A DNA stretch of 61,742 bases, the filler included, from Sluysia triapertura (taxonomy: Eukaryota), in assembly GCA_046118255.1 (NCBI GenBank). It is 4 parts of 4 records of this genome, joined end to end, with 100 filler letters (N's around TTAATTAATTAA, not from the genome) between each part and the next. Parts side by side here need not be neighbours in the genome. Positions count along the whole stretch, not along the records: positions 1 to 11,333 come from JBJNIA010185912.1; positions 11,434 to 36,072 come from JBJNIA010187390.1; positions 36,173 to 47,660 come from JBJNIA010184202.1; 1 more part is not named here. One strand, written 5' to 3'. Of the stretch, positions 1 to 61,742 are shown one piece after another (positions within the stretch are counted from its first letter, which is position 1; every line of letters begins with the position of its first letter). The translations under genes and the position numbers were made by a program. The notes beneath the pieces were generated by a model, which made no database searches, was not told the DNA's origin, and saw only the letters and a list, made by a program, of their open reading frames with translations.

Positions 1-194
1 TAACTTCAGAGAATTCATTATCTCCTCTTCATCATCCCTTTATTTGTTTCTTTTCATTTTTATTTTATTTCAATTTTATATGTAAGAATAATCTAAGAAT
101 AATAAGAAAGATCATGTGAAAAGACGTAAAGATTTATGCAGTTGTTCTTTTTATCAACAATAATAATAATAACGTTATTACCGATGTCATTTTC

Positions 195-195
<1 letters not shown>

Positions 196-236
<41 letters not shown>

Positions 237-270
237 GTTGTTGTTGTTGTTATTATTATTATTATTACTA
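196..270. repeat. (TTA)n/(TTG)n microsatellite
   Basis: Directly visible; produces the poly-Leu ORF 136-342. Confidence 0.95.
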
Positions 271-738
271 ATGTTATTATCATTATTTATTTCATCAACA
301 AGTACAACCAGGTACCTAAATTCAAAAATTAAATTTAATTAAAATTAAAAATGAAATAAATATTAATTTCGTTGTCTAAAGTGGTTACCACCAGCACCAA
401 CGATGACAGCCTATTTACATTTTCATCATGATGTCAACGTTGATGATGGTTGGTAGTCAGTCATCAACATTTTTACCATCTTTCACTCTTGTTAACACTC
501 CACCCAATCAGAAGCGCCATTGTCTAATTTTAAATAACTAATACGATTGGGTGGAGTTTAAAATAGAAATTACAAATTAAACCAGACAAAATACTGGCTA
601 GACAAACACAAAAATAAAGTTTCCGATTACTGTTTGAACGATCAAAAATTAAAGTTTTCAATCACTGGTTGAACGATCAAAAATAGCTAAAATAAAAACT
701 AATTGTCAAGGAACTTTAACTCTAATCCACTAGATGAA

Positions 739-1695
739 ATGTCGGATAGTGCAAGACGATTACAGCTTTCTAATTCAATTTTAGTAGATTTACGAAAATT
801 CGTTATTGATATGTTTAAGGAATATGTTTCGAACATGGAAAAAAGTATACACCTTTTTGATCAAGTAGTGGTAACATGTTACGTAAATAGTTCTCTAAAA
901 CATACCTTTCAATTATATTTTCCCTACGTGCACGAAAATCCATCATCGTTTAACCATGAAGTAAATTATACATCTGAAATTATAGTCCGTGTCTGCAATG
1001 AAAGTTATATTCATATATATATCTATCAATTAGATAAAATCATTTATATCTATGTTAAAATGATTAAGAAATTATATGGAATAAAAGAGAATTCCATCAA
1101 TGAACAAGACTTAGAATATTACAATTTATTTATAAATCATTCGGTAATATTACTTATTGCGTCGACGCAAGAACAACAAGATTCAAGTGATTATCAAGAT
1201 TATCGAGAAAATACTATTACGTTCTGGCACAAAATCAATGAGAATTTTAATTTAATTTTAAAGTCACATTTATCCGAAACCCAAGTGATGAGTATATCCA
1301 AGAACTATGACATGAGAAGATTGTCAACTTCGGTAACTGTATTAGATTTTCCTCCTATAATTAATATTTATTCTAATAATAATTCAAGTCTGTTATACTA
1401 CAATCAAGGATATAATCTTTCGATTAATTATAAAAACAATATGCTTGACAACATACTAAACCAGTTATGTTTTGCTTGTCCCACTAAGCAGAATTTTCAA
1501 GGAATCAAGTTTAATGCAGTTACACTTATATCGAATGTGTGTAAAGGTAATTTTATATTTAAATTGAACTTATATAATTATTTTGTGATCCTTAAATGTA
1601 CTAAAGCTTATAATTGTTTTTTTTGTATTAGGCTCAATAGTATTCAGAATGTTTTGAAACGTTGGGAAGCCATGAGGAATTTTCAATATAATTAA
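739..1695 (+). CDS. Unknown ~320 aa protein, cargo ORF of element copy A
   Basis: Uninterrupted 330-codon frame (703-1695, first ATG at 739) in very AT-rich DNA, downstream of CCAAT boxes. Possible terminal intron 1547-1631 (GT..AG). No domain recognised. Confidence 0.55.
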   Translation: MSDSARRLQLSNSILVDLRKFVIDMFKEYVSNMEKSIHLFDQVVVTCYVNSSLKHTFQLYFPYVHENPSSFNHEVNYTSEIIVRVCNESYIHIYIYQLDKIIYIYVKMIKKLYGIKENSINEQDLEYYNLFINHSVILLIASTQEQQDSSDYQDYRENTITFWHKINENFNLILKSHLSETQVMSISKNYDMRRLSTSVTVLDFPPIINIYSNNNSSLLYYNQGYNLSINYKNNMLDNILNQLCFACPTKQNFQGIKFNAVTLISNVCKGNFIFKLNLYNYFVILKCTKAYNCFFCIRLNSIQNVLKRWEAMRNFQYN

Positions 1696-1822
1696 TGTTT
1701 GGTTAAATATAGAGGATTCTGTTCATTATTTTTCATTTAAATTTAATTTTAATCTTAGTATGATAATTAAATTTTTATTTAATATGAATATTCAAAATCT
1801 AAAATCTCTAAACTATGCCAAC

Positions 1823-1855
1823 ACTAGACGTGAACTAGACGTGAACTAGACGTGA
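1823..1855 (+). repeat. Tandem 11-mer (ACTAGACGTGA)x3
   Basis: Three consecutive copies at the putative end of copy A. Confidence 0.9.
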
Positions 1856-2280
1856 TCTACCGTACTCTTAATGTAATGCCTTATTATAAAGCGAAGAAAA
1901 CTTTAATAACATTTATGAATAACACTCCAACTACAACATTTATCATATTAACTTGTAAAGTATTAAAATCGTTACACTATAATGAAAAAATCTTATCTTT
2001 TCCTGTACCAAGGTCTTTTGAACTATCAAATAATATATATCGTTATAACAAAATTTATTTAACGCCGTCAATGTTAATGCTTATACCTTATACATACTAT
2101 TGTTCTAACTTAATATTTTTAAGATCTCCAATTACGGCATCCTACATTAGCTCATGTTACATCAGCCTGATTCAAAATTTGTCAATAGTTTTGAACCCTT
2201 GTAAAAGTTTAAATAATTCTGACTATCAAACACCACGTTGTAAAGATGATTATCATCTTAAAACGCGTCCTATAAAAATA

Positions 2281-3600
2281 TTACCAACAATATCACTAAA
2301 AATATTGTTGGCAATGTTTAGTATAATTAAATCTAACTCGATAAAAGCATTCGATTGTAATTAACTGTTAGTCGGTAGGAAATTCTCGTTACTGGAAACA
2401 GAAGACTGCCCAGAATCAAGGCCGAGTAGAATCCAAGTTAATATAAAGAATGAAATTTGATAACGGCACTAGTTAGAGAATGTATGGAGAAACAATAAGT
2501 GGGAATTTTGTACTGTGAACATCACATCAACTCGTCAATAATAGAACAACCGCATGTATTAAAACCGTTTAAAATTCTACCGAATAACTGTATAAGTTTA
2601 GTAAAAGGGGTTAAATTAAGATTAAGAAATAATGAAAAATTATCTATAACATTAGAAGAGCCTAACGTACTAACGGATGGAACGTACGAACAGGGCTCGA
2701 CAGAATACGAAGGAAAATTTATCACAATGTAATTGCTGAAGAAACTTATGCAGTAAGTCTAAAATCATTCAATGAAAGCTTCTACATAGAAAAAGGTACA
2801 ATGATGTCTAGGTCGTTTTGCAGAATCGACCAAACAAGTTCCGACACTGGTGAATCAACTTTAATATATGAATTAGATAAGTTCCAGTGGCATTAATATT
2901 TTTAAAACAAATAAGATTTAATCTGGTATCCGGATTCGTTTACCAAAATAATGATGATTTACTGATAGAAGAAATAAATAAGAAGGAAGTAACCAGTAAA
3001 GAAGAAAGTGGATTGATTTTCATATCAAAATGATTTATAGTAAGATACGGAAAAGAAATTATAGAAACCAATTATCAAGGTATTTATTAAACTTGACAAT
3101 TTTACAGGCTAAAAAGGATTAGAACCAAGAAATATAAAATTAAATACTTATTTAAATAATAAAATAGATTTTACAATCATCTCGGATTAATGTCTTTGGA
3201 AAAAATCTATCAGTTGAGTAAAGAAATATTACGAACAAAATTGGCAGTGGCTATAAAAAATCCTGATTTAGTTGCTCCATTGTTATCATTATAAGAAGGT
3301 GTTTTCGGTAGACTAATGAGAAAGGTATTGTATATGTATAAATGTAAAAAAAAATAGAAGTACAGTTGAGACCAGCAACCGAATGTACAAACGAATTGCC
3401 CATATTATACGGGGAAATAGAAACTCATTTAGAACCAGTAACGAGAGTAATAATTCCAAGTGGTAAAATCAAACCAAAAACCATACATTGTTCAAACGTT
3501 ATGGTTTCAGAATATAGAATCGATGAAAATTTATGGATTTCACTGCCACATAGAACTCAGGTTAAAGTACCTGAAATCATAGGATTAACTCAGTTAGAAG
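2281..3600 (+). pseudogene. Chuvirus-like (class III/gB-type) envelope glycoprotein, N-terminal part, with stops and frameshifts
   Basis: Hydrophobic signal-like ISLKILLAMFSII, then AFDC..FSLLETEDC; ILYCEHHINSSII; LNTYLNNKIDF; LAVAIKNPDLVAPLL; YKCKKIEVQLRPATECTNELPI..LEPVTRVI..TIHC..YRIDENLW. Motif order matches chuviral/retrotransposon glycoproteins (GYDC..SLL..C; KC..VEV..R.T..CY.ELPV..P.TRIL..C..Y.I..W). Confidence 0.8.
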
Positions 3601-4858
3601 TGTTCGCTTTCTGGTTTGGAACAATTATGTAAGTTATAGAAAAGAAATGGGTTCGCCTGTGTAACGCGATTTATCTTAGAAGGACGCGTTCACAGGTTTT
3701 AATCAACGTAAAAGTTTAATAAGAAAGAGGGTTACTAATCTTCGTTAATTTCTTAAAAGGAAATTGAAACTATTCTTTACGCACTATTGATAAGGATTAC
3801 TTATGCTTTTTTAAATAAATTATTAATTCTTTCTACGTAATATAATTTTTTATATTGTTTAACTCGACTCTAGTAAATTCTCCGATTAATTTTAATAATT
3901 TATCGTTCTATACTACGATTTTTCCTTATCAAAAAACGTTTATAATTTCACGTAATTAATCGTTTTATATTACAATTTTTCCTTATCAAAAATGTTTATT
4001 AACAAATAAACACACTTAATTTATCGTATTATACTACTATTTTTCTTTTACAAAAGTCTTGATAAGTCACAAATGTTTATTAATAAATGAATACACGAAA
4101 TATAGTATTTACAATATAATAATAAAGAAAAGAAAAATCAATTATAATAAATAAATAATTTCAATAAGAATTTTAATGCTGAGTTTGACCCACCATTAAT
4201 TCTTGGGTTGTAAAGTTAGTTGATTTTGAGTAGTATTTTAAGGCAATGGATTTATGCCAAACACTTATTATGAATAAGCTTACTTATAATTTGTAAAAAT
4301 CGCCGATAGATAAATGATCCGAAAATTATATCTTCTTGATTTCCAAAAATGAATTTATATTTGAGGAAGCTTTGAACGGTTTTTCTCAAAACTAAATACA
4401 TATAACGATCCGACTCGTAATTTCCAAAATTATATATTTTTAATAAATTCTCCAACTAGTTTGCGGGGCTCGTTTCAAAGATTTTCATTATAAGTCTAAT
4501 TATTATATCTTAATTATTGTGCATTACAATTTACTTGACAATTCCTTTTATACTTGTTCTGTAAGTAAACTTATTCAAATGAAAATAATGATTTTTGACC
4601 AATAATTGAAACCAGATGATTAATTTTCAAAGTTTATTTTCTAAAGGTCTAGTTTTAATTTTATAAATATTTACGTTATAAAGGTTGTTAAAGTTTTAAC
4701 TTTTCAATTAATTACAAAATGATAAAGTTTTTAATTAATAAAACTTTTCAATATTTTATTTCAATTTTATTGCAATTAATAATACTTTTTTTAATATTTA
4801 ATAAAACTTTTTAATATGTACAAAAATTTTAATATTTACAGTTTGTATGGTATTTACA
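3601..4858. mobile_element. Solo-LTR-like insertion (1258 bp) interrupting the glycoprotein
   Basis: TGT...ACA termini; 4-bp TSD GAAG at 3597-3600 and 4859-4862; excision restores the frame QLE-GKIKFLATKD. Imperfect internal tandem repeats at ~3900-4100. Confidence 0.8.
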
Positions 4859-4862
4859 GAAG

Positions 4863-5345
4863 GAAAAATAAAATTCTTAGCTACAAAAGATATTCCGCAT
4901 TCTGGTATTTATACATACGAAGATGTACAGGGAGCATGGCAAGAAATACTATTCCCACTAAAAAGATCAAAAGTGCTAACAGATATAATAGATAAAGCAA
5001 CAGTTGAAAAAGACGGAAGAATAAATTTTGAATTATTACTGGGGCCAGACAATTTTAAGAAAATCGTTCAAAATCTGTGGTAGCTTTTAGTTTTAGGCCA
5101 ATCTTTCTCTGGATTAATCGGTACTTACATAATAATTAAGGTAATCGCACTAATTATATCTTAAATTTTCTCTTTTGTAGGAATTTACAAAATTTCAAGT
5201 TTTATATGGAAATTAATAATAGGTTTTTTCAATTTTTAGCAAAATATCTTTTACATGACCAAGCGAATTCACAAGTAAGTGCATTAGAAAAAAGAAAAGA
5301 GACGAACAGAAGACGAAAACGCAGTGTTACAAACAATACAGAATG
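4863..5345 (+). pseudogene. Chuvirus-like glycoprotein, C-terminal part with transmembrane region
   Basis: HSGIYTYEDVQGAWQEILFPLKRSKVLTDII matches the SGIYT..D....IMFP.ER..L..IA motif. Followed by hydrophobic GQSFSGLIGTYIIIKVIALIISL and a basic/acidic tail. Confidence 0.8.
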
Positions 5346-5479
5346 ACGAAAATGAAGAAATCTGAATTAAAAGAAAATCAAAAAAGAATACAAAAGGAAA
5401 GAATTTGTCCAATTGCTCCAACATCACCGATACCAAACGTAGTTTATATGATAATATGTGCAAATAACAATTACAATAA

Positions 5480-7067
5480 TTCAAAGAGACCGATGGAGAA
5501 TGTCAAAATAAACGGCAGAACAATCCTAGCTTCATTAATTAACGCAACTCAATTAACAGAAGAAGAACTTAAAAATCTTGCGGATAATTTCTCCCATTTA
5601 TCAGGAGTCACTGAAGATGCTATACATATAGTTGGTGTGATGAAATCTGTGTGCGAGATAGGACAAAATAAAATTGAAGCAAAATTAAGAGTAATGCAAA
5701 AATGCCCTGAAGACATGATACTAGGAATGGGTATATTATCTCAACTGAAAGGAGTTATACTGGATTTCGATAGACTTAAGTTGATGGATAATCATTCAAA
5801 CAGAGTTATTGACCGGTTCGAATTATAAATTATACAAATGACAATAAATGGTTATTTAGAAGTACAAAATTGGAAGAATTGTCAATTATAAAATACCAAC
5901 ACATATTAATATGATAACAGATACGACAAAAATAATATAATAAAATTACAACGTGGCATACAAGAAGAAATTCAAATTAATAATAAAAACTTAACAAAAA
6001 GACAAAAAGAACAGTTATACGAAATTATATATCGTTACCCCAGAGCAATTTTGAAAAATAAATACGATATTGGAGACTCCATAATAATAAAACATGAAAT
6101 ACCGTTGATAGAAGATAGAGTGATTTGAAGAAAACCACATAGAATCCCTATTTGTAATCAAAAGGAAATACAAGATCAGATAGATACCATGAATATCGAT
6201 TTTGAAGAAAAAGTTGAATATAGTATCCAAAGATGGTATCAAAGAGGTATTGAGAAAGTGAGTAAATTTCCACAACGTTAAAAAGATTAAGAGTTTTTTT
6301 GGGTTTATCCAACTATTGCAGAAGATTTGTCAAGAATTTTGCTGAGATTGCACAATCTCTCAGAAAACTAACAAAGAAGAACGTAAAATTTAAATAGTCT
6401 GACGAACAAACTAAGGCTTTAAAGAATTGAAGGAACATCTTACCTCGGCGCCAATATTAATCTTTCCTGATGTTGGTAAACCATTTATACTAACTACAGT
6501 TATACATCTCCATACCATCCGCAAACCGACGGATTATAGAGCGTTTTTAATCGAACTCTTATTAATATGATTCAGTCTTATGTGAAAGACTGGGATTTAT
6601 ATATTGCACCATGCCTTTTTGCTTATAGAAGTTCAGTACATCCATCAACTAACTTTACTCCATTTTATTTAATGTACGGTAGACATTCTAATGTGCCAGT
6701 AGATTTGGAATGGCTTCCACCAATTTCACAATATTTAGAAATCCTGAATATGTCACAATAATGCTAGAACAGTTACAGGATGCATGGAAACTTGCAGGTC
6801 TCCAAATCAAATATTCTCAAGAAATATATAAAGATACATATTATAAAACAGCCAAGGAACATACTTGGTGGTGAAATACTTAGAGATTATCCGTTATCAA
6901 AACCAGGTCAATCACCTAAACTACATAAACCTTTCAAAGGACCTTATTTGGTAACTAAAGTCACAGACACAAATGTATTTGTTAGAGATCCTAACAAAAT
7001 TAACTCTGAAACTTTTGTAGTACATGTCAATAATGTAAAATTGCAACAAAGGAAGAATAGAACTTGA
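5480..7067 (+). mobile_element. Ty3/Gypsy pol relic (PR-RT-RNaseH-IN) with internal deletions
   Basis: PR: VKINGRTILA..DMILGMGIL (catalytic DTG missing). RT N-terminus KHEIPL..KPHRIP..EIQDQI. Connection region SFLGLSNYCRRFVKNFAEIA..LTSAPILIFPDVGKPFILTT. IN: SPYHPQTDG..FNRTLINMI..WD..LFAYRSSVH..TPFYLMYGR. GPY/F: KPFKGPYLV..VHVNNVK. Confidence 0.93.
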
Positions 7068-7199
7068 GGAATATAAAAGTATAGAAATCAAGGTTGAAGG
7101 TTAAGCCAAAACATAAAGACATGGATAAACCACCTTCAATTCATTCATTAAGACATAAACAGATAGTATTCATGATGCAACCTCACAGAGTTGACTTAG

Positions 7200-7510
7200 C
7201 ACACATAAAACAAAACGTACGTTAGAGCAATTGTAGATACCAGTGCTACTACATCGAAATTTTCTGACCACTTGGGAATTAGTATTCATAAACAGACCTA
7301 GGGCAGTAACATATAGTGTTAACCAAATCCCAATTAATATTAATGGAATACTGCTATGATATATAGATATATTAGGACAATGTGCACAAGTTTCAGTGAA
7401 TGTTTGGGACAATAGCCCATACGAACTAATATTGGGTTTAGATGTTATTAATAATTTAGAAGACATTGTTATTCCTAGCAAGTATGGTTTTATAAAACTT
7501 CCACCAGGAT
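7200..7510 (+). pseudogene. Second retropepsin (aspartic protease) domain, downstream of integrase
   Basis: VRAIVDTSATTS (from 7221; DT[G>S] motif) and YELILGLDVI (~7420-7450), with a frameshift and a stop between them. Confidence 0.7.
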
Positions 7511-7757
7511 CAAATATAATTATACTGCAACTAATTGTTCCACAGGTTGGTGATTAAATAACTTTATATCAAACGCCAATTTCTAATCCAACATTACAAG
7601 TCTAGAAATTGCCATTACCTAACATAGTTGCCTCCACGCTTCACTTTTCAGATATATCATGGAAGTCACCAACAAATTCAGTGGTTACGTCAGAAGAAAA
7701 TTCAGACTTATCTGGAACTGGCTCCGAATTTCAAGACACAGTAATGATTATGACTGT

Positions 7758-10132
7758 TGTGAGGTGTCAAAGATTATTATGGTTTTTAAGTTATAATCGT
7801 TTTTAAAATTTAAAATTAATTTATAATTATTTTTATGAATTATAAAAACAAGTTTTATTAAAATCTTTTGACTCGAAATTTTTAATTTTAAATTAATTGT
7901 ATATTTTCTCTAGTAAAAGATTGAAAATAACAACATAAAACTTTATTTATGAAAAATTTTAATTTTGATACTCCACTCCCATGTATGATTCTTTTTCTTG
8001 TCGTTTCACTCTCTATAAAAATGATACTAAAAATAATAGATAACACTAAAGATATCAAAGTTAAAACTATTTACCTTGATGTTGTAGTCCATTAGAATAT
8101 TGCTAGACGAAGTGGTAGAGACAACTGTAATACTCTTTAGTAATTCTGTAATTGTTTCCGAGTGTCTATTGTAAGTTGCTTCATCTTCTTTGTTGATCGT
8201 CAATTCATGAACAGAATGAGCGTAGTGACAGAACATTCCATATCTTAAGCAAACACCTTTGTTGTCGGTAGAAACTGGGCACAATGTAGCTATACGAGAA
8301 ATTTTTTTATTATTGAGCATGTAACACTCATGCTCATTATCTTTAAGTCTAGAGTCATCACGTTTATAATCATTAAGTGAACAAAGATCATCATTACTAT
8401 TGTTATCATAAACCTTAGATTTATTTTTATTACGTTTATAAATATTATTATTATCAAGAAAATTAAATACAATTAATTTATAATCATAAAATTTGTGAAT
8501 ACATATTATTTTTATAAAAATTAAAAAAATCAACTTTGTACTGTTTAAGTTTATGGGTATTACGTTCGTAGTAGTAAAAGGAATCATGTTTTTTTTGTTG
8601 TTAACTTGATCATCAACATCATCTCGAACACTGTTATCTTTGTTATCATTAGGGTTTTCATTGTTAGCTTCATAATATTCGACTTCGACATTATTGACTT
8701 TGTCACTGTCATCTTCAAGATTGTTATTTTGGAAATCGTCGTCTCTACTATTACTAATTGCGTTATGCCGATCTTCAAAATTATATACTCGAAAGTTTTC
8801 GAAGTTATCATCGTTAATTTTTTTCTGATCATCTTTACAATTAAAACTAGAACATTATCATCTTTAGTGTTATCAATCAAGTTATATTTATCTTGATAAT
8901 TGCATATTATATAGTTATTATATTTAACATCATCAACTTTATTCTGATAATCTTGAGCATTTATAACTGGAACATTATCATCTTTACTGTTGTAAATTAC
9001 TTTATGTTTATCTTCATATGATTACAGTTATGATTACAGTTATCACTGTTGATTTAATGATTGTGCTTAGAATAGTCAATTTTCACAGAGAGCATAATTT
9101 ATTGAAAACTATAGTTAGCAAAAATTTTTAATTGCGACTGAAAATTTAAAATTGACAAAAAATTTTTAGTTAAGTGATCATGATTGGTCATCATTATAAA
9201 ATCACAAGAATTCGATGAAAAAACCAACCTGATTGGCCGTCCAACCAAAAAACATATAAAAATAGTGATCAGAATAAATCTGATTGGACGATCAATAATA
9301 GAGATCAAGAGTTGTATGATTTGTGTGCTAACCACTGTGAGTAAAACATATTACTTGATAATTGATGAGTGAACCACTATCAGTGGTGACATTGACTGTC
9401 ATTGTAAATCAATGTAGTCACCACTGGTTGTGGTAGTTACGACATAATTTGCTATTTTAATAAAAAATGTTATTATTATTATCCAAAAATCACATAAAAT
9501 CTTTATTTCTAGAATTTCACACTACCTTTCTTTTATATCTTTATTTTCTCGACATATTTAAATCTATTTAAGGAGAATAGCTATATTTGAAAAATTGTAA
9601 ATTCGTAATGTTAAATGTGGGAATATGTTGAGCGTGAATTTTAAATATACACTGATTCTATGAATGGACTGATGTTCCTAACTGAAAATGTTAATAGAAT
9701 GTAGAAAGTTAAGACTTGATTACTTTGGAATAGTGTGTATGTTGAAATGAGTGATTTCGAGAATGAAAAGAAGATGAATTATAGTGTAGGTTTAGTCTGT
9801 TTGCAAGAATGGTTATAAAATGTTGAAAGATAAAATATTTTGGATGAATTTTTTAATGTGATTTAATGCTTTTGAATGCAGCTGTGGTTTGAATGTTGTG
9901 AGATTGTGGGTTTAATTGATTTTAACGGATGAAGATGTTTTTAATGGATGTAAAAGAGATAAATATTGGAGTGTTAAAATGTTTAAGAGTTTTATGTACA
10001 ATATGTTGATCTAGTTTATTGTTGTTTTATGTTGATTTTGGGTGTATAATTTGTAGATTTTGAGAATAAATATTAAGTTAACAAAAGTTTATGTAATTTT
10101 TATAAACTCGTTAGGAAAATAGGTTGGCCACA
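7758..10132 (-). mobile_element. Cargo-bearing solo-LTR-like element, copy B (2375 bp)
   Basis: Termini TGTG...CACA; flanks ACTGT (7753-7757) / ACTAT (10133-10137) = 5-bp TSD with one mismatch. CA-rich 5' region; GATTGG-N4-CCAATC-like palindromes at 9231 and 9282. Confidence 0.7.
8027..9080 (-). pseudogene. N/D-rich protein with Unkempt-type CCCH zinc fingers (cargo of copy B), frameshifted
   Basis: CPVSTDNKGVCLRYGMFCHYAH = C-x9-C-x6-C-x3-H with TD..G and G..C..AH, as in Unkempt ZnF3. Upstream ERNTHKLKQYKV resembles the lead-in to Unkempt ZnF1. Confidence 0.7.
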
Positions 10133-10137
10133 ACTAT

Positions 10138-11330
10138 AAGAAAAAAGTAGCTTGTTGGTTATACTTATTGATTATAACTTTTTTGTCATTAATAGCTAAT
10201 ACTATAGCAAGTGAAACAGACGAGGAATATAAAAATATGAATATAGACAATGATCACCGATATCTATAACCAATAGTGGAAATTTGAATTTATTTTTAAG
10301 AAAATGATTTTACGGCACGAATTTGAAATTTATTATATTTACCTAAAGCCTTTGCTAGTGAGTAGACCACATTATACAGATAGTATTCCACATTGCCTAC
10401 ATTATGGTTACAGACCTATATTAATATCCTTTTCTCTTGACAATAAAAGAAATACAATGGATATAAGGAAACGTATTGAAAATATAAAACAATTTGAAAA
10501 CGAGAAAACAAATGAAGTATCTACCAAAATACCTAGTTATAATGTAACTTTTAAAACTAGTAAACAAATAAAAAATCGACAACAAAGGATAAATTAGAAC
10601 ATTCCTACAAACTCTTTATCATGTTATTGATAATACTATACTTATGTACCATACTCTATTTACTTCAAATTGGCAAAAAAAGTACGAGTTCCTACAAATA
10701 ATAAAAATTATATACCATTAATGTTAATTACAATGATTACAGTAATTCTGAACATTCTTTTAAATGAGAACATTTCGAGTTTTATAATATGGATAACGAG
10801 GTAAAAGTTAAAATATTAAGCAGCAATATTCGTACTAGATTTACCTTTCTGAAACCTGCTAGGCTTAACATTAGTTCATGGACTATATATGAAAATTATA
10901 TTAATGATGATTTAAAATATCCTATCACATTGTGTTCAGACTTATTACCTATTGAAGATAGACATATTATTGTGAAAATTCACGTCTCATCAAAATATTT
11001 ACACTTTGCATTAAAGGGAACAAGAAAACATTTAACAATATTGGAACGATCCGGCATTGGTAATATTAATCGTATCGGCAATATTGTTTGTAAATTGCTC
11101 TTGCTATAGTAGTACTAACTATTATTATGTTTGTCTCAAATAGGTTTCGATATCCATGTCTACCGCTTAATAATGATGACGAGGATCGATATACAATTCC
11201 GCATTTAAATAATTATGCTCCTGTAGGGAAATCACACAAAATTCATCACACTTCACCACATAAAAACATTTCACATGTACACAGATTATTAAACAAACTA
11301 CTAAACTCATTCAAAAAACAAACATAATCA
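10138..11330 (+). pseudogene. Degenerate accessory ORF region of the Gypsy relic (TM segment plus unknown domain)
   Basis: Continues the sequence interrupted by copy B: hydrophobic WLYLLIITFLSLIA followed by same-strand ORF fragments (10304, 10789, 11127). Confidence 0.35.
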
Positions 11331-11333
11331 TCG

Positions 11334-11433
11334 NNNNNNNNNNNNNNNNNNNNNNNNNNNNNNNNNNNNNNNNNNNNTTAATTAATTAANNNNNNNNNNN
11401 NNNNNNNNNNNNNNNNNNNNNNNNNNNNNNNNN
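11334..11433. other. Artificial contig spacer
   Basis: 44N + TTAATTAATTAA (stops in all six frames) + 44N. Confidence 0.97.
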
Positions 11434-12468
11434 ATATTTATATATATTTTTGTCTGTAGTTTTTTCTCTCTTTTATTATTAATTTTATTATGTAATTCGA
11501 GATTATTTCATTTTTCAATATAAGTAAAAGTACTTTCAATTAAAGTAAGCACTTTTAAAGTGCTTTCCTTATAAAAGACGAAGTAAACAATTGTTGATAC
11601 TCAAAAGAAAAAATCTAGAAAAATGTAAAAGAAAACAGTTTAAAAAAGATAAAAATTATAAATGAATCTAAGTAATAGATTGGTTTCTTGTGGACTCAAA
11701 ACAATACAAAGACCCAGATTTATCACACTTAATGTATCAAAAATGTGTTTATTTTAATTCTTCACATTCCAAAACAGTTGAATCAGACTAATCCGAAATG
11801 ACATGGTGCAAAAAGACTTTGAATTAATCGAACAATAGATGTTATAGAGAAACTATAAGTTAATTCACATGAAACGGTTAGAAAATTTTGTAAAATAATT
11901 CAAGGTCCATTAAAATAAATAAATCATCAATTTAAAAATCAATACAATTCAAGGGAGTCTATACGAACAAGGTTTTAATTTTAATTTTTAATGCAAAATG
12001 AATTATTTCTCAAATTTCATTCGATTTCAATTTGTTTAATTTAGTGACACTATGTGATATCCCAATGGATTTTATAAAATGCATCATTAATATCATTATT
12101 ATATATTTTACTCATTATAAGATGCATTATAATCGTAAAGAAGTTATTGTAATGGTTATTGTAATTAGAATGAAAATATAAAGGTAATTTAATGTCCTGA
12201 ACAAAGTATAAGTTGAGAATAATCTACTAACTTTCATTAATTATTACGACTAAATTATAGTTTTAATTAAAATTATTTTAATTTTATTATTTAAAATTAA
12301 TTTATTAATGTATTACTAACTAATGTTTATTAATGCAATAAGATAAACCAATTTCTGAAGAAACTAATTTTTAGTAATATTTAAAATCACTTAATGTAGG
12401 AAAGTGATGAAACAAAATGCTCGATAAAAAATATTTATGTAACAATTTTTATTTTTTCTTGAATAGAT

Positions 12469-12470
<2 letters not shown>

Positions 12471-12529
<59 letters not shown>
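12471..12529. repeat. (AAT)n microsatellite
   Basis: Directly visible. Confidence 0.95.
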
Positions 12530-12530
<1 letters not shown>

Positions 12531-14681
12531 CAATAGGAAATTGTAAATAGATTATTAGAGAAAATTATTTAAAGTTATAACATTATGTTAGAAAAAATAC
12601 GAAATTATGAGGATGCTATAGACATAATGAAAAAACTATTGAAAGCAACAAATAATTAGTAGAAAATGATATTAATTAATTTGGATAAGCATTTTAAAAA
12701 ATAGGTAAAAGCATTTGGTTAGTACTCGCGCCTAATGATTTATCAATTCTGGAATTTTTCAAATTTACATGGATAAATAGTTTAAAAAAGAAAAACAAAA
12801 GCAAATGTAAATATTTGTGCTACATTAACATTAGAAAATGTAACTGGTTAATTCAACTTTATATTGGATTTTATCTAATGAATTTAAATTGAGTTTTATG
12901 AAAAGTTTATCTAAAAAAAACGATTTTTAGATAATACTTTTTTTACCAAAATATTATTCAAATAATTATTCAACTTCAAAATAATCAGGCAGCAATTACA
13001 ATATACCATTCATATAATTACAATTTTGTTCGGAATCACTAACATTTTTCAAAAGTGTAAATGTGACTAATAACTAAATGACAATATTGTTTATTTTGTG
13101 GGATGGCCGCATTTATTTTGTTGGAAAATTTTTATTATTATTATCCTCTTGTGAATCATCACCCTCATCGACAAATTCTGCTTGTAATTTGGTACCTAAA
13201 TAGGTTACACTATAAGCAGATTTTAACAAGACTTTTAATCATTCCAGAAAATGTGTTTTCAGTATCACTGCAGATTTATCGTACTTACAAAATTAATTAT
13301 AAGCAATCTTTTGGAGAGAAAAATTTGATGTCTATCTCGTATAAGTTATACAAATTTTTTACATACAATAATGTTTAGTCAATAAAATTATTCTTTAAAC
13401 GCAATACTTCAGTTGAGAAGTTAGGAAAGTAATAAAAAAATTTAATTTGCATCCAAATAATAAGATATGAAACACATTTTTATTTGAAACTGTTTTTGGA
13501 CACTTCATTCATTGATACTTTACTAATTCATTTAGAATTTTCTAATTACAAAAACATTAACATTTTTGAAAGCATTTTTTCCTATTTTTAATTATTCACT
13601 TAAACATGCAAATTAAAGATAATACAAAAATTATATTACTGTCTCTAAAACTTTTCTTCATAAGCACTATAATTATTCGAAATTTAATGTTTGTTATTTG
13701 TATAATATAAAATTGAACGAAAAATATTTCACCTACCTAATTTTTCATATTTTTCTTCAAAACATTCGCATTTAGGAATTTTACTGAAACAGACCCATGA
13801 ATTCATGTAAAATACAAAAATAACGCCCCCAAGGACTATTAATACCAATACAACAACAAAAATGATAAGTTCAATACTATCTAAAAATTGTTATTTTAAA
13901 TGAAATATATAGAAAAATTTACAAGCCATGTTACTGAATTTAAGAATATCAATAAAATAAAATTCAGATTTTTTATTTTTCCAAAGTGAAATTTAATAAT
14001 CAATTTAAACAAAAGAATAATATTTTTATTAATGATATTATAATTAGCATGCATATCATTTTTTCAAACTAAAATGGTTTGACAATTTTAATTTATAATT
14101 ATTTCAAAAATTAAATATAGATTTTAAAATGTTAAAATGACTTTTGTGTAACTTTAATTTTTTGCATAAAAGGAATTTGAAATTTTTACTAACCAATAAA
14201 GCTAGTTACAAAAACATTAATTACTTGGTACTTTAAAAGTTAAAATAAAATTTACATAATTTGCTAGTTTTACTCAATTATTATTGTAGTAATTATTAAT
14301 TTTCTTTAGCGTAATTTTAAATATTTTCCTACAATTTTTAGTGTTTCTACTTTAAAAGATGCAATATTAATAAACCGTGAAACACGTTAAAAATTATATG
14401 AAAATATTGAATGCATAAACTAGAATTACTATTCAATAATATTAAAATAAAAAAATAATGCATAATATTTGCTTAAATTTAAAATGTATAATTTTTAATG
14501 ATATATTTTAAAAACATTACGTATTTATAATATTTGGTAAAAAAATTATATGGGTTATAAAAATTATAATTTTATTTGAGTAATATTTAAGATATTACTA
14601 TTTCGTGAAAATATTTTATTTTCTATATACTAATTTTGTTATTTATTTATTTTAAATATTTTATAATTGCGTTTGAATTAA

Positions 14682-15467
<786 letters not shown>

Positions 15468-16176
15468 GTTATATTTCAAAGTTAAATTTTATTCTAAGTG
15501 ATATTATTTGAGATTTCGCCTTAATTTACATTTGATTAGATCTTTAATTAAATAAATGAGATATATTCCACGATTTTGTAATATTTATATTTTTAGTAAA
15601 CATTTATAGCTTTCCTACGACTTTGGCTGTGATTTTTTTTTATTTGAAAATTGTTTGTGATCAAAATTAGTTTTTCAATTATTCAGCAGTTTGAACTTTG
15701 AAAATTTTATTCATGTAACATTTAACTGTCATTTGAATTATTCTGTAGCATATGCTTTTTTGTTTTGTATTATAAATTGTTAACTTTGGTAATGTTTTTT
15801 ATAGTTTTATAATCTAAAAATAATTTTTGTTTTGTACATACTAAAGAATTGATAATTCTAATTCATGTAAATAATACTACTCGGCTAAATAAACTGTTAA
15901 CATATTAAAAACCTTGCATGATGAAAGTAAACATACTACTTTGGTTTTTTTGAATAGGCGCTAATATTTAACAAAAATGCTATATACAGTTCGCTACGAT
16001 CGGACAATTGTAAACATCTGGTTCACAATTAATGTGTTTAAAATCCATTTCATTCCGAATTATGTTCCAAAGACTTCGGTTTTAGTTTACATTTTCATTT
16101 GTGTTTATAAATTTGGTTTTGGTTTCTTTTGCATAAATCATCGATGGTATTAGATTTATGAACTCTTACCAAAATA

Positions 16177-16308
16177 AAGTGGATCCCCATATAAGGCGAC
16201 CCTCAATTATTAAAGAATAAATGTCATGAGTTAATGATATATGTTAATTTGTTTTCGTTCGAAAATTCTTATAACACTATACTTACCGCGTTATACGGGA
16301 ATCCACCG
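16177..16308. mobile_element. pogo/Tc1-type MITE (132 bp)
   Basis: Imperfect TIRs AAGTGGATCCCCATATAAGGCG / CGCGTTATACGGGAATCCACCG, with TA on both sides. Confidence 0.7.
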
Positions 16309-16310
16309 TA

Positions 16311-16800
16311 ATTGCAACAAGTGTTTCAAATTTTAAAATTAAAGGTGAATATTTCTTAACGAATCTGTTTGATGTTGGGAGGAAATGCCAAAGAAAATAT
16401 TTCATTGAATGTAACGTCAGAAGATTAAATAGATTTGAACTATTCAAAATATCAATAATTATTTATATATTACATAAGTGTCCAAAAACAATGGGTAACT
16501 TTTTCATTTAACCATTATAGCTAAATATTTTAATGTGTAGTTTGGGTAGAAATATTGATTTGATAATAAATCTCTTGACATTCCTTCGATTTGGTGTGGC
16601 CTAGTGGGGCGATCAAACAAAATGAAGATAATTTCTTTAGAATTTATTGAAACATTTAGTTTAATGAACCCAATTTTGAGTAGGCTATTAATCATTTTTT
16701 CCATTGACTTTTGCACTAATTGTTATTGTTGTAAATTTTATTCAAAATATATCTTGTTTATTTTAATGCATTATTTACTTAGTGATAAAATATTGATTTT
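16311..16800 (-). pseudogene. Highly decayed integrase-like (Ginger/retroviral-type) remnant
   Basis: Across frameshifts: SP..PHQ-EGM-KRF and WLNEKVTH..W..DVTFNEIF, reminiscent of the P.HP.S.G.VER and W..N....TP.E..FG integrase motifs. Confidence 0.3.
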
Positions 16801-17562
16801 TAAGAATTCAAAAACTTTAGTATGATCAGAATGCAAACAAACAAAATTAATGACAATTATATAATCTTGAAATATGACAAATAATAATATCAATGTTTAT
16901 AATTACAAAGATTATGTCGGAATTTAAGTAGTTATTTAAATTTAGTACAATTTTACCATAATCAGATAACATGCGAACATTTTATTTAGTTACAAAAATG
17001 ATATAATAAAGTATTATTGAAGATAATAAAAAATTCCCAAACCGAAATGATATTCTTTAAATGTGATTAATACAACTATAATAATTTCAAACTTCGAAGC
17101 AGTTGTTATTAAATATATACACTTACTTAATTTCACATAAAACTTACAAGATTACTTGAGTTTTTGCATTTAACTGAATCTAAACCTTAAAAAATAAAAA
17201 TGCTATAAAATTGTTAAAAGATTGAATATGTTGTCAAATGCCTATTACAAAAGTAATAAATTTGATCAAAGCTAATAAAATTGTGGTCAATGCATTTTAA
17301 CTTTTAGGCGAATTAAATTATGGTGAAGTAAATTATGATTCTTCAAATTTAAGGTATATAAAATGTTTGGTTAAAAAACCTATTCGGGTTATGCTATTGA
17401 ATCACAAAAAATCATCTGTCATGTCTGTATCTAAAATTAAATTAATAATGAAATTTATGGAGATTATGAAATTTTTAATAGAATTAATATTTGAAAATTA
17501 GAAAAATAGTTAGAAATGAGTAAAATTATTTATTATTATGAAATGTATAATATTATTTAATG

Positions 17563-18984
17563 TAATTGATGATTTTGAAGGGTTTTTTATTTTTTATGGT
17601 TGAAAAATTATCAAAAACTTCACAAAACTAATTAACCAAGCATTAAAAGTTTCAATTACTGACGAACAATTTAACGAAATAGGCTTAATGCCTTTAAAAA
17701 TGAACGTGATTTTAAAGTCAAACCAACAAAACTTAAATAAGGTTTATTAACAAAACAGAAAAATTTTATGTCTATGATCATACTCGTTAGAATTTCTTTT
17801 AAAAACGATGAAAGTACATAAATCTGCTTGCTTGATGTTGATTTCACGAGATTAGATACGGAATTAAAATTGTTCAATACTAAATCAGCTAATTTAATAT
17901 TGTTGGTCGAACGACATTTTAAATATAGACACTCTTTCATTATGGAATTTCCTTTGAATATATTTGGAAAATTTATCCATACTACTTCATTGCAATGGAA
18001 TAATACAGAATCATTAACTGTAATATCAAAACTTAATTCTTCATAAAAACAATGATGGTTGCAATTACATGAATTTAAACAAAAACTAAAATTTAGGTTT
18101 TATAATTTTTAACTATGAATTATTATGTTGCCTGACTCTATGCAACAAAATGCTATAAATAGTACAACCAACAAAATCCTCTCTAAAATCTTTTTATTTT
18201 TAATGTCCGTATAATGATGTCATTGTTGATTGGGCATTCAATCCCAATAAGTAAAATTGCAATACAGAGATAGACTTGACTAGACGCCCAATCAATTGCT
18301 GTATTAACGTAAATAAGATTATAAGCGTGTATGCTTGTCACCATGCTGTTAAAATAATTGACGTAGAGAAATGACGACAAGCAAAATGACACCACACATC
18401 TGGAAACTCTCATCAATCCACACTTTATACAAAATGCGGCATTAATTTGATTAAATTACTGTCGATTGGTGACAGAATATAATGATTGAATTAATTAAGT
18501 GTTATTGATAAAAAAATGAATAATAATAATAATTAAAATGCATAATTCTTTAAAAATTCGTATTACATGATCTTTCTTTTAATTGTTCTTTCGTTTCTAA
18601 ACACATAAGTAAACAAATTTAACTGAAGTGAAGTTTGTTGGCCTAAAATACTAAAAACGATTAAGAAGTGTGAACTTAAAGTTTTTCCAAGTGTAACTAC
18701 TTGAGGGTGAATGAATTGAGAACTTGAAATGTTTTGGGTTAATTTTAAAATATATGTTTGATAATTTAAGGTGTAATTTGTGAGTTAAGAATATTTTAAA
18801 TGGGATTTGAAATATATATATTAATGTAAGTATTATTTTGATGTTGTACAGTTGTGAATTTAAAATGCTTTGAAGTATGAAAATGTTCTAATAGATATGA
18901 GTAGGTAAAATATAAAATGTTAATGCATGTGATATTGCGAATACAAAATTAATTTTAATTTTAAGCTAAAGGTTGACTACCACG
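17563..18984 (-). mobile_element. Cargo-bearing solo-LTR-like element, copy C (~1.4 kb)
   Basis: 18620-18984 is clearly homologous (reverse complement) to 40265-40540. Palindromes at 18228 and 18278. Candidate TSD TAATG at 17558-17562 / 18985-18989. Cargo ORF remnant ~18050-17670 with no recognised domain. Confidence 0.65.
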
Positions 18985-19929
18985 TAATGTTACTCGAAAA
19001 TCCCAAAAGCCTATCAAGTTTTCAAGAATACCTGAAAGTTAATACGGTCTTATATGATCTCAATATTAACAAGCTCAAAGGTACTTTGATTCCTTCAAAG
19101 TTTTTCCAAGTCCTTTTTAAGCTTCCAAAAGTCTCGACATCTTATATAGGTCTTTGAAATGTCAAGGTATTCTTTAGCTGTTAAAATTATTATAGATGTT
19201 TTTATTATCATGATTTTTATTTCGACAATGTTTATAATGTTCAATCCATCAATTTGTACCAGTTCTTCCTTTATTTTATAGTTTTATGTGTTTCTCACAC
19301 ATCCCATAATCTACAGTTTCACAATCCCAACAACACGACAAATGTTTACGCCCGCATTAAACAATAATAAAATAATAGAAAATGCGAATTACTAACCGCA
19401 ATAATCATAATATTGCTTATAAGACTGTGGCGATTGCTAATGCTAAATCCTCAAGCACAATATCTGTCATAAATTTATTGAGGCAACTCTCTTAATGGAA
19501 ATGAAGATGATTTTCTTTATTTTTTCTCCTGATATGCCTAGATATTTTGTTCTAGTTTTATTACGAAAATAATTGGAAAAATTGTAAACTAAAAATAATT
19601 ACTTCACGTAATTATTTATTCTTTTTAATCTTTCATACACCGACGAATTTCACTAATTAAATTTCGAAAGTAATTTTCGTCGGCTTCCAATTTTATTGTT
19701 TCCTGTATTTACACAAAGATAATGAGATTTGTGACGAGCAGTACCTAGTTCGGATGTTGATTAATTTGAATATTAATTTATCTGTTTTTTATTTATTTGG
19801 AAGATTAATTGTAAATCAGAATTATCTATAATATAAATACTCAAGCTTTTATTTTTATAATCAGTTATGAAATTTATTCTGGTGACTGATTTAAGGACAT
19901 GAATGTGATGACTGTTTCGAATTAGAATT

Positions 19930-20150
19930 TAAGTTCAAAACGGACTTAAAGTCCTTATAATCGTTAAAATTAAAGGTATTCTTACAAATTATTAAAATAG
20001 TATTATTCACTTATCGATAAAATGAATAAAATAAAGTAGTTTCGAAATGGACTTAAGGTCTTTGTAATCCTTAAGATTAGAAATATTGTTGGAAATTTAA
20101 AACAATTATTATTAGCTTAATTAAGAAAACAATTAAAATAAAACAGTTTC
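19930..20150 (+). repeat. Imperfect ~105-bp tandem duplication
   Basis: GGACTTAAAGTCCTTATAATC (~19941) and GGACTTAAGGTCTTTGTAATC (~20049), with similar downstream sequence. Confidence 0.7.
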
Positions 20151-20930
20151 ACATGTATTAAAACATATTATAAAAACATATTCATACTGAACTTTTTCAA
20201 TGTACAATCTGACATCTCTAGAGACGAGACGACTTCGCCTTTGATGGTTTTGGAGTTTTCACGTAACGTAATTTGAATTCGGTACATTGCAAGAAAACAA
20301 TAAAATCTAACATATATAAAATCCGGTGACAGCTACAATAACTTTCACCTGTTCTTAGTATTGTATCGCGTGATAAGTCTCTAATTTGAATTCTTTGATA
20401 ACAAAAATAAATACATTTTAGAAGTATCCTCTTTAGGAGATAACGAGCTACTTAAGAGATAGTTTTATAATATCATCATTATCATTAGGAATGTTAATTA
20501 TCAAATCATTATTGAAAAACATGGAAGGAATATAAGTAACCCTTCGATGCAATTTTGTTAAATGTGAGCCATGAAAAATGCAAAATTTAAATTCAGCATT
20601 TTGTAAAAAAAACAGCATTCAAATTAATGTATATAATTGCTTCATAAAGTTGAAACATTTGGTAAGTAACTTACTTTAAAAGTACGTTTGATGCAGTCGT
20701 ACCATCGCGCGTAAGGATGAAGTCAATTGCTTTAACGATCAACCTATTTCCATCAACAATTACAAGATAAGGATTTACATCCCTATAATAACAATCACAT
20801 CTTTTAGATTTAAAAATAGTATCAATTAAATTGTACAGAATTCTTCAATAAGCACAAAGCAATAAATGAGAATTAACAGAAAGAATAAGGTAACTTTTTT
20901 TGAGTAGTAACTAACATAGTATTCACGGTT

Positions 20931-21272
20931 TTATGACTGACATACAGTGTACACTTTTGAAAAGATTGGTTCCATTTTAAAAAACAAAAATTGGCACTCA
21001 TCCGAACAATATGTAGACATATTATGCCGGTTATATTCATATATGAGGCGTCTGCGAAGAGTTGTTATCATGATAACAATGGATAACTCTAGTTCTACAT
21101 GTGATCTTTCATTAAACTTGAGCTCCGCACGACTTTGATCGATATGATTATCAGACTGACCATCATGGCAAAATCTAACATACAATACACCGTGGATAAT
21201 TTGAAGATACGACATCAATTTGGATAACCTGCCATTGAACCATTCCGAACTCAAAAACCATTTGTTTATCAT
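20931..21272 (-). pseudogene. Decayed MYND-type zinc-finger ORF
   Basis: IHCYH.. (adjacent frame), then YEYNRHNMSTYCSDECQ..TVC; YCS..CQ is the MYND signature. Confidence 0.45.
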
Positions 21273-22024
21273 AACTTCAAAAAATTAATGTGATGTAACC
21301 ATCTCATAAATTCATATTTATAACGTTTTTTATTGGTCGACTAAATAAAAGTGCATTTAAACAAATAATAAATAATTTTCACATAAAAATTAAATAAAAT
21401 TTACATTAATAATTTAATCACTCTAATGCTTTAACCTGTAAAGGTGTAAATTATTTTCTGTGTTTTTATGTGTGTTTTTATTTAATAATTATTTTATAAA
21501 TATTATTATTATTATAACTGAAATAAAAAAAATAAAAAATTAAATAAGATAAAAAATATAAATTAAAATTAAATAAGATACAAATATAAAAAAAGAAAAC
21601 CAAGTAAATTTTTAAACTTTTGTTTAAATTAAATAATTTATTTATTTTTAGGAATTTTGTTTAAATTAAATAAGTAGTTATTTTTAGTAAAATTTTAAAT
21701 TATTTTCGTTACATTTTTAATAAAGAAAATTATTATTCACAAAGGAGACCTTTGTCCAAGTAAGTATAAATAGATTAATTTGAAACAGTTTAGGCAGAAT
21801 AAAAAAATTTTAGACACAATAAACAGCAAACAATAATTAGTTATTAAGATATCAATCGTCAAGTAACAGTTGACCTTAACGAAAGCAGGATCGAGAAAAC
21901 TTTCAATAATTTTTGTTTACCAATTATGTTAACCAAAGCAATCAAGTAATTTTTATTATTAAGGTTTCCATATTCACCCTAAGCGGGAATATTTAAAATC
22001 TCAGGCAAATTATTGTATATTTTT

Positions 22025-22400
22025 CAACACCTTAAAATAGGGTTGAGTAATTATCACTTTTAAAATATACATATAATCAATCTAAATATTGAATTATTCT
22101 AAAATTATATTATTACTATACAACTGTTTTTTATAATTTAGTTTTTTCCTTTTTTGTTCGTATTTGATAGGTAAAATAAAATATTAGAGAGTTTGATAGT
22201 TTTCATTGAATTTATAAGTTAAATCAAGTTGAAGAATTTGCACAACTAAATAAACCGTTGAGTTAAAATCCATATTTTTGGCAACACCTTAATAAAAGGG
22301 TTGTGTAATATAAATAAGATATTCTTTTCAATACAACATCTCAGTAAGAGAGTTGTGTAACTTGTTTTCTTAACGCCTTAATAAAAGGGTGTGCAACCTA
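22025..22400 (+). repeat. Clustered ~25-nt hairpin-like direct repeats (CAACACCTTAATAAAAGGGTTGTG)
   Basis: Copies near 22025, 22282, 22334 and 22371. Confidence 0.7.
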
Positions 22401-23772
22401 ACTAAAATCAAAATTTTAAGTAGTCGAGTTTATTTAGTTGTATTGATTAACAATTTAAGCTAAGTTTCTTAAATTTAAAACCCTAATAGTACGTCTCCAG
22501 AATTGGTATAAAACGTATATATTAGGTGGACTAAACCCTCAGATAATTTTGCTGTTAAGTGTAAGTTACATTATAAAAAACACCAGCAGCACTATCATTA
22601 TCCACAAAATATAAATCGCTTTAGATTTCCTACAGACGATAAATTATTATACTGTAATTGTGAGTACACTAAAATTTTGGTTACTAACTTATAATTATTA
22701 TTAAATCAAGTACAAAATTTTTAAATTAATAAAATAAATCACATTTTACATTTGAAATCATTTTATCTTAAATTACGTGTGGAATAAAATTTTTGTCTGG
22801 GATTGTTATATTAAAATTCATAAAGTTATTATATAGTTATTTTTCATTGTTGTGAATAAAGTTTCATTCAGTAAAAACCTTATTTATTTGGCTGTTTGAA
22901 AAGCGAAATGTTTGAACTCTATCCCTTACATAAGAGACGAGTACTTACTCAAGCCTCTAGGATAAAATTACACTAAGTTATTAACGAGGAATAAAAAAAG
23001 GTTTTTTCATCAACAAATAAAATAAAATATATTATTAAATAAATTAAACACACACACACACATGTACACTTTTCATAATACTTTGTAACTGTATATTTGT
23101 TTCTTAATATACACTGGTGACGCAAAAATGCGTAAAGAAAATTAAATTAAAACATTTTTCAAATTTATCACATAGGTTTCTTAAGATTAGGATTTGTAGA
23201 TTTAAAATCTTTTTAATAAGAAATGAAATTTTCATAAATTTGTGCTAATCAAAGCTATTTAATAAATTAACAATAAATTAAAATTAAATATTAGGAATAA
23301 AATATGTAAAAAATCTAAAGAACCCATTAATTGACAATGTAAAGCAAAAGTTAATAAAGTTAGATCAAATCTTAAGAATCTTAATAAAAGTAAAACTGTA
23401 TAATTTTTATAAATAAATTTAACAAATGCAAAAGGACATATCATAAAATAATAGATTACAACAAAAATATTACACAACTACCAATTCATTAAGTAAAGAA
23501 ACGATATTACAATTAAAATGTAATACATTTGGACACGTGCGATGCTTGATAGTTATGTTATCGTTATTTTTTTATTTATACTGATTTCAATGTAGTCTTA
23601 ATAAAAGCTAATTGTAAATAGTAATTAAAATGTTTTGCAATTTACAGGATAAAAATCATAAAATCAAATATTTTTATGATCTTCTAAGTATGTTCCTTAC
23701 AACTTAACACTTAAGTTCTCACATTCGTCTACAACACCGATAATAGTTTAGAAGAAATATTTGATAACTAAC

Positions 23773-26700
23773 CCAACTTCGATTCATACCAATATCAGTG
23801 TGGTCAAAATCAGTACTAATTCCACCAGCAGTTAGGTTATCACCGTCAACAAAAGTGTCATGATCGTTTGAAAAGTATTCTAATTTCTTGTTCGAATTCG
23901 TAAAATTTATGTCATCATCTCCGTCATTTTCGTCATCATCATCACCATAATCAATATTAGTTTGCCTATAGTACAAACGGCATTTCCCGGTGGATAAATC
24001 AGAAGAAAATGGTTCATCTAAATGAAACAAAATATGTATATCTTTATAATTAAATCTAAAATACGCTAAACAATAACCATAAATCACTAAATTCATAGAT
24101 AGACCAAAAGTATTGTAAGCGAAGTATTGTTGAGACTTATATTGGCTTAGAATTTGTGGTTCAAAATTTTTATCTTGTTAGGTTATTAACAAGAACTTCT
24201 CTCATTTAGAAGTAAAGGAAATTTTACGTAAATCTGTTTGTTTTACGCATCATCAAATTTTTTCTGCAAATAGTTTAAGCAAAAAGTAAGATTTTTTTAT
24301 ATTCAATATTAAGATTCATATGTGGCCCAGTAAGAAACTAGACTAATGGTAACAAAATTACAAATAAATTGTTATTTTTACAGAAAAATTTCAAAAGCAA
24401 TTAAAGATTTTAAAATTGCTTATGCAAAATTTGATAAGATTATAGATATTCTGAAGTCAAGAAGTAAAAGGAAAAAATCAGACAAATCTAGTATGGTTGT
24501 AAGGTTATCAGACATCCTCTATAGGCTAACGCATAATTTAACACCTTTTGCGTGAGTGTAAGTTAAGTTTAGTATCAGATTTTAAACACTAGAGAACAAA
24601 TAAGTATAGATATATTTTTTGTTTAAAATTTAAAATTCATCAATATAAATAATTTAATTTTTCTAATTTATAATAAATGATCAAATATTTTATTATTTTT
24701 AACTAAATATGAAAGAAAGAAACCGTAATAAATTACGTAGTTCATTGAAATTCAAAATAACAATGAGTCTAAGATTAAAGCGTTTAATGAAGGTGATTTA
24801 AATACATTAGAAATGTCAAAGAGCTCCACTGATTCCATTTCAAATAGACTTAGCAAAAATAACTTTGGAAAAGGTTATGTTGATTTTTATGAACATCATT
24901 AATTCATCACTGTAACATCTAAAATAAGTTTCCACAGAAAAACACTCGTTATATTACTTTTAAATAATCTTCAAAATAAAAAAACTATCGTTTGACGAAA
25001 ACAGTTACCTTTAGAATTAATTACAGTTTAAATGGTTTTAATGTCACGTATTATTAAATAATATAGCCAAAATTTTTTAAAATGAGTTATAATATTTGGT
25101 GATTTCAAAAAGTAATGAATTTTTAATACTATATCAGTCAATTAAGACTAATTTATTCGTCGATTACTTCAAAAACATCATCAGATGACAGTTCTTTGGA
25201 TTGGTGAATAAAAAACATTAAAATATTAATTTTCAAAATAAATAAAATTAATAATAAAACATTAAATAATTTTAATATTACAATTTTAAATTTGTTTATT
25301 TACATCAAAAACAATTTCAATTTTGCAATATTTATTGGTTGGAAAATTCTATAGACGGAATTTTCTAGCAAATCAACATAACTATTCTAGTAAATCAGCA
25401 TAATTATTACGAGAGAAAATTAATTCTTCAATTCAAAAGAAGAGAAGATCAATGCAGTAGTAAGTTTGTTTCTTATAGGTTTGATTCTTACGATAAACTA
25501 AGAATTAAATTTTCCTACTTAAAATCTTTTATTGCATATCGCTAGACCTTAATAAGACTAGCTTAATTTAACATTAAAAATTGTTTTTAATATTAGAAGC
25601 GTAATCTTTCTAAATATTAAATTAAAATATTACAATTATAAGTTTTGTTTACATTTCGTGTTATAATTTTCTGTTTCAATTTTGTGCTGTTAACAAAAAT
25701 TAACTTGTTGATCTCACTGTTGTTAACAAACTATTGAATTACTTTGCTAGACCTTAAGAAGTCTAGCTTAACATTTAAAATCCTAAAAATATTTTTTGAT
25801 TTGCACGCTAGACCATAACCGCCTAGCTCAAACTATTTTTTAGAAAACTAGACCATAATTAGACTAGTTTAATTGACTGTTATATTAGAAATATTTGCTG
25901 TTTAGAGCTCATTTCTGCGTGACAATTGCTTGAGGCATAAAGGCAAATTTAAATTAAACTATAGTGATTCAAACTTTAGACAAAACCTAATAGGACGCCT
26001 TTAAGCCGTGCTTAAGTAAACTTAACTTCCAGAATTATTTTGCAAGTATAGATTTTAAACTTTCTTAGCATAAATTCTTGCATACAATATATCAACAAAA
26101 CATATATTAAAAATCTTAATCCTCAGGCTACTATCAAAGCTTACTAGAAAGAAATTTACGATATTGGAAAACCAGAAGATATCAAATTAAATAACCTCAC
26201 ATTAAGATGTTGCTTAATGGAATGATGTTCATTTTTTTAACTAGGTGTTTCTAATTCAAAAATATATTCAAAATTGAGTAATTTAGCTATATTGAAGGAC
26301 ATACTAGAATGATCCTAGTATGTATAAAATTAATAGTTCCGATAAATTGACGAACATATGATTTACATCGATCACTAACTCTTCATCTTCATGATTCCCA
26401 AAGTGGTCTATATCGACCCCAGTGGTCGATGAAAACCTGCAAGTGGTATCCGTAGGCGAAAAAATTGGGGGTCATTGACAAGAAATTTCAAAAATTGCAA
26501 AAGCAGTATAATTGATATAATTTTGATATTAAAAAAAATTACAAAAATATAATATTGATATAATTAATATCGTCGGTCTAAAGCTGAAACACTTATACTT
26601 ATTTATTTGTCCTGTTCCTGTTGATACCAAAGGCCCACTAAAGAGGAGCCAATACATACATCATTAGATATTGATTATAAATCTTGTTGCGAAATACATT

Positions 26701-29700
26701 ATGTAACATTTTGTTGCTGAAAGAAATTTTTCTTTTGTTGTTTTTGAGCATTTAGATTTTTAGTATGTACTTGCAATTTCTAAGACGTGCTACCTTTTGC
26801 CAATGTGTTAATCCATCATTCTTTGCCGTTTAACGATATAGATGCTATTACTGTCTTAGAACCATGAATTAAATGTTTTGTTAGTTTGCACAAATCTTGT
26901 AAATTCAAACGCGGTAATACAAAATTATACTCAGGTTTAAGATAAATGTATTTAGGATATAATAGAATTAATGTAACTTAAAGTTTAGAATGTATGAAAG
27001 GTACGAGATAAAAAGTAAGAATTGTAATGCTTGAGATTGTAAATGCTTTGTATTGAATGCTTATGAATTTTTTGTCTTTGTCATTGATAAAATTGTAATT
27101 GATAAAACGTACTTCAATCATCAAGCATATTTCAACTTTGGGTTATAACTTATATAAAGACGTACATGAGAGTTTAGTACCGCCGTCTTCAAGTATTCAA
27201 TTGTTGTGTCTCTAATGTTCAATAAGTGTTCAAAAAAATTGGATTCTAAGAAAAATTAAAATTTATGACACTTATGGATTTTGACCGAATACTTCATCTT
27301 AAGATTTTATTGTTCTCACAGTTAATAAGCCTAATTGTAAATAGTTATGTGAGTTTAAATGCGAAATTTTTACTTATCAAAACTTACTCTTAAAATTTTG
27401 CAATTCTTTATGCTTTGCTTGCATAAAGTCTGTAAATTTTAATTATTCATTGTACATAGAACAAGTTATTCATTACAAGTGTTAAACAAAAATGTATTTT
27501 ATTAGATTTTTGACTGACGGAAATAGCTACACCACACGTCTGGCTTTGTCATTTCAAATATGTTTGTGTTTTTTTCGTAATATTTTCCTATCTTTCCATT
27601 ATTCTATAATTAATTTTACTTAAGCAGTTATATTTATGTACTCATTTATTTTTATTTTCAGTTAAGTATTTTATGTTCAATTTGTAGAAAATCCATCCAA
27701 AAGTATTTTGCCATTTCCTGCCTTTGTTCACACAGATTTCATTATAGGTGCTATATTTTGAACAGATCATTTGAACAATTGACAAAATTTTATATTGTAT
27801 TCACTAATAAACTAATACCATTAGTTTTTTATCATTTAGTTTCGTGCATTTAAAAGCACTAAAATACCGACTTAAATTGTTTTTAATATTTAACCAGGCA
27901 TTTTAAACCGAATGTAAAAATAACTAATAAAATTATCGTAATTATTTAAAGATTTGAAACTTAAATAGTATTTAATAAATACATAAAATTAACTTTCTAT
28001 TTTAAATTTATTGTAACCGGGACTTTGTATCTCCCTATTTATAAAAATATTAATTGAAATTTTACATTCGTATAATTAAGCAGCCCTTAACAAATTTACT
28101 GTGCATTTTCAAACCTCATTTCAAATTGAAGTGTAAAATCAAAGGGATTATAAAATTCACATTAAAATCGATAATGTGATTCTTTTTGAACTCTCATTTT
28201 AAATAGAGGCATAAAATTAACCTAATATAAATAGTGTTGAGAACTAATTTTGAGTTACATTTAGACAACACATTCACATACATAGCTAGCAACAGTGATG
28301 GTGACCTCCAATTTATTAATAAGCTGTTATTTCAAAAATCCTGCGGACAAGTTCAATATACTGATAAGTACTTTTTCAATTTAGCATTACTAAAAATGTG
28401 ATTAAAGAATGTAACAGTGCAATACATTTCCAAATTGATTTTAAATAAATCAATAATAATAATAATAATAATCTGTTTTAAATAATAACAGATCTAAAAC
28501 GAAATTTAATTAAATAAATTATTTATTTTTCTTTTCTGAGTGTGAATTTCTAGAATTTATAAAGTAGATTCAAATTTTGCTTACTTAAAATTATGTGACT
28601 ATAAATACTAAAAAAACTATATACAAGTCTAGTATTTTTTAAAATATATACTAAGTATTTTTAGGTGTTTTATTTTATTATTTTTCTAAGAATTTTAGAA
28701 ATTCACCGAAACTAACTAGGTTTTTCAAAGTCAGCTGGTAATAAAAATTCAGGTAATTCACTCGGCAATTGGAAGCCACGTTTAACGTGTGTTAATATAT
28801 GTACAGCCCGACAAAACTGAATTAGATTCACCGATGATTCTACATTTATGTCGACTAAATGCCTGAAAATATATTAAATAAATTAAAAATTAAAATTTTT
28901 AAAGTCTAAAAGTAACTTATTGACTTATTAAAAATTAAATAAATATTGTACAAAAATTAATTTTTTATTTATCTAATTGTAGAGTAACATCATAAAAACA
29001 CATAAATCATTTTTAGAAGTTACTTTTAAAATAAATTGCTCAATAAGTCAAGAACTTTAATAAATTCAAGAAATGGCAAAGAAATATTCAATATATATTC
29101 AAAAGATAATTAAAGGAAATAAGAAAAATGGAACTTACTACATTTAATTAGCCAAGAAAGAAGCTGAAGAATGACCAAGAACACCGTAACAGTGCAAAGA
29201 CCAGAATTAATAATAATCTATTATAAAGCTATAATATAGAATAAAATAAAGACAGATGAAACAGACGTAGCTACATACACTTTATAATATAAATATAACC
29301 ACATCTTGATCCGCAATGTATCACTATATGAATAATTGCCAAATTATGAATACCAATTATCTATAATATTAACTTTACAGGTAGGTGATTGAAATTTCTC
29401 TGGTTTATGTACCATGGTTTATTTCCAATTTAAGTACTTACACTAGTAAGTAAAAGAAAAATAAAATTTTTATTCCCATTTTTATTTTAATGAGTAATCA
29501 CATTTAGATAAAAATTAATTTTATTACTATTGACTATCATTAGTCTTCAAATGAGGAATTAAATGTGGCCATAATCATATTATAGAGTATAAATTTACTA
29601 TTACTATTACTATAAATTTACTATTGGCCATGTAATGCTTAAAATAATGCTTTATAATAAACTAAAATTCGCTATATGCAGAAATTAATTAAGAAATTAT

Positions 29701-32700
29701 TATGGAATAGAATTAGTAATGAGGCACACAAAAATAGAAAAAATGGTCTCCCATTTATATTAGTCAAGTATTTGTGTAGATATTATTTTGGACAATTGGA
29801 TTCTAGTTAGGCATTTGGATAATCTTTGACATTTAAATTTCAGTTAGACATTTGGATTTTACTCTCTAAATCGACGCAATGATAGTATTGATCAGTACAG
29901 TGAAGGGCTTAGAAGTACAATATCCTTTAAAATAAGTTATAATTTTTAAATTAAAAAAATTTTGCAAAATGTTATTTTTTAGTATTTTATTGTATTAGAA
30001 AATAATTGTTGTGGAGCTTAGGAATAAATTGTGGTTAAGTTTTTTTATTTGAGACTGAAATAAAATTTTATTCGCACTTTCATCTCTAATATCAGAGACC
30101 AGTCAAAATTACTGTTCAGATTAAGGTTTTAAAAGTTTGAGATCAGTCAAAGTATTGAGTCAGTTTAAGTAATAAAAGTTATCGATTATAAAGTTAAACG
30201 GAATATTTTTCGAGATTTAAAAACAAAAGATAAAGTTAATAATTGCTTAAAGTTTAGAATGTAAATTAAAGTCAACGTATAAATTTAAATTACACAATGA
30301 TTTTTCTGCATTATTCTAAAATTAGTTTGCCAAATTTTTCGCATTAAACTTGAATTACAAAATATGGTGTTGTTTCGCAATATGCAAATGAAAATCATTT
30401 AGTGCAATGTAGTTCAGCTGCAGAATAAGCTTGAATCCCAACTTGTTTTTTAATATATAAATGCTGGCTTATAACTTCAAAGAGGTATTATAGGAGATTA
30501 ATCTTTTATTTATCAATAAACAATAAAAAAAATTACAATGAAATTCAAATGTTAATCTGTATTATCTACGCTGAGTGTAATTATAATTTACACCTTACAA
30601 AGTAAATACACGATTAATTCGCAAAATTTCGATTCATATTTAAAGTATTATTTTTAATCTGATATTACGCAAATCACTTCAGTTTCTGAATCTATAGCTT
30701 TAAAAATATTTATGCTGTAATAAGCTTAAAAGCTGGATATCATCGAATGAATTCCAAACGGCGAAACGCGAAAATCTTCCATCATTTTGGTGACAACTTT
30801 TACAAAATCATGGAGACAACTCAAGTTCATTAAGTAAGCATATGTTGGATCAACTTTTATACACGGATGAACTAAACTTTTTGAAACACTTAGCTTTCCT
30901 TATAGTATACTGAATATAAAGATTATGATCTTTCAAGGTTCTAATTAAAACTATTTTATCCGATGTTGTTTCATTTTCTGTCAACGGAACACGTAGTAAA
31001 GATAGTTCTCCATGTTTGAAATTTTTTTAACAACTCTTAAAACTTCAAATTCGATTATATTCAATTTATCATTCGCCACATATACGAAATACATTTCTTT
31101 AATTAAAGAATTATTAAAATAATTGTTTAAAAAATCCCATTACATATCACTCAATGATGTGACAAATTGAAAATTTTCCAGTATATTTTCTTCACTATCA
31201 TTCCTAGCCAGAGAATCACTAATTTGAGATTTAAATTCTAACATTTGAAACTAATCTGCTGCCCAATATAGTCCTTGGCAATTTCCTTTGGAACATTGTT
31301 ATCATTTTCAAAACTGTAAATAGAATCTAAACAGATTCTAAGACCGTTTGACGTAAGAGGTTCATTTGACGTTATAATTATAATTAAAAATCGCATGAAA
31401 AACTTCTGATGAACAATAGAAATTAGACATCATGATTCAATTTCTATTTCACATATAATTCATTTAAAGTGGATACAACATAATTAAAATATTTAATTCT
31501 TTAATAACATGCAATTTCTAAATTTTTAAGTCATCAGAAAAATTTCAAATTTTAAATTCTACATCTTCTGCCAACAATTACTTATGTATAGTACTTTGAA
31601 AATAGCAACCATATTTTACAGGCCATAATCAAATAAAATTAAAAGGCCTTATTTTGCACAAAAACAAACCTTTCAGCACAAACAAATAACAAATACTCCA
31701 TAAAATCTGAAAACGAAATCTTTAATTTTCACATAAATAAAAAACTATTACAACAAATGCACATCGAATTAAAATTATGACATATGCACGATGAACGATG
31801 TAATTTTTAAAGTTGGCAAAAAGAATTTCATTTAAAAGTTAAATTCAAATTAAGGTCTATTAATATGAAGATGCTATTAAAAACAATTAATTTTAAAATA
31901 TAAGAGATTATGATTGATAAATAAATTCTTTTAACTTATTCTTCCACGAATGACTGAAACGCAGATCGATAGAAAAATTTATTTTAAAACGAAATGAACA
32001 TAACTTTCCACTTTCATAATTCTGCAATAGCTCAAGAAGCGATAGTGTAAAGATTATTTAGTAATATTAAAGTTTTGTCGTTAAATTATTGTTTGTTGAG
32101 ATTAAAGTTTACTTATAAAAGTATCTATTAAAATCTGTATAAAGTTATTATTAAAAAATTATATTATAGAAAAATATCATGCAAATTAAAAATTAAGAGA
32201 AAAATAATAACATATACTATAAAATGATAACAAATTATAGTGTATATGAAATCAAACTATAGTGTAAATGAAATAATATTAAAAAAGTAATTACACTATA
32301 TATTACTACAAACAAATTGAAAAAATGTCGTTATTATGGAAGAAATCAAGTATAAATAGACAAGTTTTATCAACACATTTTAAAAGGTATCGATTTAGTT
32401 CCAAGTATTTAATTTGGTTATTCATCGAAGATTTTCAATTGCTGTAGTTGCTATATCCCGAGTCAAGGTATTTGAATAATTGATATTTTAAAATTTAGAA
32501 TAAATTAATATTCTACCGTGAGTTTTCATCAGAATAAAATTTAAAATAATTTAATTGTTAAATTTAAACTTGATTTTAAAAGAAGTTCATATAACTACGT
32601 GTGGTACATTTTATCCTATATATTATTCGAATCATTTGTATTTATTACTTACATTTGATAAATAAACTTTAGTGAGTTTAGTTTATATTGTTTGATTTTA

Positions 32701-34786
32701 AGGAGAAGAGCTTGAATTTTAACGTTAATCAAACAACATTGCACTTCCATTTCTTACACCAGAGACAAGTGAACAGTAACCTCCATATGTTAAAACAAGT
32801 GTTAGAAAATAATATTGGTAAAAAGAGCTAAGTCAAAAGCCAAGTGATAAACATTATAAACTACACACCTATAAAATATAATCTAACAATAGCTAGCGTC
32901 TATATAATTGACTGAGACATCTCGGTAATTTGCCTTTGTAAATATTACATAAACTTTGTGCTTCGGATAATCCCAGTATCGATATAAAGTATTGAATGAT
33001 AGGAAAATTGTCTATTATTTTCGATTTTCAATGTGACTCATTCAATCTATTCACGTGAATTACGGAAAACAAATGTTAAACGACATGTCAAGCAATTATA
33101 AATATTAAGGAATGACCAGTCGAGTTCAGCTACACATTTATGTATAATAATAATAATTATTATTATTATAAAATTTTACATTTTGGGATTAATAAGACGC
33201 ACAAATAGGTTAAAAATGTCTTTTGGAACGGTTGTTTCACAGTAATCGCTAATGTTAACAAGGACTGTAGGAACAATATCTAGAATATGGTAAGGTGAAA
33301 ATGCACCGAATGTTTTGTGGTGGGTGAAAAATTTGGCATGGTGAAATAGGTGTTGTGTAATAGGAGTATAGTGTTTGATGCATGTTTCTGACGCAATAAA
33401 ATTGTCAGTAATGGTTTGAGCCACATATACTTTAAGATTATCATTTTGTAGCTTTATTTTTGATATTTATTTGTGTCTCTTCAATAAAATAATTAAATTT
33501 CAACTTCAAAAATTAGATTAAAAGTAATAACTTATAAATCAAGAAATTAATATTGAACTACTAACATTATTTCCTTAAAATCATTATCATTTATACGATA
33601 CATCATCAAAAAATTAATGGCATCCGATCCAGAAACTAAAGACCTTTTATCTAATTGCAATGTCTCATACCATTTAATATAATACTCTAACTGATCAGGA
33701 GTTGCTGTTGGTATCATATTCCTAGAGTTATCTAACCATTACGATAGATTTTATTTTTAAATAGAATTACCTAATTTTCCGGGACTCGCAGCCAATCCTT
33801 CTACGGGTTCCATTAACACATATCCTTTAGCATTATAGTCCACATCATCATTCATTTTATTGTAATCGCGTTCGAGATCGTCAGTCTCATCTGAATCACT
33901 ATCATGCGTAGCTGGATCACCTAAATCTTTCTTACAATCATCTTCATCGTAACTACTAATTTCAGAATTGGCATCAAATTGTTTTTCCAAAATATCTTTT
34001 ACACTTACAATTAATGTTGGATCCAACAAGCCTATAATTTTATGAAAAAAATTATTTTTACCTTTATTATCTTCATCAGAAATAAAATTGTCATCACAAT
34101 TCTCTGTCGCATTCCATGGAATTTCATTACGACTCATATCTGATTGAATAAAAAATGGATTGTGATCCAAAAATAACGATTCATTGTATGAATTAAGTTT
34201 ATTTTTGTATCGATTATTCTAAAAATATTAATATAAAAATTTTTTAACTAACCACAGCATTTTCATGTAGCTTTTTCAGATTAATTGTTCCTGATAATTC
34301 ATTGTTATGAAGGCGTTTCTGTGATTTCTGAGAGAACCTAAAAGCTAACTTATCTATTTTTGTAAAGGCTTACTCATTTGTCTCAATAATATTGATATCT
34401 GTTTCATTTATATCATAAGTAAGGAGAGGTATAGCATTTTCTCCTAACATAAATTAAATTAATAATGTACTTTACTTTGAGAATGAATTATTTCTTTTTC
34501 TAATTTACACCCAGCTTGAACCAATGCTATTATTTTTAATGCAACATAAAATTGGCTTCTTCCAAAATAATCTAATCTATTGGCACCGGAATATTCACTA
34601 ACCTAAAATATTAATTAATATTAAATAACAAATGACTTTTTCAATATCTTCTAATGAAAGACCAGATTTCAAGAAAAACTTTTTAGCATCTTTTATAGAT
34701 ATATAACCATTTTTATTTTTTTGAACTTGACCATAAATTTTCTCATAATTGAAAGTTTCATACTGGTTAATATTAATTTGCTTCAT
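23773..34786 (-). CDS. REPS1: RalBP1-associated Eps domain protein (REPS1/2-like); exons 34786-34637, 34602-34476, 34443-34374, 34337-34253, 34218-33771, 33731-33566, 28862-28717, 24017-23773; 3' end not located
   Basis: GANRLDYFGRSQFYVALKIIALVQAG matches the REPS N-terminal EH-like domain. The second EH domain (TPDQLEYYIKWY..SGSDAINF..|HLVDINVESSVNLIQFCRAVHIL..GFQLPSELPEFLLP) is split by a 4703-nt intron. All junctions are GT-AG and in phase. The last exon is joined on phase compatibility only; an in-frame stop at 28714-28712 is an alternative end. Confidence 0.85.
25541..25867 (+). repeat. Four short palindromic repeats GCTAGACC-N~9-CTAGC
   Basis: Copies at 25541, 25746, 25807 and 25848, with unequal spacers. 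Confidence 0.75.
26390..26480 (+). mobile_element. hAT (Charlie-like) terminal fragment
   Basis: CATGATTCCCAAAGTGGTCTATATCGACCCC..GGTCGA resembles CAGTG.TTCCCAAA hAT ends. Confidence 0.5.
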
Positions 34787-36072
34787 AAAATGTCATTTAA
34801 CAAATTATTGAATAATAATTACGAAAAATGATTGATACATAAAAATATTTAATAAAACATTTAATAATATGTAACTAATAATTAAATTCAAAAAAAGTAT
34901 TAAAATCTAAATAATAGGCAAAGTAATAATTCACAATATTTTAATTTATACGAAATTAATTAAAAGAATAATCGAAAATATAAACACACTAATTTAATTT
35001 CTAATGATAAATATTTGATTTTAAATAAAAATCTTAAAATGTGTTCGTTCAAAATTAAAATTTTATTTTATAAAATAAATTATTTTTTCAATTTTTTGGT
35101 GTAAAGTTGAATTAGCAGAGCAAGTACCTTATATTTTCATTATAATAAAGAAAAATGATAAAAATGTAAAATAAATTTTTGAAGAATTTGTATATTTGTT
35201 CACCACGCTAAGTTTTAATAATTTATGGACACAATGGTTAAAATTAGGAGTTTAGTATAATAACCGAAAATATAATTTGATGGTGATGATTGCTTTACTC
35301 CAAATTAATTTCAATTTTAATAATGTTATCAAAATATTCTATTTTTGATGTTAAGTATTTTGCTGAGGATGCATTTATTTCATGAAACAGCTTCTTCGAA
35401 TGAAATATAAAACAAATTTGCTTTATTGCAGTAAAGGTATTATAAGTACATACAATTTATGCACAAAATTTGTTTTAAAATGTACAGCTTACCAGGTGAA
35501 TATGCATGAAAATACATTACACAGCATTATTCACGTACACAGATATATATACTCCCAATATTATTAAATTTTAATTTGATTACTTCTAATAATATATTTA
35601 CACTACAGCAATATGTTTCTTCTTTTAAATGATTTAATTTATTTTAAACTCAGAAAATTAAAATAAGATATAGCTTTATTTATATTTTCTTATCACAATT
35701 AGTATGATTTATGCATTTTCACAAAATGTAAATTTATCCATATTCCTTCTAATTGTTGGGATTAGTAAAGAATAAGGGTTGATAGAAGGGTCAAAACTTA
35801 GGACTGCAGTGTCAGTGGAACATAATTAAAAAATCAAGTTGAGGCATTATGATGAATTGAAACAGCAAGATAACTATAGGGAATATTTTAATCAAGGTAA
35901 AATAATGAGAAATACGAAGAAACAACCCTGTAAAAGGTTTAATTTGTTAAAACATTAAAGTACATTTGTTAATTAAATTAATTAAAATTTGTTTAATTTA
36001 ATAACTCAATGGAAATGCTTGCTCATACTATGATCATACTAAATTTAGTGTATAATGTTGAGTTTTATTATT

Positions 36073-36172
36073 NNNNNNNNNNNNNNNNNNNNNNNNNNNN
36101 NNNNNNNNNNNNNNNNTTAATTAATTAANNNNNNNNNNNNNNNNNNNNNNNNNNNNNNNNNNNNNNNNNNNN
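36073..36172. other. Artificial contig spacer
   Basis: 44N-TTAATTAATTAA-44N. Confidence 0.97.
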
Positions 36173-36358
36173 GTTTATGTTTCAAAAATATACAACCAGT
36201 ACTACCAGAGAATGTCAAATTACTGGAAGATTATGAAATATTTAAGAAAGAGGCAAAGTTGTATCTGTTACAGAAATATTATAATGAATGATTTACCTTA
36301 AGCGCTTTTGAGTACTTTGCAGTGGATATGAGCGCAATATAAATTAGTATATTATTTT
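36173..36358 (+). mobile_element. L2/CR1-like LINE 3' end (copy 1 of 5)
   Basis: YNQ.LPENVKLLEDYEIFKK..LL.KYY-type terminus, 3'UTR ending GCGCAATATAAAT and an (ATT)-rich tail; recurs four more times in the window. Confidence 0.7.
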
Positions 36359-36370
36359 ATTAGGATTTAA

Positions 36371-36439
36371 CACTAAACATCGGTCAAATGACCGATGACG
36401 GTATGAATAGGTATACGTCAAACCTAGGTACGTACAGTG
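36371..36439. mobile_element. Miniature piggyBac-derived element (69 bp)
   Basis: TTAA|CACT...AGTG|TTAA. Contains GGTCAAATGACC and GGTATGAATAGGTATA, shared with the piggyBac end at 51759-51820. Confidence 0.75.
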
Positions 36440-36967
36440 TTAAAGATAGAGTGTTAATACGTAGCTACAAAAGGAATCAGAAATTCTTGTTCAATAATTC
36501 TCCAATAATTTTTATTAATAAATTATTTAAGTGATACATAAAATTTAAAATTTCTGGGCCTGAAATTTTTCAACATCAAAGAAGGATAATTTTGAAGGTA
36601 TTGTGAGTAATACCGATATAAAGCATTGTCGATAAAGAAGATAATTGCTGCTTTTTGCCTTTTAATAAGCAAAAATATGTCATTTTTAGTAACAAGGCTG
36701 GATTCCATGATAGAAAAAATGGTATTTTGAAACACTGCATCTTTTACGGGAATATTTTTATACGTTCATAAAATATTTTCGCGTAAAAATCACTTTATGA
36801 AACATTCGATTTTTCTTTATTCCAACGGATGTAACAGTTGATTGTAAGATATGAGGTTCTCATCCATAGAAAGTGCTGTAAGGTATTGTTGGCTTTATTC
36901 TACGTGCATATCGGAACTGGCATCCAATAACCACAGCATTGGATAATCTTCATGTATTATTTCATAC

Positions 36968-37065
36968 GGTAATAGCAGTAATAGTAGTAGTAGCAGTGGT
37001 AGTAGTAGTAATAGTAGTAGCGGTGGTAGTAATAGTAGTAGTTGTAGCAGTAGTTGTGCTACTAG
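36968..37065. repeat. (GTA)n degenerate microsatellite
   Basis: Directly visible. Confidence 0.9.
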
Positions 37066-37244
37066 TCTTATGCCAAAACTGGTACGTGTATTACGACAAA
37101 CTTTGCTTAAGTTGCTTGCTTGATTTACAATATCAAAATGTATTCATTTCCCTTTTTAGACAGTAAGAAAACAAAAATACCGTTCCCATAGTAACTTGAA
37201 TCGCACGTAATAACAATTAAAATAAATTTATTTTCTATTTTTAG

Positions 37245-39468
37245 ATTTGTAAATTTATATTTTGTGGTCCCTCAGAACTTGAATGTCATACAAAGAAGTT
37301 GCATCAATCAGACGATGATAAAACAATTGAAAATAAAAACAGGTCTGAACAAACACAGTCGAATTCTTCGGAGAACAACAATGAGTGTCGCTTGCAAAAC
37401 GTACTGGATAATCACAGAGAACCTTTGTTGGGTTTGGAATATGTAAGTGAATATCAATTTTTAGACGAAATTCGTAATTGTGACAAATACGTATGCAACT
37501 TGTGTCAGATGTGTTATACGAAACAATTCATTGTTACCCATGTCAAGTCGTTGAAACATCGGCTGTTATATTTAGTTAGTTTTCACATATTATTCATTAA
37601 AACAAAATAACTAATTATTTGTACAAAATATATTGTAAATTAATAAATAAAAAGTTCGTCTTTTTCGTCGTGGTTAGTCTAACTGAGGAAATCGATGTGA
37701 AATGTTACGGTCTATTAATTTTATTAATGAGATGTTTTTATTGTTTACTGAGCTTTCTAGATCTATTCTGTTTTCATACTTGGCTTGTTAGGATTGTTAG
37801 TTTTGTTTTGTAAATATTTAAGTAAGTATTCCAAGACACTGAACATCGTTTTGGATGAGTTAAACCCATTTCAACATATTTATTTTTGGCGCCCCCCAAC
37901 TTAATAAAGAATCTTAACGCCACTATAAAATAAACTTCATAAATAAAATAAACACCTTTTTAATAACAAATGTATTTTTCTGTTTCTCATAAATTAAATA
38001 TTATGACAACAGTTCTAATTCTTTAGCAAAATAATAAAGAAAAATTAACAAAATTAAATTTTAATTGGAGTTAAAAAACTTTTAATTTAATTTAAATTTA
38101 TTTTCCAAATCTAAGAAATTCTTTCAGTTTTCAATCGGGAAATAAATCTAAGCATTATTATTAGTAAGTAGTCTAATTTGCACACTGTGTATTTTAGAAA
38201 ATAAATCAACCGAATCTTATAAAACTGTTGGAGCAAAGTCGAAGTTCCAAAGTCAAATACTTTCGCTTGAATATTTATTGTCAAGAATTGGAGCTCTTGT
38301 TGGGTCGTAGTTGTATAAAAGTGTATCGTGAATATAAAGAAAAATCAGAGAAAGAGTCGAATTCCGTTGATTTAGACTACTTGAGTAATGAAGACAATGA
38401 TGAAGAAAAAGATAACAGTGGAAATTGTAAAGAAGATGGCGAATTAGGATTGCACGATGATGATAAAGAAGATGAATTTGATTCTTGTAATACTTACCAT
38501 CGTTTAGTTTCCGATACAGATTCCGAGGATGAACTAGAAGCTGGCGAGTTATGTTCGAGTTCCAGTTCGAGTTTGAGTGAAGAATCTGTGAAGGAAAGTT
38601 ATGGAAGTCCGGTAAAAAAGGTAACCAATGTTATTAATAAAAATAATGATGGGAAAGAATCGTTTGATAAACTTATTAAACGTATCGATGGGAATATCCC
38701 AGTTATCTCCAAGAGTTTCTTAACTAATTCCAAGTTTAAAGAGATCGGTTTAGATAATAACAATAGCAATAATAATAGTAGTAATGCCAGCTGCAGAACT
38801 TCACAAATACAGTGGTTAGTTTAATTATTCATTTTCTGTTTTATAATAGTCGACTCAGGTGGCGGCTTGCGGACCACATTTAGGCATTTTACTTAGAATT
38901 TTTTAATAACCTCAATAAGAATGAAAAATGATCTATGTAAATACATCTGACAAAGACCTAAACTTAACAATTTTCTATATCCAACGAAAATTATACGATC
39001 GTACGATTGAAATAAATATAATGTTGAGAAATGAGCATGAAAAGTGCCAAGGGTTTCAAGGGGCCATGACTAAATAGATTCTGATTACTAATCTATCAGA
39101 TAAAATTATTATTTGTTATGCAGGTCTTTACAATCAAGTTTAAATGAAAAATCAGTACTAGAATACATTTCCAAGCAGTCAAATTGTAGATACGAAGTAG
39201 ACAACTGTGAAGAATTGGTCGATCAATTTAAACAAGAGGTAGCACTGGTTTTGCATCGATTACCATTTAATACTGTCATCAAAAAGGTTTCTTTTTCACA
39301 ATCGAATCGTAAACAACAATCACAAGATAAATTTTCAATTAGTGGATTAGAGCCTATGAAAATGGAGCATTTAAAAGTTCGCGAAGAAGCTCAAAAGTAT
39401 GCTCAACAAGTGAGATTAAATAATTACAAAATGTGTGGATTACTGGATTCTAGTGATAAATTGTCTAG
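37245..39468 (+). CDS. Partial gene: matrin/U1-like C2H2 zinc-finger protein with acidic region (exons 37245-37574, 38198-38814, 39124-39468)
   Basis: EPLLGLEYVSE..YVCNLC..HVKSLKHRLLYL motif. Three exons with AG/GTTA boundaries in consistent phase (0, 2). Confidence 0.75.
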
Positions 39469-39469
39469 G

Positions 39470-39484
39470 TTATTATTATTATTA

Positions 39485-39543
<59 letters not shown>
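39470..39543. repeat. (TTA)n microsatellite at intron start
   Basis: Directly visible. Confidence 0.95.
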
Positions 39544-40264
39544 TAAATGTCCAATGTTAACATGAAAATTATGATTTGAGACAGTTTCATTTGTAACATT
39601 ATCACCGTCACTTGGTAGTAAGAGAAATCTTTAATTGAAGAAGTTAAAATACATTTACATTTAAATGTAAACAAAATTCGATTCCAAATTTTGTATTATA
39701 TGAAAATATTTTTAACAATTGTAATAATGAAAAAATAAATAATAAATTGTCAGCAATTGTAATAATGTTAAATAAAATAAAATTTCAATACAAACAAAAT
39801 GTTGATAAATTTCTCTTTACTTGCGCGGAAAATGAGTCAACTTTACATGTAGGGAATCAAAAAAAACTTAAATCTTGGGGTCTCTTTAAGATTCACCAAT
39901 GATTAATATATACAAGACTAAATATTTTGAAGCTAAGTTTAACTCAACTGACAAATACAGTGTGATTTTAGGAACGAAAGTAATATACTCAAAATGATAA
40001 TTTTAATGTATTAGGCTTTTCTTTTTAATACAATTGTGTGTTTTAAATAATAGTTTGAGACTAGCTTTAAACTAGCCCAAAACGTTTTATATAGTTTAAG
40101 TGGATTTTAATGCTTCCTTTAAAGAAGGATGAGAAACTTATACAAATGAAACTTACTACTTATAATGGAAAGAAAGAATCTGGAAATCTATGTTCAAATC
40201 ACCAATATACAACATTTAATCGAAATCGATGAGTGCTTTCTTTTATATTATGTAGTGTGTGTGT

Positions 40265-42273
40265 TGTGGTGAGCAACCTTTGACTTAAAATTCAAAATAA
40301 TTATCTCATTTACTAACATTTCATATTTTACTTACTCAGATTTATTAAAACATTTTCACATTTCAAAACATTTTAAATTCACAATCTTACAACATCAAAA
40401 CTAATGTACATTTCAAATTTCATTCAAAACAATCTAACTCATAATTTCACAACATTAGAATCACAATTTACATCCTAAATTATCAGAGATACATGATGAA
40501 ATTAATTCAAAACATTTCAAGTCCACAATTCTTCGACACTCAATCTTCAACACCTTAAAGACATTAAATTCATATTTTAAAATCATTTTTAACATTCAAA
40601 CCCAAGTATAATTTTATTTGAATTCATTTTAATTCTCTAAAGGAAAATAATTTTATTTGCGAAAAGAAGTTTTAAGAATCAAAGATAAAATTTATGTATT
40701 TTTTATTTTTATATAATTTTGTTATTTTATTTCTTATTTTATGATTGGTTTTATTTATATTATTATTTAATTTTTATCATTTATATACATTATTATTATT
40801 ATCATCATTTTTATCGTACCACCATTATTATAATTATTATTATTACTATTAACAATATTATAACAAATTAAAATTATTTACATCTGCCATTTGCTGAGAG
40901 CTACATTAAATTTATTTTGTCACTGAGTGCGGCAGTGTGCCTTTTTATGCTGTATCGTCATTTTATTCTATTGCTTCAGCTTCATTGGTCGTCCAATCAT
41001 TCCTATTTCTGAATGTTATTTCTTCCTTATTTGATTGGATGCCCAATCATGATCAATTTTTCTATTCCACGAATTGTTCAAAAATCAGAAGTTAAAAGAA
41101 GGTACAACCAATTAGAACACCAAAAAAGATATAATAAGAATTGTAACTGGCTCTCAAGTATAAAATATTTTGGCATTCAAAATTAATTGTAACGGGACTA
41201 AAGTTAAAAAATTTAAAAACTAGAAAGCTACTCAAAAATAAAGTTAAAGAAAAAAAGAATATTCAGATATTAGTGATAATAAATTATGTGGCGACTAAGT
41301 TCTCTAGAAATAACTAAAAATTCTGATTAACGTCAAAAGTTAATTGAATTTATACGTCTTATTTATATTCGACTAAATTCATCATCATCATCATTGAGTA
41401 ACGTTAAATTAGAATATTTTATAGACCTCTATAATGATAATTCGTTTTCAATTATAGCACCAAACTTTGATCAAATGTATATAAAATCGTATAGATCTTC
41501 AGTTCAATGTTCATAACATTATAGTAAGAAATGACCATCACATCATTCTGGATAACGAAATGACAGATGTAGAGGTAATGTCCCCGTCATCTCAAATGTT
41601 CTGTAAAGTCCAACAAGTATTTATAATGTTAAAAAAATGCTAAATTACCAACCCCAACAAATTAAGAAAATAAAAGCAAACGAAGGAATAAACTTAATCC
41701 AATGATCGATTTCAACAACAAAGGGATATGATTAGTTATACAATTACTATTTCAGCTACGACACTTCTCAAACTAATGAATTTGGAATGTGCGAAGTCTG
41801 GTAAAGCATGCAAATATTATCACAATTTCGAAGAAATGAATCACAGCGGAATTGGAAACACCAATTACAATCAACATATGAATCGGATAAATCTTGAAAC
41901 ATTGAGATTTAAAGAATCAAACAGAAACTTTACAATCGACAAGAGTCAAATAAAAGATCCAATACCTTTGCTAACAATTTATTATCAAAAAATCGTGAAC
42001 TTATTGTACTGGTGGCGTAGTTCAGAAGCTGACCTGATCTTTAAAATAAAAGAACACTTCACAACAGTTTTAATAAATGTCAACTTGCATGTAATCATAA
42101 TAAATTTCTCTTCTTATGTTACAATTTTTGTATTTATAAATAAATTTAGTAAATTAAATCTAATTTATTTAGTTTCAATAATAAAAATAATTTTTCTTAA
42201 TCTTTGTAAAATTTAAGTTGGAAGCAATTTTCAAAACCATAAAAGTAGTGATCATAAAATTAATACCCCTAAA
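40265..42273 (+). mobile_element. Cargo-bearing solo-LTR-like element, copy D (2009 bp)
   Basis: Starts TGTGGTGAGCAACC; perfect 5-bp TSD TGTGT (40260-40264 / 42274-42278); palindromes at 40983 and 41033; 3' AAAACCATAA motif as in copies B and C. Confidence 0.72.
41450..42060 (+). pseudogene. Decayed Unkempt-type CCCH zinc-finger cargo (copy D)
   Basis: TSQTNEFG/ECAKSGKACKYYH (C-x6-C-x3-H, with the N-terminal part in another frame) and upstream YIKSYRSSVQC..HH..RNDRCR. Confidence 0.55.
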
Positions 42274-42394
42274 TGTGTGTGGGGGAAGATTTTAGTTTGG
42301 ATATTCCATTTCGAATATAAAAGTCATAAATTATTAATTAAATCCAAAATAAAATTGCTAAACTGCTTTATTATTATTACTTTTTTCACACAAA

Positions 42395-42907
42395 GTACCC
42401 TTTAAATAACGACCACAGACTGCTCTCATTGAAACATTAAAACCGACTTCATCGATAAAATTATAAAATTTATACGTCTATATAAATTTCAGAAATCTTG
42501 AGCATATTTAGCTCTCCCTTCAATATTCGCTGCATCATTTCTACGTTCAGGTTCTAAGGAAACTCGTTTAAAGCTGAATTCAGTTCCTTTATATATTTTG
42601 GTAGTGTGACATTAGAAACATTCAAGTTATATGACCTAAAAAGTTTCTCCTTTAGAGATTCTAAAGTAATATTACAATCTTCTTCAATTTCGGTTCTGAT
42701 AAAATCGATATGAACTTGGCTCAGCATTTTCTGACCTGGCCAACCTTTCAATCTTTTTTAAAACGACCTTCTTTTTGAAATAGATTAATTATGGAGTAAT
42801 CTGTTGGTAGTTTTATGTCATACAATTATGATATGTCGCGTTTATATATATTTCTGTCAAAAAATGATTCAATTATGTTTTTTCTTATTTCATTGGAAAC
42901 TTTCATT
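42395..42907 (-). mobile_element. IS630/Tc1-family transposase fragment
   Basis: HTH region, IEEDCNITLESLKEKL..VSNVTL, PERRND and FIDEVGFNVSMR (first catalytic D). Confidence 0.8.
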
Positions 42908-43999
42908 TTAAGGATTAATTTCCTTTATTAAAAATAAATGCTAATCTATAGAAATCAAACTTTCTTTTGATTATAAATAATTATCGAACATCATACTTTG
43001 GCAAACAGATGTGAAAAATATCAATTTTTTATTTTATAAAATTAGGGTTTAGAAATTCAAAATTGATGTTTAAAAAATCAAAATGTGGGTAATAAGTAAT
43101 AAGTAATATTTAATAAAACATTAAAATATAATCAAATGCTTGAATTATATGTTCTAATGAAATGTTTGATTCAAAGAAAATATAATAACAAAAAATATGC
43201 TTGAATGTTATATCAAATGCTATAAATGTCTGAGGTGGTCTACAATATAAAATAAAAGATGTTCGGATGTTGAGACTGCTGTAAGATAAATGGTTAATAG
43301 AATGTATTATAGAATGAATAAGAAATTGTATCTATGAATAAAAACACTATAACATTGAATAAAGACATCAATTAAGTAAGTATAAATAATTGTCTAAATG
43401 TGGAATTTGCAAAATTTTAGAACGATGAATCAAATAATTGTGTAATTGAATACGAATACAATGCACAGAGAATGGTAAGCTTAACGTATGAATTTGAAGA
43501 ATAGGATTTTGTTGAAAAGTAATGTTCAATATAGTTTAATGAACGAAAATAAAGTATCTAATGCCCGATTGAGTAAATCGAATAATGTGAAGTATTTTAA
43601 TATTGAAGTATTAAATGTTCAATAAGAAATATTAAAAAATGTTAAAATTAAATTATGAACCAAATTTGATGATAAATATATTGAATAATAGTGAGCCACT
43701 TGATTATAAGATTGTATGAAATATACCGAATGATGAATTTAATAGGCTTATATGAATAATAATTATAAAATAATGATAATTGATATTTTTATATTGTTTC
43801 ATTAGACACAAATAATTTTCATAATAATTGAATTAATTTACTGAAACAAGCATTTTGTTGGTAAAATTATTAACGACAATAGTAACAACAAATAAAACAA
43901 TTTTAAAAGCCATACATTATATAAAATGCTTATTTTATTTAGCCAAATAATTGTAAAATTATAGAAAATGATTTAGGAGTTGTCAGATTAATGAAAATT

Positions 44000-44290
44000 T
44001 GGATCGTTAAAGTATATATAACTACTGAACATCCTTTGGAAATAATTAAGAAGACCTTAAACCAAAATGAATTTTCAATGACTATGTATTAATAATAAGA
44101 TAAGTAATAGGTTATATATAATTTATGCTTAAAAATATACAACCAGTTACCAAACTGTCAAATCAATTGAAGATTATGAAATATTTAGAAAAGTTCTTTA
44201 TATTTCAGAAATATATTTGTTTTTAGTAGATATTAACGGTATATAAATTAATATTATTAATATTTTATTATTATTATTATTTCTATTATT
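44000..44290 (+). mobile_element. L2/CR1-like LINE 3' end (copy 2)
   Basis: ACAACCAGTTACC..GAAGATTATGAAATATTTA core shared with the other copies. Confidence 0.6.
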
Positions 44291-46989
44291 GTTATCACTT
44301 AAAAGCTTTATTAAAGCTTAAAAAGTATAAAGGAACCATAGAAAGAGATATTAACAAAAAAACCAATTCATGAAAATCTTCAATAATTAAAAAATAATCA
44401 GAAAAATCTTAAAAATATCAAATTAAAAGATTTTTATATAACTGTGAGGTAACATTTTATATTCAATGGTTTCATAATTGATATATTTTGTTATTATCTT
44501 ATTACCGTTATTATCTTATTAACTTTGCAGTCAAAATATAATTTAAACATTAGAAGCCATGTTATTATTATTTATTTTTTATTCGGTTTCGAACATTATT
44601 TATTCAACTGTAACATTTAAATTCAAATTGAGTTTGTATTTTATTAACTCAATATGAAGAAGTAACTTATTCTATAAGCATGCGAAAATCCATGATTTTT
44701 TCGAAAAATCATCGATATTAACAAAAATATTCAAATATTTAAATAAAGTTTGAATTTTATAAGTATATAATGCATGTATCTTAAGTAAGGACATATTCAA
44801 ATCATACGCGTTAAATTGTAATTGTATTATCAAATTATGTAAAAATTTTAAAATATAAAAATAATAAACAATAGTTTTTATCAAAAAATTTATTAATGTT
44901 AAATTTTAAAATAAAATATATTAATTGTTTATAAATAAATAAAGGATTATGAATTTGAAAAATAATCTTCATTTTTAATATAATCAAAAAAAGCAATAAA
45001 TCATGAAAAAACATTAGAGTAATAAATGTTTAAATGGCTTTCCAAACAATAATTTAGTATTTATTGTTTTATGTCAAATTATTTAAACTATTATTTATTT
45101 CTATTAAATGTTAAAATATTAACTTTTGACAATGTAAATATGGCATAAAAGTAATACTAAAATAAATCAATGTATTAAAAATTAATATAGGCATTATAAT
45201 AATTTATGGGAATAAGTGAGGTCAATTTTTATACTTCAATCGTTTTAAATAGTTAAATTAATCGTTGAATATTAATAATGATTGATAACGGTAGTGAGTG
45301 AAAGTATATAGCCTGAATCCCCCCATAATTTTTGTAACTATTTAATAAAAATGATTAAATATTCATAACAATGTTAAATTTATTAAAGTATATATAATGT
45401 TTATCATATACATTTAAAAATAAAATAAATGCAAATAATAAAAATTTCTGGGTATACCTATTTACTTGTAATTCTAATTTATTATACCATATTGAATTTC
45501 TCTCATCTGTTTCAGTGTATTAATTAATGTATGTCAAAAAAAGACGGATCAGAAATCAAACTCGAGAACTGTTGCTAGTATAACCTTTTATTTTTAACAT
45601 AGTCAATTAATTTTAAAATTTTAAGCTTATACTTGAACATACCTAAATAAAATAAATAAATCTTACTTTATATAAAAAATCTAAAAATAAAATAATAAAA
45701 ATTCTTTAGATGAAATTTCAATGACGTTTAATTCTTTCGAATCTTAAGTGACAATGAAAAGTTTTCAAGTTATACAAGGTATTTTTCTCTTATTATTATG
45801 AAAATATTAATAGTTTTAAAGGCACTTGATAAAATTATGTAATTCTAGTTTGTTTAAAATGAATATTCCTACATAAATATTATATATTAAGTATTATTAA
45901 TTTACTCTAATAAAACAAAATAAATAATTCCGCCAAAGTTAAAATGGCATTTTATTGCTGCTAAAAGATATATAATACGAAAGTTATTTTTTGCAAAAAA
46001 TTAACAAAAATGGTCCATTTATTGAATTAATGGCAAAAACGTATCAAACAATTTTTTAAAATACTTTTAAATAATTTTCATACATCTAAATTATTCATGA
46101 AAATAATAATAATAATTTAACGTGGATAATTATGAGAAGTTTTAAGTATATTATATTTATTGAACTTATTAAAAATATGAAATTTCTCAATTTCAAATTA
46201 ATGCATAAAATTAAATCGTTTTTTTAATACTTCAATAAAAAAAACTATATAGTATTAGCCTCCTTAGATACACAATTTTTCCAAACTCTAACCGTGGAAA
46301 AACCTTACTTCGTGTTAATTTTTGCTCTAATAGAAATAATTATGAGCTTATAAATGTTCTAAAAATTATTTTACACTAATCTAAAACTTTGTGTATCATA
46401 AGGTATTAAATAACTTCTATTTGTAAAATGTTAAACTTAAAATATTATATAAAGTATTAAATTTGTGTCAAATGAAGATAATCATTTATGTTTTGAGAAT
46501 TTATTAAAGTAATTATATATTTTTTATTTGTATAAGAAAATGCCTGTTGCTGGTTTATGCCATATTTTTCAATCTGGAAAACAAATTGTCAGTAGATGTT
46601 CTGCATATTTATTTTGAAATGGTTAGACACAGATTACTGCTGATGATACGTACTCAGAACCAGGATTCAATCAAGGGCTTACTTAATTTGTATATTATAA
46701 TTTTCGATAAAGATTTTATCATTTATTCTGATGGTATTCTTGATAAAGTTAAAACAAAATTTCCATAAAGTATATCCACAAAATGTTTTCCTTCATTATG
46801 TAGATTGATCTAGTAAAATAATCTAAAACATTATGTATTGTCTAAAAATAAAAACCAAAAAATCTTCGAACATTCTGTTTAAAAGAAATAGCATATTTTA
46901 GAAAAAATTATTCATCCTAAAATGATGTTTCCACTTTTCATTACTGATCTTAAACTCATTAGCACTTTAACATAATTTAGGATAAGTTA

Positions 46990-47454
46990 ACATAATTTTC
47001 GGGAAAAACACCATTTTATAAGTAAATAATTTTAATAACTAGTTACTATTTGTTATAAATAACGAAATTTACTCTTGATGAAACCTCTTCAGATCGAATT
47101 TTCCATAATTTAGACCATACAAAATTGATTCTATATTGATCTTTCCAAGTTAAAGCCTATAATAATGTAAAAATATTACAAATTTAAACTTACAGAACAT
47201 TCTTTTACAAATATATCCATTAGGAAAGCATCAGATTTTTTTATTTGTTTTATATTACCATAAATTTCCGATGATTTGATGAAAAAAATGTATTTAAAAT
47301 CTAGAAAAAATAACTCTTTCCATCGTGTATTATAAACCAAATACGAAACTTGATTCCATGTTTTATTAACCATTGCACAGTGGCATAAATCTTTGGCGTT
47401 CAAGTATTCAAATATATTTAATAATATTACAGGTGGAAAATTAATTTGAATCAT
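46990..47454 (-). CDS. F-box protein, partial (possibly decaying downstream)
   Basis: FPPVILLNIFEYLNAKDLCHCAMVNKTWNQV is an F-box motif. Short GT-AG introns lead to ALTWKDQY..; stops appear further downstream. Confidence 0.7.
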
Positions 47455-47660
47455 GTTATTACTCAATTCATTTTACTAAAAATAGTTTTTATCTAAAAAT
47501 CATATTCTTTGATGGATGGCAATGCTTTATTTGAGACACCAATACATTTAAATTCCAATAAAAATTATATGTAATTTTATATTTTAAAGTAACCAATGAG
47601 GCATTTTCTAATATTGACCTTTAATAAAATAAATTATTAAATTAAAAGAAATTATATATA

Positions 47661-47760
47661 NNNNNNNNNNNNNNNNNNNNNNNNNNNNNNNNNNNNNNNN
47701 NNNNTTAATTAATTAANNNNNNNNNNNNNNNNNNNNNNNNNNNNNNNNNNNNNNNNNNNN
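47661..47760. other. Artificial contig spacer
   Basis: 44N-TTAATTAATTAA-44N. Confidence 0.97.
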
Positions 47761-47930
47761 ACAACCAGTTACCAGATAATGTCAAATTGCTAGAAGATTA
47801 TGAAATATTTAAGAAAAAAGCAAAGTTCTTTCTGTTTTAGAAATATTATGGTGAATGATTTACTTTAAGTGTTTTTGAGTACTTTCGCAGTAGATATGAG
47901 CGCAATGTAAATTAATATATTATTATTATT
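47761..47930 (+). mobile_element. L2/CR1-like LINE 3' end (copy 3)
   Basis: Highly similar to 36190-36355. Confidence 0.7.
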
Positions 47931-49124
47931 ACCTTTATTTTACCCATCAATATATCAATATAAACTTTTTTCGTTAACGTTTATTTTAAAATACTACTTT
48001 TCTTAGTCAAAATTACCTTACAAACAAAAACTTACGTTTAACATGAAAATTTTCTCCAAATGATAATAAAATCCTTGTTAATCCAATTGAATTAAAAAAT
48101 CTAAAATGACGATTTTCATTCAGTTGATGCTTGTTTATAATACTAGTCATCAGCCAATGAGAATCGAGAACATTGTAGAAGCTTCTATTTTATTTTTAGA
48201 AGCAAATTTTCTTTTTTAGAAATTTTATTTTCCTTTTTTGGAAAATAATCATTATTTTTAAGTGATTTTAAAGACTTATAAATAATTTTAAATGCTTGTA
48301 ACATTTTTTGGTATGTTTTATCGTTAATTTCATTTGAACTATTTTTGGAAATATTTATCCACGCATAAAACATTTCATTTCAAAAAACCTTTAATACAAT
48401 ACTTAGATTTCAGAAATAGAAAAATCATAGAACGTTTTAGAAGTGGTAGAACGTTCTGAATAGAGAAATAAAAATATCAATAATAACAACAGTAGATATA
48501 TTATATAAAATGAAGATAGATATATTTAACATGTTCTTGCTTTTGAGCCGGCATCATAAATGTGTGGAGCGTGTCTATCTTATCAGTTTTCGATATGGTG
48601 TTTCTAGAAAATACCGTGTTTGGTGATCCTGCAATCCAAATATACTTTAAAATATTCGTAATATTAGCAAATGTTTAATATTCAAAATCAATAAATGTAT
48701 AAATATTTTAAATTCCTGAATATTTAATAAGTAGTATTTGTCTGATTGTGAAATTTCTTTTAGATTTATTTTTTTAGTTCAAAAAACGAAACAAAACATT
48801 TATTAGAGTGAAGAATTAATATTTTTCTTTGCATATTTAATTTTGCTTTAATATTGATATTTTTAATATTATTATTGATATATATTGATATATTGACTGT
48901 TTTCTATGAATGTATTGGTTTTGGGTTTAGAGTTTTGTGATTGGTTAATATTATTAGATTTATGTGAAACTTCGGGGAACGATAATATTTTAAAATTTAT
49001 ATTAATTTGATGACTACAAACTAAGTGAATCAAGAATTTTATTGTGTAATAAGCACAGTATATTACATTATATGATTCTATGCGACACAATTCACGCTTC
49101 ATAAATTACTCTAAATTTTGTATA

Positions 49125-49800
49125 TAAGCCACATCTTGTTCAAATAAAAAAATAGAAAAATCCAAGAAAATTATGATGCGACTTATACTCGAGTAGTAGT
49201 TGAAAAAAAATAAGAAATAAAACTTTATTCAAAACATTCAAATCTTGAACTTTCGAAGTCCAACTCACATTCATTCAAGATCCCTACTAACTTTTCTCGT
49301 ACATTTTCAATTTCAATTACTTTTATTTGAATGATTCTCAAGCAACTTTTGCCCTACTGATGTTACACTTCTTAATGATTATTGATTTCTCTTCATAAAA
49401 TTGTGGACCCAACAATCACTTCTCTTAAATTTACAATTTTATAGCTTCAAATTTAATAGATAAAACAGAAACTTTTATGCTTTCTTTACGTTGATTTAAA
49501 ACCAAATTTTTTAATTCAGTCTCAAGTTCGAGGCAATATGGATTTTCTTCCTCCTTTTAACACTCAGAACTGACTTATTTGCTCTCCATCTTCTCACATT
49601 AGCTTCATTTATCCCATAATGTCTATCTGCTTCTCTATTTCCATTCATCTATTATTTCCCATTTTTTCTTGGCTGTATATGAGTTTCTTTTAGTCACTAT
49701 TATTAAAACAAAGAGTAAAATAATTTTTTTATTAAAATTGAAATGCGTCTTATCTAAATTAAAAAAAGTCGAAATTATACGTCTTTTACATTACGTACAA
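49125..49800 (-). mobile_element. pogo-like transposon fragment
   Basis: NGNREADRHYGINEANVRRWR (Brinker-like DNA-binding domain) plus CENP-B-like remnant; TGCG.CTTAT subterminal motifs at ~49177 and ~49744. Confidence 0.65.
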
Positions 49801-50029
49801 GATTTTATTTAATGTGAAATTAATTGAAAAATACCATTTTTAGCTAAATGTGTTACTTTGTCACTTTATTTTATTATTAAAGATCTTTTTTCAATAGAAA
49901 TCTTTTTCAGGAAATGAAAACTCTGCAGACGATATTTCTTCTGCGTCCAATGAATCATCAGAATATTCAAAAACTTGACTGCTTGAGTATCTTGCCATTG
50001 CCGAAAATTTAAGAACAAGTATATATTTA

Positions 50030-50420
50030 TAGGGTGTCCCAAAAGTAACCGAACTGCAAACTTAAATACAAATTGGATATCAAAAACGACAAATTTAATA
50101 GGTATATTTAGTATTTACAAATCTTTAAAATGTCCACCTTGAACTTCAATACAAGCACGATATACTTTCTGGCAAGTTTCCTCTGAAATTTGGTTCAATA
50201 TGTGCTGAATACTTTGTTTCAGTTGATCGATTGTCCCATGTTTTTCTTCAACATAGTAATTCTTAATAACGAAGTACTTAGTTTCATTTTTAAGAATGAG
50301 GATCCAGAAGCACATGCTGAACAAAAATCAAGCAATGACATCAGAACAAAATCAGTAAGATCTCGCAGAAGGGAATGAGTACTAACGAAGATAACATAAA
50401 ATGACATAAAAGAAGAAATT
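50030..50420 (-). mobile_element. Tc1/mariner 3' fragment
   Basis: TIR-like TA|TAGGGTGTCCCAAAAGT; transposase C-terminus TIDQLKQSI..RACIEVQGGHFKDL. Confidence 0.7.
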
Positions 50421-50768
50421 ACATTTGTTATTTTTGATATCTAATTTTTATTTAAGTTTGCGGTATGCCTACCGTACTTAAACAGTTAAATATTTTCTGA
50501 TTGATTTTAATATCTTGTACAAAAGTTAACTTAAATAATTAATTATGTTTCATAATTATAATTTATAAGTGATAGTATTGTTTTTGCAATATTATAAATA
50601 TTATATCATAATATATATTATAAAAGAAATGATATAAGACCTATTGATGAGCCTCACAGATGTAGAAATGTATCTATGTAAACATGAAAATTCCATGAAT
50701 TTTTATTCGCCTTTTATTTATAATTTATATATATAAATTATAATTTATATATATAATTCATAATTTAG

Positions 50769-50936
50769 TGTTGTTGTGTTACTGTGTGGGGGCAATATCG
50801 ACACCACTGTGCTGGGTCGTTGTATTGAACGTGGCTTGGCTTTCGATGGAAGACTTTGTCGGTTTTTAGTGGTTATATCTGATCGACCTGGAGGAATAGC
50901 CGAGTTGACTCGTTTATTGGCCGATATTGGAGTGAG
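50769..50936 (+). CDS. Internal exon of L-threonine ammonia-lyase (threonine dehydratase with ACT domain)
   Basis: VVVLLCGGNIDTTVLGRCIERGLAFDGRLCRFLVVISDRPGGIAELTRLLADIGV; AG/GT boundaries, 168 nt, phase 2-2. Confidence 0.85.
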
Positions 50937-51069
50937 GTACGATATTCATTTAGATATAAAAAGACGATATTTTTATATCTATTTATTTTATTTTCTATTT
51001 TTATGCATTATATTTATAGAATAACAATATCTTTTGCGATCTTGGTCCTTTAATGACATTGAATGGATA

Positions 51070-51400
51070 ATAATATATTAATTTATATTGCACTCATATC
51101 TACTGCAAAGTAAGTACTCAAAAGCTCTGAAAATAAATCATTCATCATAATATTTCTGAAACAGAAAGAACTTTGCCTTTTTCTTAAATATTTCATAATC
51201 TTCCAGTAATATTCTATGGTAACTGGTTGTACATTTTTGAAACATAAACAGTAAATAACCTATCACCTAGCTTATTATCACTGTTGATTCTGTATAGATT
51301 ATTATGTCTCAAGGAAATATTCATCTTGGTTTCAAATTTTTTATTATTTCTAAAAGATATTCAGGACCTCCTTAATGTAAGCATTTGTAAAAATATTGTC
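51070..51400 (-). mobile_element. L2/CR1-like LINE 3' end (copy 4)
   Basis: GPEYLLE..GDRLFTVYVSKMYNQLP plus the shared 3'UTR. Confidence 0.7.
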
Positions 51401-51556
51401 ATGATTTTGAATTCTATTTATGCTTTTATTGGCAACCAATGCAATTCTTTAAGATAAAGTGTTACATGAGATCTTCTTAGTTTTTAGTTTTTACTTTCAA
51501 AAAATACCATGAAATTGTGTCGTTATTTTACTATATTATAATATAATTTTATATAT

Positions 51557-51625
51557 AGGTAGCGGTCTAATGATCGGTGATGGTATGAATAGGTATATAT
51601 CAAACCTTGGTACTTTTAGTGTTAA
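51557..51625. mobile_element. Isolated piggyBac terminal fragment
   Basis: GGTATGAATAGGTATA..TAGTG|TTAA, as in 36371-36439. Confidence 0.6.
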
Positions 51626-51758
51626 TATTATGTTACTAATAATATTATCTTAACATCTAATCTCATATAAACTGTAACTTGTTTAATATGAAAAAATCAT
51701 TTAACAAATAAATGGTTTATTGGTCCACTATTACTTATTAGTCTTATTTTATACTTAA

Positions 51759-51973
51759 CACTAAACACATCGTCGGTCTACCTATACCTATTCTTACCAG
51801 CACGGGTCAAATGACCCATGTCTATAAAATTCTATCTTTTATGTTATATATCCAATTATTTCATTTGAAACTATTGTATTTATCTCAAATTAAACTTTTA
51901 TATTTTTTCCTTATCTTGATTTAAAATAAAACAATAGCAAAAAAGTTTATTTTTACACAAAAATTATATTGAA

Positions 51974-52025
<52 letters not shown>

Positions 52026-53345
52026 GTGATTTTTTGCTTTTCCAAATAATAAAAATAAATAGCTCTTTTTACATATAATAAAAATTAAACATATGTAAAC
52101 ATTTCTGATTATTTTTTACAAACAAAAATAAAAGATAAATCAATTTAATGACTTTACACTTATCGTATTTGCGGTAAATAATGAAATATTTAGGTCTTAT
52201 TGGTTTCCATGCATTTTTACAGCTTATAGGATTTTCAGAAGCAATTGTCACATACATATTTACTGCATTTAGAACAGATTGTTGTAATTTTGTTTCCATT
52301 GCAATATTTTATCTGGCACCGCTGTCGTGCAGGTGAAACTAGTGGTATTTTTGCTTTTCTTAGATTTTCTTTTTCCTCTTGGACATCTTTGAAATTTTCT
52401 GCCAGCACTTCAGCTAGTTTGAATAGAAACTTTTGCCTCGAAATGTTTTTACCTGTTGTCTCATTATATAAGACCCATGCATTAATTCATACCAGATCCA
52501 AAATATTGAAGAAAACTTGCAACGGCCATCTTCGTGATTTACATTTTACAGCGTATATTCTTGCTATTTCATCTGACACATCAACACTAAATTTAGAACC
52601 TGATTGTGTCTGGTTTACACTTAATAGTGTCTTCAATTTTGATAGTTTTATGCTTTGAACTAAGCAGCTTTACTTTTGTAAACTGTGAGCGTACAATGTT
52701 CTGATTTTAATAGTTTACTTGAATAAAGGGGCATGTTATCCTTCGCCTGTTTGACAAACTTAGGTAATTCTTTCTTTGTTCGCCTGGATAATCCATGCAA
52801 GAGTAGTTCTTTTCTTCAGCAACTTTGCAGCCAGAGGTAGACTTGTAAAAAAGTTATCTGCGGTAACAGATCTTCCACATCCTGTATATGGTTCAGTTAG
52901 TTTCAGAACAACAAATTCTGACAATGGAACTAAAGACATTCTGTTTTCATCCTTCCGCAGATATGGAAAACCATTTACAATGTATTTGGTCTTTATATCA
53001 GATGCCAACCAGAATTTTATGCCAAACTTATCTTGTTTGTTGGGCATATATTATGTAAGCCTGCATCTTGCTTTAGTAGGAAATAATTGTTCATCAATAG
53101 TAATATGTTCGCCGGGTTTGAAACAATCTTGGCTATTTTGGCTAATCAAGCATAAAAAACGTCGTAAAAACATGACGTCATAGAATTTGTTATTTCGCAT
53201 ACACAGGAATGAGTGTTATACCTGTATGTAATAACATTATTTTATTAACATCTATTACATTTATAAACATGATAAGTACTTATGTTGCATAAAAACATAA
53301 TGAAAACCTCAGGGTCAATTAACCCGTTATGGTAGTTTGTACGAG
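51759..53345 (-). mobile_element. piggyBac transposon relic (transposase remnant ~53150-52200)
   Basis: TIDEQLFPTKARC, YMPNKQDKFGIKFWL, VTADNFFTSLPLA, RRWPLQVFFNILD, Cys-rich tail (CQIKYC..CSKCSKYVCDNC); TTAA|CACTA end at 51755; stops and frameshifts. Confidence 0.92.
51974..52023. repeat. (CA)n(TA)n microsatellite
   Basis: Directly visible. Confidence 0.95.
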
Positions 53346-53979
53346 GTTGCATTTTTTTTCTTATAAAAGCAAAAGTAAAGAAAAGGAATTAATGTTTTTA
53401 AAAAATTCATTGCAAAAAATTAATATAATTGATGGTTTGGTAAAAACAATCATATAATAACCCTTAAATATGGTCTTTACTTTTCGAAACTGCTCAGTAC
53501 AATGTCGACAGTGAACTAAACATCAATAAATATAAAGTATGGAAAAGAAATGAATTTTTATTTATGAAAAAACACCTTCAGTACAATAGTAGAATTTGTA
53601 CCCAGAAATATTAAGTAAAATTTAATGTTTTAACTTGTTTTTAAATCCAACTGTAATATCATTTTAATTTTGTAAGAGTTTCATATTTTTTTCAAAACTG
53701 CAGCTTTTCTTACCTATATTCTGGGATGCTTTCTACGGATTTTACTGATAATTAATTTGACACCATCATGATAACTGAAAATGCAATTCTTTTTTACTCT
53801 GAATATTTTTATAGTTTGGTTGTCAAATACGAATCAAAAGTTTATATAATTAATTTACTAATTTTATTAGAAAATTTACTAATTTTTAAAATTAATTTCC
53901 ACATGTTAGCAACAGTTTAAGTAAATCAAAGTCCATTAAATTTTTTAATTTAATTTAATGCATCATTTATTTTATTCAG

Positions 53980-54310
53980 ATTTAAATACGTTATTAGTTG
54001 TATTATCAAATGGTAAACATTATAAACAGACGAACTTTATCTCATCAGGTAGAAAAATTAAGATTTGTAAGATTCAGCATGTTTGTTTAATAGAATCTGA
54101 GTTTTTGTACTTTTTTATTTTTGTATTTTTAAAAAGAACTTTTGCAATTAAGTGTTCTTTTCTTTATAAATATGTTACTTGATAATTCAAATAAAATTCA
54201 TTGAATTTGCTTTAACAATACTTATTTATTATTGGTAATCATTCACACACCAATATAAATAACAACTAGTACTAGAATTCAAAAATCGAGTTATCTAAAC
54301 AATTAATATT

Positions 54311-54364
<54 letters not shown>

Positions 54365-55609
54365 TTTTATATTTTATATGTTATATTTTATAGGTACTCA
54401 CTTAGATTTTGCTACAAAATTCAATAGCAATTCAGAAAAACGATGTTATTTTATCTTAAAAATTTTGACATTTGCTATTGGTAAATTGAAAAGTGAAGAA
54501 CAGAAATTAATGTGGGATAAATTGCATGATGCGAAAGGCACCTACGAAAAATTCGATAAGGTACATAATTTTACTTTCAATTCTAACTTAAAATAACGTA
54601 TTTCGTATTTGTAAACTTAAACTTAGAAATTATTTTATTAATTTGTAATTTTAGATTCGCAAGTGTATATCTAAATACCTACAAAATTCTGTTAATCGAA
54701 AATTTTCGGCATTTAAAAGCTCACTTTCTATTGAATCTAATGAAGAAAGTTCAAATACTAATTCAATTGAAAGGACCAGTTCTACAGAAGAAGTAGACAA
54801 GATCGGGACAGAATTTTTAAGTTATTATCCAGTTAGTTTATTTCCGCATTTGATTTCAGTAATGTATTAAATTATAAAAGGATAACATGCAATAAGTGCT
54901 TAAAGCCTCAATATCATTCTCCATACTATTTCTGAAATAGGGAAGTTTGTATTTATTAAATATTTCATAATCTTCTAATTTAATATTTTCCAGTATTTGT
55001 TTGTATATTTGTATATTTCCGTTTTTGTGTTCATATTTTCTTAAATGTTATACAAATAATTTCGATGTTTTAAAATTTTAGCATTCGGATGACACAGCAT
55101 CAATCAGTTCGGATATTCAGGAAACCATCGAAACTGATAACGATGAAGACGAAAACAGTAGCACTTATCAATCAAATTCCGAAGAATACCCACAAGTAAT
55201 TCCATGCTCTTATGAATCGAATGCAATTATGGATCCAGAAGTGGTCAAGCAAATAGCTATGGATAGGAATGAAGACCAAAAAATATCACAGCAACAAATG
55301 CAACAAGATCTTAATATAGTGAATAAAAATATGGTTACTAATATAGTTTTGAGGCAACCAGAACCTGTTAAGCAACAACAAACCTCACCGTATTCTAATC
55401 CTCAGCATCCCATTCTAAACTTAGCGCCAGAAGGCAGTAACAGTAACACCACAGGTAGTTATTTTGATGATGAAGATGAAGAGGAACACGGTGAAGACGA
55501 TGAAGACAATGAGCAGCATAATAATGGTAACAACAATGACGAAAAGCTTGATAATGAAAATAACGATGACGTTAATGTTGAAAATAGAGTTCCATCTCAT
55601 AAACCTTGA
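53980..55609 (+). CDS. Unknown protein, 3' part (exons 53980-54048, 54394-54560, 54655-54831, 55082-55609), acidic/Q/N-rich tail
   Basis: Four exons with AG/GT boundaries in consistent phase (1, 0, 0), ending in TGA. No domain recognised. Confidence 0.7.
54865..55010 (-). mobile_element. L2/CR1-like LINE 3' end (copy 5, intronic, decayed)
   Basis: AAATATTTCATAATCTTC core, the reverse complement of the other copies. Confidence 0.5.
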
Positions 55610-55977
55610 CTAGAACCTGCAAATTGATATTATTTACCCCTATTATCATCATCCATACTTCACCTTATTTTATAATCATCTGGACTACAATCCTTACTAA
55701 TTTAAAGTTTCATTGTGATGTTTATGATTTTTATTCAAAATATACTTAATTGCATATATTATTATTATTATTTTTATTATTATTATATTTCTATTGTCTA
55801 CAAATACATGATATTATTTTTATTTTATAAAACTATTATAATTTGGGTTCTCTTTTCCGTTATTTTGTTTTAGTATTTTTTGGTGAGTTTTAATATAAAT
55901 AATGACATATAAATAGATATCAAGCTACTAAAACAAACAAAATTTTTTTTGTTATTTTCATTTTTTGGCTTTTATAA

Positions 55978-55978
55978 A

Positions 55979-56033
<55 letters not shown>

Positions 56034-56100
56034 TTACTTTTACCCATTCCATGTTTTATATAAGTTATTATGACTATGTGACGCACCAATTTATAATGTG

Positions 56101-56152
<52 letters not shown>
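55978..56152. repeat. (AAT)n and (TTA)n microsatellites in inverted arrangement
   Basis: ~55978-56032 (AAT)n and ~56102-56152 (TTA)n. Confidence 0.9.
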
Positions 56153-56154
<2 letters not shown>

Positions 56155-58039
56155 TCATAAAATGATAATAATAATGTTTCGAAATTTATATATCCTAAAA
56201 TTAATCAAATTATTAATTTTATTTGTGTTGAATGTTATATTTATAATCAAAATAATAGTGATGAAATTTGATTTTATGAATTATTATCATTGTTATAATT
56301 ATTTTATACTGTCAATAAATTTAATAAATAAGTGAAAATGTGGATTCAAGCCATAAGTTTTTTGTGAAGAGGCTCTGCCAATGATTATAATATGTGAAGT
56401 TTGTTTTGTTCTGTTTAAATTTGGTATGATTACTTGTGTATGTGCGTGTGTGATATTTGAGATAATAGAATATTTCTCATTTTATTTGGTTTAGTTTTTA
56501 TACAACACATTCTCCAGTAGTTATACAATGTTTTTCATTTAATTTTATTCACGTACTCACAGGGAAACAATTTAATTTTTCATTTCCTTGCGTACAAACT
56601 AAATGACTAATTGGCTTATGAAAGATAAACTGCTTTTATTATTGAATGTGAGATCATATATAGATTACTTAGGCATCCAATATCGAACAGCTTTTATTAA
56701 TAGATCAAATATGAATGATCTATTTTGAGGAAAGGTATTTTGAAAATATTTAACAACAAATATGTAAATCTATAGTTTTAAGTTGTATACTTTTTTGGAC
56801 AATTTTTACTAATTTTGTTGTCCTGTTTAATAAAAATGTATGGTTTTGCTTAACATTCGTGAAAGGTTAACTTTTAGAGTCCTTAAGTTTTAAATTAAAA
56901 GGCATTGTAAATGTTATTTTCTATCAATTGAATCGGATTACGAGTATTTATTAATGTTCAATGTATAATTTTATCATTTAAAAATTAATCCCTTTGGTAA
57001 GGTTGGATGTAACTCATTTATGTTAGAGATAGAAGTACAAAAGTTGTCAGGAATAATCAACATTTGTTTAAATTAAACAAAAATAAATATTGGTCACAAT
57101 ATTAGAGAAATATGACTTTAAGCTAAATGCTATAATTTTAAGTTTTATTTAAAGAAATTTAGTTTCAAATTCAAATTGTATTTTAAGTATAACAACTTAA
57201 TAAAATTGTGATTCAATAATTATGCAATTTATAAATTGAGTTTACTACATACAAAATAGCTTTGTCAATTTTAATTCAGGGTTCGCATATAGTGAATGTT
57301 TTACACCTGTTTTGGAGACGCTGGTATATGATTTTAACAAAATGGTTACAATTAGTAATTAGTGTCTCGTTCTCTTTGAATGTATAATTTTACCTTATTT
57401 TACGTTATTAACTATTTAATGATTTATATTTGTAATCCGAATTACTTATAATTAACATCCGAAAATATTAATATTGGTGCCCTAGTAAATCTTTCCTTTA
57501 GATATGTAAATGCAGCTGTCTGTTCGCCAGCACATTTACATTCGACATTTTTCTTAGTCAGTTTTCTTAAGGGTTGTATCATTTACGCGGAATAATTTGC
57601 GAGTTTAAGAAACTCTAAACTTTTTACGTTATCTGGTTGAGAGTTTTCTTGATTTTTCTAGAGCTTCGTTTAATAAAATTTTTGGGTACAATGTGTACTT
57701 AAAATTCCACTTGTTCTTCAGCCTAAACATATTTACTAGATTTTATCTTCAATCGAGCTATTTCTAATTGTGTCATAAGTACAACATTTAAAATATAATA
57801 AATCTTTTGAAAAATTATCATATCGCCTATAGATATATACAACTCGATAAAATGAAATTTATGCATCGCTGAAACATTGTTAATGTTGGGATAAAAGGCC
57901 TAAAGTACCATTTGGTAAAATTGACTTTAATAAAATAAAATTTTTAGATGGAGCTGATAGCTCAGTAGCCTTAAGCGTCACCAACTTAAGGAGCATAATT
58001 TTAAAGGTGATTGTTAAGTGCTCCTACTCCATTCTTTTC

Positions 58040-59005
58040 GACAGTCTGGTTTTTCTTTCCAATCACATGGTAACTCGACTCTTACTCCAACTACTAGGGA
58101 CCTTGATTCAGATATGCTCCCCTGAACACGATCATCACTTTCTTTGAGGCATACATCTCTGACCCTTACTCAGTGGTAATTGATTCCATCACGGCCAACT
58201 TCGCAATGTTCAATGATGAACAAGCATTTCTCAATAATTTCCCCTTGCCGAAATGCTCAAGTTTGGAACATTTCTACTGGATTTTGAATAATGAGAATCA
58301 TTGGATTCTTCTTATTTTCAATAGAGATTCTAACTTCTACTGCATCATTGACCAATTACACTCTTCACGTCACATGTCCATTTTATGTGACTTTCTTATG
58401 ATTTCATACACTACACTACCTAGTTAAACAAGATTTTGTATATAAAGTCATTCCCTATCTAATTCAAATTGGTCCTACTGATTGCGGTCCCTTCATTTGT
58501 GACATTGCCATGCAATATAAGCACGCAATCCCGATATACTAATGTTTTCCCAACTGATATTGATGCTACAAGGGAAATACTTTATAATATTGTTTCTCAC
58601 TCTATTAAACTTCCATCTGACATGAAAACGAAACACCCGCATTCTTCTCTCGAGTCCATTTACACTAAAATTAGTAAGAATGACCTCGCTGTCGATGAAG
58701 TTTTTTCGTAATTCTGTGATTTAATGCATAGGTTGTTTCCACCCAAATTCCCCAACATCCTATGTCAGTCTAAAAAATCTCACAATGAACCAAATGAGAA
58801 AATAAAAAATGACCTGGATAAAATCTTCCAGCATTCCAGTTAATAACTGCTACTGCCTGTCCTCCAATTACACCTTCAGATATTGAAATTTGCGGTTACT
58901 GTTCCGCCTTTTGACCCATCACAACTGGGAACATTGCCTTACTCTATGGACATATATACTAACGACCAAATCACTGAACAAGAAATCTTGGCTACTTTGA
59001 AATTG
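58040..59005 (+). mobile_element. Ulp1 (C48) protease-bearing non-LTR retrotransposon fragment (NeSL-like)
   Basis: NNENHWILL (His), IIDQL (Asp), QIGPTDCGPFIC (Gln/Cys). Downstream ITEQEILATLK resembles the start of a non-LTR RT. No introns; frameshifts present. Confidence 0.65.
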
Positions 59006-59500
59006 TAGTGTTCAACTCATACATAAATTCCTAACACGATCTATCACAAACATTCACCTCATATCACATCAACATATAATAATCTAAATAAAATATAATA
59101 TATTTTTCTATAACTTAAATAATATATATTGTATATAATATACACTAATTTAAATAAATTACAATATAATAAAATTACAATAATTTATTATTCATATTAC
59201 TTTTAGTCCACTGTGATCACTTTCTCCGACTTTTTCAACGCTGTGTAACCTTTCACACTCTTTCGTTTTGCCATTTCTGTTTTGATTGTTATTGTTTATC
59301 TCATTTTAATTGTTCCAAGATAAACAATTGGTTAAAGCGATTTATTTGTAATTTTTTTTAAGTATATTTATGTTCGTGGCCACAAAAAGATTTGTATAAT
59401 GAATCAAAAGAGGTATCTTAAGCATTAGTATTATTGCCTGTATCTAATGTATTTTGTCTTTATTATTATGTAGTTTACATTATTAATATTATTGTAATCA

Positions 59501-59770
59501 GAGTCAGTGTGTGGCAATTTTATGTTTACCGATTACCACATTATCATTATTTAGAAATTTTGGTTTTAAAAATGGACCTAGATTTGAATCTTATGGCTTC
59601 TGGGCAAAATACTGCATATTGAGCCACATAAATGTAGCTTTATATCGTAATACTTTTGATACGTGTGACAATGACAAAAAAGAATGGTTAGATAAAGAAG
59701 AATTAATAGTTGCTCTTAAAGGTGTCAATCCATATTTAAAAGATTTAGATTTTGAATATATTAATATGAT
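59501..59770 (+). CDS. EF-hand-containing protein exon (partial gene)
   Basis: FDTCDNDKKEWLDKEELIVALK, an EF-hand-like helix-loop-helix after an AG acceptor. Donor site unclear. Confidence 0.5.
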
Positions 59771-60431
59771 TATACTTACAAGTTTGATTTTACTAAACCA
59801 ATTCAAATGCAATCAAAGGTTAATAACAATAAAAATAAACTGTGTGTGCATATATAGAACATAAATATGTACTATTTCATCATATTATCATAAAGTAATA
59901 ATTTTTTACTATTATTTTATAAACAATGTTTCCGTATAATGACACAAATTATCAAGCATTATTACAAACGAATTTGCTGCAAATATTTCACCAATTTTGT
60001 CAGCAAAATACTGCCAATTTATTATTCGTTAATCATTTTAAGAAAGAATTACTCTATCAATAGTTGAAACCCTTCAATTTATTATATAATCATTATAATG
60101 GTAATACCAGTAATGATAATGATAATATTAATAATAATGCAATAACGGCGACATGTTTTCAAGCACAAGTGAAATGTATTATTCCGAATTTGAAATTGAA
60201 AGAAAAAGTTAAGAAAAAATTCGATTTTCGTCATTTAGTACAATCTTGCTTAGAAAATGATGATGAACTATCTGATGGAAATAAAAAGTATGATTATAAT
60301 TAATTAATATATTATTATTATTATTAGTATTATTATTAGAATTGTAAGTGACATAATTTTATTATCGTAATTATTATTATTTTGAATATAAATATTTTTA
60401 TAATCATTATTTGGAGATTTTTAAATTTGTT

Positions 60432-60540
60432 CTTCTATTACCCCTGCAACAACTGCTACTGCTACTACTACTATTATTACTATTACTGCTACTATTACTA
60501 CTAGTACTACTACTATTACTAATATTACTACTATTACTAT

Positions 60541-60584
<44 letters not shown>

Positions 60585-61151
60585 TTACTACTACCACTAC
60601 TACTATTACTACTACCATTACTACTACCACTACTGCTACTACTATTACTATTACCACTACTACTACTACTACTACCACTACTGCTACTACTACTACTACT
60701 ACTACCACTAGTACTACTACTATTACTAATACTATTACCACTAGTACTACTACTACTACCATTACTATTAGTACCACTATTACTACTACTACTCTTACTA
60801 CTACCACTACTACTACTACTACCACTAGTACTACTACTATTACTAATACTGTTACCACTAGTACTACTACTACTACCATTACTACTAGTACCACTATTAC
60901 TACTACTACTCTTACTACTACCATTACTACTACTACCACTATTGCTACTACTATTACAATTACTACTACTACTAGTACTGCTACTACTACTTAAACTGGT
61001 ATTACTTCTATTACTACTAATACTACTATTACTACTCCTACTACTATTACTCTACTGCTCCTTCTATTACTACTATTACTACTGCTACTACAACTACTAC
61101 TGCTACTACCATTACTACTAGTATTACTAGTATTACTTCTATTACTGCTAC
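60432..61151. repeat. Long degenerate (CTA)n microsatellite
   Basis: ~720 bp of CTA/TTA/CCA triplets with higher-order duplications. Confidence 0.95.
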
Positions 61152-61560
61152 CAATACCGTAACTAGCCTTTGAAGGGGCCCTCTGAGGATATTAATTTCG
61201 AAACCCCCCTATACACCAAAAATCCCCATTATATATATATATATATATATCGCACCAATTATATTTGTAACGAACAGTATGCATGTTCAAAAAGTATATA
61301 TACAATACAAACCAAACAGCAAATTCATGGATTAGAAAACAATATAAGAATACATAATAATCAGCATGCATAAATCGAACAGGCGGCTTTTGTCATTTAA
61401 TAAACGCATAAATTTAATTAGTCGTTTATTTTAGATACACTTAACGTCATAAAATGCATTGTTCTTTATGGGAGAAATTCATTCGTCGACCCTGTAGAAG
61501 CCCCCTCAGGCCCTGGGCTTTGGCGAGTGCACCTGTTGCACATGCCTAGTTATGACTCTG
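61152..61560. mobile_element. TIR MITE inserted in the (CTA)n tract
   Basis: Imperfect TIRs CAATACCGTAACTAG / CTAGTTATGACTCTG; GGGGCCC-type subterminal motifs; the microsatellite resumes after 61560. Confidence 0.6.
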
Positions 61561-61654
61561 ACTACTGCTACTACCACTACTATTAACATGGTAAACTAAT
61601 CATTTAAAAAGTATTAGTATACTAAAAATCTTCAATTCAAAAATATTTCTTGAA

Positions 61655-61742
61655 TAAGGTGACCAGATTTTTAGATGGGCAAAGCGGGACAACTCTGAAA
61701 GAGGGGGAAGTATCAACAAAAATTTTCATATAGAATAAAAAT
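61655..61742 (+). mobile_element. hAT (Blackjack-like) 5' end
   Basis: TAAGGTGACCAGAT..AAAGCGGGACA resembles TAGGGTGACCA..CGGGACA ends. Confidence 0.55.

Follow-up and report, generated by a model that had tools for sequence, protein, structure and literature searches.

Dispersed repeats with differing cargo genes in Sluysia triapertura, read tentatively as solo LTRs with antisense genes in U3

Four related repeats in a 61,742-nucleotide stretch of Sluysia triapertura DNA (hereafter the window; four parts of assembly GCA_046118255.1 joined by filler) share a module with promoter-like motifs, while the genes beside it differ, which raises the question of what kind of element they are and which way round they should be read. 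ORFs within LTRs are already known from MMTV (sag), from lentiviruses (nef) and as antisense ORFs in HML2, HML3, HML4 and HML8 (PMC2664473; this and the other PMC sources are cited for their accessible parts). A sequence-only reading had proposed that the four repeats, termed here A to D, are solo LTRs that embed a variable accessory gene. Its layout, comprising the coordinates, strands and three contigs, was borne out on re-check (Table 1): A–D are related dispersed repeats of 1.4–2.4 kb (A being truncated), present as four copies on three contigs.

Table 1. Positions of the elements, their cargo and shared motifs along the window
Feature	Position	Strand	Remarks
Element A	1..1823	+ (strand of cargo)	truncated by contig start; terminates ..CCAACA
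Element B, 2375 bp	7758..10132	-	TGTGG..CTCACA; TSD 4/5 at 7753-7757 and 10133-10137
Element C, 1422 bp	17563..18984	-	CGTGG start; TSD 5/5 at 17558-17562 and 18985-18989
Element D, 2009 bp	40265..42273	+	TSD 5/5 at 40260-40264 and 42274-42278
Cargo ORF A, 318 aa, intact	739..1695	+	no relatives found
Cargo B, Asp/Asn-rich ORF	8027..9090	-	broken by stop and frameshifts
Cargo B, CCCH finger	8216-8281		Pfam match
Cargo B, candidate GT-AG intron, 48 nt	8027-8074		
Cargo C, 142-codon open frame	17671..18099	-	no early ATG; no credible relative
Cargo D, ORF remnant, heavily broken	41340..42216	+	partial CCCH motif at 41788-41823
B CA-rich block	9540..10132	-	other strand is GT-rich tail, likely U5
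C CA-rich block	18585..18984	-	71% identical to D block
D CA-rich block	40265..40652	+	other strand is GT-rich tail
A AAGAAAG..AAAGATTTATG motif	104..138	+	common to family; other strand: poly(A)-signal-like hexamer, CATAA, U-rich run
B AAAGATTTTATG motif	9493..9504	-	
A inverted repeat, perfect, 13 bp	497..557	.	with CCAAT/ATTGG
B two-arm inverted CCAAT module	9230..9295	.	
C two-arm CCAAT module	18227..18291	.	
D two-arm inverted CCAAT module	40985..41049	.	
Degraded Gypsy interior	1834..7064	+	context; parenthood to A–D not implied

Three of the elements, B, C and D, form discrete insertions that have ends of the TG..CA type and are flanked by 5-bp target site duplications (TSDs). The proposed (T)GTGG..CAACC start is present in all three (four matches in the window versus 0.05 per shuffle), as is AACCATAA close to the far end; a fifth element at 58742 was dismissed, the start match there having no module behind it. 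The duplications are as claimed, within the 4–6 bp expected around a lone LTR, and agree at 4/5 positions in B and 5/5 in C and D (with the ends fixed, 3.4% and 0.28% by chance), with the caveat for D that its insertion site lies within a (GT)n run. The other end of A lies beyond the contig, so the TSDs concern B, C and D. Termini are a clean TG..CA in B; C begins with CG and its canonical CA overlaps the TSD, D finishes with AA, and A has a single end. The B junction at 7758 is spanned, with 0 differences, by a contig from one public run. Element D adjoins a decayed Tc1-like transposase and was probably inserted within it. As proposed, long terminal inverted repeats (TIRs) are missing: none appears among the five longest inverted repeats listed per element, and the termini of the elements match end to end over only 3–4 bp, less than the TIRs by which Ginger, Transib and Polinton are recognised. 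In a check for PBS and PPT, the seven visible ends, read in either orientation, had neither a TGG start nor a purine tract, which is what solo LTRs should show.

Similarity between the elements might have vanished on masking of low-complexity sequence; instead, C and D kept 71% identity over 344 nt (E = 8e-40), and the A–B similarity was also kept, modestly. With plain scoring, C–D is the sole pair clearly above shuffles. A profile built from C and D has B as its best outside match, with E values of 0.0018 and 0.00025 for two modules; A is recovered by no profile. In an unbiased scan of 334–338 windows, A and B each have the other as best match, and B–C and B–D do not rise above background. 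On this alignment evidence, A and B are distant relatives in the family. Read depth from one public run, determined for A, B, a Gypsy remnant and unique pieces and not equivalent to copy number, is 12–23 for the unique pieces, 242–843 for A cargo bins and 865–2573 for B bins, with higher values at the shared ends (10072 at position 57 and 22680 at position 9938). With depth far above that of the unique pieces, A and B both look like multicopy repeats. Scans of metagenome and viral contigs with DNA patterns taken from C/D and B/D gave 0 matches, no tRNA genes were found, and an Rfam scan returned 0 matches, hence no known ribozyme of the Penelope or retrozyme repeat type.

The order of motifs within the elements bears on their orientation. 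An AAAGA..TTATG motif, claimed for all four, is present in 4/4. The inverted CCAAT boxes described earlier form a two-arm module in B, C and D (three matches versus 0 in 200 shuffles, for a pattern derived from the elements themselves), A having only a variant with one box per arm. In D and C, TATA-like boxes lie 110–123 nt past the last CCAAT; the motif TAAYTGYMA lies 136–201 nt past it in 4/4 elements (immediately upstream of the ATG in A), and AT-rich stretches with AATAAA follow beyond the cargo in B, C and D. The D module has its TATA-like box and TAAYTGYMA on the cargo side and CATAAAAAG and TCAGT on the opposite side. A string composed of a hexamer, CATAA and a U-rich run has four occurrences in the window, one in each element and always opposite the cargo strand (shuffle mean 0.47, maximum 3, again for a pattern derived from the elements themselves). 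The tail past this poly(A)-like string contains 5–7% C, 18–21% G and 3.5–5.2 TGT per 100 nt versus 1.9. Reading away from the cargo, one passes the CCAAT pair, then the poly(A)-like signal and a long tail rich in GT before reaching the end. This would fit published R/U5 anatomy, and the cargo would then lie antisense in a variable U3. The order expected of an animal Metaviridae LTR is a variable U3, an AT-rich core promoter, AATAAA and a GT-rich U5. In such LTRs U3 is poorly conserved and AATAAA precedes a stretch rich in GT (PMC3601003); conservation is concentrated in R/U5, and antisense ORFs occur in long HML LTRs (PMC2664473).

The explanation we favor, while placing it somewhat below an even chance, is that A–D are solo LTRs of a large Burro-like Gypsy lineage, with antisense cargo in the variable U3 and a predicted two-way CCAAT promoter. 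The LTR would run opposite to the strand assumed in the sequence-only reading, beginning with a short end that bears the complement of AACCATAA, followed by the cargo (U3), the inverted CCAAT pair, 200–360 nt of promoter and R, and the poly(A)-signal-like motif, and finishing with a GT-rich U5 of 390–600 nt and a GGTTG..CCACA end. One direction of the promoter would give genomic RNA of the element and the other cargo mRNA; exchange of U3 between subfamilies would swap or lose the cargo, and LTR–LTR recombination would leave a promoter plus a gene at each site, most copies then decaying. Several observations count against this explanation: C and D are without a clean CA end, hexamers resembling AATAAA are frequent at 25% GC, a U5 of 390–600 nt is long for animal Gypsy, and in the away-from-cargo direction the four elements share no conserved core promoter, only D being clean. 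Neither paired copies nor a gag/pol link, a PBS or a PPT turned up for this family. The derivation of the orientation pattern from the elements themselves, the background-level B–C and B–D similarity and the failure of profiles to recover A weigh on the same side. The candidate intron of B, which would speak for antisense cargo, was set aside as proof of orientation (1 seen versus 0.74 expected, not beyond chance).

All of the LTR-type evidence applies equally if the elements are read in cargo orientation, as first proposed, with the CA-rich block and CCAAT pair as U3 and the ORF in a very long R or U5. The LTR-like identity and the shared module (TSDs, ends and masked similarity) in that proposal are supported, and its orientation is what is doubtful. 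The TATA-like boxes and TAAYTGYMA on the cargo side of the CCAAT pair would suit it, as would the AATAAA-bearing stretches past the cargo, but a promoter on the cargo side is equally predicted with antisense cargo in U3. Placing the module 5' and the cargo downstream also needs an R of 1–1.5 kb and makes U3 the conserved and R the variable part, the reverse of what is described in PMC3601003, PMC2664473 and PMC10787394, and under it neither the strand-biased block nor the shared motif has a function. We consider this orientation unlikely.

The claimed intact ORF of ~320 aa in A was recovered at 318 aa (chance ~1e-13), in a frame that has an ATG and is open over 330 codons. It has no relatives in Pfam, PHROGs, PDB sequences, IMG/VR or an exact look-up, none among the 507 candidates of a word-seeded search and none in a full phmmer search over 1.84 billion representatives. 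Atlas matches to TPR/HEAT clusters (0.92, with only 135 shared features and low recognition) are weak leads, and the single-sequence fold has a pLDDT of 33. Judged from these searches and its length, ORF A is a real orphan ORF. Fingers of the zf-CCCH_UNK family are normally tandem. Cargo B has a single one, slightly below the Pfam cut-off (E = 3e-7, 30.7 bits versus 31.1), with Unkempt as best PDB match (E = 0.051); a search with cargo B against longer proteins gave 0 of 481 candidates. The description of both B and D as carrying Unkempt-like fingers was overstated, D having an unconfirmed half motif with no Pfam match (9/30 identical to the B finger, E = 0.011). Cargo C, with a best Atlas value of 0.81, does not match ORF A, and its PHROG glycosyltransferase match (E = 0.013) was taken as chance; at the TAAYTGYMA motif, B and C share a short string of NCNH type. 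Three of the four cargos are broken, and no pair aligns beyond short low-complexity pieces. This supports the claim of non-homologous cargo, which may not extend to every cargo, as a distant finger is possibly common to B and D.

It is improbable that the elements are not LTRs at all and are instead non-autonomous, TIR-less DNA cassettes, each with a passenger gene, mobilised by an integrase-type (Ginger-like) transposase. The TG..CA-type ends and 5-bp TSDs, the missing retro signals beside the elements and the failure to find a parent are compatible with such cassettes, which would also tolerate a possible sense intron in B. Ginger elements have TIRs, whereas those of A–D do not extend beyond 3–4 bp, and a DNA transposon would have no use for the poly(A)-like motif or the GT-rich tail. 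We likewise give little credence to ordinary solo LTRs whose ORFs are one-off later insertions, captured pseudogenes or one fast-evolving gene in varied decay. The weak B–D finger match, the string shared by B and C, the broken state of 3/4 cargos and one contig from the public run that joins 7994 to 9119, skipping the B cargo, would fit this account; against it, A and B have cargo regions that are multicopy by depth, neither a poly(A) tail nor an internal TSD is evident in the sequences as read through, cargo pairs align only in short low-complexity pieces, and ORF A is open over its 330 codons. Helitrons were dismissed because TSDs are present.

Among known systems, A–D, on the favored model, resemble HML, MMTV and lentiviral LTRs in being long LTRs whose variable part is extended by an ORF, and the HML ORFs, as the cargos would be here, are unlike each other between groups and mostly antisense (PMC2664473). 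In contrast to A–D, MMTV sag and nef are sense, all of these are vertebrate retroviruses, and the HML ORFs are without a start Met and mostly near chance length (PMC2664473), whereas ORF A starts with ATG and runs to 318 codons. Unlike retroviral LTR ORFs, A–D have an invertebrate host and one cargo with a host-type CCCH finger. The plant Gypsy elements Grande, RIRE2 and Retand have family-wide antisense accessory ORFs of obscure origin near the 3' LTR, but their place between pol and that LTR means that a solo LTR loses them (PMC7264820). Podospora crapaud has subfamilies with a conserved R/U5 half, swapped U3 and many solos, but its LTRs measure 339–443 bp, with no LTR ORF described in the accessible part of the source (PMC10787394). 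LTR retrotransposons of bdelloid rotifers are likewise invertebrate Gypsy with a family-specific captured ORF3 which, unlike the cargo of A–D, is internal and downstream of pol (PMC5408684). A literature search found no ORFs described inside animal Gypsy LTRs; the content of Burro LTRs may be described in Grohme et al. (2018) and the accompanying supplements.

A broader proposal, possible yet rather doubtful, is that in a giant flatworm Gypsy lineage the LTR U3 is an exchangeable gene slot (for an orphan 318-aa protein in one subfamily and a CCCH RNA-binding protein in others). Its two-way CCAAT promoter would drive genomic RNA in one direction and a complete accessory gene in the other, with each solo LTR outliving the retrotransposon as a self-contained expression cassette. 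Solo LTRs are usually regarded as loose promoters and enhancers. If the proposal is true, LTR–LTR recombination, which is normally disarming, would instead seed many expressible accessory genes, whole-gene solo LTRs would be a direct route to orphan gene families, and annotation pipelines would be predicted to mask real ORFs in long flatworm LTRs. Speculatively, an RNA-binding cargo of CCCH type might interfere with host RNA silencing; PIWI control of Burro has been described (PMC8532177).

As for the putative parent lineage, the contig that holds A and B also holds the Gypsy remnant, of very high depth in one public run, which encodes in order a mononegaviral-type fusion glycoprotein, a protease-like region, RT/RNase H and an integrase C-terminus. 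This env-PR-RT-IN order is that of planarian Burro elements, which counts towards a Burro-like lineage. None of A–D flanks the remnant as its LTR, and A was ruled out as its 5' LTR because no PBS follows A. The remnant integrase fragment has one match in IMG/VR, of 13 residues, in an unrelated phage. Burro elements are recognised by planarian (Dugesiidae) hosts and by LTRs linked to a giant gag-env-pol polyprotein. Burro (GYPSM1), a giant planarian Gypsy with a mononegaviral-type env upstream of PR-RT-IN, offers likeness in an AT-rich flatworm-like host, in very high copy and in accessory ORFs that vary between families (PMC6431247). Its extras (MATH, BIR, BCL2, ankyrin and RING) are interior or part of the polyprotein, unlike the LTR cargo of A–D, and the accessible part of that source does not mention an LTR ORF. 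The host is likely a free-living flatworm; the best named matches of its Rab14 are mostly flatworms (74–76%) and a quick Rab14 tree, in which its placement is loose, puts it outside Neodermata.

Elements A–D, each combining a module (a CA-rich block with inverted CCAAT boxes) and a cargo (an ORF or ORF remnant), belong to a real, dispersed family of likely solo LTRs that share a regulatory half and carry differing genes. The likeness of the modules survives masking for C and D (71% over 344 nt, E 8e-40), and the other pairs lie at or near shuffle level under plain scoring. With a profile built from C and D, B is the best outside match twice: at E 0.0018, with high bias, for the CA-rich block and at E 0.00025 for the CCAAT module. 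None of the profiles recovers A. When hand-picked modules are compared with scores adjusted for composition, each of the six pairs exceeds 599 or more of the 600 nulls drawn from real sequence. An unbiased scan, run after repeat masking and with 296 windows as background, gives C and D as mutual best matches (121 and 126), and likewise A and B (71.9 versus background maxima of 58 and 63); A–C stands slightly over background (62), and neither B–C nor B–D rises above it. C and D are therefore closely alike, A and B distantly so, and the two pairs are weakly linked to each other. An additional motif, TAAYTGYMA, is present in all four, 136-201 nt beyond the last CCAAT box.

Coordinates of features along the joined contigs (for A–D, strand is that of the cargo)
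Feature	Position	Strand	Remarks
Element A	1-1823	+	
ORF A, cargo of A	739-1695		318 aa; 24-38 stops in the other five frames
Gypsy interior, degraded	1834-7064	+	fusion glycoprotein of Monjiviricetes type (Pfam E 1e-11) precedes the other remnants
Element B	7758-10132	-	
Rab14 gene, divergent	about 14720-15470	+	introns of 33, 43 and 38 nt, identified by eye
Element C	17563-18984	-	
Shorter (ACT)n array	36969-37054		
Tc1/IS630-like transposase, decayed, around D	about 39900-42930	-	HTH_Tnp_Tc3_2 in right flank, E 0.028
Element D	40265-42273	+	
F-box domain exon	47176-47472	-	E 2e-10
Dispersed repeat, ~190 bp, five copies	36173-36362, 44092-44214, 47761-47931, 51067-51278, 54913-55010		75-88% identity
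piggyBac-type transposase fragment	52760-53050	-	DDE_Tnp_1_7, E 4e-18
Degenerate (ACT)n array, 700 bp	60452-61151		

The four elements lie where the sequence-only reading had placed them, and the candidate 5-bp target duplications that it gave for B–D are borne out, with 4/5 matching positions for B and 5/5 each for C and D at the ends it proposed; at fixed ends the chance of such a duplication is 3.4% (4/5) or 0.28% (5/5), and somewhat higher with free choice of ends. B runs from TGTGG to CTCACA, and one contig from run X1 spans its junction at 7758 without any difference. C starts with CG, its canonical CA overlapping the target duplication, and D ends with AA within a (GT)n run. A is truncated by the contig start and has a far end like that of B, directly abutted by an 11-bp unit repeated 3.4 times (1823-1859). 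TIRs are absent, and neither a PBS nor a PPT was found at any visible element end. From the TG..CA-type ends, the 5-bp duplications and the lack of TIRs and priming signals, we consider A–D to be, with good probability, solo LTRs. On both sides (7170-7757 and 10133-11333) B borders a different high-copy repeat, which holds a protease-like remnant. A 113-aa frame there, at 10768-11109, matches nothing in Pfam or PHROG, and one run contig links 7599 to 10364, which hints at copies lacking B. The left flank of D probably continues the Tc1-like remnant, judging by a motif there that has no Pfam match.

The cargos differ as far as tested, because no two align beyond short low-complexity pieces, but those of B and D could be distantly related. 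ORF A would be open by chance with a probability of ~1e-13; no protein-database search returned relatives, and its single-sequence structure model is unusable. Among the displayed differences (40 of 1767), seven variant places fall within ORF A, six residue-changing, one silent and none a stop, which in this very small sample is the pattern expected from neutral drift of a young copy. Unkempt-like fingers had been proposed for both B and D: the broken, Asp/Asn-rich ORF of B has one Unkempt-type CCCH finger (E 3e-7; best PDB match Unkempt, E 0.051), and the heavily broken cargo of D retains only half a finger (9/30 identical to that of B, E 0.011), with no Pfam match. C has a 142-codon frame for which no credible relatives were found.

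We tentatively place the cargo antisense in U3 of the LTR, opposite to the orientation first proposed. Read away from the cargo, A–D show a CCAAT pair, 200-360 nt, an AATAAA or GATAAA hexamer, CATAA and a U-rich run; in B–D this is followed by 387-595 nt with 5-7% C, 18-21% G and a two- to threefold enrichment of TGT, ending in GGTTG..CCAC(A). Apart from the (ACT)n array, no windows are more C/G-skewed than these tail blocks. The composite hexamer-CATAA-U-rich motif, which was drawn from the elements themselves, has four matches in the window; each element holds one, on the strand opposite to its cargo (100 shuffles gave a mean of 0.47 and at most 3). Passages of published accounts describe U3 as poorly conserved, with AATAAA followed by a GT-rich stretch (PMC3601003), LTR conservation in or beside R and U5 (PMC2664473), and crapaud subfamilies that differ in U3 and have R/U5 in common (PMC10787394). 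A module-first LTR with the gene downstream would require an R of 1-1.5 kb and would make U3 the conserved part, opposite to this anatomy, and we regard it as unlikely; of the original LTR model, the solo-LTR-like ends, target duplications and shared module stand and the orientation is doubtful. The inverted CCAAT pairs would suit a predicted two-way promoter, and in D, TATA-like boxes are paired with initiator-like motifs at normal spacing whichever way the module is read; A–C show this less clearly. Retrotransposition removes sense introns, so a candidate 48-nt intron within the B cargo would favor an antisense gene; with one seen versus 0.74 expected by chance, it was discarded as orientation evidence. 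A DNA cassette without TIRs, which would share the TG..CA-type ends, the 5-bp duplications and the lack of priming signals, is quite improbable.

An antisense cargo in U3 would resemble MMTV sag, lentiviral nef and the antisense ORFs of HML LTRs, described in part of one account as lengthening a long LTR in its variable part (PMC2664473). It also recalls the variable accessory ORFs of Burro, the giant Gypsy elements of planarians (PMC6431247), bdelloid ORF3 (PMC5408684) and plant antisense ORFs (PMC7264820), but in the passages concerned all of these are internal and gone from solo LTRs. We treat A–D as putative LTRs and their membership in Burro as no more than possible. We found no account in the literature of ORFs within animal Gypsy LTRs, which Grohme et al. 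2018 might describe. That U3 is an exchangeable antisense gene slot surviving in every solo LTR is possible but doubtful.

A adjoins the Gypsy remnant with no PBS between them. In this remnant a mononegaviral-type fusion glycoprotein precedes protease-like, RT/RNase H and integrase remnants, the RT and integrase pieces adjoining across a large deletion. Env before protease is described as a mark of Burro, which also varies in accessory ORFs (PMC6431247, in part), and a Gypsy of this order would be a plausible parent class of A–D. A 1.2-kb non-coding insertion at about 3621-4839, with a GTTTG direct repeat on its two sides, splits the env-like gene. The insertion, whose end reads TTTACA, lacks a CCAAT module, gives no BLAST match with A–D and is perhaps a solo LTR of another family. 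A second short RT/RNase H-linker remnant (57454-57567) is 71% identical to that of contig 1 (6362-6474).

Depth was taken from one run, as contigs, covering contig 1 with A and B; since this run may be the window's own source, it offers no independent support. Depth is 12-23 for exact unique pieces, compared with bins of 242-843 in the A cargo, 865-2573 in B and 18000-58000 in the Gypsy coding remnants, and single places within the shared parts peak at 10072 in A and 22680 in B; summed depth is not copy number and is inflated by AT-rich DNA at 80% likeness. By these values A and B may be repeats together with their cargo, and the module may occur more often than any single cargo. That the ORFs are not family cargo is quite improbable.

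The window's four contigs, joined by N spacers (1-11333, 11434-36072, 36173-47660 and 47761-61742; GC ~25%) contain the animal host genes Rab14 and an F-box exon plus many transposon remnants (Pfam). Among the best 120 of 722 matches to the Rab14 exon, named records are mostly parasitic flatworms at 74-76% identity and none exceeds 76%, and two further records reach 90-91%; a quick tree of 33 rows joins the exon to these two records and places it outside Neodermata, with no finer resolution. The host would likely be a free-living flatworm. A frame at 58107-58427 (+), in a locally GC-richer stretch, has no Pfam match; its HW motif is reminiscent of a Ulp1-type protease. The ~190-bp dispersed repeat forms the start of two contigs.

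Follow-up and report, generated by a model that had tools for sequence, protein, structure and literature searches.

A CCCH zinc finger that is best assigned to the Unkempt type lies in a broken, repeated segment of about 2.4 kb (copy B) in DNA of Sluysia triapertura (assembly GCA_046118255.1). The reading we favor, with a probability of roughly 0.57, is that the finger was captured from the host and is the cargo of a mobile cassette, which sits antisense in a decayed env-bearing Ty3/Gypsy element. The window, i.e., the whole stretch of 61,742 nucleotides that was analyzed, contains the finger, an open frame around it, a head-promoter-frame-tail layout that is repeated, and remnants of a Gypsy element and a fusion gene. 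Coordinates are given in Table 1.

Table 1. Positions of the features discussed, counted along the whole window.
Feature	Position	Strand	Remarks
Fusion glycoprotein gene, Monjiviricetes-type (gB-like), in pieces	2499-5083	+	PF24664, E 1.1e-11 and 7.4e-6
1.26-kb TG...CA insertion, solo-LTR-like	3601-4858	.	4-bp target duplication; low-depth plateau
Decayed Ty3/Gypsy pol	5259-7064	+	RT start and end, RNase-H-like piece, integrase end
AT-rich tail of copy B	7755-8026	-	four poly(A)-like hexamers at 7963, 7947, 7886, 7859
Finger-bearing stop-free frame, 275 codons	8027-8854	-	first in-frame ATG at 8584
Presumed gene, N/D-rich front	8855-9095	-	in two other frames, broken; ATG at 9095
Three CCAAT boxes, putative promoter	9118-9296	-	related to 40984-41174
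Head repeat, probably LTR-like	9653-10135	-	common to 40266-40681 and 18652-18983; ends at shared terminal motif
High-depth repeat right of the cassette	10136-11333	+	connected with the element on the left by two contigs
Third relative of the cassette	17674-18983	-	same head and promoter-like module, then a different 142-codon frame
Related cassette (probably copy A of the original prediction)	40262-42213	+	head, CCAAT cluster, broken frame, finger remnant
Dispersed repeat	36173-36356, 44092-44214, 47761-47931, 51067-51278, 54913-55010		five sites
N gaps	11334-11433, 36073-36172, 47661-47760		each 44 N, fixed 12-nt filler, 44 N

With a GC content of 19-32% over most of its length, the window is AT-rich and of animal origin: a Rab14-like gene at 14730-15468 (+) has, judged by eye, very short introns of approximately 33, 43, and 38 nt, and its protein is 91% identical to one protein and 73-75% identical to trematode Rab14. 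A tree of one of its exons (115 residues), for which 29 of the 120 relatives listed were used, groups it weakly with flatworms (89/82, unstarred). By eye, the stretch at 52238-53050 (-) resembles a piggyBac transposase, and those at 42557-42757 and 50118-50327 (-) resemble pieces of Tc1/mariner elements. The antisense remnant at 58107-58540 (+), with the order H..D..Q..C, was presumed by eye to be an Ulp1-type cysteine protease; Pfam lends that reading at 58.1-58.5 kb no support. The dispersed repeat of 100-190 nt has 75-88% identity among its sites, two of which adjoin N gaps, and a long ACT-type microsatellite at 60357-61121 keeps four frames of 189-254 codons open.

Copy B is laid out as a head repeat, a CCAAT cluster, the finger frame, and poly(A) signals. 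Its CCAAT cluster aligns with that of the related cassette about 31 kb away, copy A (score 63 vs. 37 for the best of 30 shuffles); these two are the only clusters of at least three boxes in the window, and each precedes one finger frame. The heads of the two copies also align above shuffles (99 vs. 85 for the best of 30), and the third head, at 18652-18983, matches that of copy A at 71% over 344 nt; its alignment with the copy B head is not significant (69 vs. 74 for the best shuffle). The promoter-like module of the third relative scores 64, a value reached by 0 of 100 shuffles, and the 142-codon frame behind it has no Pfam match. All three heads end at one motif, which was picked after inspection of the three, and past it their DNA is not related (58 and 64 of 100 shuffles reached at least the same score). 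A fourth copy of the motif is found at 58730. No pol match was found beside copy A or the third relative. The candidate ends of the copy B cassette, 7755 and 10135, are of the TG...CA type with a 6-bp inverted match, and contig depth steps near 7755. The flanks show no clean target duplication (three of five letters are alike), neither direct nor inverted long terminal repeats were found at the ends, and TRF reports short arrays only. A stretch at 381-498 is similar to the copy B spacer (52 vs. 34 for the best shuffle). Two open frames lie behind it, at 703-1695 and 1834-2364 (+), of 330 and 176 codons; the former is the longest in the window, their depth is 256-770, and neither has a Pfam match. 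They are possibly further cargo genes.

The finger of copy A survives as a broken remnant, with a frame break near 41780. A frameshift-aware finger scan (246,008 trials, with the break read as X) ranks 41780 (+) first with a score of 61, the next locus scoring 46, and Unkempt fingers 4-6 (5elk) are the sole PDB match of the remnant (E 0.062) among 177,635 sequences. Copies A and B are not significantly similar as single-frame proteins (13 of 200 shuffles), and their coding DNA gives no alignment above shuffles (66 vs. 78 for the best). A candidate for Unkempt finger 1 in copy A (41442-41621), suggested by its appearance, was dropped, as neither PDB nor Pfam matches it, and a finger look-alike at 26.6 kb (score 41-44), in which the later Cys/His are missing, is put down to chance.

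The element to the left of the cassette is recognizable, though heavily decayed. The fusion glycoprotein gene has many stops and frame breaks and is split by the solo-LTR-like insertion, inside which a short three-copy repeat lies at 3896-4056. The pol has two large internal deletions and a protease-like part seen by eye only; its Pfam matches are PF17919 (E 1.2e-4) and PF22938 (E 0.064). A profile made of nine pol frames, taken at loci akin to the integrase piece, matches 5943-6887 in the order RT, RNase H, integrase, which is the Gypsy order (best E 1.5e-27, with two large gaps). The finger spacing x9/x6/x3 occurs in none of 20 related integrase loci. No gag match was found in the remnant, and no pair of direct repeats (LTRs) around it; its right end meets the N gap at 11334. 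By eye, a second retropepsin-like remnant stands behind the integrase at 7237-7554 (+), with no Pfam match, and a second Gypsy pol fragment, to which the Ulp1-like remnant lies antisense, is present at 57454-57576 (-), 71% alike to 6362-6474. The repeat to the right of the cassette encodes hydrophobic, membrane-anchor-like segments, ends at the N gap, and has no Pfam or pol match; reading 10150-10420 within it as a piece of RNase H is unsupported by either comparison.

Repetition was gauged by aligning 11,178 contigs of the public run X1, which contains 0.56 of the words of the stretch and may be the window's own source, to positions 320-11320 at 80% likeness. At least 10 contigs align at position 8287, which is 6 nt away from the finger's first Cys, with a summed depth of 253; the long contig pieces (8 among the matches listed) have depths of 12-23. 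Summed depth, which is not a copy number, is 1535-2261 in the bins of the frame (8027-9127) and 1120-2852 throughout 7660-9861, vs. 4895 and 6299 to the left and 7675 and 12340 to the right. It is 10088-81099 in the pol bins, 25803-42682 in those of the fusion gene, and 109758, the highest of the aligned stretch, in the last bin of the right-hand repeat; the insertion at 3601-4858 likewise lies below its flanks (322-1165). Single contigs join 7599 to 10364 (side 43; the letters between are not known) and 6040 to 10290 (side 30), in both cases bypassing the finger, each flank joint being that of one contig, at a likeness at which joints can be false. A further contig joins 7994 to 9119, that is, the promoter and the tail without the frame. 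With due caution, the finger is repeated and, like the insertion, occupies a block whose depth is lower than that of its flanks. The original prediction had placed it inside a mobile element; depth and joints support this, but the cassette is enclosed neither by an LTR pair nor by a clean target duplication.

The same prediction treated the frame as a gene of the element; on this view it would be a resident antisense accessory gene of an env-Gypsy subfamily, with the head as the 3' LTR and intact copies selected for control of element or host RNA. The order of env, pol, antisense frame, and a CA-ending LTR-like repeat suits a Gypsy 3' region, the frame is long and open, and the contig that joins 7994 to 9119 looks as if cargo had been swapped in a fixed slot; host-like genes in an orchid AlkB-carrying Gypsy (PMC9289625) and in planarian Burro (PMC6431247) are precedents, as far as the available portions of these papers go. 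Against it, no 5' copy of the head was found ahead of env or pol, neither of the other cassettes adjoins a pol, high-depth DNA continues to the right of the head and is linked by two contigs to the left-hand element, and no intact copy was found. The depth of the cassette is approximately 5 to 50 times below that of the pol bins, and so most Gypsy relatives would lack it. We consider a resident gene rather unlikely; because the flanks of the two relatives are unrelated and lack pol, an independent cassette nested inside the element is at least as well supported as a Gypsy gene.

The core of the finger lies at 8281-8216 (-), with the spacing C-x9-C-x6-C-x3-H and all four ligands kept. A loose-pattern scan of the window in all six frames finds this CCCH-like pattern and no other, and its exact spacing appears in 0 of 100 shuffled windows; the peptide originally quoted for this spacing is located at 8281-8201 (-). 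PF25427 (zf-CCCH_UNK) is the sole Pfam family matched by the entire 275-aa frame, 8854-8027 (E 3e-7; 30.7 bits, slightly below the 31.1 cut-off), and a 50-aa piece with the finger exceeds that cut-off (E 2.1e-8, 34.4 bits) and matches no other family at E<=10. The top PDB match is finger 3 of Unkempt (5elh; E 0.0053, 19.9 bits), with 12 of 29 residues identical without gaps; the identities include T-D-x-K-G, G-x-x-C, and A-H, among them the residues singled out beforehand. Finger 3 spacing and the PF25427 match both place the finger with the Unkempt/UNK proteins, as predicted, with a near-tie from the TTP family. Homologue searches came back empty, and no Unkempt protein was retrieved: 0 of 125 candidates matched at E<=0.01, 0 of 13 at E<=10, and 0 among 1.84 billion representatives at E<=0.001, with 0 of 109 metagenome and 0 of 4 viral stretches matching as well. 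PDB matches to IGF1R (E 0.075-0.24) were taken as chance.

An origin from a TIS11/tristetraprolin (TTP)-type or generic CCCH protein, with the likeness to Unkempt finger 3 produced by two one-residue insertions, is the competing account of the finger itself. TIS11/TTP proteins have two tandem fingers of the form C-x8-C-x5-C-x3-H. The next PDB scores are indeed close, at 18.9 bits for TIS11d (1rgo), 18.5 for the cytoplasmic zinc-finger protein 6nzl, and 16.9 for TTP; the tail of the finger, Y-G-x-x-C-x-Y-A-H-x-x-H-E-L, is TTP-like in the PDB alignment, the ESM Atlas returns only generic zf-CCCH clusters (every score below 0.9), and fingers 1 and 2 are undetected. The TTP-family alignments need gaps, however, whereas that of Unkempt has none, and the finger is single, with x9/x6 spacing and no second finger after it; PF25427 exceeds its cut-off while no generic zf-CCCH model appears at E<=10, and the copy A remnant matches only Unkempt in the PDB. 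An origin of this kind is quite unlikely. Judged from the sequence, the best assignment is that the finger is real and Unkempt-type; this is not a closed assignment, because of the TTP-family near-tie and the generic Atlas clusters.

The frame around the finger is long for its surroundings: its 275 open codons compare with a mean of 83 and a maximum of 182 in 500 shuffles (none reaches 185), a contrast to be read with the caveat that an N/D-rich frame stays open more easily than shuffling allows for. It also exceeds the longest frame of the adjacent pol (189 codons). This length hints that the frame was under coding constraint at a later time or arrived later, and is the sole hint of past selection at copy B. 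The N+D content of the front is 42% in residues 1-90 and 35% in 9021-8856, and a 120-bp duplication (8771-8898 and 8890-9018) has 75% identity; the N/D-rich repeat predicted ahead of the finger is thus present in composition and duplication, yet spread across three frames rather than running as one. The two eroded earlier fingers of the same prediction were a resemblance by eye that the searches did not recover. In the region proposed for fingers 1-2 of the first cluster, four pieces that together cover all three frames have no Pfam match at E<=10, two pieces of the stretch before the finger have no Unkempt match in the PDB at E<=10, and the 100 residues preceding the finger hold three Cys and two His. 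Fingers 4-6, the second cluster, are absent, with no Cys in the 60 residues between the finger and the stop; Pfam finds no disordered effector region, coiled coil, or RING of Unkempt, and the frame stops 60 residues past the finger. A single-sequence AlphaFold2 model of the frame is uninformative (pLDDT 32.6). Copy B is likely a dead pseudogene.

An ordinary processed or duplicated host unk pseudogene, lying by chance amid transposon debris, would suit the broken front, the unproven element ends, the poly(A)-like signals after the frame, and the lack of a convincing intron-sized GT..AG in the tested stretch (one 30-nt candidate), and is very unlikely given the at least 10 distinct contigs beside the finger, the head and promoter shared with a related cassette 31 kb away in the window, the other frame carried by the third, and an N/D-rich front and a tail that match no Unkempt model.

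Under the favored reading, of a host-derived finger carried by a mobile cassette, a piece of a host Unkempt-family transcript would have been captured behind an LTR-like head and a CCAAT promoter, and the captured cassette would then have been amplified, with copy B decaying. The cassette was presumably transcribed from its own CCAAT cluster. The ancestral product may have had approximately 350 residues: a disordered front that was acidic and N/D-rich, and a module from the first finger cluster of Unkempt. For A/U-rich RNA, the first cluster of Unkempt, ZnF1-3, has an affinity about 5-fold below that of ZnF4-6 for UAG (2.4 vs. 0.4 uM), in the part of the source available (PMC12136788), and the captured protein would likewise bind A/U-rich RNA weakly. 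Repression by Unkempt needs the C-terminal disordered region and a coiled coil, which recruit CCR4-NOT and PABPC, according to the accessible text of PMC11009413. Because the product would have no fingers 4-6, no CCR4-NOT/PABPC-binding region, and no coiled coil, it would be unable to repress like Unkempt; at most it would coat or shield the element's A/U-rich RNA, or act as a decoy competing with host CCCH proteins. Co-option for RNA control or for countering silencing, as originally proposed, finds no evidence in copy B, with its broken front, one of six fingers, and neither the UAG-reading cluster nor the effector tail. A broader version is doubtful: that a family of env-retroelements shares an LTR-promoter cassette with exchangeable cargo, including a truncated first cluster of Unkempt that was selected as a tail-less RNA-binding decoy, shielding element RNA or competing with host CCCH repressors. 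Acquisition of regulatory domains from the host is rare among retroelements and gives a clue to the defenses that the host raises against them; an Unkempt-type cargo would tie to translational repression and mRNA control, not to chromatin. The value of the finding hinges on the existence of intact, selected copies, copy B alone being a fossil.

The available part of the main text of PMC13524379 mentions neither CCCH nor Unkempt, its supplements perhaps listing extra frames, and CCCH is absent from the accessible portions of PMC6431247 and PMC5408684. No case of Unkempt or CCCH cargo in a retroelement was found in the literature searched. CCCH frames reportedly occur in the Terminon retroelements of rotifers; the literature searched holds no report supporting this.

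Set against known systems, copy B shares with Unkempt/UNK proteins the spacing of finger 3, the 12 of 29 gap-free identities, and a PF25427 score above the cut-off; it differs in having one of six fingers, an N/D-rich front, a location in repeated mobile DNA, and no RING, coiled coil, or effector. The available text of PMC13524379 describes an env placed before pol (GAG-ENV-POL or ENV-GAG-POL) in Ty3/Gypsy elements of nematodes, bryozoans, flatworms, and mites. The element in the window resembles such elements with a gB-type env in having a PF24664 fusion gene upstream of a pol in the order RT, RNase H, integrase, whereas it is heavily deleted, with no detectable gag or LTR pair. In Burro, a giant Gypsy of planarians, the env lies before pol and is akin to mononegavirus fusion proteins, accessory frames encode regulatory domains like those of hosts, and apoptosis and ubiquitin domains have been captured, as described in the available part of PMC6431247; the likeness lies in the mononegavirus-type env before pol, the host-like domain in an extra frame, and a host that groups weakly with flatworms. 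Unlike Burro as so described, the element here shows no Pfam match to BIR, BCL2, MATH, or ankyrin in the frames scanned and no giant polyprotein, in a copy too decayed to exclude kinship, and its cargo is antisense with its own promoter-like cluster. Rotifer retroelements carry esterases and exonucleases (PMC5408684, in the portion available), and the AlkB domain of a Gypsy in Phalaenopsis orchids is intact and active in vitro (PMC9289625, likewise). The orchid element likewise places a host RNA-regulatory domain in an additional frame within a Gypsy context, whereas the finger here is a fragment in a broken copy, known from its sequence alone. Gypsy elements are already known to capture host domains; a finger of the Unkempt type would add a new sort of cargo.
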